Shown: positions 1 through 64,000 of the stretch, piece after piece
How positions within the stretch are numbered: the stretch's first letter is position 1
Layout: the number at the start of each line of letters is the position of its first letter
Origin: an uncultured Alphaproteobacteria bacterium
GTDB lineage: Bacteria; Pseudomonadota; Alphaproteobacteria; HIMB59; GCA-002718135
DNA length: 64,000 nt
Assembly: GCA_902595855.1 (NCBI GenBank)
Contig: CACJRY010000008.1
Location: 4,966-68,965, forward strand
Direction of reading: 5' to 3'
Notes under the pieces: generated by a model
What the model was told of the DNA's origin: nothing
Database searches by the model: none
What the model saw: only the letters and a program-made list of their open reading frames with translations
Position numbers and translations under genes: made by a program

Positions 1-1154
1 TCTTGCTCCATACTTTTTGCATCGGAGATTGATAAAACATTATTTAATTCTATAATTTTACCTCTTAGATCAAAAATAGTTTTATCTTTATTTATTAGAT
101 TTTGATTTAATTTTGCTAATTCTTGATTCTTGGATCTAATTGCTTGAAGTTGTTCTTGAAGTGTTGCATCTTTTAAACCAAGGCTATCATTTATCTCTAG
201 CAAGTCATTCATTAGGTCTTGATATTGGGTTATTTGTTTTTGCAACTCTTCATCTCTCAATGCTAATTCTAAATTTGTTTGCTGTAGGTCTAAATTTGTT
301 TGCTCTAAAAGATTAAGAGTGTTTTGTGTTTCTTCTTTAGAATAAATTAAATCTTGATTTAACTCTTCAAGTTGTTGATTTTTTGTTTTTATAGCATCTA
401 ATTGCTCAATAATTCCTCCATCTTCAATTCCTAAACTTTTATTTATTGCAAGTAGATTATTATTTTTGATTTTAAGTTCTTCAATTTTACTTTGAAGTAT
501 TTTCTCATTAGAAGCTAATTTTTCATTTACTAGATTTAATTCACCAATATTTTCATTTAAATTAGCTTCACTTATAGAAAGTTTTTTATTTGATTCATCT
601 AGTTTATTATTTAAAGTTTTAAGTTGATCTATTCTAGCAGCAAGAGCTTTATTGATTCTCTCACCTAATCCATCAGTACTTAATATAGAACTATCAAGAC
701 CTTCGTAAACTTCAAGTGCTTTTGCAACAATTCTTAGCTCACTTAAAAGTTCGGTAATTTGATCCGATAGAGCAATGATATTTTGCTCTTGTACAAATAT
801 TTCAGTACTTTTTTTTGCTAAATCTGTCTGCAAACCTTCTGAAATTAATTCTTGCTCTCTCAAATTTTGTTGAACACCACTAAGAGTGGTTTCAGTTTCA
901 GTAAGTATTTGAAGAGCATCTTCTTTTTCACTTATCTCTAATTGTAATATTTTGGATAATTCGCTTATTTGTGTTCTTAATTCTTGCAATGCTTTGTCTC
1001 TTCCAGAAAGAGCATCACTTAGATATATTTGTGAAACAGTAAAGACCATTAAAACAAAAATAATAACAATGAGCAAAGTTGCTAAAACATCTACAAATCC
1101 TGGCCATATATTTGCAGATTCACCAAGTCTATTTCTTAGAGACCTTGATGCCAT
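1..1154 (-). CDS. MotB/OmpA-like stator-type protein: N-terminal TM anchor plus long coiled coil. Partial; the C-terminus lies beyond the window start.
   Basis: Absent from the ORF track because it runs off the edge. My reverse-complement read from ATG 1154..1152 gives MASRSLRNRLGESANIWPGFVDVLATLLIVIIFVLMVF..., a MotB-type single TM with an Asp in FVDVL. About 340 aa of Q/E/L/N/K-rich heptad-like sequence follow. It starts 2 nt after the stop of the MotA-like gene. Confidence 0.6.
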   Translation of the reverse strand, partial: MASRSLRNRLGESANIWPGFVDVLATLLIVIIFVLMVFTVSQIYLSDALSGRDKALQELRTQISELSKILQLEISEKEDALQILTETETTLSGVQQNLREQELISEGLQTDLAKKSTEIFVQEQNIIALSDQITELLSELRIVAKALEVYEGLDSSILSTDGLGERINKALAARIDQLKTLNNKLDESNKKLSISEANLNENIGELNLVNEKLASNEKILQSKIEELKIKNNNLLAINKSLGIEDGGIIEQLDAIKTKNQQLEELNQDLIYSKEETQNTLNLLEQTNLDLQQTNLELALRDEELQKQITQYQDLMNDLLEINDSLGLKDATLQEQLQAIRSKNQELAKLNQNLINKDKTIFDLRGKIIELNNVLSISDAKSMEQ

Positions 1155-1156
1155 TT

Positions 1157-2197
1157 TTATTTTTTAGTTTTAGCGTTAAATTCTTGAATACTTTTATTCA
1201 AATCATCAAATATTTTTTTTGTAGAAGAGTCTAAAATTCCTTGTTCATTAATCTTATTAATGAGTTGTAAAATACTTGATTGAGTATTTAATTGAGTTGA
1301 TAAAAAATTAGATAATTTTTCTTCAAGTTTAGTAGATTGATTATTAGTATTTTTTATTTGATTACTTAACTCAGAAAAATATTTGTTAATTTCATTTTGA
1401 TTTTCTGAGGTTTTTTTGAGCGAATATACAATACTATCAAGATTATCATAAATTTTTTGAAGAGCCTGTGTATTTAAGTTATCTGAAGAAGATGACATGA
1501 TTAAATCAGGAACGGAATTTTTGTTCAACACTTTTTCAAAAAATAAACTAAACTTATTTTGCGCTTGACCTAGGTTAATATCAATAAAACCTAATATTAA
1601 AGAACCAGCCAAACCTAATAACGAACTGCTAAATGCAATGCTCATACCTTGTAAAGGTGCATTTAATCCATCTTTTAAAGAGTTAAAAAAGCCAGCAACA
1701 TTTGTATCATCAATTCCCAATCCACTTATAACATTTCCAACTGACCCAATGGTTTTTAACAAACCCCAAAAAGTTCCTAATAAGCCTAAAAAAACAAGGA
1801 GGCCAACAAGGTATCTTGATGTTTCTCTAACACTTGATAAAGTCATGTCTGTATTTTCAATTAATCGGTTAATAGATGTGCTTTTAAAAACAAATCTCCC
1901 ATCAATAGGCTTTAAATCTACAATTATATTTTTTAAATTTGCAGAATTATTATTGAAAGATTGAGATGACTTATTAATGTCAAAATTTACAAGAGAACTA
2001 AAATCGTTACTAAGTCCAATTAGTTTTACTATATTAAAAATTATCCCTACAGCTAATGCCAATAAAATTATTAAATTAATAAAAATATTAGATAGAAAAG
2101 CTTCCTGAAGAACTGGATAAAGCAAAACTACAATTATAAATACAAGTGCTAGAAATACTCCTACTCTTAATAAATATTGATTTAAAGTTTGCGGCAT
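1157..2197 (-). CDS. MotA/TolQ/ExbB proton-channel family protein with a C-terminal coiled-coil tail
   Basis: 346 aa with about 4 hydrophobic segments. LGLLGTFWGLLKTIG and GMSIAFSSSLLGLAGSLILGF resemble the MotA/ExbB/TolQ channel signature. The last ~110 aa are coiled-coil-like. Confidence 0.75.
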   Translation of the reverse strand: MPQTLNQYLLRVGVFLALVFIIVVLLYPVLQEAFLSNIFINLIILLALAVGIIFNIVKLIGLSNDFSSLVNFDINKSSQSFNNNSANLKNIIVDLKPIDGRFVFKSTSINRLIENTDMTLSSVRETSRYLVGLLVFLGLLGTFWGLLKTIGSVGNVISGLGIDDTNVAGFFNSLKDGLNAPLQGMSIAFSSSLLGLAGSLILGFIDINLGQAQNKFSLFFEKVLNKNSVPDLIMSSSSDNLNTQALQKIYDNLDSIVYSLKKTSENQNEINKYFSELSNQIKNTNNQSTKLEEKLSNFLSTQLNTQSSILQLINKINEQGILDSSTKKIFDDLNKSIQEFNAKTKK

Positions 2198-2253
2198 AAA
2201 ATAATATTTAACAGTATATGTATTTGTTAAGTATTTTATACATCTAAATTATG

Positions 2254-3438
2254 TCAATTATACATATAATTTCTAGTTAAAGGTAAATTGTTAATATTTT
2301 TAGAGATTTGAATTTGAAAAACAACATTTCCCATATTTACAAAGGAGTATTTACTGGCGAGCAAATAAAATTCCCACATCCGATAAAATCTTTCATCAAA
2401 CATATTAATTATTTGGCTCTTATTTTTTTGAACATTTTTATACCAATGAGTTAGTGTATGAGCATAATGCAGTCTAAGTATTTCAACATCAGTTATGTTA
2501 ATATTTAATTTTTCAGTCTCATGTAAAACATCAGATAAAGAAGGAATATATCCACCTGGAAATATATATTTTCTTATCCATGGGCTTGTTGCTGTTGGAA
2601 CACCTCTTTGGCCAATTGTATGTAAAAGAAATACACCGCTATCTTTTAATAAGTCATATGTTTTTTTTAAATACTCTTTGAAATATTTAATACCTACATG
2701 CTCAAACATACCAACAGATACAATTCGATCATAGGTTTCATTTTCATCCCTATAATCCTGTAATTTGAAAGTTATCTTGTCAGATAGACCCTCTTCTTGT
2801 GCCCTTTTTGATGCAGTCTCAAATTGATTTTCTGACAGAGTAATACCTTTTACTTTTGCCCCAGTCTGTTTAGCAATTTCAATTGCCATACCGCCCCATC
2901 CACATCCAATATCTAAAACTTTCATTTTATCTGAAATTTGAAGTTTATTTATTATATGATTTTTTTTATCTATTTGAGCCTGATCCAAACTAATATTTTC
3001 ATTATGAAAATAAGCACATGAGTATTGCATATCTTTATCTAAAAAGAGTTTATATAAATCTTCTTTTAAATCATAATGATGTGCAACATTTTTTTTTGAT
3101 TTTACAGCTTCATTAAGCTGTTGAAAAATTTTAAAATAGCCTGAAAAATTTTCATATATTCTATAAATAGAATTATGTTTTATAAAATCATCATAGCATG
3201 ATGTTATCAGATCAATTAACTCCTCTATTGACCCTTCCTCAATGAGTATTTCTTTATTCATATAACCCTCTCCAAAATGAAGACTTGGATTTCTAAATAA
3301 TTTTTTTTCTATTGACTTATTTTTTAATCTAATTTTTAAGTTACCGGTGCCACTACCAAATTGATGAGTATTGTTTTTACTATCAACAATTGTTAATTTA
3401 TTTTTAAAATATATTTTTCTTAGAACGTGATAGAGCAT
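2254..3438 (-). CDS. cfa: Cyclopropane-fatty-acyl-phospholipid synthase family SAM methyltransferase
   Basis: 394 aa. SAM motif VLDIGCGWGGMAIEIA, then SVGMFEHVG and a C-terminal WEFYLL..S...F pattern typical of Cfa/mycolic acid methyltransferases. Confidence 0.85.
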   Translation of the reverse strand: MLYHVLRKIYFKNKLTIVDSKNNTHQFGSGTGNLKIRLKNKSIEKKLFRNPSLHFGEGYMNKEILIEEGSIEELIDLITSCYDDFIKHNSIYRIYENFSGYFKIFQQLNEAVKSKKNVAHHYDLKEDLYKLFLDKDMQYSCAYFHNENISLDQAQIDKKNHIINKLQISDKMKVLDIGCGWGGMAIEIAKQTGAKVKGITLSENQFETASKRAQEEGLSDKITFKLQDYRDENETYDRIVSVGMFEHVGIKYFKEYLKKTYDLLKDSGVFLLHTIGQRGVPTATSPWIRKYIFPGGYIPSLSDVLHETEKLNINITDVEILRLHYAHTLTHWYKNVQKNKSQIINMFDERFYRMWEFYLLASKYSFVNMGNVVFQIQISKNINNLPLTRNYMYN

Positions 3439-3490
3439 AATTTTTTAAGAATTATACTTTAAGAAATTGATTTATAAAGTCAATAAAATG

Positions 3491-3521
3491 AAAATGGCTG
3501 CACCTAAAACACAGCCATTTT
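3491..3521 (-). terminator. Stem-loop downstream of the GcrA-like gene
   Basis: aaaatggctg (3491-3500) pairs perfectly with cagccatttt (3512-3521) around an 11-nt loop. On the minus transcript it is followed by a U-rich cauuuuauu. Confidence 0.6.
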
Positions 3522-3534
3522 AAAGAAGAAAAAT

Positions 3535-3759
3535 TTAAGCAGCGATACGACGATTTTTTTGAGCTTCTTTTTCTTTTTTTAGCTCTCTCTCGTCAATATA
3601 GGCAACATCACAGTGATCTTTACAATAGGGCTTTCCAGTTAGCGTGTTAGCTTCACAAAAATGGAAGTCTTTTTCTTGAGGATCACCTATCGGCCATTGA
3701 CAACTAGAGAATGTGTGAGTCACTCTATTTTGTTTGAAATAGTTTTTAATAATTGACAT
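3535..3759 (-). CDS. GcrA C-terminal-domain-only protein (74 aa)
   Basis: CQWPIGDPQEKDFHFCEANTLTGKPYCKDHCDVAY matches the GcrA C-terminal pattern C.WP.GDP....F.FC......PYC..H...AY. An in-frame stop lies 2 codons upstream of the ATG, so there is no N-terminal HTH domain. Confidence 0.7.
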   Translation of the reverse strand: MSIIKNYFKQNRVTHTFSSCQWPIGDPQEKDFHFCEANTLTGKPYCKDHCDVAYIDERELKKEKEAQKNRRIAA

Positions 3760-3929
3760 TATTTATTCCTTTTAAATCCTGTAAAAGATGAAATTTCTTA
3801 ATTAACGAGGTAGTTTATATGGCTGAAAAATCTAGTATTCAAGAACAAAAATTAAAAAATGTATATATCCCAATATGTTAGTATTATTATTATAAACAAC
3901 TACTATATATAGATATTATTATATTTTTT

Positions 3930-4136
3930 CTATCTGTAAAAAAACGAATCGGTATTTCTAAAAATTAAAATCAATATTAATAAAATTACAAAAAACATAT
4001 AAGAACGGATCAATACCTTTTTTGAAAGTCTTGAATTCGGTGGACTTCTAAAATACACAAATAAAATTACTATGGTCCAAAAAATAAAAAGAATTGACCA
4101 ACCAAAAAGTAAGGCAATATAAAAATCTTCATTCAT
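3930..4136 (-). CDS. Small hypothetical membrane protein (68 aa, 2 hydrophobic helices)
   Basis: ORF only. Its ATG overlaps the stop of the upstream DsbA-like gene (ATGAATGA), which suggests translational coupling. No family recognised. Confidence 0.35.
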   Translation of the reverse strand: MNEDFYIALLFGWSILFIFWTIVILFVYFRSPPNSRLSKKVLIRSYMFFVILLILILIFRNTDSFFYR

Positions 4137-4770
4137 TGACTTTAAGAGAATTAATTATATTGATAAAATTTTCTGTTGGCTGTGCGCCATTGACAACAAA
4201 TTCATTATTAAAAATAAAACAAGGTACACCTGAGATACCTATATCACTTGCTTGCTTTGCCTCATTAAGCAAATTTTTGTTATCTTTCTCTGATAAAAGG
4301 TATTTTTCAATCCCCTTTTCATACAAATTTGTTTGTTTTGCTATTTCAATGATAATTTCTAAATTGCCGATATTTTTTCCCTCAATAAAATAATGAAAAA
4401 AAATATTTTCCAAAACTTTATTTTGTTGCTGTTTGCTAAATGCAAATGCCAATAGTTTATGAGATAAAAAAGAATTTGGTGTTATTTTTATTTTTTTAAA
4501 TTGAAAATGTATATTAACTAACTTACCCTCATCTTCGATATTTTGATAAACTTTCAAAGCTTGTTCTCTACCTCCAAACTTTTTCCTTAAATATTCATCC
4601 CTATTCATACCCTCTTTAGGCATGTTAGGATTTAATTGAAAAGGTCTCCAAATAATCTCAAATCTAACATCATTAAAATGCTTCAGAGCTTCATTGAATT
4701 TTACATATCCAATATAGCACCAAGGGCAAATTGTATCTGAGTATATATCAACTGTGATTGTATTATTCAG
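4129..4770 (-). CDS. DsbA/FrnE-family thiol:disulfide oxidoreductase; the 5' end is extended beyond the track ORF to include the CPWC active site
   Basis: The track ORF (4129..4623) starts at MPKEG. The same frame stays open upstream and reads (L)NNTITVDIYSDTICPWCYIGYVKFNEALKHFNDVRFEIIWRPFQLNPN-MPKEG. That is the canonical FrnE N-terminus with its CxxC. The C-terminal GVPCFIFNNEFVVNGAQ also fits. No ATG/GTG/TTG is available; candidate starts are CTG 4770..4768 or ATC 4758..4756. Confidence 0.65.
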   Translation of the reverse strand: MNNTITVDIYSDTICPWCYIGYVKFNEALKHFNDVRFEIIWRPFQLNPNMPKEGMNRDEYLRKKFGGREQALKVYQNIEDEGKLVNIHFQFKKIKITPNSFLSHKLLAFAFSKQQQNKVLENIFFHYFIEGKNIGNLEIIIEIAKQTNLYEKGIEKYLLSEKDNKNLLNEAKQASDIGISGVPCFIFNNEFVVNGAQPTENFINIINSLKVNE

Positions 4771-5221
4771 AGATGGCTCTTTTTTGAATATATTTTTGAT
4801 GATATTCTTCAGCTCTATAAAAAGTTTCAGCTTTAGTTATTTCAGTTACAATCATATTATTAAATGTATGTTGATGCTTTTCCTTTGATGTTTCTGCAAT
4901 GTTTTTTTGTAAAGCATTAAAATAATATATTACTGATCGATACTGACGACCAACATCAGGCCCTTGTCTATCAAGTGAAGTTGGATCATGACATTTCCAA
5001 AATTCTTCGACAATAGTTTCAAAACTAATTATTTCATCATCAAAGTCAACTTGCAAAACTTCAGCATGGTCAGTATTTTGATAGCAAACACTCTCGTATG
5101 TAGGGTTTTCAGTCTTACCTCCTGAATATCCTACTTCTGTTTTAATTATACCTTTAAGTTTTCTGAAATGTTCTTCAACACCCCAAAAACAACCTGCACC
5201 AAATAAAGCTTTTTGAATCAT
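4763..5221 (-). CDS. msrA: Peptide methionine (S)-sulfoxide reductase
   Basis: 152 aa with GAGCFWGVE near the N-terminus and the GY.GG....P.Y..V pattern. Confidence 0.95.
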   Translation of the reverse strand: MIQKALFGAGCFWGVEEHFRKLKGIIKTEVGYSGGKTENPTYESVCYQNTDHAEVLQVDFDDEIISFETIVEEFWKCHDPTSLDRQGPDVGRQYRSVIYYFNALQKNIAETSKEKHQHTFNNMIVTEITKAETFYRAEEYHQKYIQKRAISE

Positions 5222-5259
5222 AAATTAAATATATACACTAAATTCATTTAATCAAATTT

Positions 5260-5841
5260 ATGAAATTAAAATATAAAATAATAAATGAAAAAGAGCTATA
5301 CTCTGGTTTTTTTAAACTTAAAAAATTAGAATTTATCCATCAAAAACATGATGGTAAATGGACTAATCAAGTCGATCGAGAAATTTTTGGTGGAGCTCAT
5401 GTCTCTGCATTACTTCCATATGACCCTGAAAGAAAAGAAATTGTTTTAATTCAGCAATTTAGAGCAGGTGTGATATCAAGGTATGATGAAGATTACTTAT
5501 ATGAGATTGTGGCTGGCATTATAGATGAAAATGAATCACCTGAAGAAACTGCAAAAAGAGAATGTATTGAAGAAACAGGGTGTATTGTAAATAAAATCAC
5601 ACCGATACAAGGGTATTTTCCTGCTCCTGGTTCATCAGAATCATATTATCATTTGTATGTTGGAGAAATAAAATCTTTTGACGGTGAAAGAATTCGAGGA
5701 TTAGAATCTGAAAATGAAAATATATTAGTTAAATCATATAAAGTTAAAGAAGTAAGAGATATGTTGAAAAAAGGAGAAATTAAAAACGGTCTAGCTCTTG
5801 TAGCACTTCAATGGTTTTTTTTAGAATATTTGAAAGACTAA
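5260..5841 (+). CDS. nudF: Nudix hydrolase, ADP-ribose pyrophosphatase type
   Basis: Nudix box GIIDENESPEETAKRECIEETG (GX5EX7REUXEEXG). Length and N-terminal domain fit NudF-like enzymes. Confidence 0.7.
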   Translation: MKLKYKIINEKELYSGFFKLKKLEFIHQKHDGKWTNQVDREIFGGAHVSALLPYDPERKEIVLIQQFRAGVISRYDEDYLYEIVAGIIDENESPEETAKRECIEETGCIVNKITPIQGYFPAPGSSESYYHLYVGEIKSFDGERIRGLESENENILVKSYKVKEVRDMLKKGEIKNGLALVALQWFFLEYLKD

Positions 5842-6176
5842 GTCCCAAGTCCTCTCTCATAAGGCTGGACTAATTCTTTACAAATTAAAGTCATGTCAAA
5901 GGTCTCAATCATTTTATCAATGGTTTGATACTCTTGACACTCATAAAGCTCTTTATCTTTCTGGAGAACAGTAACAAACAAAAGTATGTACAATCCGTTT
6001 GCAGTTTCAATATTATTAATGGCATAACTTTTTACTTCGAAGCCTTCATTAATTAGATCTTTGTAAGTTTTTTCAGACTCTAACCATTGATCAATATTGG
6101 GATTAGCATTTACTGCAAAAGTAAAAACTACAAATATAATACCAGTAATGAATAATTTTAATTTTCTTTTAACCAT
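5838..6176 (-). CDS. Hypothetical exported protein
   Basis: 112 aa with an N-terminal signal-like segment (KLKLFITGIIFVVFTFAVNA). No family recognised. Confidence 0.45.
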   Translation of the reverse strand: MVKRKLKLFITGIIFVVFTFAVNANPNIDQWLESEKTYKDLINEGFEVKSYAINNIETANGLYILLFVTVLQKDKELYECQEYQTIDKMIETFDMTLICKELVQPYERGLGT

Positions 6177-6703
6177 TTAATAATATCCTGTATGTGTTTA
6201 TTCACTGGATATATAGGATAAAAAACTTTTTTAACAATTTTTTTTTCAATAATAAGAGTGAGTCTTTTTAAATATATTTTATCTTTTATTGAAAAAGTTG
6301 GAAGTCTTAGCGTGTTTTTTAAATCTAAATTTTCATCACTTAATACATCAAATGTTATTCCAAGCCTCATTGTCATTTCTTTATTGTAGTCAACAGATTG
6401 AGTAGAAATACCTATAGGAATAGCATTCAAACCAATTAAAACATCATAATTATCTCTAAAATTGCATGTTTCTAATGTGCATCCACTTGCACCAGGTATT
6501 GTATTCCATTTTTCTGGAAGGGGCATATCAGGTCTCCCAGTCATTGGAAAAAAGTACAAAATCATTCTAAAAGTATCTGAACGATCAAGGCGTAAGAAAT
6601 TTCCATCTTGATTTGGTAATGAAATACTTGGAATACTTGAGTTTTCTAGGTGATCTGATGCACCATCATTTTCTAGAATATGAAATTTATGCTTAACACT
6701 CAT
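6158..6703 (-). CDS. Peroxiredoxin (Bcp/AhpC-TSA-like, CxxxxC type)
   Basis: ILYFFPMTG...IPGASGCTLETCNFRD resembles the Bcp motif (YFYP..(T/S)PGCT.E.C.FRD), here with an insertion. Confidence 0.6.
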   Translation of the reverse strand: MSVKHKFHILENDGASDHLENSSIPSISLPNQDGNFLRLDRSDTFRMILYFFPMTGRPDMPLPEKWNTIPGASGCTLETCNFRDNYDVLIGLNAIPIGISTQSVDYNKEMTMRLGITFDVLSDENLDLKNTLRLPTFSIKDKIYLKRLTLIIEKKIVKKVFYPIYPVNKHIQDIIKWLKEN

Positions 6704-6747
6704 TATTGTATTGTAAAAATTAATTCTTTATATCATAACAAATAGTT

Positions 6748-7686
6748 ATGACTCAAATAAAACCAACTGCAGGACAAACAACACCACGCTTTGCTGACAT
6801 AGCAACTTTTTTTCGCTTACCGATAGTCAAAGATTTAAATCAATTAGATTATTGTATCTGTGGCATACCTTGGGATGGAGGAACAACAAATCGACCAGGG
6901 GCAAGACATGGGCCAAGAGAAATTAGAAATGCATCTTCACTTATAAGAACATATCATCCTTCCTCATTAAAAAGTCCTTATGATAAATTTCAAATTGCTG
7001 ATATTGGTGACTGTCCAGTAAATCCAGCTGATCTCCAAGATTCACTCAAAAAAATTACAAATTTTTATAATTCAATTGTTGAGTCAAACACTATACCGCT
7101 TTCTATAGGAGGTGATCACTTAGTTTCACTTCCTATACTAAGAGCACTGGCTAAAAATAAACCTGTAGGTATGTTTCAATTTGATTCCCATTCTGATACT
7201 TGGGATACCTATTTTGGAGGTTTTAAATATACCCACGGAACACCCTTTAGAAGAGCAATTGAAGAAAATCTGATTGATCCCAAAAAATATGTCATTGTAG
7301 GTTTAAGAGGAGGTCTTTATGATCCTGATGATTTGACATGGGCTATTGAACAGGGAATTACAATTATTACAACAGACAAGTTTTATGAAATTGGAATGGC
7401 AGAGTCTATAAAAATAATCAAAGATACTATCGGCGATACCCCTACATATTTTACTTTTGATATTGATGGCATAGATCCAACGTATGCTCCTGGGACTGGC
7501 ACTCCTGAAGTTGGTGGGATGAATGTACATGAAGCTCAACTACTAATAAGAAATTTAAAAGATTTAAATTTTATAGGTGCTGACGTTGTTGAAGTATCTC
7601 CTCCTTTTGATGTAAATAATATGACATCACTTGTTGGTGCAACAGTAGCTTTTGAAATACTTTGCACTATGACTAAAACAAATTAA
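6748..7686 (+). CDS. Ureohydrolase of the agmatinase / guanidino-acid hydrolase family
   Basis: Mn-ligand motifs GGDHLVS, FDSHSDTW and FDIDGIDPTYAPGTGTPEVGG. Confidence 0.85.
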   Translation: MTQIKPTAGQTTPRFADIATFFRLPIVKDLNQLDYCICGIPWDGGTTNRPGARHGPREIRNASSLIRTYHPSSLKSPYDKFQIADIGDCPVNPADLQDSLKKITNFYNSIVESNTIPLSIGGDHLVSLPILRALAKNKPVGMFQFDSHSDTWDTYFGGFKYTHGTPFRRAIEENLIDPKKYVIVGLRGGLYDPDDLTWAIEQGITIITTDKFYEIGMAESIKIIKDTIGDTPTYFTFDIDGIDPTYAPGTGTPEVGGMNVHEAQLLIRNLKDLNFIGADVVEVSPPFDVNNMTSLVGATVAFEILCTMTKTN

Positions 7687-7805
7687 GTGAAAAAAACCAT
7701 CAGCAATTGAAAAATATTTATTTGATTAAAATGGTTACATAATTATAAAAAAAGCTATTTCACCAAAAGAAGTAAAATAATCATACTAAAATTATATATT
7801 AAAAA

Positions 7806-8375
7806 TTAAAGGTAAGAAACTAAACCTATAGATTTTCTAAATCGATCCCTAATAGTAACAGCGTTCAGTGGTATTGGCTTTATTGGCACATTACCTGATT
7901 GGATTTTAGAAATAATGACATACGAGTTATCTTTATCAGCTAATGCCTTTTTTAAATTTCCATCTGTTTCTTCGCCAGAACACTCTATAACATTTTTACA
8001 TCCAGCTCCAATAGCAACCTCTTTTAATGAGGTACGTTCATTAGTAAAAGTTTTTTGATCGCCAGTAGAACCATAAGAGCCGTTATCAACTATAAGAAGA
8101 GTATAATTTGAAGGTGCTCTATTACCTATAGTTGCTAGAGTGTTCATATTCATTAAAACCGACCCATCACCATCAATACAAATCACCTTTTTATCAACTG
8201 TTAAAGATAATCCTAAACCAATTGATGATGCTAAACCCATACTTCCTAACATGTAAAAATAATTTGGGCGGTCATTAATTTTATATAATTCTTGTGAAGG
8301 AAGCCCAATGTTGCAAATAACTAATTCATTTTGAATTGTTTCTTTCAACAGGTTTAATAATTCAAATCTATTCAT
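7806..8375 (-). CDS. comE: Sulfopyruvate decarboxylase beta subunit-like protein (split ThDP enzyme, PP-binding half)
   Basis: 189 aa with the ThDP motif GDGSVLMNMNTLATIG...LLIVDNGSYGSTG. It is paired with a 165-aa pyrimidine-binding half directly upstream. Phosphonopyruvate decarboxylase is the alternative assignment. Confidence 0.65.
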   Translation of the reverse strand: MNRFELLNLLKETIQNELVICNIGLPSQELYKINDRPNYFYMLGSMGLASSIGLGLSLTVDKKVICIDGDGSVLMNMNTLATIGNRAPSNYTLLIVDNGSYGSTGDQKTFTNERTSLKEVAIGAGCKNVIECSGEETDGNLKKALADKDNSYVIISKIQSGNVPIKPIPLNAVTIRDRFRKSIGLVSYL

Positions 8376-8377
8376 CT

Positions 8378-8875
8378 TTAGTCATCCTTCATTAAATTAA
8401 AATTACAAAGTACAGCGACAGGACTTTCAATGACTTTTGCATGATTAGTAAATGTAGATATTTTATCAAGATCATCTTCAGTGTTACAATGAAGCATAGG
8501 TATGCGAAGGGTATTCAATATATCTTCGGTAACACTTGCCATTCCACCCTGAGCTCCAACTGGTTCTCCAGGGGTGCCTCGATAACTTATCAAGAAAACA
8601 ACTGGCATTTGGTATAGTTGCAAAAGAGAAACAATAGAATTGACAGAATTACCAATTCCAGTGTTTTGCATCATTATACATGGAAGTTTATTTCCTAAAT
8701 ACGCACCTGCACAAATACCCATTCCTTCTTCTTCTCTTGGAATTGCTGAGTAATAAATATCTTTATCATTCTCTAAAATAGTAATCATATTTGCTAGAAG
8801 TTTACAGGGAACACTTAAGAAAAAATCTGCTCCACCTTCTTTTAAATTAGTAATAATTTTTTGGCTTATTTTCAT
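8378..8875 (-). CDS. comD: Sulfopyruvate decarboxylase alpha subunit-like protein (ThDP pyrimidine-binding half)
   Basis: 165 aa; REEEGMGICAGAYLGN and MQNTGIGNSVN are typical of the ThDP N-terminal domain. There is a 2-nt gap to the beta half. Confidence 0.65.
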   Translation of the reverse strand: MKISQKIITNLKEGGADFFLSVPCKLLANMITILENDKDIYYSAIPREEEGMGICAGAYLGNKLPCIMMQNTGIGNSVNSIVSLLQLYQMPVVFLISYRGTPGEPVGAQGGMASVTEDILNTLRIPMLHCNTEDDLDKISTFTNHAKVIESPVAVLCNFNLMKDD

Positions 8876-8924
8876 CGCATATAATTAATACTTTAATAAA
8901 AACTTAAGACAAGATTTTATTTTT

Positions 8925-9974
8925 TTAAAAATTGTTACGTAATTTAATTTTTATCTTTGATAAATAATTTTTATTTTTTCTTAAAATTGGAGGTGGAAAA
9001 TTTGATTGATTTATTGCATCTGGATAGTTTTGTGGCTCTATACACATTCCATATTGAATTCCATATGATTTATTATACTTACCTAAATAATCGTCTAACA
9101 TCATATTTCCTGTATAAAATTGAATTCCTTTTTGATTGGTAAAATACTCGACACCCATTTTAGTTTTTTTACTATAAATTTTTGCGACTGGAGTCTTCAT
9201 CGATTGATCATCTAAAACATAATTATGATCAATGCCTCCAGAATTTAAAAATTCTTTATCTATTTTAAAAGATTTTCTTAAATCAAATTTTGTATCAGAT
9301 ACATTTAAAAGCTTGCCAGTTGGTATCGATTTTTCATCGGTCTCACATATTGCTCCAGAGTTTATTTGTACAACATGATCCTCATTATTTTGGTAATAAT
9401 CTTGGTGTCCATGAAAATTCCAATAATTATGATTGGTAAGGTTAACAATTGTGTCTTTATCTGTTGTTGCATGAAACTCAATAAAAAGTTCATTGTGATT
9501 ATTTAATTCATAAATTACTTTGCAATCAAGATTTCCAGGATAATTTTCTTCCTTATCGGGCGAAAGATACCTTAAAACACATTTAGTAGAGTTTGTTTTT
9601 TCTTCTATACTATCAATTTTCCAAATTTTTTTATTAAAACCAGTTTTACCACCATGTAAATGATTTGGTGGGATGTTTGCAAATAGTTTATAATTTTTAT
9701 TATCTAATGAAAACTGAGCACCACCTATTCTATTAGCAACTCTTCCGACTATAGAATTAAAATACCCGTTTGAATTTAGAACACCATCAACATCTCCATA
9801 ACCCAGAAGAACATCCTCTGTTTTATTTTCACTGTTAAGATATGGAATGTTTACTTCATGAATATATCCTCCATAATTATAAAATTTAAAGCTAAAATTA
9901 TTATCATTAACTACCTCAACTGATTCGATAGGAAGTGCGGCAGGATTTTCTATTTTATCTTGTTTAATTTTCAT
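8925..9974 (-). CDS. galM: Aldose 1-epimerase (mutarotase)
   Basis: 349 aa. GRVANRI, NHLHGG..GF..K.W, LTNHNYWN and IEPQ.YPDA are mutarotase hallmarks. Confidence 0.85.
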   Translation of the reverse strand: MKIKQDKIENPAALPIESVEVVNDNNFSFKFYNYGGYIHEVNIPYLNSENKTEDVLLGYGDVDGVLNSNGYFNSIVGRVANRIGGAQFSLDNKNYKLFANIPPNHLHGGKTGFNKKIWKIDSIEEKTNSTKCVLRYLSPDKEENYPGNLDCKVIYELNNHNELFIEFHATTDKDTIVNLTNHNYWNFHGHQDYYQNNEDHVVQINSGAICETDEKSIPTGKLLNVSDTKFDLRKSFKIDKEFLNSGGIDHNYVLDDQSMKTPVAKIYSKKTKMGVEYFTNQKGIQFYTGNMMLDDYLGKYNKSYGIQYGMCIEPQNYPDAINQSNFPPPILRKNKNYLSKIKIKLRNNF

Positions 9975-10873
9975 GACGCTTTTCTATCCCTTGTTTTTAT
10001 AGAATTTTTTTGACGAAGGTAGATGATTATTCCTCCCGCCACAATAAATAGAGCTCCAGGAAACAATTGATCTACTGGCCATTCTCTAAAGAATATCCAT
10101 CCCAAGATTAATGCAAAAAATATTTCTATGTAATCAAACGGCATTATTTTACTTAGCTCTGCTTTTCTTGCACCATATATAAGTAGTAGAGTTCCAGTAC
10201 CGCCTGCCAAACCCATCAGAAAGAAAATAAACAAATCATTTATACTTCTAAAATTTTCCCACATCCCAAAAGTTAACACTAGTATTAATGATACACTGAT
10301 TGTACCAACTTGACCGTAAATGTTAATTAATGGTGTTGGAACATCTATAGTAAAACTTAAAGAAGTCACCCGCGCTAGGGAGTAACCCAAAGCTGCTATA
10401 ACTGGTAATAAAATCATATAATTAAAATCAGATGACCAGGGTTCCATAATAAGAACAATACCTATAAAACCAGATATAACCGCAGATGTCTTAAACCATC
10501 CAAATTTTTCTCCAAGAATAGGCACGCTTAATAGTGTCACCATCATAGGGCCTGTATATTCCATCGTAGCTACAAGGGCAAAAGGCAAATATAAATATGA
10601 GGTGTACAAACAAAGCTGAGCTAATGCTACAAAAGCTCCTCGAAGAAATCCTAATCTCCATTGTTTAATTTTAATTTTTCTTCCATTTTGATGCCAGTCG
10701 GTTGAAAAATAAAGTGCAATAAAACATGGGATCATTCCAAAAAGATTTCTGAAAACAGACAATTGTGCTGCTGGGTAATCATTTCTTAAAAACTTAATAG
10801 CAATACCCATACAGTCCATTAGAAATAATCCTGAAAGAGATAGGGCTACTGCTAGTAATAAATTATTTTTCAA
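9971..10873 (-). CDS. DMT superfamily (EamA-like) transporter
   Basis: 300 aa, about 10 hydrophobic helices, two-repeat architecture. ATGA overlap with galM. Confidence 0.8.
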   Translation of the reverse strand: MKNNLLLAVALSLSGLFLMDCMGIAIKFLRNDYPAAQLSVFRNLFGMIPCFIALYFSTDWHQNGRKIKIKQWRLGFLRGAFVALAQLCLYTSYLYLPFALVATMEYTGPMMVTLLSVPILGEKFGWFKTSAVISGFIGIVLIMEPWSSDFNYMILLPVIAALGYSLARVTSLSFTIDVPTPLINIYGQVGTISVSLILVLTFGMWENFRSINDLFIFFLMGLAGGTGTLLLIYGARKAELSKIMPFDYIEIFFALILGWIFFREWPVDQLFPGALFIVAGGIIIYLRQKNSIKTRDRKAS

Positions 10874-10877
10874 TTAG

Positions 10878-11882
10878 CTAAGCACAATTAACACAACATT
10901 GATCAACCCAATGATTTGGTGATACTTCTTTTAATCCCATTTCAATATTTCCCTCCTTACAATCGTGTGTAGGATTTGGACATCTTGTTCTAAACACACA
11001 ACCAGATGGAGGATTCATTGCACTAGGTATTTCTCCTTGTAATTCAATTGCTTTGGATTTATTTTCAGGATCTACAGATGGAATAGAGGATAATAGCGCT
11101 TTCGTATATGAGTGTCTTGGATTACTAAATAACTCTCTTGACGGAGCCATTTCAACTATATGGCCTAGATACATAACAGCAACAATATCACAGACGTGAG
11201 CTACAACACTTAGGTCATGACTTATAAATAAATATGTTAAATTTAACTCTTGCTGAAGTTGTTTCAGAAGATTTAAGATGTCTGCTTGTATAGATACATC
11301 TAGAGCAGCAACACTTTCATCAGCAACAATAAATTTTGGATTGCTCACAAGAGCTCTAGCTATAGAAATACGTTGCCGTTGTCCTCCAGAGAATGCGTGA
11401 GGAAATCTTCTTAAGTGCTCTAAATTTAATCGACATTTTGCAGCTATATCCCTTACCCTTTCATCAGTCTCCTCTCTTGAGGTCGTTATTTTCATAACCT
11501 CTAATGGTTCAGCAATTATATCTCTAACAGTCATTCGGGGACTAAGGGCCGCATAAGGATCTTGAAAGATTAATTGAGCTTTTTTTCTATATTCTTTCAT
11601 TTCTTTTGACGTAATAGTTGTTAAATCAAAATCTCTATCATCATCATGAAAAATAACATTTCCAGAACTTATTTTATTTGCACCTAAGATAGCTCTACCT
11701 AAAGTAGTTTTACCTGAACCTGACTCACCAACTAAACCAAAAAAAGATCCTTTTTTAATTTTAATATTAATATTATTTACAGCTTTTATTTTTTGTTTTT
11801 TTGATAAAAAATTTTCTTGATAGTCAAAAGAGACAGATAAATTATTTACTGATACAATATTTTCTTTCATATTTATCCGCAA
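10878..11882 (-). CDS. Peptide/nickel-type ABC transporter ATPase (OppF/DppF-like) with a Cys-rich C-terminal tail
   Basis: Walker A GESGSGKTT, signature FSGGQRQR, Walker B VADESVAALD. The tail is GCVFRTRCPNPTHDCKEG...HWVDQCCVNCA. Confidence 0.9.
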   Translation of the reverse strand: MRINMKENIVSVNNLSVSFDYQENFLSKKQKIKAVNNINIKIKKGSFFGLVGESGSGKTTLGRAILGANKISSGNVIFHDDDRDFDLTTITSKEMKEYRKKAQLIFQDPYAALSPRMTVRDIIAEPLEVMKITTSREETDERVRDIAAKCRLNLEHLRRFPHAFSGGQRQRISIARALVSNPKFIVADESVAALDVSIQADILNLLKQLQQELNLTYLFISHDLSVVAHVCDIVAVMYLGHIVEMAPSRELFSNPRHSYTKALLSSIPSVDPENKSKAIELQGEIPSAMNPPSGCVFRTRCPNPTHDCKEGNIEMGLKEVSPNHWVDQCCVNCA

Positions 11883-12853
11883 TTAATACAACATTTATCT
11901 ACCCAATGACCTGGACTTATTTCAATTAAAGCCATTTCAATATTTCCTTCTCTACAATCATGAGTAGGATTGGGACACCTTGTTCTAAAAACACAACCTG
12001 TAGGTCTTTCTAAAGGACTGGGTATATTTCCTGGTATAGGTGTTAAAGGTGCATCAAGATTATTAATATCAGGAAGTGCATTTAATAAACCTCTTGTATA
12101 TGGATGTTTTGGGTTTTTTAAAATTTCATTAACTGGGCCTCGCTCAACAACACTTCCAAGATACATAACTGCAACATCGTCTGCAACCTGGGCAATTACA
12201 CCTAAATCATGTGTTATAAATATAACACCCATATTAAATTCCTTAATAATATCTTTAATTAAATTTATTACTTGAGCTTGAATAGTTACATCTAAAGCTG
12301 TTGTAGGTTCATCTGCTAATAATAGTTTAGGCATTGTTGATAAAGCCATAGCAATCATCGCACGCTGCCTCATTCCTCCTGATAGCTCAAATGCATATTG
12401 ATTAAATCGTTTCTCAGCATCTGCTATCCCTACTCTATTTAACATATCTATTGATATATTTTTTGCTTTATTCTTATCTAGAGGTTTGTGAATCATTAGT
12501 TGCTCAACCATTTGACTACCTATTTTAATAGCTGGTGCAAAACTAGCCATAGGTTCTTGAAAAATCATTGAAACTTTTCCACCTCGAATTTTTTTTAAAT
12601 CATTTTTAGAAGTAAACTTAAGAACATTTTCATCATCAATTATTATTTCAGCGTTATCATTATAAATAGTATTGCCTGGATTAAGTTGCATAATTGATTT
12701 TGCTGTTACAGACTTACCAGATCCTGACTCACCAACAATTCCTAAAACTTTACCTTGATCCAGTGTTAGAGATACATTATCTATTGCTGTTATACGACCT
12801 TCATCAGTATCAAACTTTACATCAAGATTATTTATTTCTAAGAGATGTGTCAT
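11873..12853 (-). CDS. Peptide/nickel-type ABC transporter ATPase (OppD/DppD-like) with a Cys-rich C-terminal tail
   Basis: GESGSGKSV, LSGGMRQR, LLADEPTTALD. The tail is GCVFRTRCPNPTHDCREG...HWVDKCCINCG. Confidence 0.9.
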   Translation of the reverse strand: MTHLLEINNLDVKFDTDEGRITAIDNVSLTLDQGKVLGIVGESGSGKSVTAKSIMQLNPGNTIYNDNAEIIIDDENVLKFTSKNDLKKIRGGKVSMIFQEPMASFAPAIKIGSQMVEQLMIHKPLDKNKAKNISIDMLNRVGIADAEKRFNQYAFELSGGMRQRAMIAMALSTMPKLLLADEPTTALDVTIQAQVINLIKDIIKEFNMGVIFITHDLGVIAQVADDVAVMYLGSVVERGPVNEILKNPKHPYTRGLLNALPDINNLDAPLTPIPGNIPSPLERPTGCVFRTRCPNPTHDCREGNIEMALIEISPGHWVDKCCINCG

Positions 12854-12859
12854 AAAAAT

Positions 12860-14023
12860 TTAATTCTTTGTTTTATGTGGATCTGCAGCATCACGAAGAC
12901 CATCTCCGACATATACAAAAGTTAATATTAAAACAACTAAGAAGAAGACAGGTATAAAATACCATTGGTAATTTAATAATACATCTGCCTTTGTAGCATT
13001 TTGTAAGAGAACACCTAATGAATTTACAGGTTCTCTTAACCCTAAACCTATAAAGCTAAGGGCTGTTTCAGATAACAACATGTAAGGAAAACTTATAACC
13101 AGATCAACAATTATGTAGCTTGTAAAACTTGGTAAAAGATGTCGGATAATAATATGAGTTGATGAAGCACCACACATTTTAGCTGCCAAAATATATTCCT
13201 GACTTCTTTCACTTAGTAAATGGGTTCGAACACGTCTTGCTAAAGTTGGCCAAGATATCAAACCTAGCAAACAGGATATAAAGAAAAACCTAAGTTCTGA
13301 ACTCCATTCAAGGGGCGCAAAAGCTGCTAGACACATAAATAGAGGTATGGGGGGTACAGTTCGAATGGCATCTGTAAACATTTGCAACAAACTATCAATC
13401 CAGCCGCCATAATATCCTGAGATACCTCCTATAATTAGAGATAAAACAAAAGATATAAATACTCCCAATGTACCAACTGCTAATGAAATATATATTGCAC
13501 TTAAGGTTCTGCTAAATAAATCTTTTCCAGCTTTATCAGTGCCAAATAAGTGGATTCCGCCCTCTTCAACACCAAATAAATGTGTATTAAATGTTAGCCC
13601 AGGAATTGTAAAATCTAATGCCTTACCAGGAAGATTAATACTATAATTAAAATATTTATATTCCCAACCCTTAACAAAAAAATAAACATAGCGTCTTTTT
13701 TCTGTATCTGTTTTATAGACCCATCTGAAATTTGTATCAGCTCCTCTATATTTTGTTAAAGTATGCAAAAAAGGTCTAGGGGAAAAACCATTTTCATCCC
13801 AAAACATTGGAATTTGTGGAGCACCGTTTTCATAATCTTTATCACGTCCGGCAATTGTTGGATCATATGGAGATAAAAAACCAGAAAAAAGACTGCAAAC
13901 TATCATGAATAACAAAATAGAACCTGCAATCATGGCTGAACGGTTTCCAAAGAAACGAGTTCTAACCAATTGCATTTGAGTGGCTGTATAATATGCTTCT
14001 TTCTTTTTTGTACTAACCTCCAC
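12860..14023 (-). CDS. ABC transporter permease (OppC/DppC-like)
   Basis: 387 aa, multi-TM. Its position in the operon fits BPD-type transport permeases of the peptide family. Confidence 0.85.
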   Translation of the reverse strand: MEVSTKKKEAYYTATQMQLVRTRFFGNRSAMIAGSILLFMIVCSLFSGFLSPYDPTIAGRDKDYENGAPQIPMFWDENGFSPRPFLHTLTKYRGADTNFRWVYKTDTEKRRYVYFFVKGWEYKYFNYSINLPGKALDFTIPGLTFNTHLFGVEEGGIHLFGTDKAGKDLFSRTLSAIYISLAVGTLGVFISFVLSLIIGGISGYYGGWIDSLLQMFTDAIRTVPPIPLFMCLAAFAPLEWSSELRFFFISCLLGLISWPTLARRVRTHLLSERSQEYILAAKMCGASSTHIIIRHLLPSFTSYIIVDLVISFPYMLLSETALSFIGLGLREPVNSLGVLLQNATKADVLLNYQWYFIPVFFLVVLILTFVYVGDGLRDAADPHKTKN

Positions 14024-15026
14024 CCATGACTCCTTTTCTAATTCTTGGATCCATTATTGCTAATAATATATCAGTTACAAAATTTACAAAAACAATTGTT
14101 GCAGTTAATAAAAATATTATAGCACCTGCTAATTGTTGATCATTAGATCTAGCTAAAGCCTCTATCAACAATGCACCAGCTTCAGTTAAAATTAAAATCA
14201 AAGCAACTACTGGAAGAGCACTAAAAATTCTATTTAAATCAAATCCAATAGAATTTATTACTGGCCCAAGTGAATGTTTTGCTGGATACCGCCATAATAA
14301 ACTCATTCCTGATATTCCTCTTGCTCTTGCAGCCATAACATAGAGTTTATCATTTTCATCTAACATCAATGCTCTAACAGTTTGTAGTGCAAAAGCAGTA
14401 GCGTTCCAACCAAGAACAAAAATAGGCAGCCATGCCCTAGCAAGAAAATCTTTTAACTTATCAGCAGACCAAGGAGCATTTTCATATTCTTGAGAGAACA
14501 AACCTGTCATTGTATCTCCATAATATACTGTCATAAAAAGCATTATACAAAGGGCTACTAAAAAGTTTGGTAATGCTATTCCTAAATAACTAACAAATTT
14601 AAGCGTCTGATCTAAAGAGACATATTTTGTAGTGGCGGAAATAATACCAACTGGTATGGCTATTAAATAAGAAAAGATTAAAGCAACCAAACATATTGTA
14701 AGAGAAAGCATAAACCTTCCACTAAGAAGATCATTGATGTTCATTCGAAGAATACAACTATCTCCAAAATCTTGATTTATAACAATATCGGATACCCATT
14801 TTCCATATCTATAAAAAAATGGTTTATCCAAACCTAAGCGTACTTTTTCAGCCTCGATATCTTCAAATGTTATCTGAGAACCTTGTGTATTTTTAAAAGC
14901 TAAATATCTTTCTGCACATGTTCCAGGAACTAATTCCATTAATGAAAAAACTATAAAACAAACTATGAGCAATGTTACGATTGCTAAAAAAGCCCTAGTT
15001 AATGTGAATTGGATAAAATTAATCAT
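14013..15026 (-). CDS. ABC transporter permease (OppB/DppB-like)
   Basis: 337 aa, multi-TM. The N-terminal (I/L)..R....I.....V....F pattern is typical of DppB/OppB. Confidence 0.85.
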   Translation of the reverse strand: MINFIQFTLTRAFLAIVTLLIVCFIVFSLMELVPGTCAERYLAFKNTQGSQITFEDIEAEKVRLGLDKPFFYRYGKWVSDIVINQDFGDSCILRMNINDLLSGRFMLSLTICLVALIFSYLIAIPVGIISATTKYVSLDQTLKFVSYLGIALPNFLVALCIMLFMTVYYGDTMTGLFSQEYENAPWSADKLKDFLARAWLPIFVLGWNATAFALQTVRALMLDENDKLYVMAARARGISGMSLLWRYPAKHSLGPVINSIGFDLNRIFSALPVVALILILTEAGALLIEALARSNDQQLAGAIIFLLTATIVFVNFVTDILLAIMDPRIRKGVMGGG

Positions 15027-15062
15027 AATTTGAATTTAGTTAGTTACCGTTTCAGAATAATT

Positions 15063-15100
15063 AAAAAAAAGAAAAGCGGCAATATAAAATTGCCGCTTTT
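15063..15100 (-). terminator. Rho-independent terminator/attenuator between the SBP gene and the permease genes
   Basis: aaaagcggcaat (15072-15083) pairs with attgccgctttt (15089-15100) around a 5-nt loop. On the minus transcript it is followed by c plus a U8 run (plus-strand A-run 15063-15070). Confidence 0.75.
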
Positions 15101-15121
15101 AAAGATATTTATATACTTATC

Positions 15122-17182
15122 TTATTCGTCTAACCACCACTGAGTAGCTAGATATGGATAAGTTCTGTAATACTCATAAGAAGTTGTTTTGAATTGCGTA
15201 AAGTTTTTCAAAGCATTTCTATGATATGTTGGGAATGGTGCTTTTACAGTACCAATTAACAAAGTTTGTTCTGTTAACATAGTAGTAATTTTTTTACCCC
15301 ATTCATTAGATTCAGCAGTACCTAAAGCATATGATTGAAATTTATCAATACCATCGCTTAAGTCATAAACCCATTGTGGAGGTTCTACACCGTCTGTGCC
15401 ATTACTATCAATGTAAGCAGCCCATAACATACCTTGAGTATGGTTGAAGTAGTTACCAAATGGTGCTTTAAATGTTTCAGGGTTACCTGCAATAATAGCC
15501 AATGGTTGACCTTTATCCCAAGCATGAACATCTAGAGCATTTGAAGATTGTGAACCACGATATTCGTCTGGTGTAACTTCTTTAAATGTTGTTTTTACGC
15601 CAACATCGTTCCACATACGAGCAACTAATTCAACTTCAACACCACCAATACCTTGAGTAGCATAGTCAATGTTCATTGCAAACGGAGCTCCATTTGGAAG
15701 TTCTCTAAAGCCATCACCATCAACATCTTTTAACCCAACTTCATCTAGAAGTGCATTAGCACCATCTGGATCATATTGAGCCATATGCATTTTGATTTCA
15801 TCAGAAACGAAATCAGGCGCAGGTGATATACCTACAAACTGCTCTACAACACCCATTCCATAGTAAGCAACATCGTTGATTTCATTTCTATCAAGTGCAA
15901 TTGACATTGCTTGACGGAAACGAATATCACCATAGACTTTACGTTTTTCCAAATCTGGATGAGTTACGTTAAAGCTAAATAGTGCTGCTCCACAACCTGG
16001 GTTGATTTGAAGATTATATCCACCAGACTCAGCACCATCTAATAATTGAGGTGCAGATTCAAGTTGAACAGATTGTGATTTATAATCAACTTCACCGTTA
16101 ACTAGTTTTAACAATCTAATCTCATTTTCATTAATGTATCTTTCATTTTGATAATCAATGTATGGTAATTGATTTCCAGCGGTATCAACTTGGTGGAAAT
16201 ATGGATTAGCTGCGTACACTCTTCCCTCAGTAGTATCTTCAATTGTCATGTAAGCTTCTAATGAAGGATAAGCTGCGTATTCTAAACCACTGACTAGATC
16301 AGGATTTCTCAACATAGGAGTTGGAGTATCAGTCCAACCTGAGTTACCATAATAAGCAGCAAGAGCATCCCAACCATCTGCGAAACCTAAAGCTTGTGCA
16401 TTTGCATCAGCATTAGAGTCTATTTCAGGATGGAATTGTTCTAGGAAATGTGCTGGCATAAAAAATTGATTGTATGACCAAGCAATAGTTGCTGTTAAAC
16501 CTGGGAAAGGTGATGGTAAGTTAAATCTAGCTGTTACGTCATCAATAACATCAACAGTCATTGGTTCACCACCAACAAGAAGATATGGATATGGTTTTTC
16601 TCTAATTTTTGGATTCATCATTAGATCTTCATACCAAAACTCAATATCTCTAGCAGTAAATGGTTCTCCATTTGACCACTTATGTCCTTTTCTAAGTGTA
16701 AAAGTTAATGTTGTGAAATCATCATTCCACTCAAAACTTTTAGCAACATTTGGAACAATAGTTGATAAGTCATCAGCAAATCTTAAAAGGTTTACGTGAC
16801 GAGTTGATAACATATCTGAAGTACCTGCCTCAGTAGCATTTGATAAGAAATTAATTGTACCACCGTATTTTCCAATTGAATCATAAGGTCTTACAACCAA
16901 TGGTTCCTCTGGAAGTCTGTCCTCTACAGGAGGCAAAGCTTTATTTCCTTGAATAGTTGCGTTAATACTTGCAATGTTAGGGTTTTCCTTAAATTGCATT
17001 TCACAACCTGCTAATTGTTCAAACTCAGCTAATTCATACTGTTGTGTATATTGTCCAGCATCAACACCATTTGGATTGCTTTGCGTTGAACCATTACCGG
17101 CACAAGGACCGGCAAAAGAAAAACTACTCCAAGATATTGTAGCTAAAGAAAATACAACAGCTAAAATTAATTTTTTAAACAT
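15122..17182 (-). CDS. Large family-5 (peptide/opine/nickel type) ABC substrate-binding protein
   Basis: 686 aa with a signal peptide (MFKKLILAVVFSLATISWSSFSFA). It is the first gene of the operon. Its composition is less AT-rich than its neighbours, as expected for a highly expressed SBP. Confidence 0.85.
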   Translation of the reverse strand: MFKKLILAVVFSLATISWSSFSFAGPCAGNGSTQSNPNGVDAGQYTQQYELAEFEQLAGCEMQFKENPNIASINATIQGNKALPPVEDRLPEEPLVVRPYDSIGKYGGTINFLSNATEAGTSDMLSTRHVNLLRFADDLSTIVPNVAKSFEWNDDFTTLTFTLRKGHKWSNGEPFTARDIEFWYEDLMMNPKIREKPYPYLLVGGEPMTVDVIDDVTARFNLPSPFPGLTATIAWSYNQFFMPAHFLEQFHPEIDSNADANAQALGFADGWDALAAYYGNSGWTDTPTPMLRNPDLVSGLEYAAYPSLEAYMTIEDTTEGRVYAANPYFHQVDTAGNQLPYIDYQNERYINENEIRLLKLVNGEVDYKSQSVQLESAPQLLDGAESGGYNLQINPGCGAALFSFNVTHPDLEKRKVYGDIRFRQAMSIALDRNEINDVAYYGMGVVEQFVGISPAPDFVSDEIKMHMAQYDPDGANALLDEVGLKDVDGDGFRELPNGAPFAMNIDYATQGIGGVEVELVARMWNDVGVKTTFKEVTPDEYRGSQSSNALDVHAWDKGQPLAIIAGNPETFKAPFGNYFNHTQGMLWAAYIDSNGTDGVEPPQWVYDLSDGIDKFQSYALGTAESNEWGKKITTMLTEQTLLIGTVKAPFPTYHRNALKNFTQFKTTSYEYYRTYPYLATQWWLDE

Positions 17183-17351
17183 ATTATTTTCTCCTCTTTA
17201 AATTTAAAGTAATGATAAAGTAATTACATGAATAGAGTTAAAATACAAAAATTTTTTGACAAATTTATTACAAATAAATGAAGATATTGTGTATTAATTA
17301 AAGTAAACAACAAGATATAGTTATGTTTTTGTTTTAATATTATTAAATTTT

Positions 17352-18881
17352 ATGAAGAAATCAGTTTTATTTTTATGTGCAGATCAGTGGAGGTGGGACT
17401 GTTTTGGTTTTATGAAACATAAGAATGTTTTAACTCCAAACATTGATAAGTTAGTAAAAAAAAGTACTGCTTTTACATCACACTATGCAGGCATCGTGCC
17501 TTGTGGTCCATCAAGAACAACTATGTTGACAGGATTATACCCTTTCATTCATCGTTCAGTTACCAATGGTGCGCCCTTAGATAAACGTTTTACAAATATT
17601 GCAAAAGAAGTTCGCAAAATCGGTTATGAACCAAACTTATATGGTTATACCGATACATCGTGGGATCCAAGATTTTTAGATCCTAAAGATGAAAAAAATT
17701 TTACATATGAATCACCTATGGAAGGATTCAATACTAAATGTCTTTTACCAGGAAGTGAACCAGAAGCTTGGGCTAAACATTTAAATAATAATGGTTTCAA
17801 AATAAATCACGCATCAGAATTATATAAAAGTCGTCAAGCAATAAAGGGTAAAGCTTTTATTCATGAACCTTATAATATACCAACTGAATTTTCTGATACA
17901 GCTTTTTTAGCAGATAGAGCAATCAAAGATTTATTATTAGAAAAAAATTCTTTTTTTAAACATGTATCTTTTTTAAAACCTCATCCACCTTTTCATGTTG
18001 CTGAACCTTGGTTTAGTCAAGTAAATCCTGATGATATCGATTTGCCAGCCTCAAATAATTCATTAGAAGAGCTTTCAGAAAGGCATCCATTACTTAAGGA
18101 GCTTTCTAAAAAATTTCAAAATGAAAAAAATTTTACTGAGATGAGGTTTTCAGAACTAACTGAAAAAGATATTAAAAATATTAAAAGTGTATATTTCGGA
18201 ATGTGCGCTGAAGTAGATCATAACATTGGTAAAATTTTAAATGCTTTAGAGACCTCTGATCAAATCAATAACACAATGATTATTTTTACAAGTGATCATG
18301 GGGAAATGTTAGGTGAAAACACTTTGTGGGGAAAATTGGGTTGGTGGGATTCATCCTATCGTATTCCACTAATTATTCATGTGCCAGGTCAACAGCATAC
18401 ATTTGTAAATGATATGACAGAATCTGTTGATCTAGCTCCAACTATATTAGATTGGTTAGGTGCAGAAATACCACTTGATTGGAACGGAAGATCACTACTA
18501 AAATATGTAAAAAATCAAAAAAATGAAATACCACCAAAAGATTACGTAGTTTTTGATTATGATTTTAGAGAATGGACATCTTTTGTAAAAAATAAAAAAC
18601 TTGCGCCAGAAGAATGTAATTTATCTGTAATTAGAACTACTAAATGGAAGTATGTACATTTTCCTTCAATGCCTTCATTGCTTTTTAATATGGATGAAGA
18701 CCCATGTGAAGTTAATAATCTATCCGAGTTACCAAAATACCAATCTATTAAAAGTGAACTTTTATCCAAATTATTAAGTCACCGCATGCTTCATCAAGAG
18801 AGACAATTATCAAACACTATGCTATCTTCAAATGGTGTTAAAACAAATTCTGGCCCATTTAATAGAAAGCAAAATAATTGA
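17352..18881 (+). CDS. Cys-type sulfatase (formylglycine-dependent) with no signal peptide
   Basis: N-terminal LFLCADQWRWD, sulfatase signature CGPSRTTMLTGLYP (C-x-P-S-R-x3-L/M-T-G), and SDHGEMLGE. Confidence 0.85.
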   Translation: MKKSVLFLCADQWRWDCFGFMKHKNVLTPNIDKLVKKSTAFTSHYAGIVPCGPSRTTMLTGLYPFIHRSVTNGAPLDKRFTNIAKEVRKIGYEPNLYGYTDTSWDPRFLDPKDEKNFTYESPMEGFNTKCLLPGSEPEAWAKHLNNNGFKINHASELYKSRQAIKGKAFIHEPYNIPTEFSDTAFLADRAIKDLLLEKNSFFKHVSFLKPHPPFHVAEPWFSQVNPDDIDLPASNNSLEELSERHPLLKELSKKFQNEKNFTEMRFSELTEKDIKNIKSVYFGMCAEVDHNIGKILNALETSDQINNTMIIFTSDHGEMLGENTLWGKLGWWDSSYRIPLIIHVPGQQHTFVNDMTESVDLAPTILDWLGAEIPLDWNGRSLLKYVKNQKNEIPPKDYVVFDYDFREWTSFVKNKKLAPEECNLSVIRTTKWKYVHFPSMPSLLFNMDEDPCEVNNLSELPKYQSIKSELLSKLLSHRMLHQERQLSNTMLSSNGVKTNSGPFNRKQNN

Positions 18882-18887
18882 ATAGAC

Positions 18888-19940
18888 ATGTTAACTACTG
18901 TTATCGGCGCTTACCCAAAACCTAATTACCTAAAAATTACAGATTGGTTTAATGCAAAAGGTGGAACAGACACAGCTAACCCAACAAAATTCTATAATGA
19001 TGAAATAAGAAAAATGGGCAACAATGCAGATAAGATTTTTAAAAAAGCAGCAGAAGATGTAATTAAAGATCAATTAGATTGTGGTATCGACATAATAACA
19101 GACGGTGAAATTAAAAGAGAAAACTACATTCATTATCATTGTAGATATTTAAATGGCGTTGATTTTAATAACCTTACAGAAAAAGTAGCAAGAACTGGCA
19201 ATTATAAATGTTGGTTGCCAACAATAACAGATAAAATATCAGCAACAGAACCTTTCTTGGTTGATGAATGGAAAAGTAATCAAAGTATATCTAGCAAACC
19301 TGTGAAGGTTACCATTCCTGGACCAATGACAATTACAGACACAATAGCAAATTCTTATTACAAATCAGATGAAGAGATGGGATATGATTTAGCGATTGCC
19401 ATTAATACTGAAATCAAAAGATTAGTTGACGCTGGGTGTAAATATATACAAGTTGATGAACCTCTTTTTGCACGAAAACCAGATAATGCTCTTAACTTTG
19501 GGATTAATAATCTTGAAAAATGTTTTGAAGGCATTAGAGATAGTAGTATTGAAAAAATCACACATATTTGTTGTGGCTATCCTGATAAAATTGATGCAAT
19601 TGACTATCCAAAAGCGCCTTTAGATTCATATAAGAAAATTGCGAAAGCATTAGATAATTCAATTATTGATAGCGTCTCAATTGAAGATGCGCATCGTTAT
19701 AATAATTTGAGCTTACTATCTGATTATGAACAGACAAAAGTAATTTTTGGTGTTATCAAAATTGCCAGTTCTTCGATTGAAACTGAAGAAGAAATTGAAA
19801 ATAGAATTAATGAAGCTCTTAAATTTATTTCAAAAGAGCAACTTATTTTGGCTCCAGATTGTGGGCTTGGACATTTATCTAGAGAACTTGCAATTCAAAA
19901 ATTGAAGATAATGTCTTCAGTGGCAAGAAATTTTAATTAA
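18888..19940 (+). CDS. Short cobalamin-independent methionine-synthase-like protein (MetE C-terminal-domain fold, Zn alkyl transferase)
   Basis: 350 aa with DGEIKRENY, IQVDEP, ITHICCGYPD and APDCGL (His/Cys...Cys Zn-ligand pattern). It starts 6 nt after the sulfatase stop. Confidence 0.75.
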   Translation: MLTTVIGAYPKPNYLKITDWFNAKGGTDTANPTKFYNDEIRKMGNNADKIFKKAAEDVIKDQLDCGIDIITDGEIKRENYIHYHCRYLNGVDFNNLTEKVARTGNYKCWLPTITDKISATEPFLVDEWKSNQSISSKPVKVTIPGPMTITDTIANSYYKSDEEMGYDLAIAINTEIKRLVDAGCKYIQVDEPLFARKPDNALNFGINNLEKCFEGIRDSSIEKITHICCGYPDKIDAIDYPKAPLDSYKKIAKALDNSIIDSVSIEDAHRYNNLSLLSDYEQTKVIFGVIKIASSSIETEEEIENRINEALKFISKEQLILAPDCGLGHLSRELAIQKLKIMSSVARNFN

Positions 19941-20014
19941 TAAGTATAGTGCAGTCTTGATCTTTCCTTGGTATTAGATATTTTTATCTCTTAATAATAT
20001 GATAATATTGATTG

Positions 20015-21079
20015 ATGGCTAATCATAATTCGATTTTAGAAGTTACTACAAAAAACCTTCAGTATAATTATAAAAAGTTATCTAGGTTAGCCAATAAATC
20101 AATTTGTGCTGCAACAATTAAATCAGATGCATATGGTACAGGTGTTTTTAATGTTTTTGACGCCCTCTACAAAGTCAACTGTAGACATTTTTTTGTAGCA
20201 ACAACTCAAGAGGCACTAGAAATAAGAAAAAAAAGATCAATTGCTAATATTTATGTATTAAATGGTTTAGAGAATAATAATATCTCTGTTTTTAGCAAAT
20301 ATAAAATTATACCAATTTTAAATGATATAGATGAATATAATTACGTTTCTAAAAATATAAAAAAATATAAAAATTTAAAATTTGGATTACATGTCGATAC
20401 AGGAATAAATAGACTTGGTATCAACTTCAAAGAATTTTTAGGATTAAAATTTGAAAATAATATTCATATTTTGATAAGTCACCTAGCAAGCTCGGATGAA
20501 TCTAAGAACTATTATAATGCTATTCAAAATACAAAATTTAGACAAGCGATTGATCTACAATTAAATGCTAAAATTAAAAGTCTTTCCAATTCATTTGCTT
20601 TAATTTTGGGAAAAAATTTCCACTTTGATTTAGTTAGGCCTGGAATTTCTTTATATGGTGGTCACCAAAATACAAAAATGAAAAAAATAATTAAACCTGT
20701 TGTTACATTAAAGGCAAAGATACTACAGATTAAAGAAATTGGTAAAAATGAATACATTGGTTACAATCAAACCTACAAAACAGTAAAAAAAATAAAAGTA
20801 GCAGTAATCGGTATTGGATACGGAGATGGAGTATCAAGATTATTAAGCAGTAAAGGAAAAGTTTTTTATAAAAAGAATAGCTATAAAATTTTAGGACGTG
20901 TTTCCATGGATACCATTACGATTGATATCACAAAAAATAGTCATCATTTAAGGGTAGGTAAATATATGGAAATATTAAATCATACCTTTGGAATTGATAG
21001 TTTAGCACAACAATGCAATACAATACCGCACGAAATTCTTACATCTATTACTAAAAGAGTAAAGCGTGTCTATATTTAA
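20015..21079 (+). CDS. alr: Alanine racemase
   Basis: PLP-lysine motif AATIKSDAYGTG, LVRPGISLYG and GRVSMD. I chose ATG 20015 over the adjacent TTG 20012. Confidence 0.85.
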   Translation: MANHNSILEVTTKNLQYNYKKLSRLANKSICAATIKSDAYGTGVFNVFDALYKVNCRHFFVATTQEALEIRKKRSIANIYVLNGLENNNISVFSKYKIIPILNDIDEYNYVSKNIKKYKNLKFGLHVDTGINRLGINFKEFLGLKFENNIHILISHLASSDESKNYYNAIQNTKFRQAIDLQLNAKIKSLSNSFALILGKNFHFDLVRPGISLYGGHQNTKMKKIIKPVVTLKAKILQIKEIGKNEYIGYNQTYKTVKKIKVAVIGIGYGDGVSRLLSSKGKVFYKKNSYKILGRVSMDTITIDITKNSHHLRVGKYMEILNHTFGIDSLAQQCNTIPHEILTSITKRVKRVYI

Positions 21080-21082
21080 TTT

Positions 21083-21943
21083 TTATAAACCGTGTAATTG
21101 ATTATAGTTTGATGCAACAGGAGATATCCAATTATCTAGAACTTTAGATCTAGTTTTGAAAACTGACACTCTTAAAGGAAAGCATTGCGCTGTGTCTGAT
21201 GAATGTTCAGAACTACAATCACCTCCAGGACAAGCGGACAATGCTCCAAGTAAATCTATTTCAGCAAAAAATTCTAAAAAATCACCTGGTCTAACTGGAC
21301 TTGCCTTCATAAAATATTGATGTGTATCAGGGGTAAAGCCTGTGCACATAAAAACATTAAGAACATCATGAACTAAAATTTCAGCTTCTTCTTTTTGTAA
21401 ATCTTTTTCTTTAACTAGAGCTCTTGTGAGATTTGAATGGCAACAATAATGGTATTGATTATTTGTAATTAAATTATTTGTATATGGATCACACCTTGTC
21501 CCAATAACGTCGTGTACTGAACCCCCATCTTTATCAAATCCATACCAATCTAGAGTGTCATAAGTGATCGTAGCAAGTGGTCTCATATAAGGAAAGGTGC
21601 TCCACATTTGATCTTTCAGCGATAGATGTGTTCCGTGTAAAGCTCGAGTTTTTCCAGAATAAAACTTTTCTTTATAATTATTTGCATTAAATAAATTTAG
21701 ATCCCCAACTTGAGGACCATCAATACTCTCTATTCTAAAAAAATATCCTGCTTTTATCTCAAAACATTTTGCATCTCTGGGTGGAATTATCACTTCGTCT
21801 ATTTTTTCTAACTCTTCTCTTGCTTGCTGGTAACTATCCCAATATGGAATTTTTAATGTATCGTTTGGATAACATATAACAGGTGATTTCAATTTTCGAC
21901 TCTCCCCATCAGAAGGTTTTTGATGTTGGGAATATTTTTTCAT
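21083..21943 (-). CDS. DUF1989 (urea-carboxylase-associated / carboxyguanidine-deiminase-like) family protein
   Basis: The pattern IPPRDAKCFEIKAGYFFRI...GPQVGDLNLFNA...TRA...RCDP...CHSNLTRAL...NVFM...PGDFLEFFAEIDLLGALSACP matches my recollection of DUF1989 conserved blocks. Confidence 0.65.
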   Translation of the reverse strand: MKKYSQHQKPSDGESRKLKSPVICYPNDTLKIPYWDSYQQAREELEKIDEVIIPPRDAKCFEIKAGYFFRIESIDGPQVGDLNLFNANNYKEKFYSGKTRALHGTHLSLKDQMWSTFPYMRPLATITYDTLDWYGFDKDGGSVHDVIGTRCDPYTNNLITNNQYHYCCHSNLTRALVKEKDLQKEEAEILVHDVLNVFMCTGFTPDTHQYFMKASPVRPGDFLEFFAEIDLLGALSACPGGDCSSEHSSDTAQCFPLRVSVFKTRSKVLDNWISPVASNYNQLHGL

Positions 21944-21969
21944 ACTTAATTTCTTTGATAAGAAAACAT

Positions 21970-22947
21970 CTAATTATATGCAATTACACTTATAATCTCA
22001 AACATAATTGATGCAGCTACCATTGAAGTAATATTATTCTTTTGATCTTTAGTGGGCATTAAACATACAACATCACCGCCAATAACATTCTTATTTTTAA
22101 CAGACTGAATCAAAGCTTTTGCTTCATCAATAGTAAAGCCAGTAAAACTAGGCTCAATGTTTGATACAGCAGGAGCAACAGTGGCATCAAGTGAGTCTAA
22201 ATCAAAAGTAATATAAAGAGGATTATCACCTATTTTGTCTAAAGTTTCTTTGATAACATCATCAATTCCTCTTTTTTTAAATTCATCCATGGTTACTACA
22301 TTGTACCCAAGGTCATAACTTGGTTGCAGCCAATCTAAAGTTCTAGGATTACCACGCATACCAATTTGCATACTAGTTTTTGGATCTATAATTCCTTGTT
22401 CAACTAAATAAGCGCCCCAATGAGCAGCACTTTTTTTTGCACCCATGAAATGATCCAATTGACTAAAGGTATCAGTGTGAGCATCAATATGTAGAAATGA
22501 TATTTTTTTTCCATTTGTTAATTCTAGATTATTACTTCCTAAGCCTTGGAGGATTCCACCTGTAATTGAATGATCTCCACCAATTGAAACAACTGGTTTT
22601 TTTTCTATTGCAATTCTCTCATAAAAATTAGTAATATCTTCAATGCATCGTTCATTGTTATTTGCATGGGGGAGAGCAACATCACCTAAATCAAATATTT
22701 TTTTTTGTTTCCAAGGATTAATATTGAAATCTAAATGTACTCTTCTTAATCCAGCAGATACATGTCTAACAGCTCTCGGGCCTAAATGTTGATCTCTTTC
22801 AGTTGTGCCGTTACCAGTACTGTGAGGTACTCCAACAAGAGCAATATCACATTTTGATATATCTTTTTGATGTTCACATCGAAACAATGTTGGTATCCCC
22901 CACCAATACATGGTCTCCATCATCAACTCATCATTTGAGTTTGTCAT
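21970..22947 (-). CDS. Ureohydrolase (arginase/agmatinase/guanidino-acid hydrolase family), second copy in the window
   Basis: GGDHSITGG, LHIDAHTDT and FDLDSLDATVAPAVS are the Mn-binding motifs. Confidence 0.85.
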   Translation of the reverse strand: MTNSNDELMMETMYWWGIPTLFRCEHQKDISKCDIALVGVPHSTGNGTTERDQHLGPRAVRHVSAGLRRVHLDFNINPWKQKKIFDLGDVALPHANNNERCIEDITNFYERIAIEKKPVVSIGGDHSITGGILQGLGSNNLELTNGKKISFLHIDAHTDTFSQLDHFMGAKKSAAHWGAYLVEQGIIDPKTSMQIGMRGNPRTLDWLQPSYDLGYNVVTMDEFKKRGIDDVIKETLDKIGDNPLYITFDLDSLDATVAPAVSNIEPSFTGFTIDEAKALIQSVKNKNVIGGDVVCLMPTKDQKNNITSMVAASIMFEIISVIAYN

Positions 22948-22957
22948 TGTTATTAGA

Positions 22958-24073
22958 TTAATTTATTGCTGTGCTTGGATCAACAAAATTATAACCCAAA
23001 TCTTCTGCTACAGCTTTGTAAGTAACATTTCCCTGGCAAACATTTAAACCTGCAAGAAAATTGGCATCACTATTTAATGCATCTCGATAGCCGCTTTGAG
23101 CTAATTGTAATACAAAAGGTAATGTTGCTGCATTTAAAGCAAGAGTGGAAGTTCTAGGAACACCTCCTGGCATATTAGCAACACAGTAATGAACAACATC
23201 ATCAATAACATAAGTAGGGTTAGCATGCGTTGTCGGCTTGCTTGTTTCTACACATCCACCTTGATCTATAGCAACATCAACAATTACAGAGCCTCTCTTC
23301 ATGACTTTAAGCATGTCTTTTGTAATTAATTTAGGTGCATTGGCACCTGGAATTAAAACACCCCCAACTAATAAATCAGTTTCAGCAACATAATCTTCTA
23401 AATTTATATCATCTGAAACAAGTGGAATGATACGATCACCAAACTTTGCTTGAAGTTCTTTTAGGCGGGCTTCTGATTTATCAACAATATGAACTTTTGC
23501 TTCCATTCCTGTTGCAATAGTTGCTGCATTTTCACCAACAACACCTCCACCCAATATAAGAACATTCCCAGGATTTACTCCAGGAGCTCCACCAATAAGT
23601 AAACCTCTGCCACCTTGAGGTTTTTCTAAGCTATGTGCTCCAGCTTGAATTGACATTCTTCCTGCTACTGCACTCATCGGTGCCAATAAAGGTAGTCTAT
23701 TATTTTCATCAGTTACAGTTTCATAAGCAATACAAATTGATTTTGAGTCAACTAAGCCTTTTGTCAATTCAGGGGCAGCAGATAAATGCAAATAGGTAAA
23801 TAATATTTGATTTTCTCTTAACATATTTACTTCTTCAGATTGAGGCTCTTTCACCTTCACAATCATGTCTGAGTCGTTGAAAACATCGGCCGCACTTGAA
23901 GCTATTTTGGCACCAGCTTTTTCATAGTCAGCATTTTCAAAACCAGCACCAAAACCTGCATTGTTTTCAACTAAGACTTCGTGTCCATGATTAGTTAGCT
24001 GCTGAACACTTTTGGGAGTAAGTCCAACTCTAGACTCCTGAGCTTTAATCTCAGAGGGAATCCCTACTTTCAT
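22958..24073 (-). CDS. ald: Alanine dehydrogenase
   Basis: 371 aa with MKVGIPSEIK..E.RVGLTP and the NAD motif LGGGVVGENAA. Confidence 0.95.
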   Translation of the reverse strand: MKVGIPSEIKAQESRVGLTPKSVQQLTNHGHEVLVENNAGFGAGFENADYEKAGAKIASSAADVFNDSDMIVKVKEPQSEEVNMLRENQILFTYLHLSAAPELTKGLVDSKSICIAYETVTDENNRLPLLAPMSAVAGRMSIQAGAHSLEKPQGGRGLLIGGAPGVNPGNVLILGGGVVGENAATIATGMEAKVHIVDKSEARLKELQAKFGDRIIPLVSDDINLEDYVAETDLLVGGVLIPGANAPKLITKDMLKVMKRGSVIVDVAIDQGGCVETSKPTTHANPTYVIDDVVHYCVANMPGGVPRTSTLALNAATLPFVLQLAQSGYRDALNSDANFLAGLNVCQGNVTYKAVAEDLGYNFVDPSTAIN

Positions 24074-25413
24074 TATTGTTCCTTGAAGTAATTAGTAATA
24101 CCAGTTCGGAGTTTCTCTATCATTTCATCAATATGTTTTTTTTCTGAAATAAATGGTGGAGCAACAATTAAACAATCGCCAGTAGCCTTTAAACTTAATC
24201 CAGAAGCAAACAAATGTTTAAAGCAAGCGTATCCAGCTTTACCTAAACGTTCATCCATCCTTAGATCAATACCACCCATCATTCCGTATCCTCTAATATC
24301 AACAATGCCCTCAATATCTTTTAAGCTGAATAAGCCATCCAAGAAATATGGTGACATTTCTTTTGCACGGTTGAATAAATCTTCTTTCTCAAAAATATCT
24401 TGCATTGCTAGCCCAGCAGCAACTGAACATGGTATTGCTGAGTACGTATAACCATGGAAAAATTCAATAGCTCCTTTTGGTGCAGCATCAACCATTGAAT
24501 CATAAATATGTTCTCGTGATGCCACGGCTCCAAGAGGTACAACACCATTGGTAATTGCTTTTGCCATTGTCATAATATCAGGCGTTACATCAAATGCTTG
24601 AGCCCCAAATGGTTCACCCATTCTACCCCAACCAGTTATTACCTCATCAAAAATAAGAAGGATGCCATGTTTATCACAGATCTCTCTTAATTTTTTTAAA
24701 TATCCTTTTGGCGGCACTAAAGTTCCAGTGGATCCTGCAACAGGCTCCACAATACATGCAGCAATGTTCTCTCCACCAATGTGCCCTGCAATTCTCTCTA
24801 AATCTTCTGCAAGGTAATCACCTGTTTCAGGTTCACCACGAACAAATTTATTTTCCGGTAAGTGAGTATGTCTTAAATGATGAGTATTAGGCATTAATAT
24901 ACTGGAAAAAGTTTTTCTATTAGCAACCATACCGCCAACCGAAATTCCACCAATATTCATTCCGTGATAACCTCTTTCGCGACCAACAATGTGATGTCGG
25001 TGTCCTTCACCTTTTGCTTTAAAGTATGCTATGGCAGTTTTGATTGCTGTATCAACTGCAGATGAACCACACATAGTAAAAAATATTCTATTTAAATCTT
25101 CAGGAGTATGTTTAGAAATTTTTCTTGCTAATTCAAAAGAACCATTAAAGCCTTGTTGAAAAGGTTGCACGTAGTCAAGTTGTTCAAGTTGTTTATAAAC
25201 AGCTTCTCTAATTTCCTGACGACCATGACCCGCAGGGCTACAAAATAATCCAGAACTTGCATCAATTAATTGATTGCCATGATGATCAGTGTAATACATT
25301 CCCTCAGCTTTAACCATTAGCCTTGGACTATCTTTAAAATCGTGATTGGATGTAAATGGCATCCAATGTTCTTCAAGTGAATTCGGTAATTCGTTTCTAT
25401 TTTCTAAATCCAT
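24073..25413 (-). CDS. Class-III omega-amino acid:pyruvate aminotransferase (taurine- or beta-alanine-pyruvate type)
   Basis: HWMPFTSN..F, GYHG and LIFDEVITGWGRMG, plus the PLP lysine in MAKAITNG. I chose ATG 25413 (MDLENRN...) over the upstream TTG 25425. The stop overlaps the ald start (TAATG). Confidence 0.85.
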   Translation of the reverse strand: MDLENRNELPNSLEEHWMPFTSNHDFKDSPRLMVKAEGMYYTDHHGNQLIDASSGLFCSPAGHGRQEIREAVYKQLEQLDYVQPFQQGFNGSFELARKISKHTPEDLNRIFFTMCGSSAVDTAIKTAIAYFKAKGEGHRHHIVGRERGYHGMNIGGISVGGMVANRKTFSSILMPNTHHLRHTHLPENKFVRGEPETGDYLAEDLERIAGHIGGENIAACIVEPVAGSTGTLVPPKGYLKKLREICDKHGILLIFDEVITGWGRMGEPFGAQAFDVTPDIMTMAKAITNGVVPLGAVASREHIYDSMVDAAPKGAIEFFHGYTYSAIPCSVAAGLAMQDIFEKEDLFNRAKEMSPYFLDGLFSLKDIEGIVDIRGYGMMGGIDLRMDERLGKAGYACFKHLFASGLSLKATGDCLIVAPPFISEKKHIDEMIEKLRTGITNYFKEQ

Positions 25414-25545
25414 AAATGTCCCCAAATAAGCAAAATTTACCTAGCCTTACATCATACAAATGGCTAATCCAAGAGGAATTCTTGCTGTTTTTCTTAATTT
25501 CGTAGGAAAAATTGACGCCCTAGTATAGAAGAAAAAAATTCAATT

Positions 25546-26457
25546 ATGCTAAGCAATAAAGAAGCCCAAATCCCTAATAATTTACTGTCGTTCGCTCAAA
25601 AGTCACCTAATCTATCGGCAGGGATTATATGTGCAAACCACGACTCATCAATGGAATCAGCAAAAAAATCAGTTGAATTAAATCTTATAGAGCCAATTTT
25701 TATAGGAGACAAAAATGCTATCAATGAAAAGGCAGATAAAATTAATTGGGATATAAGTTCTTACAATATTATTAATTCATCAACTGACATCGAAGCAGCT
25801 ACTATTGGTGCTGAATTAGCAAAAGATAATAAAATTAAAATAATGATTAAAGGAAATCTTCACACAGATATATTAATGAAGACTTATTTAAAAAAAGATT
25901 TTGGTCTTATTGAGGGAAAGAGATTAAGTCATATTTGGCATATGACGATCAATAAAGATGATAAACCTCTTTTTATAACAGACGGAGCTTTAAATGTTGC
26001 TCCACGTCTTGATGTAAAAATGCATATACTAAAAAATGTAATTAACTTTGCTAATCAAATAGACATTATGAAACCAAGAGTAGCTATCTTATCGGGAACA
26101 GAAGATCCAATTGAAAGTATGCCAAGTTCAATTGAAGCAAAAGAACTTATGGAACGTGCAACAAAAGAAAATATTAACGCCTACGTTCATGGACCTTTGG
26201 CATTTGATAACGCTGTTTCTCCTGATGCTGCAGCAATAAAAAATATTTCAAATGAAGTTGCAGGAAAAGCTGATATTTTATTAGTACCTAATTTAGAAAC
26301 AGGTAATTCATTATCTAAAATCATGGTTTATTTTATGGGCGCTTGTGCTGCCGGTTTTATTGTAGGAGGCAAGGTTCCTGTTGTGGTGACAAGTCGAGCA
26401 GATAGCTCTGCATCACGTATAGCCTCTATAGCTGCTGCTGTTATAGCAACGCAATAG
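25546..26457 (+). CDS. Phosphate acetyl/butyryl-transferase family protein (short Pta type)
   Basis: 303 aa. MIKGNLHTD, ITDGALNV, NLETGN and VVVTSRADS resemble PTA_PTB family blocks. Confidence 0.75.
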   Translation: MLSNKEAQIPNNLLSFAQKSPNLSAGIICANHDSSMESAKKSVELNLIEPIFIGDKNAINEKADKINWDISSYNIINSSTDIEAATIGAELAKDNKIKIMIKGNLHTDILMKTYLKKDFGLIEGKRLSHIWHMTINKDDKPLFITDGALNVAPRLDVKMHILKNVINFANQIDIMKPRVAILSGTEDPIESMPSSIEAKELMERATKENINAYVHGPLAFDNAVSPDAAAIKNISNEVAGKADILLVPNLETGNSLSKIMVYFMGACAAGFIVGGKVPVVVTSRADSSASRIASIAAAVIATQ

Positions 26458-27359
26458 TGAAACAAAATAAGTTAATTGTAGTTGCTTTATTAGCAATAGG
26501 TGCAACTTTTTTTGGTTCCTTTATGGGAGCAGGAGTAAAATTTCTCTCTGATGATCTTCATCCAATTATAATTTGTTTTTACCGATCTTTAATGGGTCTT
26601 ATTTTAATTACTCCATTTGTAGCAAGAAATAATTTTAAAGCTCTTCACACCAAGAATATGCGTTTACAAATTTTTAGAGCCTCCATAAATATTATCTCAA
26701 TGATCTGCTGGTTTAGTGCAATAGGCATGATGCATTTTGAAAAAGCAACCGCTCTTGGTTTTACAACGCCACTATTTACCACCGTACTTGCCATAGTAGT
26801 TTTAGGTGAAGTCATTCGTTTCCACCGCACTGCCGCACTTTTACTAGGTTTTATAGGAATAATAATCATTATAAGACCAGGTTATGTTCCATTTGAATAT
26901 GGAACAGTGTTGATGCTGATCGCTTCATTTAGTTTTTCTTTTGTGCTAATTTTTGTAAAAAAATTATCTACAACTGACTCTAGTCTCACCATAATTTTTT
27001 ATCATTTATTATACATGACACCTGTCTTTTTTATTTTATCCTTGTTCTACTGGGAAAATATAAATTTAAATCAGTTAATTATTTTTATCTTAATGGGAGC
27101 TTCAGGTTTATTATCCCATTGGTGTTTAGCTCAAGCTTTTAAAATGTCAGACACAACGTTTGTTATGCCATTACAATTTACAAAATTAATTTGGGCTTCT
27201 TTAATTGGGTTGTTTATTTTTGCCGAACAACCAGACATTTGGACATGGATTGGTGGAATTATTATATTTATTTCAGTTGTCTATATAACCTATCGTGAGG
27301 CATTTAAGAAAAAGGGCACAAAAAAACCTATACAAGTTGATCGAGCAATTATTAATTAA
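26457..27359 (+). CDS. DMT superfamily (EamA-like) transporter
   Basis: 300 aa, about 10 TM helices. The GTG start overlaps the pta-like stop (TAGTG). Confidence 0.75.
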   Translation: MKQNKLIVVALLAIGATFFGSFMGAGVKFLSDDLHPIIICFYRSLMGLILITPFVARNNFKALHTKNMRLQIFRASINIISMICWFSAIGMMHFEKATALGFTTPLFTTVLAIVVLGEVIRFHRTAALLLGFIGIIIIIRPGYVPFEYGTVLMLIASFSFSFVLIFVKKLSTTDSSLTIIFYHLLYMTPVFFILSLFYWENINLNQLIIFILMGASGLLSHWCLAQAFKMSDTTFVMPLQFTKLIWASLIGLFIFAEQPDIWTWIGGIIIFISVVYITYREAFKKKGTKKPIQVDRAIIN

Positions 27360-27390
27360 TTTATTATAAAAATTTCTTATTATTTAAATA

Positions 27391-28158
27391 TTATTTAGCT
27401 GTCCATCCCCCGTCAATAACAAGAGAGGAGCCCGTAATCATTGAGGAGGCATTTGATGCTAAATAAACAACTGCTGTAGCAATATCACTATCTGAAGCTA
27501 ATCTGCCAAGAGGAATGTTATCCATCATTGCTTTTTTAAATTTTTTATCTTTAAAGAAATTTTTTACCATCGGTGTTTCAACAAAAGTTGGGCAAATGGT
27601 ATTTACGCGGATATTATTTTTGGCTAGATCTAATGCCATGCCTCTTGTTAAACCTTCAATCCCAAATTTAGTCATATTATATATGCTTCTAATGGGGGCG
27701 CCAACTTTACCTAATTGAGATGACATATTAATAATTGATCCACCTTTAGCTTTTCTATTTTTTGATTTTAACATCACTTTTGTTGCTATTTGAGCAACAT
27801 GAAATGCAGCCTTGATGTTTAAATCGACTACATAATCCATATCTTCTTTTTTAATTTTAGTAAAATGGTCTGGTCGATTGGTTCCAGCATTATTAACCAG
27901 AACATCAAGTGAGTTTATTTGTTTAAAAACTGACTTTACTTCTGCAGCATTAGAAACATCACATTCAAAGACAGTGCATTTTCTTTTTAACTTGTTAATT
28001 TGTTTTTTAACCTTATTTAAATCTGTAAGTGTTCGACTTAAAATAATTAAATCTGCTCCTGCTTCAGCAAGAGCAATAGCTGAAGCTTTTCCAATTCCCT
28101 TCCCTGCCCCCGTTACTAAGGCAGTTTTGTTTTTGACTTCAAATTTTTGTAAATACAT
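27391..28158 (-). CDS. Short-chain dehydrogenase/reductase
   Basis: TGAGKGIGKA, NNAG and S...YNMTK (the catalytic Y-x3-K). Confidence 0.9.
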   Translation of the reverse strand: MYLQKFEVKNKTALVTGAGKGIGKASAIALAEAGADLIILSRTLTDLNKVKKQINKLKRKCTVFECDVSNAAEVKSVFKQINSLDVLVNNAGTNRPDHFTKIKKEDMDYVVDLNIKAAFHVAQIATKVMLKSKNRKAKGGSIINMSSQLGKVGAPIRSIYNMTKFGIEGLTRGMALDLAKNNIRVNTICPTFVETPMVKNFFKDKKFKKAMMDNIPLGRLASDSDIATAVVYLASNASSMITGSSLVIDGGWTAK

Positions 28159-28193
28159 TTCTTCTATATCAAGATTTATTGATAGCTTTGCAA

Positions 28194-28850
28194 CTAATTA
28201 AAAATAGAAGTATCTAATTTTAGCATTATTTTAGAGCAAAAATCATAATTATCCTCTTCATGAAATGAACCAGGAAAAGCGATACATGAAATTTTTGCAT
28301 GATGAGCCGATAAGGCACTTTCTCTAGAATCTTCAATAGCAATACATTTATTAGGCTCAATGTTGAGTTTTTTGATTGCCTCTATATAAATATCAGAATG
28401 AGGTTTAGGATTTTGTACCATTGTATTGTTACCAACAAAATCAAAATCTTCCTCACTAAAATAATTTTTTAATGCCAAAAAAACCGAGTTAACATTGTCT
28501 TTTGTTGTAGATGTTACAAATCCTAACTTAAATTGATTTTTTTTTGCATATTCAATAACATCGATAACACCTTGCCTTGGCATGAGTTGTTCAGTCAATA
28601 ATTTTTGATTAAAAATTTCTGTTTTTCTCTCTCTAATTTTTTGAGCTTCAACTGTTGTATTATTTTTTTCTGCAAAATCCTCTATTCTTTTTGTTCCACC
28701 AGATTGTTTGAGCAATAATCTGTAATCTTCTTGATCCCAATACCAATCAAGACCAGCTTCTTTAAAAGCTTCATTGAATGATTCTCTTTGTAAATCTGAT
28801 GTTTCAATTAACGTTCCAATAGAACCAAAAAATAATGAATTATATTTCAT
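28194..28850 (-). CDS. HAD-superfamily CbbY-like protein with a degenerate motif I (no nucleophile Asp)
   Basis: Motifs II-IV are recognisable (FVTSTT, NPKPHSDIY, AIEDS), as is the CbbY-like block GLDWYWDQEDYRLLLKQSGGTKRI. Motif I reads FFGSIGTL instead of FDxDGTL. Confidence 0.75.
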   Translation of the reverse strand: MKYNSLFFGSIGTLIETSDLQRESFNEAFKEAGLDWYWDQEDYRLLLKQSGGTKRIEDFAEKNNTTVEAQKIRERKTEIFNQKLLTEQLMPRQGVIDVIEYAKKNQFKLGFVTSTTKDNVNSVFLALKNYFSEEDFDFVGNNTMVQNPKPHSDIYIEAIKKLNIEPNKCIAIEDSRESALSAHHAKISCIAFPGSFHEEDNYDFCSKIMLKLDTSIFN

Positions 28851-28888
28851 AATAGATAATTAGTTTTAAAAGTTTGAAAGCTAAACAT

Positions 28889-29770
28889 TTATCCCTTTAC
28901 TGCCCCTGCAGTTAAACCACTAATTAATTGACGTTGAAAAAACATTATAATCATAAATAGTGGAGCAGTAGCTGATACTACACTTGATACTGCCCACATA
29001 TAATTTCCACTATGTTCAATCGTGCCTAAATATGCATTTATTTTTGGAACCATAGTATAATTTTGTTGGTTAAGAAGAAGTGACGTAACTGTAAAGTCAT
29101 TATAAGCGAGCATCATACTAAACAACCCTGCAGTCACAACTCCGGGCCACATAACTGGCATTATGACATAACGAAATGCTTGAAAATAACTACAACCATC
29201 AATCAATGCACTTTCATCAAGTTCTTTAGGAACAGTTTTAAAAAAAGAGTATAATAACCACAAAGTGAAAGGTTGATTAATAGCAACTAAAACAATTATT
29301 GTAGTTGGGAGAATTCCCCAAACATTCAATTGAAAGAAGGGAAATAAATAACCAGACACTAAGGTAATATGAGGCATTGCTCTAAATATTAGAGCAGCTA
29401 TTAAAATCCAAAAGGTATATTTATATGTTGATCTAGACAATGCATAAGCGCCAAGAGTTCCAAGAAATAAAGAAATCGCTACAACAGATACAGTAATTAT
29501 GATTGTATTCATTGCAGCTTTCCAGAACTCACCTTCAGTCCAAGACTCTACGTATGCTTTAACTGTTGAAGTGTCTCCTGTTTCAATAAGAGTATTGACA
29601 CCTGTTACAGCAAACATCCAGTCAGCTCTTGAAAAAAAGTCAGCTTTTACTTTAAAAGAACCCCAAAATGTCCATATAAATGGGAAAACAGAAATTACTA
29701 ACCAGACTATTATAAACAAACTATTAAATATAATTAGTTGTTTTGAATATCTATTAATTTTTGACTCCAT
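28889..29770 (-). CDS. Carbohydrate-type ABC permease (MalG/UgpE-like)
   Basis: 293 aa, 6 TM. EAA-loop-like ESALIDGCSYFQAFRYVIMP. Confidence 0.85.
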   Translation of the reverse strand: MESKINRYSKQLIIFNSLFIIVWLVISVFPFIWTFWGSFKVKADFFSRADWMFAVTGVNTLIETGDTSTVKAYVESWTEGEFWKAAMNTIIITVSVVAISLFLGTLGAYALSRSTYKYTFWILIAALIFRAMPHITLVSGYLFPFFQLNVWGILPTTIIVLVAINQPFTLWLLYSFFKTVPKELDESALIDGCSYFQAFRYVIMPVMWPGVVTAGLFSMMLAYNDFTVTSLLLNQQNYTMVPKINAYLGTIEHSGNYMWAVSSVVSATAPLFMIIMFFQRQLISGLTAGAVKG

Positions 29771-29771
29771 A

Positions 29772-30800
29772 TTATCTTTCTGTTCTAAACTCTCTCCAAG
29801 TTCTAATTAAAACTGGTGTTAATAAAAATGCTACACCTATAATAGTTAACATAGATGTGGCGCCAGCAGATCCAAACAACATTTTATTTTCACTTCTTAA
29901 GTCATTGTAAATCATCCAAGAGAGTGATTGAGCAACTCCCTCTGCAGCAAAACCAATTATAGGTTCAAGCACTCTAAAATTATCCATGAGACAAATTAAT
30001 ATAATAAATGTTGCGACTGGATAAAGATGTGGAATAACTATATGTCTTACCCTTTCATATCTAGTAGCCCCATCTATGATTGCCGCTTCGATCGGATCTT
30101 GAGGTACAGTTTGTAATGCAGCATAAAATACTACAAATGCAAAAGGCGTATTGTGCCATATCCCATATATAATTAATGTAATCCATGTTAATTGACTTGA
30201 TGATTTTAAGGATAAATTTGGATCATCAAACAAATATTGAATTGTTGCTCCTAAGATCCCTTTTGCATCTATCATCCAGAATAAAACGAGTGATCCAATT
30301 AATGGCGTAACAATCATTGGGAGAATAACACCAAAAATAGTTGGCCCTTTCAGACTTTTTGTAATGGTATTAATACTCAAGGCGACAATGAAACCTAAAA
30401 CTACTACTGGGGGTGTTACAGCAAAACAAAATGTAAGCGTAAATAAGAGCGCTTTATAAAAAGGTAGATTCAGCAAAATATCTGTAAACTCAGCCATTGA
30501 AGAAGAATTACTCCAAGCCTCTTTAATTTCATCAAAAGCTAAATGATTTCTATCTCCATATGTTCCTAATCCATTAAATCTTCCAAGAGGTTGTTCCTCT
30601 TGTAGTTTTGAAGTGGCCTCAATATCTACTTTAGTTTCAGTTTTACACCCAAATGGATCACATTTTTCTACTTCCATTAAAATTTGTTCAGGCTCGATAT
30701 GCAGTGATTGAAAAAAGCTTGAGATGATTGGAAGACCTATAAACAATAGCATGGCCAAGCCACTTGGAAAGAAAAACCAAAAAAATGTTCTATGAGGCAT
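29772..30800 (-). CDS. Carbohydrate-type ABC permease (MalF/UgpA-like) with an extended periplasmic loop
   Basis: 342 aa. EAA-loop-like EAAIIDGATRYERVRHIVIP. Confidence 0.85.
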   Translation of the reverse strand: MPHRTFFWFFFPSGLAMLLFIGLPIISSFFQSLHIEPEQILMEVEKCDPFGCKTETKVDIEATSKLQEEQPLGRFNGLGTYGDRNHLAFDEIKEAWSNSSSMAEFTDILLNLPFYKALLFTLTFCFAVTPPVVVLGFIVALSINTITKSLKGPTIFGVILPMIVTPLIGSLVLFWMIDAKGILGATIQYLFDDPNLSLKSSSQLTWITLIIYGIWHNTPFAFVVFYAALQTVPQDPIEAAIIDGATRYERVRHIVIPHLYPVATFIILICLMDNFRVLEPIIGFAAEGVAQSLSWMIYNDLRSENKMLFGSAGATSMLTIIGVAFLLTPVLIRTWREFRTER

Positions 30801-30812
30801 TTAAATCTTATT

Positions 30813-30846
30813 AAAAAAAAAGTGGAACATAATTATGTTCCACTTT
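30813..30846 (-). terminator. Rho-independent terminator/attenuator after the sugar-type SBP gene
   Basis: aaagtggaacat (30819-30830) pairs with atgttccacttt (30835-30846) around a 4-nt loop. A U-run follows on the minus transcript (plus-strand A-run 30813-30818). Confidence 0.75.
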
Positions 30847-30866
30847 ATCATATTTAATTATAAGGT

Positions 30867-32102
30867 TTATAGAAAACCTTGCTCAGTAGCTTTTGCTACA
30901 TAAGCAGCTTCTACATCAGCTAATGCTTTTTCTGCAGACTCATTACCTTGAAGGAATTCAACAAGTTCTGTACTTAAAGCACCATGTAATAAAGCCATGT
31001 ATGGTAAGCTTGGATAAGGTGTTGCACCTCTATTAGCAGCGTCAACAACTGGTCCAGCAGTATCTCCTGGAGTATAGCCATCAATTAACCAAATTGTTGC
31101 ATTTGGATTAGCGTTTGCCATCTCTGTTGAAGTTGCTGCACCTAGAAGAGCTCTAAATGATGCTTCTGCATTCGCATCAGAAGTATTTGTTGCGATACCA
31201 AATCCATCCCACCAAAGAGTAGTAGCAGGTTTACTTCCACCACCAACTGTTGGAGAATTAGCGAGTCTAGTATCTGCTTTAATCATTTGATCGCCTTCAT
31301 CATCTAATAATGATGCTGCACCAGAGTTCCAGACGTGCATTAATGCCACATTACCTGACTCCCATTCTTCTTTAACTGCATTTGTATCTTGAGTTAAAAA
31401 GTCTGGGTTACTAACTTCTGTTAATCTTTTAAGCATATTAAGAGCAGCTACACCTTTGTCATTATTGACACTTACTTCTGCAGTTCCTGCTTTGAAAAAA
31501 TCACCTCCATGACCCAGATACATATTTACAAACTCTTGACCAAGGTTCCAACCAGATTTGAAAGCTCCAGCATATGGGTTAGCCATTTTGCCAGAAGCCT
31601 TAATTTTTTCTGCAGCTGCAATTACTTCTTCATAAGTTGAAGGAACAGCGATACCTAAATCATTAAGAATGCTTTCTCTATACCAAAGATGCTGTGCATT
31701 AGCCATAAAAGCTATTGCATATATCTTGCCATCAATCACAATTTTTTGATTGTCTTGTAATGCACTTCCATATTTAGCAACTAAATCATCAAGTGGACGA
31801 ATTAAGTTATCATTCATTAAAGTTGTAATTGAACCATTTGTAACAAGTTTTGCAGAGAACTCAGCTGGGTTAGCTGAAAGTGCTGCAACTTGAAGTTTAT
31901 TATGATCAACAGAATGTGTTACAGAAAAATCTGCTCCATCTCCTGCGCAACTTTTTACTTCATCCATGAAAATTCTGTATGTTGTAAATTCGTTAGCTAA
32001 AATCTTTATTGTTCCATCTGTTACTCCACAAGGTGAGTGACCATCAGCGTATGCACCTGTGCTTACAAAAGAGAATAATAAAGCTATTAATAGTTTTTTC
32101 AT
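30867..32102 (-). CDS. Family-1 (carbohydrate-type) extracellular solute-binding protein
   Basis: 411 aa with a signal peptide (MKKLLIALLFSFVSTGAYA). First gene of the operon. Confidence 0.85.
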   Translation of the reverse strand: MKKLLIALLFSFVSTGAYADGHSPCGVTDGTIKILANEFTTYRIFMDEVKSCAGDGADFSVTHSVDHNKLQVAALSANPAEFSAKLVTNGSITTLMNDNLIRPLDDLVAKYGSALQDNQKIVIDGKIYAIAFMANAQHLWYRESILNDLGIAVPSTYEEVIAAAEKIKASGKMANPYAGAFKSGWNLGQEFVNMYLGHGGDFFKAGTAEVSVNNDKGVAALNMLKRLTEVSNPDFLTQDTNAVKEEWESGNVALMHVWNSGAASLLDDEGDQMIKADTRLANSPTVGGGSKPATTLWWDGFGIATNTSDANAEASFRALLGAATSTEMANANPNATIWLIDGYTPGDTAGPVVDAANRGATPYPSLPYMALLHGALSTELVEFLQGNESAEKALADVEAAYVAKATEQGFL

Positions 32103-32125
32103 ATATTTCCCCTTATTAATTAAAG

Positions 32126-32138
32126 TGTGAAATTCACA
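32126..32138. promoter_or_regulatory. 13-bp perfect palindrome TGTGAAATTCACA, candidate operator
   Basis: Read directly. It lies 24-36 nt upstream of the SBP ATG (32102) in the spacer shared with the divergent LacI gene. A second dyad, TGAATtagtATTCA, lies at 32188-32201. Confidence 0.35.
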
Positions 32139-32234
32139 TTTATGTATAAATGCTTTATATTAGCTTTATAAAAATATTGCAATAATATGAATTAGTATTC
32201 AATACTTTGCATAATTTAAACAGGGGATAAAACC

Positions 32235-33239
32235 ATGAATTTTAGTAAAACTGCGACATCACAAGACGTAGCAAAACTAGCTGGAGTATCTCAATCTGCT
32301 GTTTCTCGCTGTTTTACCAAAGGAGCAAGTATTTCAAGTAGGACAAAATTAAGAGTATTAGAAGCTGCAAAGAAATTAAAATATAAAGCTCCTAATATTG
32401 CTAATGGTATAGTAACAAATGAAGATAGTGGCTTAGTGGCCGTTATCCTTCCATATGTAACCAGCAGATATTATCCCGAGGTGCTAGTTGAATTACATGA
32501 AGCTTTAAGATTAGGTGGTTTTAGAATTCTTTTAATTACCACAGATGATGGTGAAGAGTTAGATGAAAAACTTATACAACCATATTTAAAAGAAAAATTG
32601 ATCGCAATTGTATCAGCAACTAAACCAACTGATAATTTTATAGAAAGTTGCAATGCAAAAAGAATTCAATTCATTGCCTATAATAGATCATGGAATATAC
32701 CAACTTTAAGTTCAGTTGCATGTGATCACAAAAATGGTGGTCAAATGGTAGCTGAATATTTTATAAAAAATAAACATCAAACAATTGGATTAATTGAGGG
32801 TCCTAAGGGATCATTTGTAAGCGATGAAAGATCAAAAGGTTTTAAACAATACTTAAAAAGTTTTAAAAAAATAAAACTATTTTTTGAAAAAGGTTTTTTT
32901 ACTTATGATGGAGGCTATCAAGCTACAGAAAAAATTTTGAAAAACAAAAACATCACAGCTATTTTTTGTGCTGATGATACAATGGCTTTTGGAAGTATGG
33001 ATTATATTAAAGAAAATACAAATTTAAAAATACCGAAAGAAATTGAGTTAATAGGCTTTGATGACATTTCCATGTCAAATTGGAAATCTTACGATCTTAC
33101 AACTGTTAGACAGCCAATTAGACAAATGTCCAAATTAGTAACTCAGTTAATTGATGAATACATAAAAGACCCTGATTATGAAGCGATTAACCATATTGTT
33201 CAGGGTAGATTAATTAAAAGAAAAACAACAAATAATTAA
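32235..33239 (+). CDS. LacI/GalR-family transcriptional regulator
   Basis: N-terminal HTH ATSQDVAKLAGVSQSAVSRCF followed by a periplasmic-binding-protein-like effector domain. Confidence 0.9.
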   Translation: MNFSKTATSQDVAKLAGVSQSAVSRCFTKGASISSRTKLRVLEAAKKLKYKAPNIANGIVTNEDSGLVAVILPYVTSRYYPEVLVELHEALRLGGFRILLITTDDGEELDEKLIQPYLKEKLIAIVSATKPTDNFIESCNAKRIQFIAYNRSWNIPTLSSVACDHKNGGQMVAEYFIKNKHQTIGLIEGPKGSFVSDERSKGFKQYLKSFKKIKLFFEKGFFTYDGGYQATEKILKNKNITAIFCADDTMAFGSMDYIKENTNLKIPKEIELIGFDDISMSNWKSYDLTTVRQPIRQMSKLVTQLIDEYIKDPDYEAINHIVQGRLIKRKTTNN

Positions 33240-33257
33240 TTAAATTAGGATTAATAT

Positions 33258-33677
33258 TTATTTAAATTTTAAACCCATTTGTTCAAACACGCCGTGGTTA
33301 TCAACCATTACGTAATTATCTAAAAACTTTCCCTCTTTAATAGTCCAAAAATCTGAAAATTGCATTTTAATTGCTTTTCCAGTAGGCTCTACTCCAAGGT
33401 ATTTACCGCTATGTGTACCTGTTAAAAATCCTGTTGCACTTATCCACTCACCTTCAGCAACGACAATATCATTTTTTACATGATAATCTGGAAATGCTTC
33501 ATAAAAAGGTTTTAGAACTTTATATTTAAAATTTTCTATACCATGGATATCACCAAAACCTGGAGGGCCATGCCAAACCATATTATCATGCCAATATTTA
33601 TGTTGGGCTTCTAGATCTTGATCATTGAGTGCATCATACATATCAGCTAATAATTTTTTATTCTCATCAACAGTCAT
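33258..33677 (-). CDS. Single-domain SnoaL-like (NTF2-fold, ester-cyclase type) protein
   Basis: 139 aa. NKKLLADMYDALN..D, MVWHGPPGFGDIHGIENF, FPDY, and GTHSGKYLGVEPTGKAIKMQFSDFWTIKEGKFLDNYVMVD. This matches my recollection of the COG5485/SnoaL pattern. Confidence 0.75.
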   Translation of the reverse strand: MTVDENKKLLADMYDALNDQDLEAQHKYWHDNMVWHGPPGFGDIHGIENFKYKVLKPFYEAFPDYHVKNDIVVAEGEWISATGFLTGTHSGKYLGVEPTGKAIKMQFSDFWTIKEGKFLDNYVMVDNHGVFEQMGLKFK

Positions 33678-34813
33678 TTTTTATCTCCTAAAATTTGCAT
33701 TAGAATTGCAAGCTCATTAAAACCAGTCCACTCTCTAATAATTTTATTATTTTTAATTTCCCATTGAGTAATGCCCCAAAGATAAACTTCTCTATTAGTT
33801 GGTTGGCCATATGAACCATTTCCTTTATGAGTTCCTATTCCACCCCAACGCACCGATACTAAATAACCATCTTTACTATTTCCCATCCAGTATAAATCTT
33901 CAATACTCAGTGCAAGATCAGGAAATGAAGCTAACATTGATATTATAAATTTTCTTAATTGCAAAACTCCTTTAAATTTACGACCAGTTGAGCCTTCAAA
34001 TTCTACATTACTAGAGTATGCTTTATTTATTGCAGAAAAGTTTCGTCTATTCCAAATAGTATCATAAACTGCATGAACAAACTCTCTTACATTTTTAATT
34101 TTATCAGGAATATCAAAACTAATTGGTTTTAATTTAGTAATATTTCTTTTTGGCTTAGAGTTTTTAAAATGAGGGGCATATGGTCCTGCAATTCCTTCAT
34201 CAACAAGTTGTTTAGCAACTTGATTTAAATCTAATCCAAGCTGTTTAATTAAACCTGCTGTATCGTAGACAACATTTTCGTAATAAATTTCATTATTTTT
34301 TGCTACACAATTTGCAATACAAAATAATCTTACTTTTTTTCCAGTTGGTTTAGAAAATTTACTAAATCCCGTATTTGTTCCGGTAATAATTGTTCTATGC
34401 GAAGTATGAAAACTTATATTTTGATCTCCTGCCCAAATAACTTCATCAGCGAATAATCTAATATCTGGGAAGGCATTATTCGTGTGTACAGTATCAGCTA
34501 CTATTTTTTCAGATCCCGATTGCAAACCAAATTCATCCCAAACTCTACAATCTTTACTATATGTATCATAGATATATCCAATATTTTTTTCTTCCCATAT
34601 TTGATAGGTAATCCTCACAATATAATCTATGATATTTTTATATTGGGCTTCAAATCCCATCATTGATTGATGTTTAAGTTTTTTTGGTTTTGGATTTAAT
34701 GATTTAGCTGTTCCTCCCCCTCCATATGCTTTTAATGAAATATCATAACTCTTAGGCATATGATGATCTTTAAGGCCTTCTGGTCTTTTGTCTGTAATTT
34801 TATTAAATTTCAT
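33674..34813 (-). CDS. Tandem NTF2/SnoaL-like protein, type 1, copy A
   Basis: 379 aa. It aligns by eye with 37058..38050 (DYIVRITYQIWEE vs DYILKITYQIWEN; KPTGKKVRLF vs KATGKKLYYR; C-terminal FPD...G.HKG.G..G). It has a unique ~50-aa N-terminal extension, so an internal start at 34663 is possible. Confidence 0.7.
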   Translation of the reverse strand: MKFNKITDKRPEGLKDHHMPKSYDISLKAYGGGGTAKSLNPKPKKLKHQSMMGFEAQYKNIIDYIVRITYQIWEEKNIGYIYDTYSKDCRVWDEFGLQSGSEKIVADTVHTNNAFPDIRLFADEVIWAGDQNISFHTSHRTIITGTNTGFSKFSKPTGKKVRLFCIANCVAKNNEIYYENVVYDTAGLIKQLGLDLNQVAKQLVDEGIAGPYAPHFKNSKPKRNITKLKPISFDIPDKIKNVREFVHAVYDTIWNRRNFSAINKAYSSNVEFEGSTGRKFKGVLQLRKFIISMLASFPDLALSIEDLYWMGNSKDGYLVSVRWGGIGTHKGNGSYGQPTNREVYLWGITQWEIKNNKIIREWTGFNELAILMQILGDKK

Positions 34814-34858
34814 ATTTTGTATTTGTTATGAGATACATTTAAAAATATTTCAAAGCAA

Positions 34859-34886
34859 TGAAATTTTATTCAAAAAAATGAATATT
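34859..34886. promoter_or_regulatory. Dyad motif TGAAAttttATTCAaaaaaaTGAATATT in the divergent promoter of SnoaL module A
   Basis: Read directly. A near-identical arrangement occurs at 39041-39069. Confidence 0.4.
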
Positions 34887-34920
34887 GTCTTTTTTAGTTT
34901 ATTAATATAATCAAAATGCA

Positions 34921-35925
34921 ATGACTGATCTCCAAGCAGAAAAAAAATTAGTATTAGATTATTTCAATGAAATAGATAGTTGCAACATTGATTCATTATC
35001 TGAAGTTATATCCAGATACGCATCAGAAGATTTTAGTATGAAATGTACCCACCCATTCAACGAACTAATTAGTATAGATCTTGTTGCTAATAATCTTTGG
35101 AAACCAATTAAAGATTCATTTTCACCTATACAACGTCGATTAGATATATTTTATGCTGGGATAAATTCACTAGATAAAAATAAAGGGAAATGGATCTCCA
35201 GTATGGGTCATTTCATGGGTGTTTTCAATAAACCGTTTGTAGGCCTTAAACCAAATAATAAATCAATTTTATTAAGATTTGCAGAATTTTACAAAGTGGA
35301 AAATAACAAAATTACTGAAGGAGCTATTTTTTTAGATATAATGAATTTAATGCAGCAACTAGGTCTTTCTATAATTCCTGAATCTACAGGTCTTGTTTGT
35401 GTAACACCTGGACCAATGAATCATAAAGGTTTGAAATTTGATATTTCTAATGAAAGTGAAAGTCAAAAAACATTAGATTTAATTCATAGAATGCGCGATC
35501 GACTTGTTAAAGGATCCAAAATGCAATCCTACAAAGAAGAATTAGAATTGGATTGGCATAAAGATATGATTTGGTGGGGGCCTGGAGGCATTGGAGCTTC
35601 ATATACTATTGATGGCTATCAAAAAGGTCACACTAAACCATTTCAAGATGGCTTAGAGTTTGTTCGTTTCAATGGACATATACTTAGTAGTTCTGAAGAT
35701 GATCTAGGTGGTTGGTTTGGTTGGCCAAATTTAATTATGAAACCTAAAGGAGAGTATTTGGGCTTAACAAATGCTAGTAATATTGAGTCAGAAATGAGAG
35801 TAGTAGATTTATATCGAAGAGACGGAGATAAATTAGCTGAAAATTGGATCTTTATTGATCATTTACATTTTTTAAAAAAACTAGGTGTGGATCTTTTAGA
35901 AAGAGCAAAATTTTTAAATCAGTAA
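34921..35925 (+). CDS. Tandem NTF2/SnoaL-like protein, type 2, copy A
   Basis: 334 aa. It aligns by eye with 39125..40219 (VGLKPNNKSILLRFAEFYKVENNKI vs LGVKPTNKTIYLRTCEAHQITNNKI; MIWWGPGGIGASYTIDGY vs MMWYGPSGIGTARGLDGF). Confidence 0.7.
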   Translation: MTDLQAEKKLVLDYFNEIDSCNIDSLSEVISRYASEDFSMKCTHPFNELISIDLVANNLWKPIKDSFSPIQRRLDIFYAGINSLDKNKGKWISSMGHFMGVFNKPFVGLKPNNKSILLRFAEFYKVENNKITEGAIFLDIMNLMQQLGLSIIPESTGLVCVTPGPMNHKGLKFDISNESESQKTLDLIHRMRDRLVKGSKMQSYKEELELDWHKDMIWWGPGGIGASYTIDGYQKGHTKPFQDGLEFVRFNGHILSSSEDDLGGWFGWPNLIMKPKGEYLGLTNASNIESEMRVVDLYRRDGDKLAENWIFIDHLHFLKKLGVDLLERAKFLNQ

Positions 35926-37053
35926 TTAGACAACTTTTGAGGCAAGTTTAGTGCCTTCAACTAATGCATGAAGCTTTTCATAACAAATTTTTTCATCAAT
36001 TTTTCCAAAGCCAGCAAATGTACTAAAACCACAATCTGTCCCTGCCATTAATTGATCTTTTGGAATTACTGTAGAAAATTGAATTAATCTATCTGCAACA
36101 ACTTCTGGATGTTCAACAAAATTAGAGGTTGAGTCAATTACACCAGGTACCAGCACTTTATCTTTTGGTAGTTTTATATCTTGAAAAACTTTCCATTCAT
36201 GTGAATGCCTAGGATTAGAGGATTCAATTAGAAAATATTTTATTTTCGATTTCAAAATTATAGGTAATATTTTTTCTAGAGCAATATCGTGTGTGTGAGG
36301 CCCTTCATAATTGCCCCAACATATATGCATTCTAGTTTTTTCAACATCAACATTAGATAATGCTGAGTTTAGGCATTCAATTTGTAGTTCTGCACGTTTA
36401 ATAAATTCATCTTCAGATAAATTTTTAAAATTCATATGTCTTGCTAAAGCAAGATCTGGGCAATCTAACTGAACTTGGATATCTGATTTTGTTATAACCT
36501 CATATTCTTTAGCCATAATATTAGATAATTTTTCCAAATATTCATCTTCGGTACTGTAAAATTTATTCGGCATAAAAACATTTATAACACCAGGTGATGC
36601 TGAGTTCATAAATGCATGTCGGTGATTTAGTTTATCAAGTGAATTTTTAAAATTATTTATATCCTGTAGAAGAGACTTTTCATCTTTTACTTTTAATTCG
36701 TTTGTACAACATGGTCTGGTATAAGTTGGTGTGCCACCACTTTTAGCAATCTTTTCTTTATATTCTGGAAAATCATCAAGATCAGCGGGTGCTCTTCTTT
36801 CGCTTTCACCTGAGAACCCATCAATTCTGTCTTTAATATATGTAGCGTAGCTAATTTTACTCATCTCCCCATCGCTGACAAAATCAATTCCAACATCAAG
36901 TTGTCTCTTAACAACACTTTCCACGTTGTTTTTTAATACTTCATCAAAACTACTTTGACTAAATTTCTCTCCTTTATCTTTTGCAAATAAAAATTCTGAG
37001 AGTTCTTTTGATCTAGGAAGGCTTCCAACATGTGTTGTCAAAATATTAGACAT
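35926..37053 (-). CDS. Cobalamin-independent methionine-synthase-II-like family protein (about 375-aa type)
   Basis: THVGSLPRS, VSDGEMSK, HICWGNYEGPH and GTDCGF (Zn-ligand pattern of the MetE C-terminal fold). Confidence 0.75.
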   Translation of the reverse strand: MSNILTTHVGSLPRSKELSEFLFAKDKGEKFSQSSFDEVLKNNVESVVKRQLDVGIDFVSDGEMSKISYATYIKDRIDGFSGESERRAPADLDDFPEYKEKIAKSGGTPTYTRPCCTNELKVKDEKSLLQDINNFKNSLDKLNHRHAFMNSASPGVINVFMPNKFYSTEDEYLEKLSNIMAKEYEVITKSDIQVQLDCPDLALARHMNFKNLSEDEFIKRAELQIECLNSALSNVDVEKTRMHICWGNYEGPHTHDIALEKILPIILKSKIKYFLIESSNPRHSHEWKVFQDIKLPKDKVLVPGVIDSTSNFVEHPEVVADRLIQFSTVIPKDQLMAGTDCGFSTFAGFGKIDEKICYEKLHALVEGTKLASKVV

Positions 37054-37057
37054 TAAA

Positions 37058-38050
37058 TTAACCTGTTTTTAATAAAATCTGTTTCCAGATCATAGTTTCA
37101 TCATACAGAACCCATTCATTTTTAATACCTCTTTCTCCAAATTCAACATGATTAATACCCATTATATAAATTTTCGAATTAGAGGCTTTCCCAAAAAGAC
37201 CATCACCTTCATGTTTACCTACCATAGACCATCGAACTGAAGCTTTTTTAGGTTCATATTTTTCTTCAGTAAAAGCAATGTGCTCAACTGAGAACAATGC
37301 GTTAGGAAAAGCATTTCTTAATTGTTTCCAAAATTTTATTACCTCATCTCTACCATGGTGAGTTTTTCCTCCTGGCTGGTATTGCTGTATAGCTCTGTCA
37401 TAACTATCATTTATTGTTTTCTCTAAATTAATGTTCATAATAGACATTAAGATATTTGCATATAGTTCTCCAATGTTGCCAGAAGCTAATATGGGAGATT
37501 TATAAATTGATTTAATAGGTGTATTTTCATCAAAGGGTTTACTAGCTTTTTCAGGACCGCCTTCATCTTTAATAAGATTACTAGCAAATTCCTTCGGATC
37601 AATTCCAATTTGTCTCACAATTGCTCCTTGGTCTCTCACAAGCCACTCATCATAAACTTGATTATTCATGCATGCACAATCAGCAATAGTGCGGTAATAG
37701 AGTTTTTTTCCTGTCGCTTTCCCATACATACCATCAACAGAATGAGTAGAGGTTGATAAAATGCGGTGTGATGAAAAATATCCCTCATCATCATTTCCTG
37801 TCCAAATTACATCTTCACCTAAAAGTGTTCTATCAGGAAATAGTTTTTTACTAGCATAGGTATTTTCAATTACTGGGTCTGCACCATAAATTACTCCAGA
37901 TGGAGATCTTGTAGGTGTTGGAAGACTTACGTTTGGAGTATCAGCATAATAATCTCTTATTGCTTCAACATCATTGTTTTCCCAAATTTGATATGTAATC
38001 TTTAAAATATAATCAGGAAAATCTTTGAATTGTGCATCAAATCCTTTCAT
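37058..38050 (-). CDS. Tandem NTF2/SnoaL-like protein, type 1, copy B
   Basis: 330 aa, paralogous to 33674..34813 (see that entry). The second half reads FPNALFSVEHIAF...VRWSMVGKHEGDGLFGKASNSKIYIMGINHVEF..GIKNEWVLYD. Confidence 0.7.
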   Translation of the reverse strand: MKGFDAQFKDFPDYILKITYQIWENNDVEAIRDYYADTPNVSLPTPTRSPSGVIYGADPVIENTYASKKLFPDRTLLGEDVIWTGNDDEGYFSSHRILSTSTHSVDGMYGKATGKKLYYRTIADCACMNNQVYDEWLVRDQGAIVRQIGIDPKEFASNLIKDEGGPEKASKPFDENTPIKSIYKSPILASGNIGELYANILMSIMNINLEKTINDSYDRAIQQYQPGGKTHHGRDEVIKFWKQLRNAFPNALFSVEHIAFTEEKYEPKKASVRWSMVGKHEGDGLFGKASNSKIYIMGINHVEFGERGIKNEWVLYDETMIWKQILLKTG

Positions 38051-38061
38051 ATAATTAATAT

Positions 38062-39033
38062 TTAATTAGTTTGTCGTATTATAAATAAATTACCATCATG
38101 ATCACTTATCTGTCTGATTGAACGAAGTGAATTTTTTGGAACAGAAAATGTATCTTTTTCTTTAATTACAACTTTATCGCCATCACAATCTATTTCCCAT
38201 TCACCAGATAAACAATGATAAACCTCTGATTTATCCAGTTTGTATTCATGTATATGGGCACTTTTTCCATTAAGAAGAGAAAGGCTAAATCCTGTCGTAT
38301 GCGGTATTTTTGGACTAAACAATTTGTCGTGAATTTTAAATTGATCAATATAGTTAATAATTTTATTAGACTGATAGTGATCATCATCAACAAAGTGTTG
38401 ATCTTTATCATTAAATCGAATCACGAATTTTTCTATGTCTTCTGAAGAGTAGTGGTCAAAACTCTCTAATTCATTATCTTTAAGTGGTTGAATAACCTTG
38501 GTCTCATCTGTTATTTTCTGTTTCTCTGTATCAATTAAAGAATTATCATTCATTAATACCATGCCAGATTCTTTTGCATCTTTTAAAAGTTTAGGTGTCC
38601 AAGTAATTACACCTGGATCATTTTCACCTAACACAACAAACATTAAAGCTTCTTCATCACTTACATTTTGAAAACCTCTAAACATGTTTGTGGGAAAAGA
38701 AGCAATGTCACCTTTTTTTAGTATTACTTCTCCTTCTGTGCCATCAACACCCCAATAAAAACGCCAGACACCTGAGTGAATTATAAAAACTTCTGCTGTT
38801 GTGTGACTATGTAATCCAGAGCCATTCATCGGCGCAGCACTTACAGCTCCAATATTAAAGCCATGTTCTTCAGCTATTTTGACATTTTGTTTGGCATCTT
38901 CACTTACACCAGGTCCTATAACTGAATAATTTTTCCTATCTTGATGACCTTTTAGTTTTCCCTCAACAAATGGTATATTGCTAGGAATAAGTTCATCAAA
39001 TTTGGCTAATCTAGATGTAATATTAATTGACAT
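38062..39033 (-). CDS. Bicupin protein
   Basis: 323 aa. The first barrel has the canonical cupin motif 1 GSGLHSHTTAEVFIIHSG. The second barrel (AHIHEYKLDKSEVYHCLSGEWEI) is degenerate. Confidence 0.65.
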   Translation of the reverse strand: MSINITSRLAKFDELIPSNIPFVEGKLKGHQDRKNYSVIGPGVSEDAKQNVKIAEEHGFNIGAVSAAPMNGSGLHSHTTAEVFIIHSGVWRFYWGVDGTEGEVILKKGDIASFPTNMFRGFQNVSDEEALMFVVLGENDPGVITWTPKLLKDAKESGMVLMNDNSLIDTEKQKITDETKVIQPLKDNELESFDHYSSEDIEKFVIRFNDKDQHFVDDDHYQSNKIINYIDQFKIHDKLFSPKIPHTTGFSLSLLNGKSAHIHEYKLDKSEVYHCLSGEWEIDCDGDKVVIKEKDTFSVPKNSLRSIRQISDHDGNLFIIRQTN

Positions 39034-39040
39034 ATTGTAA

Positions 39041-39087
39041 TGATCTTTTATTCATTTTTTTTGAATATTATTCAAAATAATGAATAA
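39041..39087. promoter_or_regulatory. Array of TGAAT/ATTCA half-sites in the divergent promoter of SnoaL module B
   Basis: Read directly: TGATCttttATTCAtttttttTGAATAttATTCAaaataaTGAATAA. The first 29 nt parallel the motif at 34859-34886. Confidence 0.4.
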
Positions 39088-39124
39088 ATCAATTATTATT
39101 TAACAATAGTGTTATTAAATTATT

Positions 39125-40219
39125 ATGGCAAATAAAATACAAAACTTTGATACAGGTGAGAAAGATAACTCAAATATAATTAATTTAGATCTTGATCCGA
39201 AGATAAATATTGAAAACAAAATATATTTTAAAAATTTATTAAAAAAAATTGCCGAGTGCTCTTTAGATGATTTAGAGGAAAATCTTGCAAATTTATATCA
39301 CATAGATGCTGAGTTTAATGGCTTTCATCCAATTAATGAAATTAAGGGGATTGAAGAAATAAAAAATAAATATTTAATACCTCTAAAGAAGGCATTCCCC
39401 GATCTTGAAAGAAGAAATAATCTAGTTATTGGAGGAGCATTTAGAGATAAAGTTTTTGTTTCATTTATTAGTCATTTAACTGGTACTTTCAAAAATGAGT
39501 GGTTGGGTGTAAAGCCGACTAACAAAACAATTTATCTTAGAACATGTGAAGCACATCAAATTACAAACAATAAAATAATAAAATCTTACACATTGATAGA
39601 TACTGTAGACTTTATCAGTCAAGCGGGACATTGGCCTATAAATAAATCTCTTGGAGTAGAAGGGATGTGGAGTAGTCCAATCACAGGTGATGGAGAAAAT
39701 AATCAAAATTTAGATAAAGAACTGTCTCTTCAATCTTTAAATCAAGATTTAACCATGCAAAGAAGTTTAAATATTAAACCTGAGACTGAACCAGGTCTTT
39801 CAAAGGATCAAATAAGAGAAAAATTAATTAATCATCCTCAACAAGATTACTGGCATCCAAAAATGATGTGGTATGGGCCAAGTGGTATAGGCACAGCTAG
39901 AGGTTTAGATGGTTTTGTTGATCAACACCAACTCCCATTTAGACTTACATTCAAGGATAGAGATTATTGGAAAATTGGCCATTATATTGAAATTGGAGAT
40001 GGAAATTATTCTATGACTGGGGGTTGGCATAGTATTGAGTGTGTACATGGTTCCAGTGAATGGCTTGGATATGAAGCAACAAATAAGACAGTAACAATGA
40101 GAGTAATGGATTTTTATTTACATCATGAAGGCTTAATAAGAGAAAATTGGGTCCCAATAGATATAGCGCACATCTTATATCAAATAGGTGTAGATGTTTT
40201 TGAACTAATAAAAAAATAA
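39125..40219 (+). CDS. Tandem NTF2/SnoaL-like protein, type 2, copy B
   Basis: 364 aa, paralogous to 34921..35925. Confidence 0.7.
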   Translation: MANKIQNFDTGEKDNSNIINLDLDPKINIENKIYFKNLLKKIAECSLDDLEENLANLYHIDAEFNGFHPINEIKGIEEIKNKYLIPLKKAFPDLERRNNLVIGGAFRDKVFVSFISHLTGTFKNEWLGVKPTNKTIYLRTCEAHQITNNKIIKSYTLIDTVDFISQAGHWPINKSLGVEGMWSSPITGDGENNQNLDKELSLQSLNQDLTMQRSLNIKPETEPGLSKDQIREKLINHPQQDYWHPKMMWYGPSGIGTARGLDGFVDQHQLPFRLTFKDRDYWKIGHYIEIGDGNYSMTGGWHSIECVHGSSEWLGYEATNKTVTMRVMDFYLHHEGLIRENWVPIDIAHILYQIGVDVFELIKK

Positions 40220-40280
40220 CAGATTTAATAGATATTATCAGATAATTATATATACGTAGAAAATTAATTGAGGGGAAAAA

Positions 40281-41567
40281 ATGACTATTTCATATATCAA
40301 AAAAGCTGACAAAACTGCTTCTTCCGATGAAGTAGAGACAAGACAACGAGTACAAGAAGTTCTTAAAGAAATTGAATCAAAAAGAGATGACGGCATTAGA
40401 GAAATCTCTCGAAAGTTTGATAAGTATGAAGGTGATGTTGTTGTTTCCCAAGAAAAAATTGAAGAAGTTATAAAATCATTAGATCAAAAAGTAAAAGATG
40501 ACGTTCAGTTCTCCTATGATAGAGTTCGCAGTTTTGCAGAGCATCAACTAAAGCATCTTAATAATGATTTTGAAGTTGAATTATCTCCAGGTCTTTTTGC
40601 TGGTCAAAAATTAATTCCGGTTAACAGTGTTGGGTGTTATGTTCCTGGCGGTCGGTATAATAATATCGCTTCAGCTGTTATGAGTATCACGACAGCTAAA
40701 GTTGCTGGTGTTAAAAATGTAATTGCCGCTAGTCCTCCTAAAGATGAAAATGGTGCTAACCCTATAATTATTTACACAGCAAATTTATGTGGTGCTGATG
40801 TTATTATGAACTGTGGTGGAATAGGAGCAATTGGTGCTTTTGCTTATGGATGTTTTGGTAATCCAGAAGTTGATATGATCGTTGGTCCAGGAAACCAGTA
40901 CGTAGCAGAGGCAAAAAGAATTTTATACGGAAAAGTTGGAATTGATTTATTTGCAGGACCAACAGAAATTGGCATTATCGCAGATCATACTGCTGATAAA
41001 GAAATGATCGCTGTTGATCTTGTAGGGCAAGCAGAGCACGGTCCAAATTCTCCAGCGTGGCTTTATACAACTGATAAAGAATTGTGTGATTATGTAATGA
41101 AGAGAGTACCAGAATTAATTGCTGAACTACCCGAAACATCCAGAAATAATGCTGATGCTGCTTGGCGTGATTATGGTGAAGTTGTGTTGTGTAATACTAA
41201 CGAAGAATTATGCCAAGTAAGCGATGAATACGCACCTGAACATTTAGAAGTACAAGCTGAAAACTTGGATTGGTGGTTAGATAAATTAAAAAACTATGGA
41301 TCCTTATTTTTAGGAGAAGAAACTACAGTTGCTTACGGCGATAAATGTTCTGGAACTAATCACATTCTTCCAACCAAAGGAGCTGCAAAATATACTGGTG
41401 GTTTGTTTGTAGGTAAATTTATTAAAACAGTTACCTTTCAGCGCATGACAAAAGAATCGAATAAAGAAGTTGGTGCTGCAGCAGCTAGAATTTCACGATT
41501 AGAAGGAATGGAAGCACATGCACGAACCGGTGATGCCCGTTTAAGAAAGTATGGTTTTCAAAATTAA
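40281..41567 (+). CDS. Histidinol-dehydrogenase-family NAD-dependent dehydrogenase, probably not the biosynthetic HisD (HpsN-like candidate)
   Basis: 428 aa with GPGNQYVAEAKR, FAGPTE, QAEHGP, APEHLEV, GDKCSGTNHILPT and EGMEAHA. There is no his-operon context. GAGGGG lies 5-10 nt upstream of the ATG. Confidence 0.8.
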   Translation: MTISYIKKADKTASSDEVETRQRVQEVLKEIESKRDDGIREISRKFDKYEGDVVVSQEKIEEVIKSLDQKVKDDVQFSYDRVRSFAEHQLKHLNNDFEVELSPGLFAGQKLIPVNSVGCYVPGGRYNNIASAVMSITTAKVAGVKNVIAASPPKDENGANPIIIYTANLCGADVIMNCGGIGAIGAFAYGCFGNPEVDMIVGPGNQYVAEAKRILYGKVGIDLFAGPTEIGIIADHTADKEMIAVDLVGQAEHGPNSPAWLYTTDKELCDYVMKRVPELIAELPETSRNNADAAWRDYGEVVLCNTNEELCQVSDEYAPEHLEVQAENLDWWLDKLKNYGSLFLGEETTVAYGDKCSGTNHILPTKGAAKYTGGLFVGKFIKTVTFQRMTKESNKEVGAAAARISRLEGMEAHARTGDARLRKYGFQN

Positions 41568-43438
41568 ATAATTTTTTTACTTTCTAAAAAATTGATAATT
41601 TGATCAGCTAACTCTTCAGCATTATTTGTTTTTGTATCAAGGACGAGATCTGCATTTTCTGGGATTTCATAAGTAGAATCAATTCCTGTAAAATTCTTTA
41701 ATTCGCCTGATCTTGCTTTTTTGTATAATCCTTTTGGATCTCTCTTTTCACATTCTTCTAATGGAGTACTAACAAATACTTCAAAAAATTCACCCTCCTC
41801 AAGCAAATCTCTTGCCATTTTTCTCTCTGAGCGAAACGGTGAAATAAAGGAGACTAGAGTAATCAATCCAGCATCTAGCATTAATTTTGAAACTTCAGCA
41901 ACACGTCGAATATTTTCAACACGGTCTGTATCGGTAAATCCTAAATCTTTATTTAAGCCATGACGAACATTATCACCATCTAATAAATAAGTTCTTTTAT
42001 TCATGGTATGAAGTTTTTGTTCCAGAATATTAGCAATTGTTGACTTTCCTGATCCTGATAATCCAGTAAACCAAATCACACATGGTTGTTGGACATTTAG
42101 TTTGGAGCGCGTCTCTTTATTAATACTCATTTCATGCCAAGAAATATTAGTGGATCGACGCAATGCATGGTCAATCATGCCAGCACCAATTGTTTTATTA
42201 TTATATGGATCAATGATAACGAAACTACCTAATTGATGATTGTCTTTATAAGGAGCAATACTGTGCATTTTATTTAATGCTATTTTACAATAGGCAATAT
42301 CGTTTAAATTTAATTTTTTGGTTGCTATTTCTTCATAAGAATTAATATTAATACTGTGAACTAGATCAGTAATTTGTCCATTGATAAAACTATTATTAAA
42401 ACGAAAGATGTAATTACGCTCTGGTAACATTGCGTCTTGATCCATCCAAACAAGATGAGCTGCAAACTGATCAACTTTGATAATTTTATTATTATCTTGT
42501 CTAAGAATGATATCGCCTCGAGAAATATCCAATTCATCTTGTAATGTTAATGTTACTGCTTGATTAATAAAAGCTTCATCCAACTCACCATTAGGTCCAT
42601 AAATACTCTTAATAGAAGTTTGAGAATTCAATGAAGAAGTTGTGATTACATCTCCTTTAGATATTTTGCCAGAAGTGATCGTTCCAGCATATCCCCTAAA
42701 ATCTGAGCTTGATCTATTCACCCATTGCACTGGCATACTAAATGCATCGTTCATCCCCTCCTCTTCAATTTGAATGTTTTCTAAAGTTTCAATAAGGGAA
42801 GGCCCTGAATACCATTTAGTATTTTCAAAATTTGAAAAAACATTATCTCCCTTTAAAGCTGATAATGGAATATACTTCGTGGAGATAAAATTAAAATTCT
42901 TTATCAATTCTTTATATTCTGCGATGATTATATTAAAGATATGTTCATCATAATTTACTAAATCCATTTTGTTGATTGCCACAACAACATGCTGAATACC
43001 AAGGAGATTAACAATAAAACTATGCCTTTTTGTTTGCTCCAAAACACCTTTTTGTGCATCAATTAAAATAATAGCAACATCAGAATTAGAGGCACCTGTT
43101 GCCATATTACGTGTATATTGTTCATGTCCTGGTGTATCGGCAACAATAAATTTACATTTTGATGTTTCAAAAAAACGGTATGCAACATCAATTGTAATTC
43201 CTTGTTCGCGCTCCGCTTGTAAGCCATCAATTAATAATGCTAGATCTATATCTTTTCCTTGGGTGCCGTATTTTTCACTTTCAATCTTTGCTTGATCCAT
43301 TTGATCAACAAATACATTTTGAGAATCGTACAACAGTCTACCTAATAAAGTCGACTTGCCATCATCCACGGATCCACATGTTAAAATTTTAACTTGCTTC
43401 TTTTTATTTTGATTTTGAAAAAATTTTTCTAAATCCAT
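41564..43438 (-). CDS. cysNC: Bifunctional sulfate adenylyltransferase subunit 1 / adenylylsulfate kinase
   Basis: 624 aa. GTPase motifs GSVDDGKST, DTPGH and NKMD; C-terminal APS kinase with the P-loop GLSGSGKST. Confidence 0.9.
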   Translation of the reverse strand: MDLEKFFQNQNKKKQVKILTCGSVDDGKSTLLGRLLYDSQNVFVDQMDQAKIESEKYGTQGKDIDLALLIDGLQAEREQGITIDVAYRFFETSKCKFIVADTPGHEQYTRNMATGASNSDVAIILIDAQKGVLEQTKRHSFIVNLLGIQHVVVAINKMDLVNYDEHIFNIIIAEYKELIKNFNFISTKYIPLSALKGDNVFSNFENTKWYSGPSLIETLENIQIEEEGMNDAFSMPVQWVNRSSSDFRGYAGTITSGKISKGDVITTSSLNSQTSIKSIYGPNGELDEAFINQAVTLTLQDELDISRGDIILRQDNNKIIKVDQFAAHLVWMDQDAMLPERNYIFRFNNSFINGQITDLVHSININSYEEIATKKLNLNDIAYCKIALNKMHSIAPYKDNHQLGSFVIIDPYNNKTIGAGMIDHALRRSTNISWHEMSINKETRSKLNVQQPCVIWFTGLSGSGKSTIANILEQKLHTMNKRTYLLDGDNVRHGLNKDLGFTDTDRVENIRRVAEVSKLMLDAGLITLVSFISPFRSERKMARDLLEEGEFFEVFVSTPLEECEKRDPKGLYKKARSGELKNFTGIDSTYEIPENADLVLDTKTNNAEELADQIINFLESKKII

Positions 43439-44337
43439 TAAAAATATCCTTCTTGCTTCTTCTTTTCCATTGATCCAATTTGATCTTTATCTATTGCTCT
43501 TCCTTCTCTTTCAGAATTTTTACTCTCTAATAATTCAATGATAATTTCTTCCACTGTTGTTGCTGTTGACTCAATAGCACCAGTTAAAGGATAGCAACCC
43601 AATGTTCTAAAACGCACCATTCGATTTTCTATTTTTTCATGTTCTTTTACATCGAGCCTTTTGTCATCAACCATTAAAAGTAAATCATCACGTTTAATTA
43701 CGGTGCGTTCTTTTGCAAAGTATAGAGGAACAATATTTATCTTTTCTTGGTAAATGTATTGCCATACATCAATCTCAGTCCAATTTGATAGAGGAAAAAC
43801 TCTTACGTTTTCTCCCTTTGCTATTTTTGTATTATATAAATTCCATAATTCAGGCCGTTGATTTTTTGGATCCCAATGATGTTGCTGATCTCTAAAAGAA
43901 AATACTCTTTCCTTTGCTCTTGATTTTTCTTCATCTCTACGTGCTCCTCCAAAAGCAGCATCAAACTTATATTTATCTAATGCTTGCTTCAGTGCTTGTG
44001 TCTTCATTACATCTGTATGAAGTTTAGAGCCATGGGTTATGGGGCCAATATTATTTTTTACACCTTCTTCATTAATATGAACTAATAAATCTAAGTTGTA
44101 TTCTTTTGCGATCTCATCACGAAAAGTTATCATTTCTCTAAATTTCCAAGTTGTATCAACATGCAATAATTTAAATGGAAGCTTGCTTGGTGCAAAAGCT
44201 TTTAATGCTAGGTGGAGCATGACCGCAGAGTCTTTTCCTATTGAATAAAGCATAACAGGATTTTCAAACTCTGATGCTACTTCTCTAATAATGTGTATGC
44301 TTTCAGTTTCTAATTTTTCTAAATGGGTTAAGTTCAT
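43438..44337 (-). CDS. cysD: Sulfate adenylyltransferase subunit 2
   Basis: 299 aa. [18 protein letters not shown] and the C-terminal GYF are typical of CysD. Confidence 0.95.
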
Positions 44338-44340
44338 AAT

Positions 44341-45135
44341 TTAATTGAGATCAATGTTGCCTATAGCATAAAATTCAGGATTAATAATATTCTCTTTCGT
44401 ATTATATTTGATACTATTATTTTGAAAGGTTCTAATTTTTCCACCAGCTTCATTCACTATCATATGACCAGCTGCAATATCCCATTCTGATGTTGGTCCA
44501 AAACGAGGATATATATCTGCTTCCCCCTCTGCGATTAAACAAAATTTTAATGAGCTCCCAGCTTGTACTATCTCAGCATTAGGAAATTTTTCTTTTACCC
44601 AATTATCAAAAGTAGCGTTAGAGTGAGAGCGACTTCCAATTACGCGTGCTCTGTTCGTTTGACTTGAAACTAGAATTTTTTTAATTCCCTCAAAGTTTTC
44701 CAACTTATCTTTTGTATTTGTTTTAAATGATCCTTTGTTTTTTTCAGCCAAGTATAAGAGAGATTTTGCAGGAACATAGACTACTCCTAAAATTGGATTA
44801 TTGTCTTCAATCAAAGCAATATTTACAGTGAACTCACCATTTTTTTTAATAAATTCTTTTGTTCCATCTAAGGGATCAACTAGCCAATACTTCTTCCAAT
44901 TTTTTCTTATACTCCAATCAACAAGGGACTCTTCACTCAAAATAGGAATATTGCTATTCAATTTAGTTAGAGACTCTAGAATAATTTTATTAGAAGCTAA
45001 ATCTGCTTTTGTTAAAGGAGATAAGTCCTCTTTTTGTGTAACTTCAATTTCATTATTATAGAAATTTAAAATTTCTTTACCTGCTTCTATTGCAATATTA
45101 CAAATATCTAATAACAGTTTATTATTTGGTATCAT
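44341..45135 (-). CDS. cysQ: 3'(2'),5'-bisphosphate nucleotidase
   Basis: LSEES, WLVDPLDGTKEF and WDIAAGH (inositol monophosphatase/CysQ family). Confidence 0.85.
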   Translation of the reverse strand: MIPNNKLLLDICNIAIEAGKEILNFYNNEIEVTQKEDLSPLTKADLASNKIILESLTKLNSNIPILSEESLVDWSIRKNWKKYWLVDPLDGTKEFIKKNGEFTVNIALIEDNNPILGVVYVPAKSLLYLAEKNKGSFKTNTKDKLENFEGIKKILVSSQTNRARVIGSRSHSNATFDNWVKEKFPNAEIVQAGSSLKFCLIAEGEADIYPRFGPTSEWDIAAGHMIVNEAGGKIRTFQNNSIKYNTKENIINPEFYAIGNIDLN

Positions 45136-45183
45136 TTTAATTTGACTTTTATAGAACCTAAATTAGTGTTTTGGTAGGTTTTT

Positions 45184-46383
45184 ATGGAAAAAGAGATTTA
45201 CAAAATCATCGATAAAGAAAAATTAAGTATAGTAAGTGAAACCATAGAAAAAGCGCACGGCCTTCCAAATGAATGCTATCTTAATGGACCCTACACGAGC
45301 ATAGAACGAAAAAAAATATTCGAAAATAAATGGGTTACCATTGGCGTTGCAAGCTCTGTTCCTAACCCAGGTGATACTAAACCATTTGATTTATTAGGTA
45401 TTCCTCTCATAATTGTTAGAGATAAAAAAAAACAGATTAGAGTTTTTCATAATGTATGTAGTCACCGCGGTTACAAATTAATTCATGAATCCTGTTCTCT
45501 TAAAAATGTGTTACGTTGTCCGTATCATTCCTGGTCTTATGATTTTGAGGGAAATTTAGTTGCGACTCCTCATTTAGGAGGTGTCAATAAACATGAACAT
45601 AAAAATTTTGATAAATCCAAAAGTGGATTGAAAGAAGTAAGATCTTCTGTGTGGCTTGATTTGATAATGGTGAATATTTCAAATAACGAAATACCCTTCG
45701 AACAATACATTCAGCCACTTGAGGATAGATGGTCTTCTTTTTGGACAAAAAAAGATCAGCAAATGATATACCATGCAAAAGATTATGGATATTTTCAATT
45801 AGAGGCCAAATGTAATTGGAAGTTTGCAATTGAAAACTATTGTGAAAGTTATCACTTGCCCTTTGTTCATCCTGGGTTGAACGCCTATTCAAAAATTGAT
45901 GACCACTATCATATTCAGGGATTACCGAATCGTTTTGCTGGCCAGGGAACACTTGTTTACAATCCACAATTTATTAATGATGAAAAATTTCCAACTTTCC
46001 CTGGTTGGTCTAAAGATAAGGAACAACACGCTGAATATGTAGCTTTGTTTCCAAATGTAATGTTGGGTATTCATAAAGATCATTATTATGCATATTGGTT
46101 AGAACCAATAAGTCATGAACTTACAAAAGAACACATGGAGATCTATTATGTGGGTGATGAAGCAGCAAATGGAGATCAATTTAAATCTTTAAGAAAACAA
46201 AATTATGAGCAATGGCTTAGTATTCAATCAGAAGACTTAAATATTATAGAGGGTATGCAAGAGGGAAGAAACTCACCAGTTTATAATGGTGGTAATTTTT
46301 CCCCAGTTCTTGATAATCCTACTCACCATTTTAATAAATGGGTGGCAACATCATTAACTGACAATGACTTTACATCAATTTAG
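45184..46383 (+). CDS. Rieske [2Fe-2S] non-haem-iron oxygenase alpha subunit (betaine/quaternary-amine demethylase-like)
   Basis: Rieske motif CSHRGYKL-x-CPYHSWSY. Mononuclear iron motif ENYCESYHLPFVH. Confidence 0.85.
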   Translation: MEKEIYKIIDKEKLSIVSETIEKAHGLPNECYLNGPYTSIERKKIFENKWVTIGVASSVPNPGDTKPFDLLGIPLIIVRDKKKQIRVFHNVCSHRGYKLIHESCSLKNVLRCPYHSWSYDFEGNLVATPHLGGVNKHEHKNFDKSKSGLKEVRSSVWLDLIMVNISNNEIPFEQYIQPLEDRWSSFWTKKDQQMIYHAKDYGYFQLEAKCNWKFAIENYCESYHLPFVHPGLNAYSKIDDHYHIQGLPNRFAGQGTLVYNPQFINDEKFPTFPGWSKDKEQHAEYVALFPNVMLGIHKDHYYAYWLEPISHELTKEHMEIYYVGDEAANGDQFKSLRKQNYEQWLSIQSEDLNIIEGMQEGRNSPVYNGGNFSPVLDNPTHHFNKWVATSLTDNDFTSI

Positions 46384-46393
46384 AATATAACTA

Positions 46394-48436
46394 ATGAATG
46401 ATCCCCTTTTAAAGTCTTTTAAGCTTAAACATTTACATTTAAAAAATCGTATTATCATTACAAGTCATGAACCATCTTATAATGAAGATGGCTTTCCCAA
46501 AGACAAGTACATTGCCTATCATCTAGAGAGAGCAAAAGGTGGAATAGCGATGACAATGACTGCAGGTTCATCAGTCGTATCTAAAGATAGTCCTCCTTCT
46601 TTTGATAATATTCATGCGTATAAAGATGAAGTTGTTCCTTGGGTAAAAAAACTAACAAATGCTATCCATGATCAGGATTGTAAAATTATGATACAATTAA
46701 CTCATTTAGGCAGAAGAACATCATGGAGTAAAGGAGATTGGCTTCCATCTATTTCATCGGGAAAGCACCGTGAACCTGCTCACAAAGCATTTCCAAAAAT
46801 TGCTGAAAGTTGGGACATTAAGCGAGTCATAAAAGAATATGGCGATGCTGCTGAACGAATGAAAGAAGGTGGGATGGATGGAGTTGAGCTTGAAGGTCAA
46901 GGTCATCTAATAGGTCAATTTTTATCACCACTAAGTAATGATTTAGAAACAGAGTATGGAGGAAGTTTAGAGAATAGACTACGTTTTGCCATTGATGTTT
47001 TAACAGAAATTAGAAAAAAAGTTGGACATAAATTTATAGTAGGCATTCGTTGTGTCTTTGATGAAGGAGTCGAAGGCGGACTGAGCAAATCCGAAGGGTT
47101 AGAAATTGCTAAGATTTTATCTAATTCAGGTCTTGTAGATTACCTCAATATTAATAGGGGAAGAATTCATACAGATCCAAGTTTAACTAAACTAATTCCA
47201 ATACAAGGGATGAAGAGTGCTCCTCATTTAGATTTTGCTGGAGAATTAAAAAAAGAAGTAAATTTGCCGATTTTTCATGCATCTAAAATTTCTGATGTAG
47301 CCACTGCAAGATACGCTATTTCAAATGGTCTTGTTGATATGATTGGCATGACTAGAGGGCACTTAGCGGATCCCCATATTGTAAAAAAAATAAAAGAAAA
47401 CAGAGAAGAGGATATAAGACCATGTGTTGGAGCTACGTATTGTTTAGATAGAATATACCAAGGTGAAGAAGCACTCTGTATACATAATGCAGCAACAGGA
47501 AGAGAATTAAAATTTCCAAATATTATTTCTTCTTCAAAAACTAAAAAAAGAATTGTGATAGTAGGTGCGGGACCCGGTGGTCTTGAGTCAGCAAGAATAG
47601 CAACTGAAAGAGGTCATGAAGTTGTAATTTTTGAGGCTGCTTCTGACCCCGGTGGGCAAGTAAGACTATGCGCTAAATCAAAAAGAAGAAAAGATATGAT
47701 GGGAATTATTGATTGGCGAATGGAGCAATGTACTAAAAAAAATGTAAATTTTAAATTTAATATTTTAGCAGAGAAGAATGAAATAATTGATGAAAATCCG
47801 GACACAGTAATTATTGCAACTGGAGGTATACCTAATCTAAAACTTTTTGAGACAAAAAAAGATTTGGGAAATGTTTTTTCTAGTTGGGATATAATCTCAG
47901 GTGATATTAAAACATCAGAAAATATATTAATTTATGATGAAGCAGGAGATCATGTTGCAATGCAATCAGCTGAAATAGCTATCGAACAAGGATCAAAGGT
48001 CAATTTTATGACACCCGATAGATTAATATCTTCTGAAATAATGGGCATGAATTTAACTCCTTATTTAAAGAATCTTCAAAATGATAATATTTCATTTTTA
48101 ATTGGTAAACGATTATTAGATGTTTCAATAGAAGGGAATAAACTAAATGCATTAATAGGATCAGACTATGATGAGTTATTCAAAAATAATTCAACGTATG
48201 ACCAAGTATTTGTAAATTATGGAACAAAACCTCTAGATGAATTGTATTTTGAGCTATTACCTCTTTCAAAGAATATGGGAGAAGTAAATTATGAAAAATT
48301 TATTAAGGGATACGAACAGGATATTGTTAAAAATAAAGATAGTAAATTTAATATTTTCAGAATTGGGGATGCTGTATCCTCGCGAAATATTCATGCAGCA
48401 GTTTATGATGCATTAAGATTACTAATCAATATTTAA
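46394..48436 (+). CDS. OYE-like FMN / Fe-S / FAD-NAD(P) three-domain oxidoreductase (N-methylproline demethylase StcD / 2,4-dienoyl-CoA reductase family)
   Basis: 680 aa. N-terminal NADH:flavin oxidoreductase domain, Cys cluster RPCVGATYCLDRIYQGEEALCIHN, and dinucleotide fold IVIVGAGPGGLESA. Confidence 0.8.
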   Translation: MNDPLLKSFKLKHLHLKNRIIITSHEPSYNEDGFPKDKYIAYHLERAKGGIAMTMTAGSSVVSKDSPPSFDNIHAYKDEVVPWVKKLTNAIHDQDCKIMIQLTHLGRRTSWSKGDWLPSISSGKHREPAHKAFPKIAESWDIKRVIKEYGDAAERMKEGGMDGVELEGQGHLIGQFLSPLSNDLETEYGGSLENRLRFAIDVLTEIRKKVGHKFIVGIRCVFDEGVEGGLSKSEGLEIAKILSNSGLVDYLNINRGRIHTDPSLTKLIPIQGMKSAPHLDFAGELKKEVNLPIFHASKISDVATARYAISNGLVDMIGMTRGHLADPHIVKKIKENREEDIRPCVGATYCLDRIYQGEEALCIHNAATGRELKFPNIISSSKTKKRIVIVGAGPGGLESARIATERGHEVVIFEAASDPGGQVRLCAKSKRRKDMMGIIDWRMEQCTKKNVNFKFNILAEKNEIIDENPDTVIIATGGIPNLKLFETKKDLGNVFSSWDIISGDIKTSENILIYDEAGDHVAMQSAEIAIEQGSKVNFMTPDRLISSEIMGMNLTPYLKNLQNDNISFLIGKRLLDVSIEGNKLNALIGSDYDELFKNNSTYDQVFVNYGTKPLDELYFELLPLSKNMGEVNYEKFIKGYEQDIVKNKDSKFNIFRIGDAVSSRNIHAAVYDALRLLINI

Positions 48437-48511
48437 AAATTAAAAAAGTCAATGGACAGTGACAATGAAGTTATTAATCTTTATAGTTGATATAAATAAT
48501 TGAGAGGTAAA

Positions 48512-48889
48512 ATGGACGAAGAATTATTTAAAAAAGGGCTAGAAAAAAGAAAAGCAACTTTGGGTAAAGAATATGTCGAGAAAAATCTAGAAAAAGCTGA
48601 TGACTTTACTCTTCCTTTTCAAAAAGCAATGACGGAATGGTGTTGGGGATTTGGTTGGGGTGATGAAGTAATTGATATGAAAACAAGATCAATGATGAAC
48701 CTTGCTATGATTGGTGCTTTAGGAAAAATGCATGAGTGGGAAATACACTGCAGAGGTGCAATAACAAACGGTGTCCAAAAAGATGAAATTCGTGCAATTA
48801 TTCACGTTATTGGTATTTATTGCGGAGTTCCCCAGGCATTAGAGTGTTTTCGAGTGGCAAAAAAAGTATTGGAAGAAAAAAATCTTTAA
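48512..48889 (+). CDS. Carboxymuconolactone decarboxylase (PcaC/CMD) family protein
   Basis: The pattern LF.KGLEKRKATLGKEYV...FQKAMTEWCWGFGWGD..IDMKTRSMMNLAMIGALG...E...H is typical of gamma-CMD. I chose ATG 48512 (preceded by GAGAGG) over TTG 48500. Confidence 0.8.
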   Translation: MDEELFKKGLEKRKATLGKEYVEKNLEKADDFTLPFQKAMTEWCWGFGWGDEVIDMKTRSMMNLAMIGALGKMHEWEIHCRGAITNGVQKDEIRAIIHVIGIYCGVPQALECFRVAKKVLEEKNL

Positions 48890-49881
48890 TGAAAGCACTA
48901 GTTTTTACAGACAAACAGAAATTAGAATATCAATCAATGCCAATGCCTGTTATCAAAGAACAGGAGTTATTAGTAAAGGTATCTGGGGCAGGGATATGTG
49001 GCTCGGATATGCACGCCTACCATGGTTTTGATAGTAGAAGAATACCTCCATTAATTCTTGGTCATGAAATAAGTGGCACAATAGAAAATTCAGATCAAAG
49101 TGTCATTGTTAATCCACTAGTAACTTGTGGTTCTTGTTATGAATGTAAAAATGAAATTGATCATTTGTGTCAATCTAGTAGTTTTATTGGAATGTCAAAA
49201 CCAATAGAACGACATGGTGGTTTTGCAGAATATGTTAGTGTTCCAAAAAAAAATTTACATTATATTAATCAAACAAATATTTTATCGACACTTTCTTTAA
49301 CAGAGCCTACGGCTGTATCACTTCATGCGATAGAACTTGCTAAAAAGCATTCAATAAAGCAACTTAATGAGAGTAAAATCATAATAATTGGTGGCGGGGC
49401 AATTGGATTGTTAACTGGATTAATTTTAAATAGCATTGGTATTGTGAACTACACAATAATAGATACAAATAAAAAAAGATTGGATGTATGTAAAAAGGCT
49501 TCAGGGTGCCAAATTTACTTTCCAGATGATCACAAAGTTAAAAAAAATTCATATGATTTAGTATTTGATGCTGTTGGACTTGAAAAAACAAGGAAACAAT
49601 CGATTGAATGTGTCAAACAAGGCGGAACAATTATTCATATAGGATTAAGTCAACCAGCAGGTGAATTTGATTTTAGAAAAACAACATTACAAGAAATTAT
49701 TTTTATTGGTAGCTCTCGTTATACTGATCAAGATTTTAAAAAATCAATTAATATAATTGAAGATAATAAATTAGGTGATTTGAATTGGTTGGATTTTAGA
49801 TCTTTAAGTGATGGAAGTAATGCATTTAGAGAAATTCATGATGGCTCAACTGCATCACCTAAAATTATTTTAACACCTTAA
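48889..49881 (+). CDS. Zn-dependent medium-chain alcohol/polyol dehydrogenase
   Basis: MKALVF..., GICGSDMH, GHEISG and the structural Zn cluster CGSCYECKNEIDHLC. I chose ATG 48889 (TAATG overlap with the CMD stop) over the track start at 48820. Confidence 0.85.
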   Translation: MKALVFTDKQKLEYQSMPMPVIKEQELLVKVSGAGICGSDMHAYHGFDSRRIPPLILGHEISGTIENSDQSVIVNPLVTCGSCYECKNEIDHLCQSSSFIGMSKPIERHGGFAEYVSVPKKNLHYINQTNILSTLSLTEPTAVSLHAIELAKKHSIKQLNESKIIIIGGGAIGLLTGLILNSIGIVNYTIIDTNKKRLDVCKKASGCQIYFPDDHKVKKNSYDLVFDAVGLEKTRKQSIECVKQGGTIIHIGLSQPAGEFDFRKTTLQEIIFIGSSRYTDQDFKKSINIIEDNKLGDLNWLDFRSLSDGSNAFREIHDGSTASPKIILTP

Positions 49882-50798
49882 TTATAAATATAAAAAATAT
49901 ATCCAAAATATAATATTAGACCTATCGAACCATAAGTTCTTCCAAGTCTTTTTAAAGCAAACATAAATCCTAAAATCGTTATTGTCACAAAAAGCATAAA
50001 GAACAGATCAATATTGTCGATAACATCTGGTATATTAAAGTTACCAAAAAAAGATGAAATTCCTAATACGCCCAACACATTATAAATATTTGACCCTAAA
50101 ATATTTCCAAGAGCAAAATCAACTTTTCTTCTTAAAGCAGATAGAATCCCTACTACTAATTCAGGTAATGATGTCCCAAAAGCTACCAAAGACACACCTA
50201 TTATAGCTGCTGGAATATTGAGTTGACTAGCAATATTGATTGCCGATTCAACAAAAAGATCAGAACCATAAATTAATAAAATTATTCCAATTACAATAAA
50301 AGTTATGGAAAGAAAAAGAGAGTAATCCCCTTTTTCCTCAACTTCTGACACATCTAGAGTTCCCTGCTTTACTTGCAAAAACATTATGAAAAATAAAAAA
50401 ACTATTGATAAGATTCCAAAGAAAAAATTAAATGGTAAGATAAAGAGGTTCATTATAATTAAAACAATAGCTAAAAGTATATTTATCCATGCCTGATTTA
50501 TTTGGTTTTGATTGATATTATCAATTGGAACAAGAAAAGATGTTGCTGCCATAACTAAAATTAAATTAGCAATATTGCTACCCACTACTGCTCCTACAGC
50601 AAGATCAGCATGATTAGAAACTACTGCATTTATACTACTTGCCAATTCAGGTAACGAAGTACCTCCGGCAACTATAACAACACCTATTGCAAATAAAGAT
50701 ACATTTAGTTTTTTCCCAAAACTGACTGAACCTCGAATAATAAGCTCTGCCCCTAAGATTAAGAAAGTTAAACCAATAATTAATAAAAAAAGATTCAC
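49878..50798 (-). CDS. CaCA-family Na+/Ca2+ exchanger (YrbG-like)
   Basis: 306 aa with two alpha-repeats, GTSLPELASSI and GTSLPELVVGI. Confidence 0.85.
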   Translation of the reverse strand: MNLFLLIIGLTFLILGAELIIRGSVSFGKKLNVSLFAIGVVIVAGGTSLPELASSINAVVSNHADLAVGAVVGSNIANLILVMAATSFLVPIDNINQNQINQAWINILLAIVLIIMNLFILPFNFFFGILSIVFLFFIMFLQVKQGTLDVSEVEEKGDYSLFLSITFIVIGIILLIYGSDLFVESAINIASQLNIPAAIIGVSLVAFGTSLPELVVGILSALRRKVDFALGNILGSNIYNVLGVLGISSFFGNFNIPDVIDNIDLFFMLFVTITILGFMFALKRLGRTYGSIGLILYFGYIFYIYN

Positions 50799-50804
50799 TA
50801 AATT

Positions 50805-52139
50805 TTAACTGCCGTAGATATAATGTGGGAGCCATAAAGCAATTTGAGGAAAAATAATAATTAAAAGTAAACCTATTACTTGAAGAACCATAAATTGCAT
50901 CATTCCTATATAAATATCTTTTAAATCCCACTCAGGTACTACACCTTTTAAGAAGTATGCAGATAGGGCAACAGGTGGAGACAGCCAAGCTGTTTGCAAG
51001 TTGACTGCAACAAGAATAGCAAACCAAATTAGGTTAAAACCTAAACCTTCAATAAGAGGTAAAATAATAGGCACAACAATTAAAACAATTGGTACCCATT
51101 CTAAAGGCCAACCTAAAAGAAAAATCATAGCCATTACAATAAGTAAAATTAAATATCTATTTACTTCTAAACTTAATAAGAAATCAGTAATCATTGACGG
51201 GGTTCCTAATCTAGCAAAAACAGCTCCAAAGAAATTAGAAGCTGCTACTAACAACATTATTAAGGCAGTAATCTCAAGAGTTTTAATTAGTCCATCTTTT
51301 AATTTTTCTAGAGTTAACTTACGGTATGCTAGTGCTAATAAAATAGATCCAAGGGCACCACAGCCAGCAGCTTCAGTTGGTGTTGCAAGCCCAAACAAAA
51401 TACTTCCTAGCGCGGAAAAAACCAAAAGTGCTGGAGGCACTAATCCCATAAAAAATTCATAAAGAACAACTTTAATATCCTTTTCCCTATCTTCTTCTGG
51501 AACAACAGGTCCAAGTGAAGGATCTAAGTAACACCTAATAGTAGCATAACCAGCATATAAAACTGCTAGCATAATTCCAGGAATGATAGCTGCTGCAAAA
51601 AGATCTGTAACAGGAATTTCCATGATGGGGCCCATCACAACAAGCATAATACTTGGTGGAATTAAAATTCCTAAAGTTCCTCCTGCAGTTATTGTTCCAG
51701 CTGCTAACCTAACATCATATCCTGATCTATTCATGGATTTTGCAGCCATAATTCCCAATATTGTAACTGATGCACCGACAATACCTGTGGCAGCAGCAAA
51801 AATGATAGATACAAAAAGAACAGCATAAAAAAGAGATCCGCGAACTCTTGAAAGCATCATCTGCACTGAAGAAAATAATCTTTCCATTAAACCTGCTTGT
51901 TCCATCATTATACCCATAAAGACAAACAGTGGGACGGCAGCCAATGTTTGCTCGGTCATGACCATCGAAAACTGCAATGTCATTAAATAGAAAACTAATT
52001 TTCCAAATCCGAGATAGCCAAAAACAAATCCTAAAAAAATTAAAGTAAAGGAAATTGGGAAACCAACAAAAATAGAAAATAGCATTACCGCTATTAAAAA
52101 TATTCCTAAAATCTCCGGACTAATAAATTCTGCAATCAT
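50805..52139 (-). CDS. TRAP transporter large permease (DctM-like)
   Basis: 444 aa, about 12 TM. ATGA overlap with the small-permease gene. Confidence 0.9.
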   Translation of the reverse strand: MIAEFISPEILGIFLIAVMLFSIFVGFPISFTLIFLGFVFGYLGFGKLVFYLMTLQFSMVMTEQTLAAVPLFVFMGIMMEQAGLMERLFSSVQMMLSRVRGSLFYAVLFVSIIFAAATGIVGASVTILGIMAAKSMNRSGYDVRLAAGTITAGGTLGILIPPSIMLVVMGPIMEIPVTDLFAAAIIPGIMLAVLYAGYATIRCYLDPSLGPVVPEEDREKDIKVVLYEFFMGLVPPALLVFSALGSILFGLATPTEAAGCGALGSILLALAYRKLTLEKLKDGLIKTLEITALIMLLVAASNFFGAVFARLGTPSMITDFLLSLEVNRYLILLIVMAMIFLLGWPLEWVPIVLIVVPIILPLIEGLGFNLIWFAILVAVNLQTAWLSPPVALSAYFLKGVVPEWDLKDIYIGMMQFMVLQVIGLLLIIIFPQIALWLPHYIYGS

Positions 52140-52747
52140 TCATCACCTGGCCATTTACCATTTTTCATTGCATAGTGACTTTTCAATAATTCAGAGACAC
52201 CTTGTATAAGTAAAAAAACTATACCAATCCATAAGCATGATTTTATTGGCCAAAGATAAGGCATCCAAGCGGTATCCATTCCTTTTTCACCACGTTGCAT
52301 TGACTCGATGACAAATATTGTAGTCATATACAAACAAAAGAAAAGTCCAGGAAAATAGAAAAATAAATATAACCAAAAATCGACAAAACCTTGCGTTTTT
52401 GTTTTAAAATTACGATATAAAAAATCTGCCCTTATATGTACACCTCTTGATAATGCATAACCCGAACCAATCATAAACATAGCACCGTAAAAAAATCTGC
52501 TCATGTCGTAGGCCCAGTAAGTAGGTGCGAGAAAAAATTTTCTTGCTACAACCTCATATGCCATACATAAAAATAATGGAACAGTTATCCAGCAAATAGT
52601 TTTTCCCACCAGCAAACTAAATTTATCAATGTTGATAATTGTGTTATAAATCCATTTTGCCATGTCAGATGGCTTTTCAAAATATCCTACTTTTCTTTCA
52701 GCTATTAACTCATCCTTTAAATCGTAATCTTGAATATTATCTGACAT
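52136..52747 (-). CDS. TRAP transporter small permease (DctQ-like)
   Basis: 203 aa, 4 TM. Its position between the SBP and DctM genes fits. Confidence 0.8.
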   Translation of the reverse strand: MSDNIQDYDLKDELIAERKVGYFEKPSDMAKWIYNTIINIDKFSLLVGKTICWITVPLFLCMAYEVVARKFFLAPTYWAYDMSRFFYGAMFMIGSGYALSRGVHIRADFLYRNFKTKTQGFVDFWLYLFFYFPGLFFCLYMTTIFVIESMQRGEKGMDTAWMPYLWPIKSCLWIGIVFLLIQGVSELLKSHYAMKNGKWPGDE

Positions 52748-52767
52748 TATTGTGTTCTACAGGAATT

Positions 52768-52793
52768 AAAGAGCGGAAACTAGTCCGCTCTTT
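52768..52793 (-). other. Intra-operon stem-loop between the TRAP SBP and permease genes
   Basis: aaagagcgga (52768-52777) pairs with tccgctcttt (52784-52793) around a 6-nt loop. No clear U-run follows, so this may be an attenuator or RNA-stability element rather than a full terminator. Confidence 0.45.
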
Positions 52794-52805
52794 ATATATT
52801 TTAAA

Positions 52806-53906
52806 TTATTTTAATGTTGCAGCGTGAGCCATACCTAACTTAGCATTAGACATTTGAGCCCCACTCCAGAATGGTACTGCAATATCAGCAAATTCTTTCA
52901 TAGAAGTATAAACTTCATTAAAAAATTCATTTTCTTCAGCATTTTTATTCAGGGTTGCTAAAGCTGCTGCCATGTATTCAGAGAAATAATCTGTTGGCGT
53001 ATCATGAAGTATAACACCTGCTTCTTCTGTTAACATTCTAAGTGCTTTCCCATTTTCATAGATTCTGTCAGATAACGTTAGCATCAATGATGCATCAGCT
53101 GCTACCTGTAGAGAAGCTTTTTCATGATCGGTTAAACTATCATAAAGAGTTCCATTCATATAAAAATCTGCATTTACAACAACTTGGTGTAAACCTTGAA
53201 GATAGTAATGCTTTAATACTTTTTGAAAACCAAACACGCTATCAGGTTTTGGACAACACCATTCAGCGGCATCAATAGTTCCAGCTTCAAGTGCAGGAAG
53301 TATGTCACCTCCACCCATAGCTACTGAGGCAATACCGATATCTTTATATGTTTGACCAGGTATACCTGGAGGTGTTCTAAAACGATATTTTCTAAAATCC
53401 TCCATGCTTGTAATTGGCTCTTTAAACCATCCTAATGCTTCTGGTCCAACAGGTTGAAGCATAAATCCTTTTATGTCTCTTCCCATCTCATCCCAAAGTT
53501 GTTCGTATAATTCTTTTCCACCTGCTGCGTTAAACCAAGATAAAAAAGCAAGGTTATCAATTCCTACACCTCCGCCTGCAACTGGTGAACCAAATAGCAT
53601 TGCTGCTGGGTGTTCGCCTGACCAATAATGAGTCCAAGCAAATCCACAATCAATTAGACCTTTGTCAATTGCATCAAGTGTTTCTTTTCCTCCAACAACT
53701 GTACCTGCTGGCATAATTTCGAAATTCAAAGAGCCACCAGTTAACTCAGTAACTCTATCAGTAAACTCCTCTTTAAGTAAGCGCGCTTCATCACTTTTAG
53801 CATTTAAAACTGTTTGACACTTTAAAGTCTTTGCAGCTTTAGCTGATACAGTCATAAATCCTAAAATTATGACTGAACCTAAGATTATTTTTAAAAATTT
53901 TTTCAT
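52806..53906 (-). CDS. TRAP transporter periplasmic substrate-binding protein
   Basis: Signal peptide MKKFLKIILGSVIILGFMTVSAKA. I chose ATG 53906, preceded by GGGAGGAAAC, over the track start at 53942. Confidence 0.85.
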   Translation of the reverse strand: MKKFLKIILGSVIILGFMTVSAKAAKTLKCQTVLNAKSDEARLLKEEFTDRVTELTGGSLNFEIMPAGTVVGGKETLDAIDKGLIDCGFAWTHYWSGEHPAAMLFGSPVAGGGVGIDNLAFLSWFNAAGGKELYEQLWDEMGRDIKGFMLQPVGPEALGWFKEPITSMEDFRKYRFRTPPGIPGQTYKDIGIASVAMGGGDILPALEAGTIDAAEWCCPKPDSVFGFQKVLKHYYLQGLHQVVVNADFYMNGTLYDSLTDHEKASLQVAADASLMLTLSDRIYENGKALRMLTEEAGVILHDTPTDYFSEYMAAALATLNKNAEENEFFNEVYTSMKEFADIAVPFWSGAQMSNAKLGMAHAATLK

Positions 53907-53943
53907 GTTTCCTCCCGAAAAATTGTATTTAAAACTTAACATG

Positions 53944-53959
53944 TGTAAAACGTTTTACA
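53944..53959. promoter_or_regulatory. 16-bp perfect palindrome TGTAAAACGTTTTACA (LacI/GalR-type operator-like)
   Basis: Read directly. It has a central CG and lies 38-53 nt upstream of the TRAP SBP ATG, inside the largest (248 bp) spacer in the window. Confidence 0.45.
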
Positions 53960-54154
53960 AAGATATTATTAAGAATAATTACTAAAAAATATTGATTTTT
54001 TTGGGTTAAATTAAAAAATAAATTTTGAATAAAAACATAAAAAAATAAAAATTTTTTTAAAATTAATTTTTAATTAGTTGAGGAGCTCTAATTTAAACAA
54101 TAATACATTTAGAGCTTTAATAAATTAAGGTATTAATCCAGAATAAATAATAGA

Positions 54155-55756
54155 ATGAATAAAAACTTTGATTATATTATTGTTGGCGCAGGTTCAGCAG
54201 GTTGTGTTTTAGCAAATCGGTTAACAACAAATCCTAATAATTCAGTTCTTCTAATTGAAGCAGGTGGCAAAGATACTTATCCTTGGATTCATATTCCTGT
54301 TGGATATTATAAAACCATGCACAATCCTAAAACAGATTGGTGTTTTAAAACAGAACCTGATGAGTCAATTAATGGTAGATCAATTAATTATCCTCGAGGT
54401 AAAACTTTAGGGGGTAGTTCTTCTATAAATGGTCTTTTATATATCAGAGGTCAATCAAAAGATTATGATATATGGCGTCAACAAGGAAATACTGGATGGG
54501 GTTGGGATGATGTTCTACCCTACTTTATTAAATCAGAAAATCAAGAAAGAGGTGCGAATAAGTTTCATGGTGTTGGCGGTCCTTTATCAGTCTCAGACAT
54601 TAGAATTAAACTTGATATTTTGGATGAATTTCAAAATGCTGCAGAAGAAATGGGGATTCCTAAAATTAAGGACTTTAATACCGGAGATAATTTTGGATGT
54701 GATTATTTTCAGGTTACAGAAAAAAATGGTTTACGATGCAGTACTGCTGTTGCGTATCTTAATCCTGCAAAAAAAAGAACAAACTTACAAGTAGAAGTAA
54801 AAGCACACGTTAACAAAATTAATTTTGAAGAAAAAAAAGCAATTGGCATTTCGTATTGGAAAGATAATGAGTTAATTACAGTAAAAGCCAATAAAGAAGT
54901 TATTTTATCTGCCGGATCAATTGGCTCTCCTCATATTCTTCAAGTATCTGGCATTGGTGATGAAGAAAAACTAAGAAATTTAGGAATACCCCTAATACAT
55001 CACAACTCTAGTGTTGGGAAAAACTTACAGGATCACCTAATGTTACGGCCTGTCTATAAAGTTAAAAATATCAAAACACTAAACAGGACTATCAACAGTT
55101 TTTTTGGAAAAATGATGATTGGTATGGAATTTGTTTTTTTCAGAAGAGGTGTAATGACAATGGGAGCCAGTCAACTTTGTGGTTTCGCTAAAAGTGATGA
55201 AAGTAGAGAAACACCAAATTTGCAATTTCATGTTCAACCTATTAGCACCGATAGATTAGGGGGGGCAAGTCTTCATGATTTTAATGCTTTTACTCCAACT
55301 GTTGCAAATATAAGACCAACAAGTAGAGGAGAAGTATTTATAACTTCAAAAGATTCTAGAGAATATCCAAAAATAAAAATGAATTATCTTTCAACTGAAG
55401 AGGATAGGCAAGTATCAGCAGCAGGTATCAGATTAATAAGAAAAATTATTTTTGAAAGTGAGACATTTAAAAAATATCAACCAGAAGAGTTTAGACCAGG
55501 TATAAATTTTCAAAGTGATGAAGAAATTATTCAAGCTTCAAGTGAACATGTGCAAACAATTTTTCACCCCGTTGGAACTTGTAAGATGGGTAGTGACAAC
55601 ACCTCAGTAGTAAGTGATAAACTGAAAGTTTATGGTGTTGAAAACTTACGAGTTGTAGATGCATCTATAATGCCCAACATAACTTCAGGTAATACTAATG
55701 CTCCAACAATTATGATTGCTGAAAAAGCATCAGATATAATTATTTCTGATCAATAA
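54155..55756 (+). CDS. GMC-family FAD oxidoreductase (choline-dehydrogenase-like; IseJ-like candidate)
   Basis: YIIVGAGSAGCVLANRL, GGSSSINGLLY, and the C-terminal HPVGTCKMG and NTNAPTIMIAEKASD. Confidence 0.9.
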   Translation: MNKNFDYIIVGAGSAGCVLANRLTTNPNNSVLLIEAGGKDTYPWIHIPVGYYKTMHNPKTDWCFKTEPDESINGRSINYPRGKTLGGSSSINGLLYIRGQSKDYDIWRQQGNTGWGWDDVLPYFIKSENQERGANKFHGVGGPLSVSDIRIKLDILDEFQNAAEEMGIPKIKDFNTGDNFGCDYFQVTEKNGLRCSTAVAYLNPAKKRTNLQVEVKAHVNKINFEEKKAIGISYWKDNELITVKANKEVILSAGSIGSPHILQVSGIGDEEKLRNLGIPLIHHNSSVGKNLQDHLMLRPVYKVKNIKTLNRTINSFFGKMMIGMEFVFFRRGVMTMGASQLCGFAKSDESRETPNLQFHVQPISTDRLGGASLHDFNAFTPTVANIRPTSRGEVFITSKDSREYPKIKMNYLSTEEDRQVSAAGIRLIRKIIFESETFKKYQPEEFRPGINFQSDEEIIQASSEHVQTIFHPVGTCKMGSDNTSVVSDKLKVYGVENLRVVDASIMPNITSGNTNAPTIMIAEKASDIIISDQ

Positions 55757-55759
55757 ATC

Positions 55760-57535
55760 TTATTGAACAACAGTATCTTTACTATTTATTCCTGCTACTT
55801 CTACTGGCGCTTTCATTGCGTCTCTTCTAAAAGGTTCACCTAATTCTTGATTTAAAATAACTTCTATAAAAGTTGTAATACCATTCATTTGTTCAACACA
55901 GGATGTTTTTAAAGCTTCAGTTAACTCTGATTGAGTTGTAACTTTAACTCCCTTGAACCCACACGCTTCGGCAATTTTTGCATAACTTAATTTTGGATCA
56001 AGTTCAGTTCCAATAAAATTATTGTCATACCAAAGAGTTGTATTTCGTTTCTCTGCACCCCATTGGTAGTTTCGGAAAATAACCATAGTAATATTTGGCC
56101 ATTCCTCTCTGCTGCATGAAGTCATTTCACTCATACTAATTCCAAAAGCTCCATCTCCCGAGAAGCCAATAACAGGTGTATCTGGACATCCAATTTTAGC
56201 TCCTAAAACTGAAGGGAAACCATAGCCACATGGTCCAAACAAACCTGGTGCTAAATATTTTCTTCCTTGCTCAAAAGTCGGATAAGCATTTCCGATTGCA
56301 CAATTGTTACCAATATCACTTGAGATAATTGCTTCTTCAGGAAGACCTGCTTGAATAGCTCTCCACGCCATACGCGGAGACATTCTGTCAGGATCCCTTT
56401 CACGAGAGTCTTTATTCCAGGTAGTACCTTCATCATCCTCTTCATGGTCAAGGCTTGTTAGCGTTTGAAGCCATGCAGATTTAGTTTGATGAATTAAAGC
56501 CTTCCTATCTTCTCTTCCAGCATCTCCTGCACTTGGTGATAATTCACTTAGAATTTGTTTTGCTACTAATTTAGCGTCACCACAAACTCCCACTGTTATT
56601 TTTTTTGCTAATCCGATCCTGTCGGAATTTATATCAACTTGAATAATCTTTGCTTCCTTAGGCCAATAATCTATTCCGTAACCAGGAAGAGTAGAAAAAG
56701 GGTTCAATCTTGTTCCAAGGGCCAAAACTACATCAGCTTTTGAAATTATCTCCATAGCAGCTTTAGACCCATTATATCCAAGAGGGCCCACAGCAAGTGG
56801 ATGCTTTCCAGGAAAACTGTCGTTATGTTGATATCCACACGCAACAGGCGCATCCAATTTTTCTGCTATATTTTTACAATCTTCAATTGCATCAGCAAGA
56901 ACAACACCAGCTCCTGATAATATTACTGGGAATTTTGCATTAGATAAAAGTTGTGCAGCTTTACTTATAGCGGTTGAGCCACCAGACGGTCTCTCAAATT
57001 CAATAATTGATGGTAATTCAATATCAATTACTTGTGTCCAGAAATCTCTTGGTACATTTATTTGAGCAGGAGCCGACCCCCTTTTTGCTTTTAAAATAAC
57101 TCTATTTAAAACTTCAGCCATTCTAGATGCGTCACGCACTTCTTCTTGATAACAAACCATATCTTTAAATAAGTTCATTTGTTCCACTTCTTGAAAACCA
57201 CCTTGACCCATTGTTTTGTTAGCAGCCTGAGGTGTAACTAAAAGCATAGGAGTATGATTCCAATAAGCTGTTTTTATAGGAGTTACTAATCCTGTAATAC
57301 CAGGTCCATTTTGAGCAATACACATAGCAAGTTTGCCTGTTGATCTCGTATAACCATCAGCAATGAGACCACCATTTGACTCATGAGCAACATCCCAAAA
57401 AGTTATCCCCGCTTTTGGGAAAAGGTCTGAAATTGGCATAAATGCTGATCCAATTATTCCAAAAGAATGTTGTATTCCGTGCATTTGTAGAACTTTTACA
57501 AAAGCTTCCTCAGTAGTCATTTTAGCCATCTTCAC
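55760..57535 (-). CDS. xsc: Sulfoacetaldehyde acetyltransferase
   Basis: 591 aa. The N-terminus MTTEEAFVKVLQMHGIQHSFGIIGSAFMPISDLFPKAGITFWD matches my recollection of Xsc almost word for word. ThDP motif GDGAFGISMSEMTS...FRNYQWGAEK. Confidence 0.88.
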   Translation of the reverse strand: MKMAKMTTEEAFVKVLQMHGIQHSFGIIGSAFMPISDLFPKAGITFWDVAHESNGGLIADGYTRSTGKLAMCIAQNGPGITGLVTPIKTAYWNHTPMLLVTPQAANKTMGQGGFQEVEQMNLFKDMVCYQEEVRDASRMAEVLNRVILKAKRGSAPAQINVPRDFWTQVIDIELPSIIEFERPSGGSTAISKAAQLLSNAKFPVILSGAGVVLADAIEDCKNIAEKLDAPVACGYQHNDSFPGKHPLAVGPLGYNGSKAAMEIISKADVVLALGTRLNPFSTLPGYGIDYWPKEAKIIQVDINSDRIGLAKKITVGVCGDAKLVAKQILSELSPSAGDAGREDRKALIHQTKSAWLQTLTSLDHEEDDEGTTWNKDSRERDPDRMSPRMAWRAIQAGLPEEAIISSDIGNNCAIGNAYPTFEQGRKYLAPGLFGPCGYGFPSVLGAKIGCPDTPVIGFSGDGAFGISMSEMTSCSREEWPNITMVIFRNYQWGAEKRNTTLWYDNNFIGTELDPKLSYAKIAEACGFKGVKVTTQSELTEALKTSCVEQMNGITTFIEVILNQELGEPFRRDAMKAPVEVAGINSKDTVVQ

Positions 57536-57638
57536 ATCTCCAATTAATATATTATGTTATCTATTTAGACTTATTTATTTAAATTCAAATTTTGGACTAT
57601 AATAATTTAAGAGCATAATCTAGAAAATTAATTACATA

Positions 57639-59522
57639 ATGAATAAAAAAAACCAAAAATCAATAGAGTTTGCAAATGCTCAGGCCAAATTAAAAGGTCA
57701 AGATATCATCAAATTTATTGCAAAGACACTTCCTCATCAACCAGGTGTTTATCAAATGGAAGATGATGAAGGTCATATCTTATACATTGGAAAGGCCAAA
57801 AATCTTGCAAAGAGAGTTATAAATTATACTGCCTTAAATAACCTCACACGTCGTTTACAAAGAATGGTGAGTTTAACAAAAAAAATGAATTTTTTTGTGA
57901 CAAACACTGAGATTGAAGCGCTCTTACTTGAATGCAATTTAATCAAAAGACACAAACCTCGCTTTAATATTATCTTAAGAGATGACAAATCCTTTCCTTA
58001 TATTTTAATCAATAAAGAACATAAATTTCCTCGTCTTCAAAAATATCGAGGTGCAAAAAGAATTAGAGGTGATTACTTTGGTCCATTTGTTTCACCATCA
58101 GTTGCTGATTATACTTTGATAGCTTTACAGAAAGCTTTTTTACTACGAAGTTGCTCTGAAGGTACTTTTAAAAATAGGTCTCGTCCTTGTTTACTATTTG
58201 ATATCAAAAGATGTAGTGGTCCATGTGTAGATATTATTAATGAAGAAAAATATAAAGAAAGTATTGAAGATGCAAAAAAATTTTTAAAAGGTAATACAAA
58301 AAGAATCGAAAAAAAATTAACTGCTAAAATGAATTTAGCAAGTAAAAATCAAATATTTGAAGAAGCAGCAAGACTAAGAGATAGAATAAAATCAATAAAT
58401 CAAATTCAAAAATATCAGTCTGTTTACATTAAAGATATGCGCAATATAGATATTTTTGCAATAAGACTCTCAGATAGCAAAAGTTGTATTCATGGAAAAT
58501 TTTATAGAAATGGAAGTAATTATGGAAATAAATCTTTTTTTCCATCTCATGATGATACAAGTGAAGCAAAAGAAATTTTAGAATCTTTTTTATATCAATT
58601 TTACGCTGATAAAGATGTACCACCTAAAATTTTAGTAAATATGAATGAAGAGTTTTTTAAGGAAGTAGAAATAACTTTAAATAAAAAAAATAAATCCAAA
58701 ACCAAAATTTTAAATCCAAAGTCTGGAGAAAAATTACAACACATATTACTAGCAGAAAAAAATGCCCTAGAGAGTATTAAGTTAAAAAAAACAAGTATAG
58801 AAGCACATCATTCAGCTCTAAATTCATTATCAAAATTATTAAGTATAAAAAATGATATTACTAGAATTGAAGTCTACGATAATAGTCATACATTTGGTAG
58901 AAACTCTGTAGGCGTAATGATAGTTGCTGATAAAGAAGGATTGAAGCCTAAACACTATCGTAAATTTAATATTAGGTATAATTTAAAAAATAAAAAAGTT
59001 TCAAATTTTAGTGATTATTATATGATGGAGGAAGTTCTTAACAGACGCCTCTCTAAAGTTAATAAGAATGATAGCACTACAGTTCCGGACGTAATCATCA
59101 TTGATGGAGGAAGAGGGCAGTTTAATATTGTCCAAAAAATATTAAATAAATATAAATTAAATAATATTGATTTGATGAGCATTTCTAAAGGCCCAGATAG
59201 AAACGCAGGTAGAGAAATAATTCATCTAGATAATAAAAATTTAAATTTGAAACCAAATGATCCTCTTCTCTATTTTATCCAAAGATTGAGAGATGAAGCA
59301 CACCGATTTGCAATTACAGCACATAGAGCCAGAAGATCAAAATCAACAGTTAAATCAATTTTTGATGAGATTAAAGGAATTGGTCCAAAGAGAAAAAAGG
59401 AGCTACTTCTTCATTTTGGAACAATTAAAAAGATAAAATCAGCTTCACTAGATGACCTTAAGCAGATTAAATCCATACCACAAAAGAAACTTCAAGAGTT
59501 ATACGAATTTTTTAATGGCTAA
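57639..59522 (+). CDS. uvrC: Excinuclease ABC subunit C
   Basis: GIY-YIG (GVYQMEDDEGHILYIGKAKNLAKRV), a UVR domain, and a C-terminal (HhH)2. Confidence 0.95.
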   Translation: MNKKNQKSIEFANAQAKLKGQDIIKFIAKTLPHQPGVYQMEDDEGHILYIGKAKNLAKRVINYTALNNLTRRLQRMVSLTKKMNFFVTNTEIEALLLECNLIKRHKPRFNIILRDDKSFPYILINKEHKFPRLQKYRGAKRIRGDYFGPFVSPSVADYTLIALQKAFLLRSCSEGTFKNRSRPCLLFDIKRCSGPCVDIINEEKYKESIEDAKKFLKGNTKRIEKKLTAKMNLASKNQIFEEAARLRDRIKSINQIQKYQSVYIKDMRNIDIFAIRLSDSKSCIHGKFYRNGSNYGNKSFFPSHDDTSEAKEILESFLYQFYADKDVPPKILVNMNEEFFKEVEITLNKKNKSKTKILNPKSGEKLQHILLAEKNALESIKLKKTSIEAHHSALNSLSKLLSIKNDITRIEVYDNSHTFGRNSVGVMIVADKEGLKPKHYRKFNIRYNLKNKKVSNFSDYYMMEEVLNRRLSKVNKNDSTTVPDVIIIDGGRGQFNIVQKILNKYKLNNIDLMSISKGPDRNAGREIIHLDNKNLNLKPNDPLLYFIQRLRDEAHRFAITAHRARRSKSTVKSIFDEIKGIGPKRKKELLLHFGTIKKIKSASLDDLKQIKSIPQKKLQELYEFFNG

Positions 59523-59551
59523 TATGTTAAACTTAATCTAAAAAAAAATTT

Positions 59552-60100
59552 ATGAAATTAAATATTTCAAACATTCTAACAATAACTAGGATAGTTGTTA
59601 TTCCAGTAATTGTAATCTGTATTTATTTAAAAGACCCTTTTTATGGATGGGTGGCTTTCGTACTTTTCTGCTTAGCAAGCATAACTGATTATTTTGACGG
59701 TTATATTGCACGAATTAGAAATGAGGTTACTAATTTTGGCACCTTTCTTGATCCGATAGCAGATAAATTACTAGTAGCGGCTGTGATTCTTATATTAACA
59801 TCAAGAGAAGTAATTGCTGATTGGGAAACAATACCAGCTCTAATTATTTTGCTAAGAGAAATAGCTGTATCTGGATTAAGAGAATATCTTGCAAAAATTA
59901 AAGTGAGCGTACCAGTTTCAAGAATTGCCAAAATTAAAACATCAATTCAATTAATTGCTTTAGCTTTTCTAATACTAAGTGAGAGTGGAATTACAATTTT
60001 GCCTATAATTTTTATTGGTAAATTAGCTTTGTGGACAGCTGGAATTCTAACATTATATACTGGATATGATTACCTTAAATCTGGTTTAAGACATTTTTAA
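59552..60100 (+). CDS. pgsA: CDP-diacylglycerol--glycerol-3-phosphate 3-phosphatidyltransferase
   Basis: CDP-alcohol phosphatidyltransferase motif DYFDGYIAR...G.FLDPIADK. Confidence 0.9.
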   Translation: MKLNISNILTITRIVVIPVIVICIYLKDPFYGWVAFVLFCLASITDYFDGYIARIRNEVTNFGTFLDPIADKLLVAAVILILTSREVIADWETIPALIILLREIAVSGLREYLAKIKVSVPVSRIAKIKTSIQLIALAFLILSESGITILPIIFIGKLALWTAGILTLYTGYDYLKSGLRHF

Positions 60101-60345
60101 TGAAAATAAAATACTTTGCTTGGATTAAAGATATAACTAATGTTGAAGAGGAAGTAATAAATTCAATACAAATTAAAAATTTAGATGAATTTAAAATATA
60201 TATTATAAAAAAATATCCTGATTTAAAAAAACATATGGAAAAAGAAATTTTAAGGTTTGCTGTTAATCAAGAATATATAACTAATAGCACAACTTTAAAT
60301 GTTGATGATGAAATTGCTATTTTTCCTCCCGTAAGCGGTGGATAA
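60100..60345 (+). CDS. moaD: Molybdopterin synthase sulfur-carrier subunit
   Basis: 81 aa ending in ...FPPVSGG (C-terminal Gly-Gly). TAATG overlaps on both sides. Confidence 0.8.
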   Translation: MKIKYFAWIKDITNVEEEVINSIQIKNLDEFKIYIIKKYPDLKKHMEKEILRFAVNQEYITNSTTLNVDDEIAIFPPVSGG

Positions 60346-60761
60346 TGATAAAAATTCAAAAAGAAGATTTCAATTTTGAAGATGAAATAAATAAAATTAA
60401 AGAATTGCATTCTAATGTTGGCGCTGTATCTTCATTTATTGGTTACGTTAGAAATGAAAACAATAAAAATAAAGTCAAATATATAAATTTAGAAGTCTAT
60501 GAGGAAATGGCCTATAAACAATTAGAAAAAATAATACACGAAGCAAATGTAAAATGGAAACTTGTAGATAGTTTAATTATCCACCGATATGGAAAATTGA
60601 ATGTTAATAGCAAAATTGTTCTAGTTGCTTGTTTTTCTAAACATAGAAAAGATAGTTTTGAGTCATGCAATTACATAATGGATTATCTAAAAAAAGATGC
60701 AGCTTTTTGGAAGAATGAATTTTATCTTGATAAAAATGAGTGGCTAGCTAATTCTAATTAG
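60345..60761 (+). CDS. moaE: Molybdopterin synthase catalytic subunit
   Basis: 138 aa with GAVSSFIGYVRN and H(R/K)...FE-like blocks. It follows moaD. Confidence 0.8.
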   Translation: MIKIQKEDFNFEDEINKIKELHSNVGAVSSFIGYVRNENNKNKVKYINLEVYEEMAYKQLEKIIHEANVKWKLVDSLIIHRYGKLNVNSKIVLVACFSKHRKDSFESCNYIMDYLKKDAAFWKNEFYLDKNEWLANSN

Positions 60762-61638
60762 AGTTTTTTACCAAATCACTAAAATCACCCATAAATTTAA
60801 AAGTAATTGAGTTATCACCTGTAGTATACCTAACACTATCGATCGATTTTATCGGAGTTATTTCTGCAGCAGTTCCAGTAAGAAATGCTTCATCATATTT
60901 ATCAATTTCATTTGGCAAGATGTGCCTTTCAGTAATTTTGAATCCTTGGTCTGTAACCATTTTTATAACTGTTTGACGTGTAATACCGTTCAAAAAGCAA
61001 TCTGGGATCGGTGTGTGAATATCTTTGTCTTTTATAAAAAAAATATTAGCCCCAGTTCCCTCAGCTACATAACCTCTATAATCCAACATTAATGCATCAT
61101 GATAACCCTTACTTTCTGCAAATTCCTTTGACATAGTGCATATAATATAAGGACCAGACGCTTTAGCTTCAAAAGGCGCTGTATCTGGTGCTGGTCTTTT
61201 CCAAGGTGATGTAATTAATTTTAATCCTGCTTTTCTATCTTCAATTTTGAAATAAGAAGACCAGTCATCCCAGACTGCTATAGCAACATTTATATTTGAT
61301 TGAGTTGTAGAAATTCCCATTTGATCACCGCCCCTCCAAGCTAGGGGTCTTACATAGCAATCTTTATAATTCATTAAATCTATTAGTTTTATTTTTGCAT
61401 CATTAATCTCCTCTTTAGTAAAAGGAATCTTAATACCTATTATTTTTGCAGAATTGAAAAATCGATTAGTATGTTCTTCAGATTTGAAAATTTTTCCTCC
61501 ATAGGCTCTTTCTCCCTCAAAGACAGCGCTTGCATAATGTAAACCTTGAGAAATTATATGAGATGTTGCATTTTTCCAGGGAATGAACTCACCATTCATC
61601 CAAATCCAGCCCTCTCTATTTTCGAAAGATATACTCAT
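60754..61638 (-). CDS. ilvE: Branched-chain amino acid aminotransferase
   Basis: IWMNGEFIPW..A..H......LHYASAVFEGERAY, GANIF and TGTAAEITP. I chose ATG 61638 over TTG 61668. Confidence 0.9.
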   Translation of the reverse strand: MSISFENREGWIWMNGEFIPWKNATSHIISQGLHYASAVFEGERAYGGKIFKSEEHTNRFFNSAKIIGIKIPFTKEEINDAKIKLIDLMNYKDCYVRPLAWRGGDQMGISTTQSNINVAIAVWDDWSSYFKIEDRKAGLKLITSPWKRPAPDTAPFEAKASGPYIICTMSKEFAESKGYHDALMLDYRGYVAEGTGANIFFIKDKDIHTPIPDCFLNGITRQTVIKMVTDQGFKITERHILPNEIDKYDEAFLTGTAAEITPIKSIDSVRYTTGDNSITFKFMGDFSDLVKNSN

Positions 61639-61699
61639 ATATATATAAATTACTTTTTTTAATGACAATTGACTATCAGTGATGCATAATTAAGTCAAT

Positions 61700-62185
61700 A
61701 TGGCTGACCTAAATAATTTATTATCCCCCTTTTTTTTAAACGATAAAGAAATAAGGAAAGTTATTGAATTGCTATTTTTTTCCTACAGAGATTTTACATC
61801 TGGGCCAGATAAAATTCTTGAAAAGTTAAACTTTGGCAGAGCTCATCATAGAGTAATTTATTTTGTTGGAAAGAAAAATCATATTACTATCAAAGAACTT
61901 TTAGGTGTTTTACAAATAACTAAACAAAGCCTCTCAAGAGTTCTCAATCAATTGGTCAGTGAAAAATTTATTTTAGTTTCAACAGGCATAGATAAAAGAA
62001 CAAAAAAATTATCCCTTACTGAAAAAGGGAAAAAACTTGAAAATGAGCTATCAACTATTCAAATAAAAAAAATTAGAGAAGTAATAAATAGATTTGACGA
62101 AAAAAATATAAATGGTTTTAAGCAAATTTTATATGAAATGATTGAAGAAAATAATAAAAAAACATTTCAAGAAATAAATGATTGA
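61700..62185 (+). CDS. MarR-family transcriptional regulator
   Basis: 161 aa with a winged-HTH block ITIKELLGVLQITKQSLSRVLNQLVSEKFI...DKRTKKLSLTEKG. Confidence 0.75.
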   Translation: MADLNNLLSPFFLNDKEIRKVIELLFFSYRDFTSGPDKILEKLNFGRAHHRVIYFVGKKNHITIKELLGVLQITKQSLSRVLNQLVSEKFILVSTGIDKRTKKLSLTEKGKKLENELSTIQIKKIREVINRFDEKNINGFKQILYEMIEENNKKTFQEIND

Positions 62186-62868
62186 AGATGAACAAAACTA
62201 TCCTGTTAGTAGATGACGACCAAAGATTAAGAGATTTATTAAAAAATTATTTAAACGAAAAAAATCTAACTATTTTTACTTGCCAAGATTTTGTTGAAGC
62301 AAAAGAAGTTTTAAAATTTTTTATTTTTGATTTAATTATTTTGGATAGAATGATGCCAAGTGGAGATGGAATAGATTTAATTAATTTCATAAAAAATAAA
62401 TCTGAAACTCCAATAATAATGCTAACAGCAATGGGTGAGGATGAAAATAGAATTGATGGATTAAAAAAAGGATCTGATGATTATGTAACAAAACCTTTCG
62501 AGCCTGAAGAATTATATCTCCGAATAATTAAATTACTGAATTTATATGAAAATATAAATCAATCTGAATTACGAATCGAATTTGAAAATTATATTTTTGA
62601 AACAAAAACTCAAGTCCTTAAAAAAAATGATGAGGAAATTTATTTAACTGAAGGAGAAAACAAACTTCTTATAAAATTAATAAATAAAAGAAATAACCTT
62701 GTCTCAAGAGAAGAACTAGCAGATACAGAATTTGATGAGAGTGAACTTAGAAAAGTAGATGTGGGTATAACTAGGTTACGCCAAAAAATTGAAAAAATTC
62801 CAAAAAAACCACAATTCATAAAAACTATAAGAGGCAAAGGTTATATGTTAGTTTGTAGAGAAATATGA
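62182..62868 (+). CDS. OmpR/PhoB-family response regulator
   Basis: Receiver domain with LLVDDD, LIILDRMMP and VTKPF. C-terminal winged helix ...IKTIRGKGYML. Confidence 0.9.
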   Translation: MKMNKTILLVDDDQRLRDLLKNYLNEKNLTIFTCQDFVEAKEVLKFFIFDLIILDRMMPSGDGIDLINFIKNKSETPIIMLTAMGEDENRIDGLKKGSDDYVTKPFEPEELYLRIIKLLNLYENINQSELRIEFENYIFETKTQVLKKNDEEIYLTEGENKLLIKLINKRNNLVSREELADTEFDESELRKVDVGITRLRQKIEKIPKKPQFIKTIRGKGYMLVCREI

Positions 62869-64000
62869 TTTTCAAAAAAATTATCCCTCAAACTTTATTA
62901 GGAAGATCTATTATAATAATTTTTGTTCCAATTATTGTGTTGGTAATTATTACGTCAATAATTTTTTACCAAACTTCATGGAATATTATTTCAAAAAGAC
63001 TCACACAATCAGTAGTTGCAGATATTAATGTACTTGTTAAACTTATTGATAAAGACCTTGAGTTTGAAGCAATACAAATAGCGAGTGAAGATTTTAAGAT
63101 GAAGATAAAAATTAAAGAAAGTGCAAATATGCGCAATAACTTTGAGAAAAAGCAAAGAGGGATTTTGTCAAATAGATTGAAACAAGCTCTTATAGAGCTG
63201 GATATTCCATTTTTTTATGATCTAAGCAACATAGATGAAGGTGTGGAAATAATTTTACAAATACAAGAAAACAAACATCTAGTTATTAATGTAGATAAAG
63301 ATAGGCTCTATAGTGAAACAGCTTTTGTATTTTTATTGTGGATGTTATTTGCCTCAATTCTTTTACTATTATTTTCATATTTTTTTATGAACAAACAAAT
63401 TAGACCTCTTAAAAGACTATCCATAATAGCTGAAACATTTGGAAGGGGTTTAGATGCGCCAGAATTAAAATCTACCGGTGCATCGGAAATAAAACAAACA
63501 GCAAATGCCTTTAACCAAATGAGAACAAGGATCAAAAGGTTTTTAAAACAAAGAACTGATATGTTAGCTGGTGTTAGTCATGATCTAAGAACACCATTAA
63601 CAAGAATGAAATTACAATTATCACTTTTAAAAAATGAAAAAGCTAAAAATGAATTAGAATTAGATATTAATGAAATGACTGCTATGCTTGATAGTTATGT
63701 TAGTTTTGTTAGATCAGAAGCGCCAGAGCCAATTGAGAATATTAACATAAACAAACTATTGAAAGATATTATTAAAAATATCGATCTTAATAATTATAAA
63801 ATAGGATTTTTAGAAAAAAATATAATAAAAACCTCTGGAAGACCAATACAATTAAAGAGAGCTATTCAAAATATTATTGATAATTCTCTTAGATATTCCA
63901 ATGAATTAAATATTGAAATTTTGGCAAGTGATGATGGCTGTATACTGACTATAGAAGATAACGGGCCAGGTATACCTGATAAAAATTATGAAGATGTCTT
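62865..64000 (+). CDS. EnvZ-like sensor histidine kinase. Partial; the 3' end lies beyond the window.
   Basis: Absent from the track because it runs off the edge. My read from ATG 62865 (ATGA overlap with the RR stop) gives MIFKKIIPQTLLGRSIIIIFVPIIVLV... It has two TMs, a HAMP-like region, the H-box AGVSHDLRTPLTRM and the N-box region NIIDNSLRYS. Confidence 0.85.
   Translation, partial: MIFKKIIPQTLLGRSIIIIFVPIIVLVIITSIIFYQTSWNIISKRLTQSVVADINVLVKLIDKDLEFEAIQIASEDFKMKIKIKESANMRNNFEKKQRGILSNRLKQALIELDIPFFYDLSNIDEGVEIILQIQENKHLVINVDKDRLYSETAFVFLLWMLFASILLLLFSYFFMNKQIRPLKRLSIIAETFGRGLDAPELKSTGASEIKQTANAFNQMRTRIKRFLKQRTDMLAGVSHDLRTPLTRMKLQLSLLKNEKAKNELELDINEMTAMLDSYVSFVRSEAPEPIENININKLLKDIIKNIDLNNYKIGFLEKNIIKTSGRPIQLKRAIQNIIDNSLRYSNELNIEILASDDGCILTIEDNGPGIPDKNYEDV

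Follow-up and report, generated by a model that had tools for sequence, protein, structure and literature searches.

Most predicted sulfonate catabolism genes of a small marine planktonic bacterium are kept within ~50 kb around Xsc

Xsc is a catabolic desulfonating enzyme that yields acetyl phosphate and sulfite, and ComDE is a coenzyme M biosynthetic enzyme in methanogens. The taurine route of Bilophila, Rhodococcus and R. pomeroyi (SPO0673) proceeds through Tpa, Ald, Xsc and Pta, and ComDE and Xsc are also known for degrading the sulfolactate left by sulfoglycolysis (sulfo-EMP/EMP2 and sulfo-TAL) in systems of the Roseovarius nubinhibens type. The roseobacter reference clusters are hpsR-hpsKLMNOPQ-slcD and iseR-iseMLK/iseJ of R. 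pomeroyi (PMC4334477), while in SAR11 isethionate and R/S-DHPS are the reported ligands of SAR11_0864, described as the HTCC1062 TRAP binding protein (PMC11485210, PMC13335735). Here we report that most of the predicted genes for catabolism of algal and animal sulfonates in a small marine planktonic bacterium are kept within ~50 kb around Xsc; the pathways are already known, and the finding is useful but largely ordinary. The window, the whole stretch of 64,000 nucleotides that was analysed, carries the following features:

8378-8875 and 7806-8375, both minus strand: comD and comE, split sulfopyruvate decarboxylase (TIGR03845, TIGR03846)
8925..18881: context of comDE, with aldose 1-epimerase, DMT/EamA, Dpp/Opp-type ABC and sulfatase genes (Pfam)
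21083..25425, minus strand: aminotransferase operon (aminotransferase, ald, ureohydrolase, DUF1989)
25546-26457, plus strand: short-type phosphate acetyltransferase, pta-like (PF01515, NF006045)
26457-27359, plus strand: DMT/EamA transporter after pta, translationally coupled to it
27391..28158, minus strand: SDR oxidoreductase, HpsO-like candidate (PF13561)
40281..41567, plus strand: HpsN-like DHPS-3-dehydrogenase (sulfolactate-forming) of the HisD family (score against CpHpsN)
41564..45135, minus strand: cysNC, cysD and cysQ (Pfam APS_kinase + GTP_EFTU, PAPS_reduct, Inositol_P)
48889..49881, plus strand: Zn-dependent alcohol dehydrogenase (Zn-ADH), HpsP-like candidate (PF08240/PF00107)
49878..50798, minus strand: CaCA-family Ca2+/Na+ antiporter-like gene (PF01699, TIGR00367)
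50805-52139, 52136-52747 and 52806-53942, all minus strand: TRAP dctM, dctQ and dctP (TIGR00786 for DctM; Pfam DctQ, DctP)
54155..55756, plus strand: GMC flavoprotein (PF00732/PF05199)
55760..57535, minus strand: xsc, ThDP-dependent sulfoacetaldehyde acetyltransferase (TIGR03457, NF005713)

Every ORF listed in the original prediction is an intact frame, and the key genes of the sulfonate set are present in one copy each in the 1.47-Mb assembly. The chance of finding four independent modules in 50 kb of a ~1.5-Mb genome was estimated as ~4 x (0.034)^3 = ~1.5e-4, and the same module order was found in 9 further species belonging to this genus, so that their co-location is not due to chance. What was observed holds, and the proposed reading of it as a sulfonate-specialised region is supported in part; of the genes lying in the ~50-kb span, some two thirds are unrelated or unexplained. 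Gene identities, families, synteny and conservation are direct observations. We consider it reasonably probable that the window is part of a ~55-kb genus-conserved chromosomal neighbourhood of a streamlined marine alphaproteobacterium, presumably of the HIMB59/AEGEAN-169 order, in which sulfonate catabolism is gathered around Xsc. As for substrates and direction of flux, we infer a catabolic use of what are probably isethionate, DHPS, likely taurine, and a sulfosugar product.

A different reading, which we regard as less likely, is that only TRAP-GMC-Xsc (with Pta) is a working route to sulfoacetaldehyde, the other genes being neighbours in a flexible scavenging region with end points of their own: the HpsN-like enzyme would make sulfolactate solely for NADH, the product being excreted, the aminotransferase, Ald and ureohydrolase would degrade beta-alanine or 3-guanidinopropionate, and ComDE would be the leftover of a lost sulfosugar pathway. 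Across the genus the gene order is conserved with cassettes swapped between species at fixed sites, comparable to the flexible islands described for the HIMB59 order (PMC10734472), and this swapping favours such a patchwork, but the four modules remain together across the genus.

Coming back to the preferred reading of a set gathered around Xsc, the Xsc and Ald calls are firm. The xsc assignment is genuine, as the protein scores 947 bits against the TIGR03457 equivalog, well over the cut-off of 676, and 1022 bits against NF005713. Annotated Xsc proteins from Sinorhizobium, Cereibacter, Paracoccus and Azospirillum share 75-77% identity with it, and its paralogues in the genome are only acetolactate-synthase-like genes (22-28% identical). 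The TRAP transporter and GMC gene noted beside xsc form a conserved module common to SAR11: at 74 Pelagibacteraceae TRAP loci the neighbours were GMC (71), SDR (71), Xsc (35), Zn-ADH (10), HpsN (9) and Pta (4), and certain loci hold a compact xsc..SDR-GMC / dctPQM-hpsN-ADH..pta cluster. Identities to this SAR11_0864-type cluster are 79-84% for Xsc, 60-75% for GMC, 78-83% for DctP (to Pelagibacteraceae orthologues), 82-85% for DctM, 70-74% for HpsN, 57-58% for Pta, 47-52% for Zn-ADH (to the ADH directly after HpsN in dctPQM-hpsN-ADH operons) and 59-66% for the SDR (to the one between xsc and GMC in 71/74 loci), and the divergent GMC/dctP arrangement is the same. In contrast to SAR11, the set is spread here over ~30 kb by cassettes (Rieske/OYE, cysQDNC, a SnoaL-like cluster and a sugar ABC), comDE and aminotransferase-Ald lie in the neighbourhood whereas neither was seen within 10 kb of the TRAP genes in SAR11, and the SAR11 Ldh_2 beside pta and TerC beside GMC are both absent.

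By analogy with SAR11, dctPQM is probably an isethionate/DHPS importer; DctP does not significantly resemble the protein at the IseK position in Ruegeria, and the two fall in separate sequence clusters. The GMC protein is probably an IseJ-like dehydrogenase of isethionate or a related hydroxy-sulfonate. The proposed IseJ route agrees with its identity to GMCs of canonical isethionate clusters, 53% in Ruegeria (iclR-dctMQP/GMC, of the iseR-iseKLM/iseJ type) and 52% in Caballeronia (xsc-pta-iclR-GMC-MFS, of the xsc-pta-iseR-iseJ-iseU type), although the tree does not settle its relation to the IseJ-context pair. An identity as BetA was ruled out by a score of 507 against the equivalog cut-off of 732 and by the tree, in which BetA groups with the other GMC paralogue of the genome on contig C4 (100/100); the LivABC-context clade also excludes the 54155-55756 GMC. 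The transporter would bring in isethionate and/or DHPS, the adjacent GMC would convert isethionate to sulfoacetaldehyde, and Xsc would cleave the latter to acetyl phosphate and sulfite.

The HisD-family protein belongs to the HpsN clade, as had been proposed, with 528 bits to CpHpsN (8V35), 511 to (R)-DHPS dehydrogenase (8WWE) and 250 to the best HisD, and its catalytic E-H and D residues align. A HisD identity is ruled out by the 528 versus 250 bits and by a separate true hisD elsewhere in the genome, which is 32% identical. The HpsN signature motif is GRY[A/S]H (PMC11382572) and reads GR[Y/F]AH in SAR11, whereas the protein described here has GRYNN, in which the signature histidine is missing; GRYNN is fixed in 119/119 near-identical homologues and is found also in the relatives G020 and G011. 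At the HpsP and HpsO positions of roseobacters there are an ADH (roseobacter hps cluster) and an SDR, 40% and 32% identical, respectively, to the Zn-ADH and SDR of the window. For the Zn-ADH, the ATG at 48889 is the probable true start, since positions 48500-48889 are taken up by a CMD-like ORF. The HpsN-like dehydrogenase would convert DHPS to sulfolactate, possibly assisted by the Zn-ADH and the SDR as HpsP/HpsO-like partners.

The roseobacter enzyme logic is the same as here, namely TRAP uptake, HpsN, SDR and Zn-ADH partners, ComDE and Xsc, with the GMC also divergent from the TRAP operon (identities of 56% for HpsN, 40% for ADH, 53% for GMC and 73% for Xsc). Unlike in roseobacters, the genes do not form a single operon and lack SlcD and an IclR- or LacI-type sulfonate regulator, no sulfonate regulator being found in the window. 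Roseobacter plasmid CP081100 carries hpsKLM-hpsN-SDR-ADH-usp-comD adjoining xsc, and this joining of hpsN and comD in one cluster speaks against the patchwork with separate end points. The step from sulfolactate to sulfopyruvate is one that we infer: the predicted path from HpsN through sulfopyruvate to ComDE is backed by the HpsN clade and by this single plasmid cluster, but no sulfolactate dehydrogenase linking HpsN to ComDE was identified in the genome, nor were SuyAB or CuyA, which favours separate end points. Neither of two candidates can be named as the dehydrogenase: an Ldh_2 gene lies in a betaine-transporter/sarcosine-oxidase context and shares 28% identity with the Ldh_2 that SAR11 has beside pta, and an LldD-like gene occurs also in the Xsc-less sister family. 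The 2-hydroxyacid dehydrogenase that sister strains have next to comE is not encoded in this genome.

ComD scores 155.6 bits against TIGR03845 (cut-off 147.95) and ComE 219 bits against TIGR03846, 2.5 bits under the cut-off of 221.5, and NCBI and JGI label cluster members sulfopyruvate decarboxylase. Phosphonopyruvate decarboxylase was discarded, as its model gave much lower scores (97 and 130 bits versus a cut-off of 312). The split comD/comE pair is present as intact frames, but it is located in a glycoside-import operon and not in a sulfolactate cluster. In fact, comDE is the end of a glycoside-type ABC/mutarotase operon whose 686-aa binding protein has oligosaccharide and pectin binders as best solved relatives and whose aldose 1-epimerase is GalM-like; the divergent sulfatase is PehA-like, well under cut-off. 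Behind comE, sister strains and species have genes for a PfkB kinase, two dehydrogenases (2-hydroxyacid and IolG-like) and an SftI-like isomerase (a distant relative, 307 bits versus a cut-off of 700), and a LacD-type aldolase also occurs in the post-comE block of same-species contigs. This contiguity of comDE with mutarotase, isomerase, kinase and dehydrogenases appears similar to the sulfoglycolysis systems, whereas the block is missing from this genome. The operon would have lost sulfoglycolysis-like genes still kept by sister strains, as expected if ComDE were a leftover, but comDE has intact frames and is strongly conserved, with 551 contigs carrying the identical ComD sequence, and would convert sulfopyruvate to sulfoacetaldehyde.

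Regarding the predicted Tpa/Ald taurine route, Ald (22958-24073, minus strand; 500 bits to TIGR00518) is sound and adjoins a pyruvate-type aminotransferase (24073-25425, minus strand). As in the Tpa-Ald-Xsc-Pta systems, this class-III enzyme is overlapped by ald, in a neighbourhood that also includes Pta and Xsc. However, by sequence the aminotransferase is of the beta-alanine/omega-amino-acid:pyruvate type, with 587 bits to the AptA equivalog NF052567 (cut-off 500), and among solved proteins it is closest to beta-alanine:pyruvate transaminases (393 bits), with 162 bits to taurine:2-oxoglutarate aminotransferase. Also unlike the taurine route, TauABC and TauR were not found, TauA being found in none of 25 genomes, and a ureohydrolase (21970-22947, minus strand) and a DUF1989 gene after it (21083-21943, minus strand) are attached in this strain. 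The AptA type, the missing TauA and the ureohydrolase, which is distantly guanidinopropionase-like (134 bits; JGI names one cluster member guanidinopropionase), point to beta-alanine degradation, but Pta is divergently paired with aminotransferase-Ald in most relatives and a beta-alanine route needs no Pta. The Tpa role is the weaker assignment and comes from context, that is, Ald and the divergent Pta-DMT pair; most of the relatives examined retain the arrangement, with no Ald match in G024.

The pta-like gene is intact, as expected, and its product scores 294 bits against NF006045 (cut-off 282) and 66 bits against the canonical TIGR00651; no other PTA_PTB gene occurs in the assembly. An Azospirillum iclR-pta-...-soeABC-xsc cluster has a Pta of the same short type (39.5% identity), a type found also beside ackA in Pararhizobium, and pta is followed by a DMT gene, there very diverged, in G019. 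In the preferred scheme, the pyruvate-dependent omega-aminotransferase and Ald would yield sulfoacetaldehyde by deaminating an amino-sulfonate (taurine or hypotaurine), Pta, which is transcribed divergently, would turn acetyl phosphate from Xsc into acetyl-CoA, and the coupled DMT transporter may move substrate or product. Among the relatives examined, the ureohydrolase was matched in G011 only and DUF1989 in none. The ureohydrolase after Ald also fits a guanidinopropionate to beta-alanine route in this strain.

In HIMB59, cysD/cysN/cysQ are present and aprA is missing (PMC5069961, Table 3), consistent with cysQDNC here. The cysNC-cysD-cysQ genes, whose products activate sulfate to PAPS and recycle PAP, lie in the originally described span but went unmentioned there; they are convergent with the HpsN-like gene, a position kept in most relatives examined. 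Their place beside this gene across the genus with reductive genes not nearby, the methanogen role of ComDE, and transaminase and dehydrogenase reactions that are reversible in principle could be taken to mean that part of the set is biosynthetic, with PAPS (CysDNC) and sulfolactate, sulfopyruvate and sulfoacetaldehyde via ComDE leading to a sulfonated product, either an osmolyte or a lipid head group (e.g. isethionate, taurine, coenzyme-M-like chemistry) and the aminotransferase and SDR/GMC running towards taurine or isethionate. This is very improbable, since the locus is anchored by the desulfonating Xsc, the enzymes are flanked by importers (TRAP, ABC) and not synthases, the family calls of the window include neither ComA/ComB-type nor cysteate-synthase-type genes, and in SAR11 the corresponding system serves uptake, with ligands in the nanomolar range (PMC11485210).

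Sor/Soe, Apr and TauE genes are indeed absent from the window, and the search of the rest of the genome for sulfite genes gave one TauE but no AprA or SoeA-like gene. A SoxYZ-SoxCD-SoxB set is encoded on a contig other than that of the window, and SoxA was not found in the genome, so that Sox-type sulfite oxidation is itself uncertain. Sulfite would be handled outside the window, its likeliest fate being export through the one TauE, oxidation by periplasmic SoxCD-SoxYZ-SoxB, or both.

Finally, the last gene of the TRAP operon is the CaCA-like gene (188 bits to TIGR00367, cut-off 180), which adjoins GMC/Xsc in all relatives examined. Ca2+ is required for tight in vitro binding by the SAR11 binding protein (PMC11485210), and one may speculate about a tie between this need and the CaCA-like gene.

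The original prediction held that several C2/C3 sulfonate routes lying within ~50 kb of the window converge on sulfoacetaldehyde and Xsc. An ORF check found all of the genes that it named present and intact, and the sulfonate gene set itself was confirmed, while the convergence proposed for it is supported in part. The window occupies positions 4966-68965 of contig C8 and has a G+C content of about 31%; the assembly (1.47 Mb, 38 contigs) is estimated to be 84% complete and contains each of the key genes in a single copy. The genes considered here are the following:

7806-8375, minus strand: comE
8378-8875, minus strand: comD
21083-21943, minus strand: DUF1989 gene
21970-22947, minus strand: ureohydrolase
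22958-24073, minus strand: ald
24073-25425, minus strand: aminotransferase
25546-26457, plus strand: pta-like gene
26457-27359, plus strand: DMT-family gene
40281-41567, plus strand: HpsN-like gene
50805-53942, minus strand: TRAP genes dctPQM
54155-55756, plus strand: GMC dehydrogenase
55760-57535, minus strand: xsc

Family model scores of the window proteins (protein; model; score; cut-off)
Xsc; TIGR03457; 947 bits; 676
Ald; TIGR00518; 500 bits; 392
ComD; TIGR03845; 155.6 bits; 147.95
ComE; TIGR03846; 219 bits; 221.5
Aminotransferase; NF052567 (AptA); 587 bits; 500
Pta-like; NF006045; 294 bits; 282
Pta-like; TIGR00651 (canonical Pta); 66 bits; 311
GMC; TIGR01810 (BetA); 507 bits; 732

Genes assignable to sulfonate or sulfur metabolism make up roughly one third of the span. 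Its other genes encode a Dpp-type ABC system, a sulfatase, two MetE-like proteins, an alanine racemase, a sugar-type ABC system with LacI, HAD and SDR genes, four clustered tandem-domain SnoaL-like proteins with a cupin, cysQ-cysD-cysNC, a Rieske/OYE pair, a Zn-ADH and a CaCA antiporter. Rfam and tRNA scans gave no matches, and no operator motif common to the promoter regions was found, only AT-rich chance words.

We found xsc in 20 of the 25 genomes of the genus, the window's included, and in none of 16 genomes from the sister family of the same order, among them a complete 1.4-Mb genome. The order HIMB59/AEGEAN-169 has been described as comprising two families (PMC10734472), with cysD, cysN and cysQ present and aprA absent (PMC5069961, Table 3). 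The window's lineage matches these descriptions in all of these respects, and we infer that it belongs there. Nine other species of the genus share one gene order (slots in parentheses): uvrC - xsc - (GMC) - (TRAP) - CaCA - (variable) - cysQDNC - HpsN site - SnoaL-like cluster - lacI - sugar ABC - HAD - SDR - DMT - pta / aminotransferase - ald - (variable) - MetE-like - sulfatase / ABC - DMT - mutarotase - comDE. Between species, the HpsN site is occupied by a GRYNN-type or an AGKFPM-type gene, the GMC slot holds either of two types that share about 59% identity, or none, and the TRAP operon and a sulfoglycolysis-like block are each present or absent. This swapping of slots resembles the flexible genomic islands of the HIMB59 order (PMC10734472). 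Furthermore, the segment with the SnoaL-like and sugar ABC genes is 92-98% identical between species while the genes flanking it are only 47-87% identical, which suggests that it was exchanged between species recently. The SnoaL-like cluster (33674-40219, between lacI and the HpsN-like gene) encodes four paralogous proteins of 330-380 aa, mostly with two SnoaL-like domains each, together with a MetE-like catalytic-domain protein and a cupin; a second allelic version, with 56-75% identity, is found in other species.

The assignment of Xsc is firm. The protein matches its family model over the full length, far above the 304 bits of the next family (acetolactate synthase), and is 75-77% identical to annotated Xsc proteins. 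The neighbouring TRAP genes are plain DctP/Q/M by family, and the binding protein is 78-83% identical to proteins of Pelagibacteraceae. Of 74 Pelagibacteraceae loci, 71 have a GMC gene running divergently from the TRAP operon, 71 contain an SDR with 59-66% identity to the one in the window (27391-28158), and 35 contain xsc; a subset groups dctPQM, hpsN and an ADH into a single operon, with pta at a distance of a few kb. Isethionate and the two enantiomers of DHPS are ligands of SAR11_0864, which has been described as the TRAP binding protein of HTCC1062 (PMC11485210; PMC13335735). The window therefore carries the gene set of the compact SAR11 cluster, spread apart by insertions. Two genes of a compact SAR11 cluster (L097) lack a counterpart in the window: a TerC-family membrane protein between the SDR and GMC genes (7687-8259), and an Ldh_2 (ComC-family) gene that overlaps the start of pta (18527-19537).

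The GMC gene points away from dctPQM and towards xsc; genomic linkage of this kind, to an isethionate transporter and to xsc, is expected of an IseJ gene and is conserved in 71 of 74 SAR11 loci. It is not BetA, for which it scores well below the cut-off; in our tree E. coli BetA pairs with another paralogue of the genome (support 100/100). A well-supported clade of GMCs located beside LivABC-type transporters also excludes it. Relatives that are 52-53% identical are found in a Caballeronia xsc-pta-iclR-GMC-MFS cluster and in a Ruegeria plasmid iclR-dctMQP/GMC cluster that mirrors iseR-iseMLK/iseJ of R. pomeroyi. The tree included these IseJ-context proteins rather than the characterised IseJ of C. 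necator and R. pomeroyi; the pair groups at 86/88, in a polytomy with the window, SAR11 and type-B GMCs. Because of this polytomy, the IseJ-like function of the window GMC rests mainly on its conserved context.

The taurine branch is less certain. The best solved relatives of the aminotransferase are pyruvate-dependent omega-transaminases (393 bits to the Pseudomonas enzymes vs 162 to taurine:2-oxoglutarate aminotransferase), and its stop codon overlaps the start of ald, so that it combines the pyruvate subfamily and the ald linkage of Tpa. Its sequence makes it a beta-alanine/omega-amino-acid:pyruvate enzyme. The only Pta of the genome is divergently transcribed from aminotransferase-ald in every species examined. 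In addition to its NF006045 match it is recognized by PF01515 (119.8 bits), while it fails the canonical Pta model; relatives of this short type (38-39.5% identical) occur next to ackA and, in Azospirillum, within an xsc/soeABC cluster. The overlap with ald, the divergent Pta and the occurrence of this Pta type in those two settings tip the balance slightly in favour of an aminotransferase acting on taurine or hypotaurine. A search of the genome and of 24 relatives for TauA gave no match.

Two further features were seen around these genes. The pta gene is followed, with a stop/start overlap, by a 10-TMS DMT/EamA-type gene in the window (25546-27359), and such a pair is also present in a distant congener (L017, 3963-5743); the two DMT proteins do not match each other at an E-value of 1e-5. 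Downstream of ald lie the ureohydrolase and DUF1989 genes (21083-22947). Among nine relatives examined, the former was matched only in G011, a sister species, and the latter in none. The best solved relative of the ureohydrolase is a 3-guanidinopropionase (134 bits), and a divergent guanidino-acid-type enzyme would fit either the conversion of taurocyamine to taurine or that of guanidinopropionate to beta-alanine.

The HpsN-like protein scores 528 bits against the solved Cupriavidus HpsN (CpHpsN, 8V35) and 511 against the solved (R)-DHPS dehydrogenase 8WWE, vs 250 against the best histidinol dehydrogenase; the true hisD (C1:138850-140136) is located on another contig and its product is only 32% identical. 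The catalytic Glu318/His319 and the zinc ligand Asp352 of CpHpsN align with 'apEHlev' and 'ygDkcsg' of the window protein. HpsN enzymes carry the signature G-R-Y-A/S-H where HisD has G-S-A-P-L, and the last histidine coordinates zinc in the resting state and, in the complex, binds the sulfonate (PMC11382572). The window protein reads G-R-Y-N-N, with Asn128 aligned to His126 of CpHpsN. A sequence error can be dismissed, since GRYNN is fixed in 119/119 near-identical metagenomic homologues and also present in two sister species (G020 and G011). SAR11 orthologues that are 70-74% identical retain GR[Y/F]AH, and other species of the genus have at this site the second type, AGKFPM (46-48% identical; 402 bits to CpHpsN). 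According to its sequence, the window gene encodes a member of the HpsN clade in which one of the defining features is missing, and the GRYNN enzyme probably still acts on DHPS.

The original prediction also linked HpsN to ComDE through sulfopyruvate. That chain is established chemistry, and its genes are found in one cluster on a roseobacter plasmid, but it is incomplete in the window's genome (84% complete assembly), where we could assign no enzyme converting sulfolactate to sulfopyruvate. As a ComC candidate, the Ldh_2 gene of the genome scores 178 bits vs a sulfolactate dehydrogenase cut-off of 500; its neighbours are a betaine-type ABC transporter and a sarcosine oxidase, and it shares 28% identity with the Ldh_2 located next to pta in SAR11, all of which counts against it. 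An LldD-like FMN dehydrogenase, considered for SlcD, is also present in the sister family devoid of Xsc and thus is not informative. No split SuyAB was found in the genome, the sole UxaA-family gene encoding a fused 498-aa galactarate-dehydratase-like protein in an apparently sugar-type context (tblastn matches to nearby SDR and GFO genes), and CuyA had no match in the genome.

ComDE itself, a putative sulfopyruvate decarboxylase encoded by adjacent alpha and beta genes, matches the phosphonopyruvate decarboxylase model less well than its own models (TIGR03297: alpha 97 and beta 130 bits, cut-off 312), of which alpha passes the cut-off and beta falls just short. It is the last pair of an operon with a 686-aa cluster-C (oligosaccharide-type) binding protein, Dpp-type permeases and ATPases, a DMT gene and a GalM-like mutarotase, and the sulfatase is divergent from this operon. 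Compared with solved structures, the mutarotase and the binding protein are generic GalM-like and oligosaccharide-type, with no sulfoquinovose-specific match. Three congeneric species, and metagenomic contigs that encode the identical ComD, have an extra block after comE (L002, 11092-16399; also L020, L023 and L029) with these genes:

PfkB kinase
D-2-hydroxyacid dehydrogenase
IolG-like dehydrogenase
full-length distant homologue of the sulfoquinovose isomerase SftI (307 bits, cut-off 700)
LacD-type aldolase, on the same-species contigs only (324 bits, cut-off 184)

On the same-species contigs, a sulfatase and a second sugar ABC system come after the aldolase. This block looks like a sulfoglycolysis that would continue from sulfolactate through sulfopyruvate to sulfoacetaldehyde. 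It is absent from the window's genome and from two other species, in which comE abuts an agmatinase-family gene; therefore, ComDE of the window strain would be either fed from elsewhere or a remnant. A wider reading, which we put forward as a doubtful one, is that comDE ends a tandem sulfosugar pathway of the genus that has not been described previously and is truncated in the window strain. In such a pathway, a glycoside-type ABC importer, the mutarotase, the SftI-like isomerase, the PfkB kinase and the LacD-type aldolase would take up and split sulfoquinovose or a related sulfosugar, the dehydrogenases would take sulfolactaldehyde via sulfolactate to sulfopyruvate, and ComDE and Xsc would complete desulfonation within one streamlined cell. 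Of this pathway, the window strain would retain importer, mutarotase and ComDE, the last perhaps fed from DHPS via the GRYNN HpsN.

Regarding the fate of sulfite, the APS reductase of the SAR11 model was rejected, as no AprA was found in the genome. SoeABC was also rejected: the only large molybdopterin enzymes are a probable formate-dehydrogenase alpha subunit (by sequence inspection) and a putative NuoG (judged by size), and no SoeA-like enzyme was found. CysDNC and CysQ of the window activate sulfate to PAPS and do not consume sulfite. Outside the window, contig C9 carries one TauE-family gene and contig C1 a soxY-soxZ-soxC-soxD-soxB run (C1:22401-28909), in which SoxC reaches 622 bits (cut-off 420) and SoxB, SoxY and SoxZ also pass their equivalog cut-offs; a flavocytochrome-c-like flavoprotein and a cupredoxin lie beside it (by sequence reading). 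SoxA is absent from all 25 genomes searched (the window's and 24 relatives). This truncated Sox set is a candidate sulfite sink, and the best available guess is that sulfite is exported by TauE and oxidized in the periplasm by SoxCD/YZ/B.

DHPS, isethionate, taurine and the products of sulfoquinovose rank among the main currencies that link phytoplankton or zooplankton with bacteria. All of the enzyme families and reactions proposed here are already known, and known biochemistry is unchanged; the nearest described systems are the SAR11_0864-type cluster of SAR11 and the hps/ise/xsc clusters of roseobacters. The novelty lies in the host lineage, in the clustering of four modules along a single conserved backbone, in the HpsN variant and in a Sox set that lacks SoxAX; the possible sulfoglycolysis-ComDE-Xsc pathway of sister strains is new as well. 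Two comparative-genomics studies of the HIMB59/AEGEAN-169 group make no mention of sulfur or sulfonates. The locus indicates that an abundant, uncultured and streamlined alphaproteobacterial genus outside SAR11 proper probably exceeds SAR11 in the breadth of its sulfonate repertoire, which is laid out on a conserved backbone whose cassettes can be swapped. It offers as objects for testing the HpsN without the signature histidine, the IseJ-like GMC that SAR11 also has, the Sox set as a candidate sulfite sink and the possible pathway from sulfoglycolysis to Xsc.

Finally, we note some features of the region between the HpsN-like and TRAP genes. The cysQ-cysD-cysNC genes (41564-45135), for PAPS synthesis and PAP recycling and with no reductive genes nearby, are convergent with the HpsN-like gene with a 4-nt overlap, a position kept in most relatives examined. 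Between cysQ and the TRAP region, an insertion found in part of the genus carries the gene for a Rieske oxygenase alpha subunit, with a weak match to GbcA, and after it that for an OYE/FMN-plus-FAD oxidoreductase (45184-48436); the two resemble a pair for demethylation of methylated amines or betaine. A small ORF of ~125 aa (48500-48889), below the 150-aa ORF cut-off and by eye similar to the carboxymuconolactone-decarboxylase family, overlaps the TTG predicted as start codon of the Zn-ADH; that gene probably begins instead at the ATG at 48889.

What the first reader, a model, noticed from the sequence alone, without database searches (positions are those of the whole stretch)
21083..25413. 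Operon coupling an omega-aminotransferase and Ald to a ureohydrolase and a DUF1989 protein: possible guanidino-compound (taurocyamine or guanidinopropionate) catabolism
Four same-strand genes have 0-26 nt spacers: aminotransferase, ald (TAATG overlap), ureohydrolase (intact Mn-ligand motifs), and DUF1989. Ureohydrolases release urea from guanidino compounds and leave a primary amine, which is the substrate class of the adjacent pyruvate-dependent aminotransferase. Ald would recycle the alanine. An ald-tpa pairing and a divergent pta-like gene are typical of taurine loci, so the guanidino substrate could be taurocyamine (2-guanidinoethanesulfonate), giving taurine plus urea. 3-Guanidinopropionate or 4-guanidinobutyrate, giving beta-alanine or GABA, are equally compatible. 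DUF1989 proteins are linked to carboxyguanidine/urea-carboxylase chemistry, which reinforces a guanidine theme. To my knowledge a dedicated taurocyamine hydrolase has not been characterised.
Basis: inference. Interest (0 to 1): 0.65.

Follow-up and report, generated by a model that had tools for sequence, protein, structure and literature searches.

The report
Taurine-type operon with atypical ureohydrolase
A streamlined marine alphaproteobacterium keeps an unusual arginase-family enzyme in one transcription unit with genes that look like a taurine-breakdown module, which suggests, without proving, that ocean bacteria harvest nitrogen and carbon from guanidino-sulfonates such as taurocyamine.

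Summary
The four genes are present as described: aminotransferase, ald, ureohydrolase and DUF1989, on the minus strand with spacers of -1, 10 and 26 nt. Tight spacing is normal in this genome: 61% of same-strand neighbours lie within 26 nt.

- **Conserved unit.** pta-eamA | aminotransferase-ald-ureohydrolase. Ald precedes the ureohydrolase in 31 of 31 related metagenome loci.
- **DUF1989 is a passenger.** It follows in only 6 of 31 loci. About 70 orthologues elsewhere have unrelated neighbours.
- **Sulfonate context.** The window holds a genuine Xsc with no pta next to it. The divergent pta's best cultured homologues sit in an Xsc cluster. Relatives carry AprAB next door. This favours taurine-type over beta-alanine chemistry.
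- **Ureohydrolase.** It keeps all six metal ligands and the acid-capping Arg of guanidino-acid hydrolases. The substrate-binding Glu (arginase E277) is Cys in all 120 close homologues, and the GTGTP loop is remodelled.
- **Second enzyme.** A canonical GpuA orthologue lies 14 kb away, so 3-guanidinopropionate is unlikely for the operon enzyme.

Best reading, at moderate confidence: a guanidino-sulfonate (taurocyamine) yields taurine plus urea, and taurine goes to sulfoacetaldehyde. The substrate is untested.

The parts
24073..25413 (-). Class-III omega-amino acid:pyruvate aminotransferase, first gene of the operon. Candidate taurine/hypotaurine(/beta-alanine):pyruvate aminotransferase.
   Evidence: PF00202 at 282 bits and the NCBIfam AptA equivalog at 587 against a cutoff of 500. 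Best PDB match is 4B98, beta-alanine:pyruvate transaminase, 1.7e-116. It is 52% identical to a Thalassospira enzyme beside mmsA in a pyrimidine cluster. It is 54% identical to a Novosphingobium enzyme beside a MocR regulator, an aldehyde dehydrogenase and TauE/SafE. The ATG start at 25413 is seen.
22958..24073 (-). Alanine dehydrogenase (Ald). It regenerates pyruvate and releases NH4+.
   Evidence: TIGR00518 at 500 bits against a cutoff of 392. Its start overlaps the aminotransferase stop by 1 nt. It lies directly upstream of the ureohydrolase in 31 of 31 related loci.
21970..22947 (-). Non-canonical ureohydrolase of the arginase fold, in the GpuA/GbuA-like branch. Cys replaces the E277-equivalent Glu.
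   Evidence: PF00491 at 214 bits, but below both agmatinase cutoffs (164 against 302; 119 against 174). Best PDB matches are GpuA 3NIP at 5.6e-38 and GbuA 3NIO. Foldseek gives TM 0.79 to GpuA at 29% identity. Metal ligands and R68/R69 are conserved. C295 is found in 120 of 120 close homologues, and the loop reads APAVSNIEPSFxGF.
21083..21943 (-). DUF1989 protein, orthologue of Ruegeria pomeroyi SPO0365 (PDB 3DI4). An accessory gene in a variable slot at the 3' end of the operon.
   Evidence: PF09347 at 150 bits. It is 64% identical to 3DI4 over 277 aa without gaps. It is present in 6 of 31 related loci and absent in L089. Orthologues elsewhere have unrelated neighbours. An 11/12 sigma-70-like match lies just upstream at 22001-21973.
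25414..25545 (.). Divergent intergenic region of 132 nt between the aminotransferase operon and pta-eamA. Presumed shared promoter and regulatory region.
   Evidence: Sequence. No Rfam match. The layout is conserved in all longer related loci.
25546..26457 (+). Phosphate acyltransferase (PTA_PTB family). Probable acetyl-phosphate to acetyl-CoA step downstream of Xsc.
   Evidence: PF01515 at 120 bits and NF006045 at 294 against a cutoff of 282. Best cultured homologues (39% identical) head the Azospirillum cluster pta-tctCBA-ALDH-CoA ligase-SoeABC-like-xsc.
26457..27359 (+). EamA/DMT-family transporter, co-transcribed with pta. Substrate unknown.
   Evidence: PF00892 at 116 bits. It overlaps the pta stop by 1 nt. 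It is conserved with pta in the clade. Pelagibacter-type orthologues of the ureohydrolase have a different EamA (25% identical) divergently upstream in 31 of 43 loci.
55760..57535 (-). Sulfoacetaldehyde acetyltransferase (Xsc), about 30 kb away. This is the enzyme that would link the aminotransferase product to the pta substrate.
   Evidence: NF005713 at 1022 bits and TIGR03457 at 947 bits. It is 76-78% identical to annotated Xsc of Azospirillum, Cereibacter and Sinorhizobium. It has no pta beside it.
6748..7686 (+). Second, canonical ureohydrolase: an orthologue of 3-guanidinopropionase GpuA. It is not part of the operon but bears on the substrate question.
   Evidence: 3NIP at 1e-114, gapless over 303 aa. 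It passes TIGR01230 (198 against 174). It carries canonical APGTGTPEVGG and DVVEVSPPFD.

Best explanation
The functional unit is a divergent gene pair: pta-eamA on one strand and aminotransferase-ald-ureohydrolase on the other. DUF1989 is an optional passenger at the 3' end.

Proposed pathway:
1. The ureohydrolase removes the amidino group, as urea, from a guanidino compound with a strongly acidic head group. The most likely substrate is taurocyamine (2-guanidinoethanesulfonate) or hypotaurocyamine. The product is taurine or hypotaurine.
2. The pyruvate-dependent omega-aminotransferase converts this to sulfoacetaldehyde plus alanine.
3. Ald regenerates pyruvate and releases ammonium.
4. Xsc, elsewhere in the window, cleaves sulfoacetaldehyde to acetyl phosphate and sulfite.
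5. The divergent Pta makes acetyl-CoA.

Shown: the gene families, the order and its conservation, the presence of Xsc, the kinship of the Pta type with Xsc clusters, and the active-site residue pattern.

Inferred: the identity of the substrate, the amine specificity of the aminotransferase, co-transcription, and the roles of EamA and DUF1989.

The ureohydrolase belongs to a distinct subfamily in which Cys replaces arginase Glu277 and the GTGTP loop is remodelled. Its exact chemistry may therefore differ from that of textbook guanidino-acid hydrolases.
For: 1. Clade-wide conservation of aminotransferase-ald-ureohydrolase with divergent pta-eamA: L005/L006, L010-L014, L089, L092-L094 and 34 metagenome loci. 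Ald is upstream in 31 of 31.
2. The flanks vary while the core persists. The downstream gene is alr, the MetE-like gene, DUF1989 or a small membrane protein. The upstream neighbour is an SDR or AprAB.
3. Sulfonate context.
   - Xsc scores 1022 bits and has no adjacent pta.
   - Pta homologues sit in an xsc cluster.
   - AprAB lies next to eamA-pta in L092/L093.
   - Sulfopyruvate decarboxylase is present in the window.
4. No aldehyde dehydrogenase that could take malonate semialdehyde turned up in the window ORFs that were scanned.
5. An aminotransferase-Ald pairing is typical of Tpa/Hpa systems (established knowledge: Bilophila, Rhodococcus, Paracoccus). A 54%-identical homologue sits with a MocR regulator, an aldehyde dehydrogenase and TauE/SafE.
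6. The ureohydrolase has intact metal ligands. R68 aligns with GbuA R72, which caps the acid group of the substrate. In human GDAH the equivalent residue, R105, was modelled next to the taurocyamine sulfonate (PMC9772407). Further conserved basic residues are R69, K171 and K172.
7. A canonical GpuA is present elsewhere in the window, so the operon enzyme probably has another substrate.
Against: - Homology alone names the aminotransferase a beta-alanine:pyruvate type: the AptA equivalog, PDB 4B98, and JGI labels.
- The ureohydrolase lacks the Glu that binds the guanidinium in all characterised relatives. Human GDAH, which prefers taurocyamine, retains that Glu (PMC9772407). The change is therefore not explained by a taurocyamine substrate.
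- Linkage to the aminotransferase and ald is seen in only one lineage. Pelagibacter-type orthologues stand alone with EamA, AsnC or SBF genes.
- Short spacers are the genome norm, so shared synteny could be inherited rather than functional.
- Xsc is 30 kb away.
- No paper in the held library reports taurocyamine in seawater or in Pelagibacter.
- The Pta-like protein scores below the PRK11890 cutoff and shows no detectable similarity to the Cereibacter pta beside xsc.
Confidence: 0.4

Rival explanations
1. The adjacency is not a dedicated pathway. Aminotransferase-ald (with pta) is a general omega-amine (taurine, hypotaurine, beta-alanine) module. The Cys-type ureohydrolase acts on a different, still unknown amidino or guanidino compound whose product need not feed the aminotransferase. 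The gene order is inherited synteny in a compact genome.
For: - 61% of same-strand gaps in the window are 26 nt or less.
- The convergent MetE-like gene is conserved alongside the block just as well as the operon genes are.
- Pelagibacter-type orthologues (66-72% identical) sit without an aminotransferase or ald. EamA is divergently upstream in 31 of 43 loci, and some have AsnC or SBF neighbours.
- The remodelled active site (E277 to Cys, T246 to Asn, two-residue insertion) argues for a substrate unlike those of GpuA, GbuA or GDAH.
Against: - The trio stays together in 31 of 31 loci while both flanks and the 3' slot change.
- The ald-ureohydrolase spacer is only about 10 nt.
- The acid-capping Arg is retained.
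- A urea-releasing or amine-releasing step immediately before an amine:pyruvate aminotransferase is chemically coherent.
Confidence: 0.3
2. This is a guanidino-carboxylate route. The ureohydrolase hydrolyses 3-guanidinopropionate or 4-guanidinobutyrate to beta-alanine or GABA plus urea. The AptA-type aminotransferase then makes malonate or succinate semialdehyde, and Ald recycles alanine.
For: - The aminotransferase passes the AptA equivalog, and its best solved relatives are beta-alanine:pyruvate transaminases.
- A 52%-identical homologue sits beside mmsA in a pyrimidine/beta-alanine cluster.
- The best solved relatives of the ureohydrolase are GpuA and GbuA.
- JGI labels homologues guanidinopropionase.
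Against: - A far better GpuA orthologue (1e-114 against 5.6e-38) is encoded at 6748-7686.
- No semialdehyde dehydrogenase was found in or near the operon.
- The divergent partner is a Pta, whose substrate, acetyl phosphate, comes from Xsc and not from malonate semialdehyde.
- The operon enzyme differs from GpuA and GbuA at the substrate-binding Glu and loop.
Confidence: 0.12
3. DUF1989 is an integral fourth enzyme that processes the guanidine- or urea-type product of the ureohydrolase, by analogy with carboxyguanidine deiminase.
For: - Same strand, 26-nt spacer.
- The DUF1989 family includes CgdAB (PMC11271267).
- Weak hits to UAAP2 and UAAP1.
- A few orthologues lie one or two genes from a distant arginase-family gene or a formamidase (L071, L075, L079, L087).
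Against: - It is present in only 6 of 31 related loci and absent in L089.
- The slot it occupies also holds other inserts.
- About 70 orthologues at 61-71% identity in Desulfobacterales, Sneathiella, Pelagibacteraceae and Rhizobiales have heterogeneous neighbours. In Pelagibacteraceae these are hemE, hemH and rho.
- Its scores are far below the UAAP cutoffs.
- A possible promoter of its own lies upstream.
Confidence: 0.05
4. The Cys-type ureohydrolase is catalytically dead or has a non-hydrolytic role such as binding or regulation, because the essential Glu is missing.
For: The Glu equivalent to arginase E277 is described as essential (PMC9772407). It is Cys in every close homologue. Inactive paralogues exist in this superfamily, for example the metformin hydrolase B subunit (PMC11271267).
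Against: All six metal ligands are invariant across 66-100% identity and in more distant Cys-type members. R68/R69 are near-invariant, and an alignable catalytic His (H176) is conserved within the close family. The new loop residues N263 and E265 are themselves conserved. This is the pattern of a working but re-tuned active site. The family is very abundant, with clusters of 1612, 3586 and 792 member sequences.
Confidence: 0.05

Closest known systems
Taurine degradation via Tpa-Ald-Xsc-Pta (Bilophila, Rhodococcus, Roseobacter and Paracoccus type; hypotaurine variant Hpa-Ald)
   Same: A pyruvate-dependent class-III aminotransferase is followed directly by alanine dehydrogenase. A phosphate acyltransferase is divergently adjacent. 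A genuine Xsc lies in the same genomic region. Sulfite-handling genes (AprAB) lie next door in relatives.
   Different: No TauR-type regulator or tauABC/tauKLM lies beside the operon. Xsc is 30 kb away. By homology the aminotransferase is nearest to beta-alanine:pyruvate enzymes. A ureohydrolase as the third gene is not part of any described taurine cluster, to my knowledge.
Guanidino-acid hydrolases GpuA (PDB 3NIP), GbuA (3NIO) and human GDAH/AGMAT
   Same: Arginase fold (TM 0.79 to GpuA). All six metal ligands are conserved. An Arg equivalent to GbuA R72 / GDAH R105 caps the acidic head group. These are the nearest solved relatives.
   Different: Identity is only about 29-35%. The Glu of DVVEVSP is Cys (GGDVVCLMPTKD). 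APGTGTPExGG is APAVSNIEPSFxGF with a two-residue insertion. There are extra conserved lysines near the catalytic His. Scores fall below both NCBIfam agmatinase cutoffs.
Pseudomonas beta-alanine pathway (BauA with BauC/MmsA) and Caulobacter AptA
   Same: The aminotransferase passes the AptA equivalog and matches PA0132 at 1.7e-116.
   Different: No malonate-semialdehyde dehydrogenase is adjacent. Ald and Pta are the partners instead. Compare the Thalassospira locus, which does carry mmsA.
DUF1989 enzymes: carboxyguanidine deiminase CgdAB and the TMAO demethylase Tdm domain; structural-genomics proteins 3DI4, 3ORU and 3SIY
   Same: Pfam DUF1989 domain. 64% identical to 3DI4 (SPO0365). Cysteine-rich motifs are consistent with the Zn site described for this fold.
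   Different: Scores are far below the UAAP1, UAAP2 and Tdm models. It is a single-gene, stand-alone orthogroup with no urea carboxylase nearby. Its function is uncharacterised.

Membership tests
Ureohydrolase (arginase) superfamily | Arginase fold and Pfam PF00491 above threshold | tested here: met
   214.5 bits against a cutoff of 22. Foldseek top hits are GpuA, SpeB and GbuA with TM 0.72-0.79 (model pLDDT 70.7).
Ureohydrolase (arginase) superfamily | Six binuclear-metal ligands (arginase H101, D124, H126, D128, D232, D234) | tested here: met
   H126, D155, H157, D159, D249 and D251 are invariant in A1 and A3.
Ureohydrolase (arginase) superfamily | Glu equivalent to arginase E277 (the DxxE-x-x-P motif), which pairs with the substrate guanidinium | tested here: not met
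   Cys295 aligns with the Glu of GpuA, GbuA, SpeB and 4DZ4. It is Cys in 120 of 120 close homologues, and in 10 of 65 full-length 50%-cluster representatives against 50 with Glu.
Ureohydrolase (arginase) superfamily | Conserved A-P-G-T-G-T-P-x-x-G-G loop (arginase T246) | tested here: not met
   The loop reads APAVSNIEPSFTGF: T to N, P to I, and a two-residue insertion. It is conserved in this form across the family.
Agmatinase SpeB | Score above the NCBIfam equivalog or subfamily cutoffs | tested here: not met
   TIGR01230 at 119.5 against 174.3, and NF002564 at 164 against 302.
Guanidino-acid hydrolases (GpuA/GbuA/GDAH) | Arg from the neighbouring subunit that caps the acidic head group (GbuA R72) | tested here: met
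   R68 aligns with GbuA R72 and with the GpuA 'MRKVH' Arg. It is Arg, or occasionally Lys, in the 120 close homologues. The role of R72 is taken from PMC9772407.
Guanidino-acid hydrolases (GpuA/GbuA/GDAH) | Urea release from a linear guanidino acid | not testable with these tools
   Requires an enzyme assay.
3-Guanidinopropionase GpuA orthologue | High, full-length similarity to P. aeruginosa GpuA | tested here: not met
   The operon enzyme scores 5.6e-38 with gaps. The other window gene, 6748-7686, scores 1e-114 without gaps.
Taurine:pyruvate aminotransferase (Tpa) system | Class-III pyruvate-dependent aminotransferase with an adjacent Ald | tested here: met
   TAATG overlap seen.
Taurine:pyruvate aminotransferase (Tpa) system | Xsc and Pta available to consume sulfoacetaldehyde | tested here: met
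   Xsc at 1022 bits. The divergent PTA_PTB gene has homologues that head an xsc cluster.
Taurine:pyruvate aminotransferase (Tpa) system | Taurine accepted as amine donor | not testable with these tools
   Homology is ambiguous: 52% identity to a homologue in a beta-alanine context and 54% to one in a sulfonate-like context.
Taurine:pyruvate aminotransferase (Tpa) system | Dedicated taurine transporter or TauR regulator in the cluster | tested here: not met
   None lies beside the operon. The window TRAP system shows only 28% identity, for DctM alone, to the Cereibacter TRAP transporter encoded next to xsc.
Carboxyguanidine deiminase (CgdAB / UAAP1-UAAP2) | Score above the TIGR03424 or TIGR03425 cutoffs, plus paired subunits beside a urea/guanidine carboxylase | tested here: not met
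   40.9 against 284.7 and 19.1 against 206. It is a single gene with no carboxylase in the window.

The most novel reading that the evidence does not exclude
The Cys-for-Glu ureohydrolases form an abundant subfamily in Pelagibacter-type and related low-GC marine Alphaproteobacteria. They may be dedicated, high-affinity amidinohydrolases for guanidino-sulfonates (taurocyamine or hypotaurocyamine), or for another strongly anionic amidino compound. In that case a previously unrecognised pool of nitrogen-rich, sulfur-containing dissolved organic matter would be channelled into the taurine/Xsc pathway. The active-site rearrangement (E277 to Cys, a new Asn/Glu loop, extra Arg and Lys) would then be a new way for an arginase-fold enzyme to bind its substrate.
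Probability: 0.3. Interest if true: 0.75.

Novelty: new variant of a known kind. Interest (0 to 1): 0.55.

Why it matters
Streamlined marine Alphaproteobacteria of this kind dominate surface-ocean bacterioplankton and live on small, labile nitrogen and sulfur compounds. Guanidino compounds carry three nitrogens per molecule, yet apart from agmatine and arginine they are barely considered in marine DOM budgets.

If this enzyme feeds a guanidino-sulfonate into the taurine pathway, it would add a substrate class to the marine organosulfur and organic-nitrogen cycles. It would also give a function to a very abundant gene that is currently annotated as 'agmatinase' or 'guanidinopropionase'.

The family also shows that the supposedly essential Glu of ureohydrolases can be replaced while every metal ligand is kept. 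That is of interest for arginase-fold enzymology.

The work further shows that the DUF1989 neighbour is a mobile passenger. The function of this orthogroup, which is 61-90% identical across phyla, should therefore be sought elsewhere.

Tried and rejected
1. **Riboswitch or other known RNA upstream of the operon.** No Rfam hit, either at gathering thresholds over the whole window or at E<=1 over 20.8-27.5 kb.
2. **Operon boundaries from promoter and terminator scans.** Counts were at shuffle level and uninformative, apart from one 11/12 hexamer match upstream of DUF1989.
3. **DUF1989 function from neighbours in 80 GTDB loci.** The neighbours were heterogeneous, with no recurrent partner.
4. **Literature.** The held library contains no paper on taurocyamine in Pelagibacter or SAR11. 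It has nothing on SPO0365 beyond a table entry, and no bacterial taurocyamine hydrolase.
5. **Contexts of distant Cys-type ureohydrolases (P0242, P0248, P0259, P0263).** Contigs were short or the neighbours uninformative.
6. **Aminotransferase specificity from close homologues.** The top 120 are all at least 82% identical and from the same clade. More distant cultured homologues split between beta-alanine and sulfonate-like contexts.
7. **A shared EamA orthologue linking the two ureohydrolase contexts.** The two are only 25% identical, so they are not orthologues.
8. **AlphaFold model.** The fold was confirmed, but the substrate loops (43-74, 159-175, 298-304) had pLDDT below 50. Active-site geometry could not be judged.
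9. **Source contig look-up for the window protein.** Not on record.

Full report
**Observation**

The region 21083-25413 carries four minus-strand ORFs:
- an aminotransferase at 24073-25413. The ATG start gives 446 aa, as in homologues. The mechanical ORF runs on to a TTG at 25425.
- ald at 22958-24073.
- an arginase-family gene at 21970-22947.
- a DUF1989 gene at 21083-21943.

The junctions are a 1-nt TAATG overlap, 10 nt and 26 nt, exactly as reported. Pfam and NCBIfam confirm the families. A PTA_PTB gene (25546-26457) is divergent across a 132-nt spacer. It overlaps an EamA transporter gene (26457-27359) by one base.

The window has about 31% GC and 94.6% coding density. 22 of 36 same-strand gaps are 26 nt or less. 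The spacing is therefore real but is the norm here, and by itself says little about function. Promoter and terminator scans were at shuffle level, and no Rfam family matched.

**Source organism and conservation of the cluster**

The nearest named genomes are uncultured marine Alphaproteobacteria: single-cell genomes AG-426-C22, AG-447-L18, AG-404-D18 and AG-414-E06, and the MAG MarineAlpha5_Bin5.

All of these keep eamA-pta | aminotransferase-ald-ureohydrolase. So do 34 metagenome loci whose ureohydrolase is 75-98% identical. Ald lies directly upstream of the ureohydrolase in 31 of 31 determinable cases.

The flanks change:
- Upstream of eamA is an SDR gene or, in L092/L093, the APS reductase genes aprAB.
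- Downstream is a MetE-like gene, alr, DUF1989, or a small membrane protein of about 174-204 aa.

DUF1989 follows the ureohydrolase in only 6 of 31 loci. It is absent in L089, where the MetE-like gene abuts the ureohydrolase. The conserved unit is thus the trio plus the divergent pta-eamA. DUF1989 occupies a variable slot.

**DUF1989**

The protein is 64% identical over 277 aa, without gaps, to PDB 3DI4. That structure is the uncharacterised SPO0365 of Ruegeria pomeroyi (PMC8319176).

A scan of GTDB genomes returned 80 orthologues at 61-90% identity. Only the six loci from the window's own clade sit near this gene set (L009-L014; L009 is too short to show the upstream genes). The other 70 or so have heterogeneous neighbours. 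They include Desulfobacterales, Sneathiella, Rhizobiales, Oceanospirillales and Pelagibacteraceae. In Pelagibacteraceae the gene lies between hemE-hemH and rho.

Scores against the carboxyguanidine-deiminase-type models and Tdm are far below their cutoffs. Its function remains unknown.

**The sulfonate context**

- The window encodes a genuine sulfoacetaldehyde acetyltransferase at 55760-57535. It scores 1022 bits and is 76-78% identical to annotated Xsc. No pta lies beside it.
- Next to Xsc are a GMC oxidoreductase and a TRAP transporter. By analogy these resemble isethionate modules (inference).
- Sulfopyruvate decarboxylase lies at 7806-8875.
- The best cultured homologues of the divergent Pta-like protein (39% identical) head an Azospirillum same-strand cluster. 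That cluster runs pta-tctCBA-aldehyde dehydrogenase-CoA ligase-SoeABC-like-xsc, so this Pta type serves Xsc.
- No semialdehyde dehydrogenase turned up in the window ORFs that were scanned.

Together with the classical aminotransferase-Ald pairing of Tpa/Hpa systems (established knowledge), this favours taurine or hypotaurine over beta-alanine as the amine.

Sequence alone points the other way. The aminotransferase passes the AptA equivalog and best matches beta-alanine:pyruvate transaminases. Cultured homologues at 52-54% identity occur in both kinds of context:
- a beta-alanine context in Thalassospira, beside mmsA and pyrimidine genes;
- a sulfonate-like context in Novosphingobium, beside a MocR regulator, an aldehyde dehydrogenase and TauE/SafE.

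Specificity is therefore undecided by homology.

**The ureohydrolase**

It has the arginase fold. Foldseek gives TM 0.79 to GpuA at 29% identity, using a model with pLDDT 70.7. All six metal ligands are invariant.

It falls below both agmatinase cutoffs. Its nearest solved relatives are GpuA and GbuA.

R68 aligns with GbuA R72. That residue caps the acidic head group of the substrate. Its equivalent in human GDAH, R105, was modelled next to the sulfonate of taurocyamine (PMC9772407). R69, K171 and K172 add further conserved positive charge. This argues for an anionic guanidino substrate and against agmatine.

Two hallmark elements are changed:
- The Glu of the DVVEVSP motif (arginase E277, described as essential in PMC9772407) is Cys in GGDVVCLMPTKD.
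- The APGTGTPxxGG loop is APAVSNIEPSFxGF, with a two-residue insertion.

Cys is present in 120 of 120 close homologues. Among 65 full-length representatives of 50%-identity clusters, the 10 nearest have Cys and 50 have Glu. This is a discrete, strongly conserved subfamily and not a decayed gene. No characterised enzyme with this pattern was found in the PDB matches or the literature searches.

**A second ureohydrolase**

At 6748-7686 the window encodes a canonical enzyme (APGTGTPEVGG, DVVEVSPPFD). It matches P. aeruginosa GpuA at 1e-114 without gaps over 303 aa. It is the obvious candidate for 3-guanidinopropionase. This makes that substrate unlikely for the operon enzyme.

**Other lineages**

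Pelagibacter-type orthologues of the Cys-type enzyme (66-72% identical) are not linked to an aminotransferase or ald.
- They sit divergently from a different EamA transporter in 31 of 43 loci. It is only 25% identical to the window's EamA.
- Some lie beside an AsnC regulator or an SBF-family transporter.

Linkage to the taurine-type module is therefore confined to one clade. Contexts of more distant Cys-type members were uninformative.

**Conclusion**

The most coherent model, at a confidence of about 0.4, runs as follows:
1. A guanidino-sulfonate, most simply taurocyamine or hypotaurocyamine, is hydrolysed to urea plus taurine or hypotaurine.
2. The product is transaminated with pyruvate.
3. 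Ald recycles the alanine.
4. Xsc and the divergent Pta complete the route to acetyl-CoA and sulfite.

The main rival (about 0.3) is that the ureohydrolase has a different, unknown amidino substrate and that the adjacency is inherited synteny in a compact genome. A guanidino-carboxylate route (about 0.12) is weakened by the canonical GpuA elsewhere and by the Pta/Xsc context. An integral role for DUF1989, and a dead enzyme, are both unlikely (about 0.05 each).

The finding is best described as a new variant of known kinds: a taurine-type operon extended by a non-canonical ureohydrolase. Only enzyme assays can settle the substrate.

Noticed in passing
window 6748-7686 (+): A canonical ureohydrolase that matches P. 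aeruginosa 3-guanidinopropionase (PDB 3NIP) at 1e-114 without gaps. It passes the TIGR01230 agmatinase cutoff and sits next to the sulfopyruvate decarboxylase genes.
   Followed up: yes
window 7806-10873 (-): Sulfopyruvate decarboxylase beta and alpha subunits (7806-8375, 8378-8875), followed by an aldose 1-epimerase (8925-9974) and a second EamA transporter (9971-10873). In MarineAlpha5_Bin5 (L005) the same genes are followed by a PfkB kinase and a 2-hydroxyacid dehydrogenase. This looks like a sulfo-sugar or C3-sulfonate module.
   Followed up: partly
window 50805-57535: TRAP transporter (DctM 50805-52139, small subunit 52136-52747, binding protein 52806-53942), a GMC/choline-dehydrogenase-like oxidoreductase (54155-55756) and Xsc (55760-57535). 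The arrangement recalls isethionate (IseJKLM) modules. The TRAP genes are not close to the Cereibacter TRAP transporter encoded next to xsc.
   Followed up: partly
window 41564-45135 (-): Fused CysN/CysC (sulfate adenylyltransferase plus APS kinase), CysD and CysQ in a row. In relatives (L092/L093) the APS reductase genes aprAB lie next to eamA-pta. Together these suggest sulfite from sulfonates is handled via APS.
   Followed up: no
window 33674-40219: An unusual run of four proteins with SnoaL-like (NTF2-fold) domains, 330-379 aa each, some with two copies. They are interleaved with a MetE-like gene (35926-37053) and a cupin (38062-39033). NCBIfam has no model for them.
   Followed up: no
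window 45184-48436 (+): A Rieske oxygenase related to the glycine-betaine monooxygenase GbcA (weak, 120 bits), followed by a 680-aa OYE/FMN plus FAD oxidoreductase. Possibly a quaternary-amine or N-methyl compound demethylation pair.
   Followed up: no
window 17352-21079 (+): A PehA-like sulfatase/phosphodiesterase (438 bits, below its 900 cutoff), a short MetE-like protein and alanine racemase lie convergent to the operon. The MetE-like gene is the constant downstream neighbour in all relatives. The sulfatase and alr come and go.
   Followed up: partly
L126 6874-7398 (+); L121 6929-7543 (+): In several relatives a small hydrophobic protein of 174-204 aa and unknown family is inserted directly after the ureohydrolase on the same strand, with or without DUF1989. 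The window lacks it.
   Followed up: partly
window 22001-21973 (-): The best sigma-70-like hexamer match in the region (TTGAGA-17-TATAAT, 11/12) lies inside the 3' end of the ureohydrolase gene, about 30 nt upstream of the DUF1989 start. This hints that DUF1989 may have its own promoter. The overall count of such sites is at shuffle level.
   Followed up: no
L070 and L083 (Thioglobus-like and other Gammaproteobacteria), around 4300-13100: In these genomes the DUF1989 orthologue sits between a fused hydantoinase/oxoprolinase (about 1220 aa) and a GMC oxidoreductase, an M24 creatinase-like peptidase and a ferredoxin reductase. This is a possible clue to the real substrate class of this DUF1989 orthogroup. 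These neighbour families were assigned by reading the sequences and were not scanned.
   Followed up: no

Follow-up and report, generated by a model that had tools for sequence, protein, structure and literature searches.

A conserved cluster of SnoaL/NTF2-like, bicupin and HpsN-clade genes as a candidate LacI-repressed catabolic regulon of SAR11-type bacteria

Genes and features of the locus

The analyzed 64-kb stretch of DNA, herein referred to as the window, belongs to a SAR11-type (Pelagibacterales) genome. The features of interest are listed in Table 1; for the eight open reading frames (ORFs) described in the initial annotation, the coordinates, strands, and lengths were reproduced exactly. 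Five of these ORFs encode SnoaL/NTF2 proteins with nine domains in total, as proposed there: SnoaL (Pfam: PF07366) was found above the gathering score, used here as the threshold, in all five proteins, with one stretch in the 139-aa protein. The division of the four fusions into two paralogous types also holds. Thus, T1a and T1b are 31% identical over 332 aa (BLASTP, E 1e-52), T2a and T2b are 29% identical over 330 aa (E 9e-39), and all the sequence blocks quoted for both types were found.

Table 1. Features of the cluster, in positions of the window
Feature	Position	Strand	Evidence or remark
SDR oxidoreductase (255 aa)	27391..28158	-	Pfam adh_short_C2, 204.7 bits; last gene of the transporter operon
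HAD-IA hydrolase, beta-phosphoglucomutase / hexitol-phosphatase-like (218 aa)	28194..28850	-	Pfam HAD_2
Two ABC permeases (293 and 342 aa)	28889..30800	-	Pfam BPD_transp_1 in both
Terminator-like hairpin, 12-bp stem then T-run	30819..30846	-	between the binding-protein and first permease genes
Periplasmic solute-binding protein, CUT1 sugar type (411 aa)	30867..32102	-	Pfam SBP_bac_1
Operator-like inverted repeat, one mismatch	32196..32213	.	TATTCAATACTTTGCATA; binding-protein/LacI spacer
LacI-family repressor (334 aa)	32235..33239	+	Pfam LacI HTH and Peripla_BP_1/3/4
S1, single-domain SnoaL/NTF2 protein (139 aa)	33258..33677	-	Pfam SnoaL, 87 bits
T1a, two-domain SnoaL/NTF2 fusion (379 aa)	33674..34813	-	Pfam SnoaL, two stretches
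Operator-like inverted repeat TATTCA-N6-TGAATA	34867..34884	.	T1a/T2a divergent spacer
T2a, two-domain SnoaL/NTF2 fusion (334 aa)	34921..35925	+	Pfam SnoaL, two stretches
Single-barrel MetE-like protein (375 aa)	35926..37053	-	Pfam Meth_synt_2, 51.6 bits
T1b, two-domain SnoaL/NTF2 fusion (330 aa)	37058..38050	-	Pfam SnoaL, two stretches
Bicupin (323 aa)	38062..39033	-	two Cupin_2 stretches (Pfam)
Two tandem operator-like inverted repeats (39049-39067, 39069-39086)	39049..39086	.	bicupin/T2b divergent spacer
T2b, two-domain SnoaL/NTF2 fusion (364 aa)	39125..40219	+	Pfam SnoaL, two stretches
HpsN-clade HisD-family dehydrogenase (428 aa)	40281..41567	+	Histidinol_dh, 450 bits; motif G-R-Y-N-N

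In the AlphaFold2 model of T1a (pLDDT 86.8, pTM 0.88), the chain forms two alpha+beta cone domains; SnoaL-like cyclases are the top PDB hits of a fold search with this model, in agreement with the fold originally proposed. The closest PDB sequence to S1, the gene of which overlaps T1a by 4 nt, is a "predicted ester cyclase" (8ysb). Polyketide cyclases and hydroxylases are the top hits of the NTF2 domains in both sequence and fold comparisons, which would suit a small biosynthetic cluster with SnoaL-type cyclases making a polyketide or other secondary metabolite. This alternative is extremely improbable: PKS, NRPS, acyl-carrier, and tailoring genes are missing both from the cluster and from all 94 related loci (1.83 Mb in total) used for comparison, the cluster is tied to a LacI repressor and a binding-protein-dependent importer, and the conserved pocket-region residues noted are polar (His, Asp, Arg, Asn).

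Import appears to be of the sugar type, because the operon encodes an SBP_bac_1 protein and two BPD_transp_1 permeases, a gene for a MalK-type ATPase is present in the proteobacterial version of the locus (L086), the relatives of the binding protein bind carbohydrates, the LacI protein is RbsR-like in NCBIfam (below the cut-off), and the SDR narrowly exceeds the NCBIfam cut-off for a glucose 1-dehydrogenase subfamily (216.7 vs. 215). All PDB sequence matches of the binding protein are carbohydrate binders, all of them weak (E 3e-10 or worse); these include trehalose/maltose, chitin oligosaccharide, and xylo-oligosaccharide binders as well as the sulfoquinovosyl-glycerol binder SmoF. The hairpin behind its gene may be an intra-operon attenuator giving an excess of binding-protein mRNA. 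The HAD-IA hydrolase matches PGMB-YQAB-SF and HxpB in NCBIfam, both below the cut-offs. Its gene accompanies the cluster in the window-type and L048-type arrangements, the SDR gene does so in all types, and the permease genes adjoin T1a/S1 in non-SAR11 genomes as well. In the L048 clade, the permeases are closely followed by genes for a PRK-like kinase, a HAD-IIB phosphatase, and a GH13 enzyme.

The assignments of a bicupin and of a Zn-type MetE-like protein are likewise supported. The latter scores well under all NCBIfam methionine-synthase cut-offs. Residues are retained at all four presumed zinc-ligand positions of MetE (H243, C245, E277, and C341) and at the presumed homocysteine-binding positions (S11, E63, and D197); of these, E277 is present in the window sequence and the other six are invariant in 73 orthologues. 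This retention suggests a thiol (homocysteine-type) alkyl-transfer step. Of the two bicupin barrels, the N-terminal one has four invariant residues (H75, H77, E81, and R119) and the C-terminal one is variable; the model (pLDDT 70) has only generic bicupins as fold matches.

Import of a thioether sugar, for instance 5-methylthioribose or S-ribosylhomocysteine, could supply the reduced sulfur that SAR11 bacteria are known to need. Isomerisation or elimination would then fall to the bicupin and NTF2 proteins, and the MetE-like protein would serve in binding or releasing homocysteine or in making methionine. The residues listed above fit such a role, the HAD hydrolase could be enolase-phosphatase-like, and loci L096-L098 have a gene for a homocysteine S-methyltransferase beside the cluster. 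However, the PDB match between the bicupin and acireductone dioxygenase is not significant (E 0.079), the MetE ligand positions are presumed ones, kinase, MtnA/B-type, and LuxS-type genes are all absent, and the four-electron HpsN-like dehydrogenase would be left without a role. Thioether scavenging is thus quite unlikely.

Operator-like repeats and extent of the unit

The inverted repeat TATTCA-N6-7-TGAATA marks three divergent promoter regions: binding-protein/LacI, T1a/T2a, and bicupin/T2b. Three exact copies were found in the 64 kb against 0.13 expected, all in the T1a/T2a and bicupin/T2b spacers; since the pattern was derived from these same spacers, independent support comes from comparison across loci and not from this chance estimate. 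In the 94 loci, all 176 exact copies fall inside the three spacers, and 44 related loci have an exact copy at the binding-protein/LacI position. The exact repeat is present in 46/46 SAR11 loci with the LacI gene and absent from 25/25 without it.

The initial annotation placed the transporter and the regulator outside the cluster. Both belong inside, because the operator-like repeat is common to them and the synteny is conserved; the cluster is therefore a larger unit (27391-41567) that includes the LacI gene, the CUT1-type ABC importer, the HAD hydrolase, and the SDR. Besides LacI, four transcription units are predicted from these promoters: (a) binding protein, two permeases, HAD, and SDR; (b) T1a and S1; (c) T2a; and (d) bicupin, T1b, and MetE-like protein, divergent from T2b and HpsN-like.

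About 70 SAR11-type single-cell or metagenome genomes share both the gene set and its order, so the neighbourhood is conserved and not a chance juxtaposition. Module A (T1a, T2a, and S1, with the importer) is also present in Hoeflea, Rhodobacterales, and Gammaproteobacteria. Here T1a shares 61% identity with T1 of Hoeflea and Rhodobacterales, S1 shares 62% with the Rhodobacterales S1, and T2a shares 45-49% with T2 proteins from outside SAR11. Module B (HpsN-like, T2b, bicupin, T1b, and MetE-like) occurs alone in other SAR11, and among the loci compared, its T1b type is confined to those of SAR11 type. The idea of a module duplicated as a unit thus stands only in an ancient sense: because T1a is closer to its non-SAR11 counterparts than to T1b and the modules also occur separately, the two T1/T2 pairs are ancient, separable modules now combined, and local duplication is not their source. 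Module B is the core in SAR11, and Module A looks like a substrate-specific front end common to other Proteobacteria.

The HpsN-clade dehydrogenase

The HisD-family assignment of the last gene is correct but can be narrowed to an atypical member of the HpsN clade. The enzyme scores 528 bits to CpHpsN and 511 bits to RpHpsN, compared with about 250 bits to histidinol dehydrogenases, and is about 55-56% identical to these two proven DHPS dehydrogenases (DHPS-3-dehydrogenase family). The Zn and catalytic residues are retained, as is Lys353, the second sulfonate contact; the equivalent of the sulfonate-binding His126 is Asn. The canonical HpsN motif G-R-Y-A/S-H was found in none of the 71 cluster-linked HisD-type genes. 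In 60 of them the motif is G-K-F-P-M, hydrophobic at the sulfonate-binding position of HpsN and similar to the G-S-A-P-L of HisD at the last two positions; this paralogue, 47% identical to the window enzyme, holds the same slot in most relatives. Substrates oxidised within the HpsN family are DHPS, sulfolactaldehyde, and L-cysteinolate (PMC11382572, PMC12814064). A SAR11 homologue from HTCC1002, which may not be of the window's type, has a Km of 106 mM for R-DHPS and prefers DHPS to histidinol only 2.2-fold (PMC11131964).

HpsN could alternatively be the SAR11 dehydrogenase for free DHPS, with the TRAP transporter supplying its substrate, Xsc or SuyAB acting after it, and the SnoaL/bicupin/MetE genes forming an unrelated variable cassette that happens to lie next to it. 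In HIMB058 (SAR11), an hpsN homologue adjoins hpsP, suyB, and xsc (PMC11131964, supplementary tables). When L005 or L089-L094 is compared with the window, identity is 97-99% for HpsN and the right flank and only 40-74% for the cassette, as expected for a hypervariable insert by a conserved backbone. In L005 and L089, HpsN is 99% and T2b just 70% identical to the window, with a recombination breakpoint between them, so that in this lineage HpsN could be a backbone gene merely adjoining the cluster; a 61-nt operator-free spacer separates the two genes in the window. Against this, a HisD-type gene lies directly 3' of T2b in all arrangements, with unrelated genes beyond; in five arrangement types with differing flanks the junction is a 1-3 nt gap or overlap. 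Moreover, two different HisD-type subfamilies hold the slot, and the canonical sulfonate-binding His is missing. A separate free-DHPS enzyme is therefore unlikely. This atypical copy of "DHPS dehydrogenase", a gene used for tracking marine sulfur cycling, may have a substrate different from free DHPS.

Proposed pathway and its substrate

The cluster is conserved in SAR11-type ocean bacteria yet uncharacterised. In accordance with the original claim, targeted literature searches revealed no characterised pathway of this composition and no paper describing the cluster, and the sulfoquinovose and DHPS literature retrieved mentions neither SnoaL nor NTF2. Its best reading is a role in the catabolism of a phytoplankton-derived metabolite. 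Tentatively (probability about 0.4), the region from about 27391 to 41567 is one LacI-repressed uptake and catabolism regulon whose imported substrate is carbohydrate-like and probably sulfonated, a fragment of it entering the HpsN-like step.

In this regulon, the CUT1-type importer would take up a sugar, polyol, or glycoside, and LacI would leave its operators upon binding of an inducer. The roles assigned here to the bicupin, the MetE-like protein, and each of the NTF2 proteins are our inference only. The SDR and the metal-binding bicupin would oxidise and/or isomerise the compound. The T1/T2 pairs, each with four cone domains as in a SnoaL tetramer, may then carry out isomerisation, dehydration, or retro-aldol cleavage by the acid/base chemistry typical of the NTF2 fold. 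Finally, the HpsN-like enzyme would convert a 2-hydroxy (or 2-amino) primary alcohol/aldehyde fragment to the acid. If sulfonated, a C3-sulfonate fragment (sulfolactaldehyde- or DHPS-like) would give a sulfolactate-type product supplying the Xsc/Pta machinery of the same island.

The window as a whole is an organosulfonate island, marked by genes for Xsc (1022 bits), Pta, a TRAP transporter, and CysNC/CysD. It further encodes CysQ, a GMC oxidoreductase, and an omega-aminotransferase with alanine dehydrogenase. Sulfur genes were found at the HisD end in three different arrangements: CysNC/CysD/CysQ, AprAB (L001), and an APS-kinase-like gene. Because of these genes, the HpsN clade, and the substrates of its family, the imported compound most likely bears a sulfonate.

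A somewhat doubtful alternative is the same LacI/ABC regulon with a non-sulfonated sugar, polyol, or glycoside as substrate, such as a glyceryl glycoside or other compatible solute of cyanobacteria or algae, and with the sulfonate genes as mere neighbours in a catabolic island. The HisD-type enzyme would then oxidise a terminal CH2OH beside a hydroxyl to the carboxylate, e.g., a glycerol to a glycerate moiety. The missing His, the HisD-like G-K-F-P-M motif, and the poor DHPS kinetics of the HTCC1002 homologue are consistent with such a substrate, as are the sugar-type character of all other components and the extra genes of the L048 clade. Module A neighbourhoods in Hoeflea, Rhodobacterales, and Gammaproteobacteria have no sulfonate genes nearby. 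A sulfonated substrate is also disfavoured by the lack of a desulfonating or recognised sulfoglycolysis enzyme inside the cluster and by a 13C-sulfoquinovose stable-isotope-probing study that does not mention SAR11. Conversely, the identity to proven DHPS dehydrogenases with Lys353 retained, the three sulfur-gene arrangements, and the Xsc, Pta, and TRAP transporter genes of the window argue for the sulfonate.

The proposed pathway also gains some support from one clade in which T1b and MetE are separated by an inserted RraA-like gene of the pyruvate-aldolase type.

Conserved block, its two modules, and the putative operator

The locus at 27391-41567 is real, widespread, and uncharacterised. 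All of the genes named in the initial annotation were recovered in the ORF list at the same coordinates, and Pfam searches upheld its domain calls for the single-domain SnoaL/NTF2 protein S1, the two-domain fusions of type 1 (T1a, T1b) and type 2 (T2a, T2b), the bicupin, the MetE-like protein, and the HisD-family dehydrogenase (see table).

Features of the window in order of position, with strand and with domain, score, or location
Feature	Coordinates	Strand	Domain, score, or location
Arginase/agmatinase-family ureohydrolase	6748-7686		
Opp/Dpp-type ABC importer (five genes), aldose 1-epimerase, and EamA exporter	8925-17182		
PehA-like sulfatase/phosphonate-monoester hydrolase (509 aa) and second single-barrel MetE-like gene (350 aa)	17352-19940		
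Arginase/agmatinase-family ureohydrolase	21083-22947		
Omega-aminotransferase (taurine:pyruvate-type candidate) and alanine dehydrogenase	22958-25425		
Pta	25546-26457		
Binding protein, two permeases, HAD hydrolase, SDR	32102 down to 27391	opposite to LacI	SBP_bac_1, two BPD_transp_1 (Pfam)
Hairpin	30819-30846		between binding-protein and first permease genes
One-mismatch repeat copy	32196-32213		binding-protein/LacI spacer
LacI repressor	32235-33239	opposite to importer genes	LacI HTH and sugar-binding domain (Pfam)
S1	33258-33677		SnoaL, one domain (Pfam)
T1a	33674-34813		SnoaL, two domains (Pfam)
Repeat TATTCA-N6-7-TGAATA	34867-34884		divergent T1a/T2a spacer
T2a	34921-35925		SnoaL, two domains (Pfam)
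MetE-like protein	35926-37053		Meth_synt_2, 51.6 bits, cut-off 21 (Pfam)
T1b	37058-38050		SnoaL, two domains (Pfam)
Bicupin	38062-39033		Cupin_2, two stretches (Pfam)
Repeat TATTCA-N6-7-TGAATA	39049-39067, 39069-39086		divergent bicupin/T2b spacer
T2b	39125-40219		SnoaL, two domains (Pfam)
HisD-type dehydrogenase	40281-41567		Histidinol_dh, 450 bits (Pfam)
CysNC (ATP sulfurylase large subunit fused to APS kinase), CysD, CysQ	41564-45135		
Rieske oxygenase and OYE/FadH-type flavoprotein	45184-48436		
Zn-ADH-type dehydrogenase (MDR; HpsP-like candidate)	48820-49881		
TRAP transporter (DctP/Q/M)	50805-53942		
GMC oxidoreductase (isethionate-dehydrogenase-like candidate)	54155-55756		
Xsc	55760-57535		1022 bits

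In a scan of one genome per species, 262 loci with T1a relatives were found, and 80 of these were listed. About 70 of the listed loci belong to SAR11-type genomes. The closest among them are from single cells of tropical oceans, and their genomes carry the label uncultured Alphaproteobacteria or Pelagibacteraceae. The window genome, with a G+C content of ~0.30, is of the SAR11 type. As found by tblastn with the window proteins, the SAR11-type genomes share the gene order HisD-type, T2b, bicupin, T1b, MetE-like, T2a, T1a, S1, and, in most, LacI, followed by the binding protein, two permeases, and HAD/SDR. The flanks vary by lineage and contain CysNC/CysD/CysQ, AprAB, glutamate dehydrogenase, or homocysteine methyltransferase. 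Thus, the unit is the conserved block and not its surroundings.

Both fusion families are divided into deep subfamilies. T1a is 61% identical to the T1 proteins of Hoeflea and Rhodobacterales and 31% identical to T1b; the corresponding values for T2a are 45-49% and, against T2b, 29%. A third T2-like type was found in two related loci (L091 and L096). Module A consists of T1a, T2a, S1, the binding protein, and two permeases, to which LacI or a MalK-type ATPase is added in some loci. It was found alone outside SAR11, in Hoeflea, Rhizobiaceae, Rhodobacterales, Geminicoccales, Immundisolibacterales, and one gammaproteobacterium. No consistently linked extra enzyme was found beside it in Hoeflea, Rhodobacterales, or the other Proteobacteria. 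Other SAR11 contigs have module B (HisD-type, T2b, bicupin, T1b, and MetE-like genes) by itself, accompanied by LacI and another importer. L089-L094 encode a binding protein of only 40% identity, and module A is replaced there by an alpha/beta hydrolase; L095-L098 are similar.

The initial annotation had proposed that a T1/T2 module was duplicated as a unit. Two paralogous T1/T2 pairs are indeed present, but a recent local duplication is rejected, given paralogue identities of only 29-31% and the separate occurrence of the modules. The window arrangement is therefore a union of two old modules.

Identity to individual relatives changes abruptly along the unit. Compared with L006, the core from the binding protein to T2b is 93-97% identical, and the HisD-type, CysNC, and HAD proteins are 47, 67, and 57% identical, respectively. 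In L005 and L089, the identity is 92-99% for the flanks and HpsN, 70% for T2b, and 80 or 40% for the binding protein. The region 27391-41567 is a sharp mosaic, and recombination between lineages seems to exchange the cassette. In one LacI-less SAR11 clade, an RraA-like (pyruvate-aldolase family) gene is located between T1b and the MetE-like gene (L048, 7072-7773). After the permeases of the same locus (14988-19612) are genes for a PRK-like kinase, a HAD-IIB phosphatase, a 403-aa protein without a family, and a GH13 enzyme, a set reminiscent of glucosylglycerate or sucrose-type solute metabolism.

Against PDB sequences, the two binding proteins compared resemble carbohydrate binders only; they and the SDR all matched generic families, with no hint of substrate. 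The SDR narrowly passes the NCBIfam cut-off of the glucose-1-dehydrogenase subfamily, the HAD hydrolase is beta-phosphoglucomutase/hexitol-phosphatase-like, and the LacI protein is RbsR-like. No ABC ATPase gene was found in the window cluster; a MalK-type ATPase is encoded in a related Proteobacterial locus (L086). A perfect 12-bp-stem hairpin followed by a T-run separates the binding-protein gene from the first permease gene and may be an intra-operon attenuator.

A palindromic repeat, TATTCA-N6-7-TGAATA, has three exact copies in 64 kb (0.13 expected), none of them beyond the two divergent spacers of the cluster. Because the pattern came from the very spacers in which these copies were counted, independent support has to come from comparing loci. 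Among 94 loci (1.83 Mb), the exact copies number 176, and each is located in one of three spacers: T2b/bicupin (92 copies), LacI/binding protein (44 copies), and T2a/T1a (40 copies). The repeat is present in 46 of 46 SAR11 loci with LacI and in 0 of 25 without it. Four further repeat-carrying loci, two with and two without a LacI match, are contigs missing part of the cluster. This co-occurrence, from which we infer that LacI binds the repeat, is strong indirect evidence for a putative LacI operator and for the importer, module A, and module B as one predicted regulon. A shorter palindrome, TGAAT-N1-5-ATTCA, was dropped since its frequency is no higher than chance, and a sigma-70 promoter scan was uninformative, with fewer sites than in shuffled sequence.

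NTF2-fold proteins, bicupin, and MetE-like protein

All five SnoaL/NTF2 proteins match PF07366 (SnoaL) with 51-89 bits at a cut-off of 28.4, and the nine domains initially counted were all found. The division of the fusions into two paralogous types also held in pairwise BLASTP (T1a/T1b, 31% identity over 332 aa; T2a/T2b, 29% over 330 aa), as did every sequence block quoted for them. T1a, the member chosen for modelling, yielded an AlphaFold2 model (pLDDT 86.8, pTM 0.88) with two alpha+beta cones (helix-helix-sheet). In a fold search with this model, the top 50 PDB matches are NTF2-fold, mostly SnoaL-like, and the best are SnoaL-like cyclases, e.g., 3kkg, IdmH, ChaU, and AclR, with target-normalised TM-scores of 0.7-0.8. 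An exact-sequence lookup for T1a matched no record, and comparison of S1 with PDB sequences gave generic family matches alone, nothing pointing to a substrate.

The nine above-threshold SnoaL domains and the alpha+beta cone are shared with SnoaL/AknH-type polyketide cyclases and the COG5485 'predicted ester cyclase' group. Unlike these cyclases, the cluster proteins have two cones fused per chain and occur as two types side by side. Their setting also differs, being importer-linked, in a streamlined heterotroph, and free of polyketide context. No PKS or tailoring genes were found in the window cluster or related loci, and a secondary-metabolite reading was dropped for want of PKS context. Just beyond the cluster, between the SDR gene and Pta, several relatives (L016, L035-L038, L040, L068, and L071) have one extra T2b-like double-SnoaL gene (31-33% identical); thus, the NTF2 expansion is larger still in some lineages.

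In the N-terminal barrel of the bicupin, H75-x-H77-x3-E81 and R119 are invariant, and Arg119 occupies the position of the motif-2 His; the C-terminal barrel is variable. The protein presumably binds a metal. Its model is mediocre (pLDDT 70), and the predicted fold gave generic matches (AerE, oxalate decarboxylase, quercetinase, and seed globulins) that would single out no function. Comparison with PDB sequences gave family-level matches only, with no substrate clue.

The MetE-like protein is a single barrel of 375 aa without the full-length two-barrel architecture. It falls far under every NCBIfam methionine-synthase cut-off, with a best score of 106.6 where 406 is required. In 73 orthologues, H243, C245, and C341 as well as S11, E63, and D197 are invariant; E277 is present in the window protein. 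By motif, H243, C245, E277, and C341 are candidate zinc ligands (His/Cys/Glu/Cys), and S11, E63, and D197 are presumably the homocysteine contacts of MetE. These residues point to a possible activation of an amino-acid thiol. PDB sequences gave generic family matches without a substrate clue. The single-barrel ('core') MetE-like proteins 1ypx and 3rpd are alike in having one ~375-aa Meth_synt_2 barrel and conserved candidate zinc ligands (H-x-C...E...C), but the cluster protein matches them at only E 1e-8 to 1e-5. Further single-barrel relatives presumably include YxjG/YxjH, the folate-independent Mes-type methionine synthases, and epoxyalkane:CoM transferase. In contrast to these relatives, the cluster gene is located in a LacI-controlled catabolic operon and not in a methionine regulon. 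The second MetE-like gene of the window, 7 nt after the PehA-like gene, encodes a protein whose N-terminal 200 residues are 23% identical to the cluster one. For the NTF2 proteins, the bicupin, and the MetE-like enzyme, individual roles can be proposed from family chemistry only.

HisD-type dehydrogenase

HpsN is the (R)-DHPS-3-dehydrogenase (sulfopropanediol 3-dehydrogenase). The window HisD-type protein scores 528 bits against Cupriavidus HpsN (PDB 8v35) and 511 bits against Ruegeria HpsN (8wwe), twice as high as against any true histidinol dehydrogenase (at most 250 bits). It is ~55-56% identical to both HpsN proteins in full-length alignments. The zinc residues Gln248, His251, His411, and Asp352, the catalytic Glu318 and His319, and the sulfonate contact Lys353 are retained, and the blocks GQAEHG, EHLEV, GDK, and EAHART are aligned and conserved. 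In the structure of Cupriavidus HpsN, the motif G-R-Y-A/S-H, replaced by G-S-A-P-L in HisD, tells the families apart; its last residue, His126, is zinc-bound in the resting enzyme and sulfonate-bound in the complex; the other residue that contacts the sulfonate is Lys353 (PMC11382572). The window protein has G-R-Y-N-N at this site, with His126 replaced by Asn. The gene is thus HpsN-like by descent, yet without one defining feature.

Most related loci encode a paralogue in this slot that is 46-47% identical, has the motif G-K-F-P-M, and reaches 402 bits against HpsN and 260 against HisD. Across the related loci, the slot motifs are GKFPM (60), GRYNN (10), and GRNNY (1); the canonical HpsN motif was found in none of them. 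The HpsN homologue of the SAR11 strain HTCC1002, which may differ in type from the window protein, is 57% identical to RpHpsN and has a Km of 106 mM for R-DHPS and a 2.2-fold preference over histidinol; for RpHpsN, the values are 1.07 mM and 691-fold (PMC11131964). Oxidation of L-cysteinolate is also possible for HpsN homologues (PMC12814064). A search for the usual hpsN neighbours (hpsO, hpsP, and a sulfolyase, i.e., SuyAB, CuyA, or ComDE with Xsc) found the SDR in the cluster and, downstream, the Zn-ADH-type MDR gene at 7 kb and Xsc at 14 kb; neither SuyAB nor ComDE was found within the 64-kb window. Unlike hpsN, the window gene does not appear to adjoin hpsO/hpsP and a sulfolyase, and it closes an operon opened by an NTF2 fusion.

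The gene directly follows T2b in all arrangements found, with a 4-nt overlap in L001 and a gap of 1-3 nt in L006, L048, L095, and L096, with unrelated genes on its far side each time. A functional link to the cluster is the more likely reading. Two observations from the window's own lineage speak against such a link, and its absence is a rival reading. There, the T2b/HpsN spacer is 61 nt, and comparison with L005 and L089-L094 gives 97-99% identity for HpsN and the right flank and only ~70% for T2b, which places a recombination boundary exactly between T2b and HpsN.

Possible substrate of the regulon and genes of the wider window

One LacI-controlled regulon for uptake and catabolism of a carbohydrate-like compound, with two separable enzyme modules, is well supported. 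We favour a substrate carrying a sulfonate on account of the ancestry of the HisD-type gene and because sulfur genes repeatedly adjoin the cluster. Against this, the sulfonate-binding His is gone, a desulfonating enzyme is absent, and the contexts in which module A is found elsewhere are free of sulfonate genes. A sugar, polyol, or glycoside without a sulfonate is therefore a strong rival.

In architecture (repressor, ABC importer, and catabolic genes), the cluster is ordinary; in enzyme content, it is not. LacI-regulated CUT1 sugar operons, such as the smo sulfoquinovose locus of Agrobacterium and mal, agl, and thu, share with it the repressor, binding protein, two permeases, divergent promoters, palindromic operators, adjoining catabolic enzymes, and an ATPase gene that is often elsewhere. 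Unlike them, the cluster has no glycoside hydrolase, kinase, classical isomerase, or aldolase; its enzymes are five NTF2-fold proteins, the bicupin, the MetE-like protein, and the HpsN-like dehydrogenase. The signatures of the sulfo-EMP, -ED, -TAL, -TK, and -SMO pathways are SQ isomerase/kinase/aldolase; lactonase/dehydratase/KDSG aldolase; transaldolase/transketolase; sulfoquinovosidase; and SQ monooxygenase. By Pfam and NCBIfam, no signature enzyme of sulfoglycolysis/sulfoquinovose or DHPS pathways was found in the cluster, the generic SDR aside. Targeted literature searches found no paper tying SnoaL/NTF2 to SAR11, sulfonates, or LacI/ABC loci; for SnoaL in SAR11, the one match was an unrelated Vibrio proteome. 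A search on PDB 8YSB found nothing relevant, and broader ones on SnoaL/NTF2 together with DHPS, sulfolactate, or sulfoquinovose found only papers on sulfonates in which neither SnoaL nor NTF2 is named. In two recent papers on sulfoquinovose, SAR11 has no part in its degradation.

A tentative and, in our estimate, somewhat unlikely proposal is that SAR11 has an unrecognised pathway made up mainly of NTF2-fold enzymes (paired T1/T2), the bicupin, and the MetE-like zinc enzyme. It would act on an imported sugar-like organosulfur substrate, with 'hpsN' as its last step and not as a DHPS dehydrogenase acting alone. Some of the DHPS flux now credited to SAR11 would in that case belong to a different substrate.

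The locus matters for the abundance of its hosts and for the reading of SAR11 'hpsN' in ocean surveys. SAR11 are the dominant surface-ocean bacteria and have very few spare genes; the locus, ~14 kb with 16 genes, is kept in some 70 of their species-level genomes, and its substrate must therefore be common. Since no system with such a set of enzymes has been characterised, a dissolved metabolite of high abundance and its chemistry probably still await identification. hpsN serves as a marker in metagenome and metatranscriptome surveys that assign DHPS turnover to SAR11. We suggest that this assignment needs checking because of the missing sulfonate-binding His, the second paralogue in the slot of most relatives, and the sugar-type LacI regulon. 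The presence of module A in culturable Hoeflea and Rhodobacterales offers a tractable route to the substrate.

The genes at 22958-26457 and 48820-57535 make the window an organosulfonate catabolic island. For the PAPS-forming CysNC/CysD/CysQ set, no reductase is in sight, and L001 has AprAB on the corresponding side. SAR11 is reputed to lack assimilatory sulfate reduction. The Rieske oxygenase (GbcA-like, below cut-off) adjoins the 680-aa flavoprotein, and this pair, which looks like a betaine-type demethylase, is kept to the right of HpsN in L089-L094. One of the two ureohydrolases adjoins a DUF1989 protein and the aminotransferase/alanine dehydrogenase pair and may be a hydrolase for guanidino compounds, e.g., taurocyamine. 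The Opp/Dpp-type importer has an unusually long binding protein (686 aa), with an aldose 1-epimerase and an EamA exporter encoded downstream.
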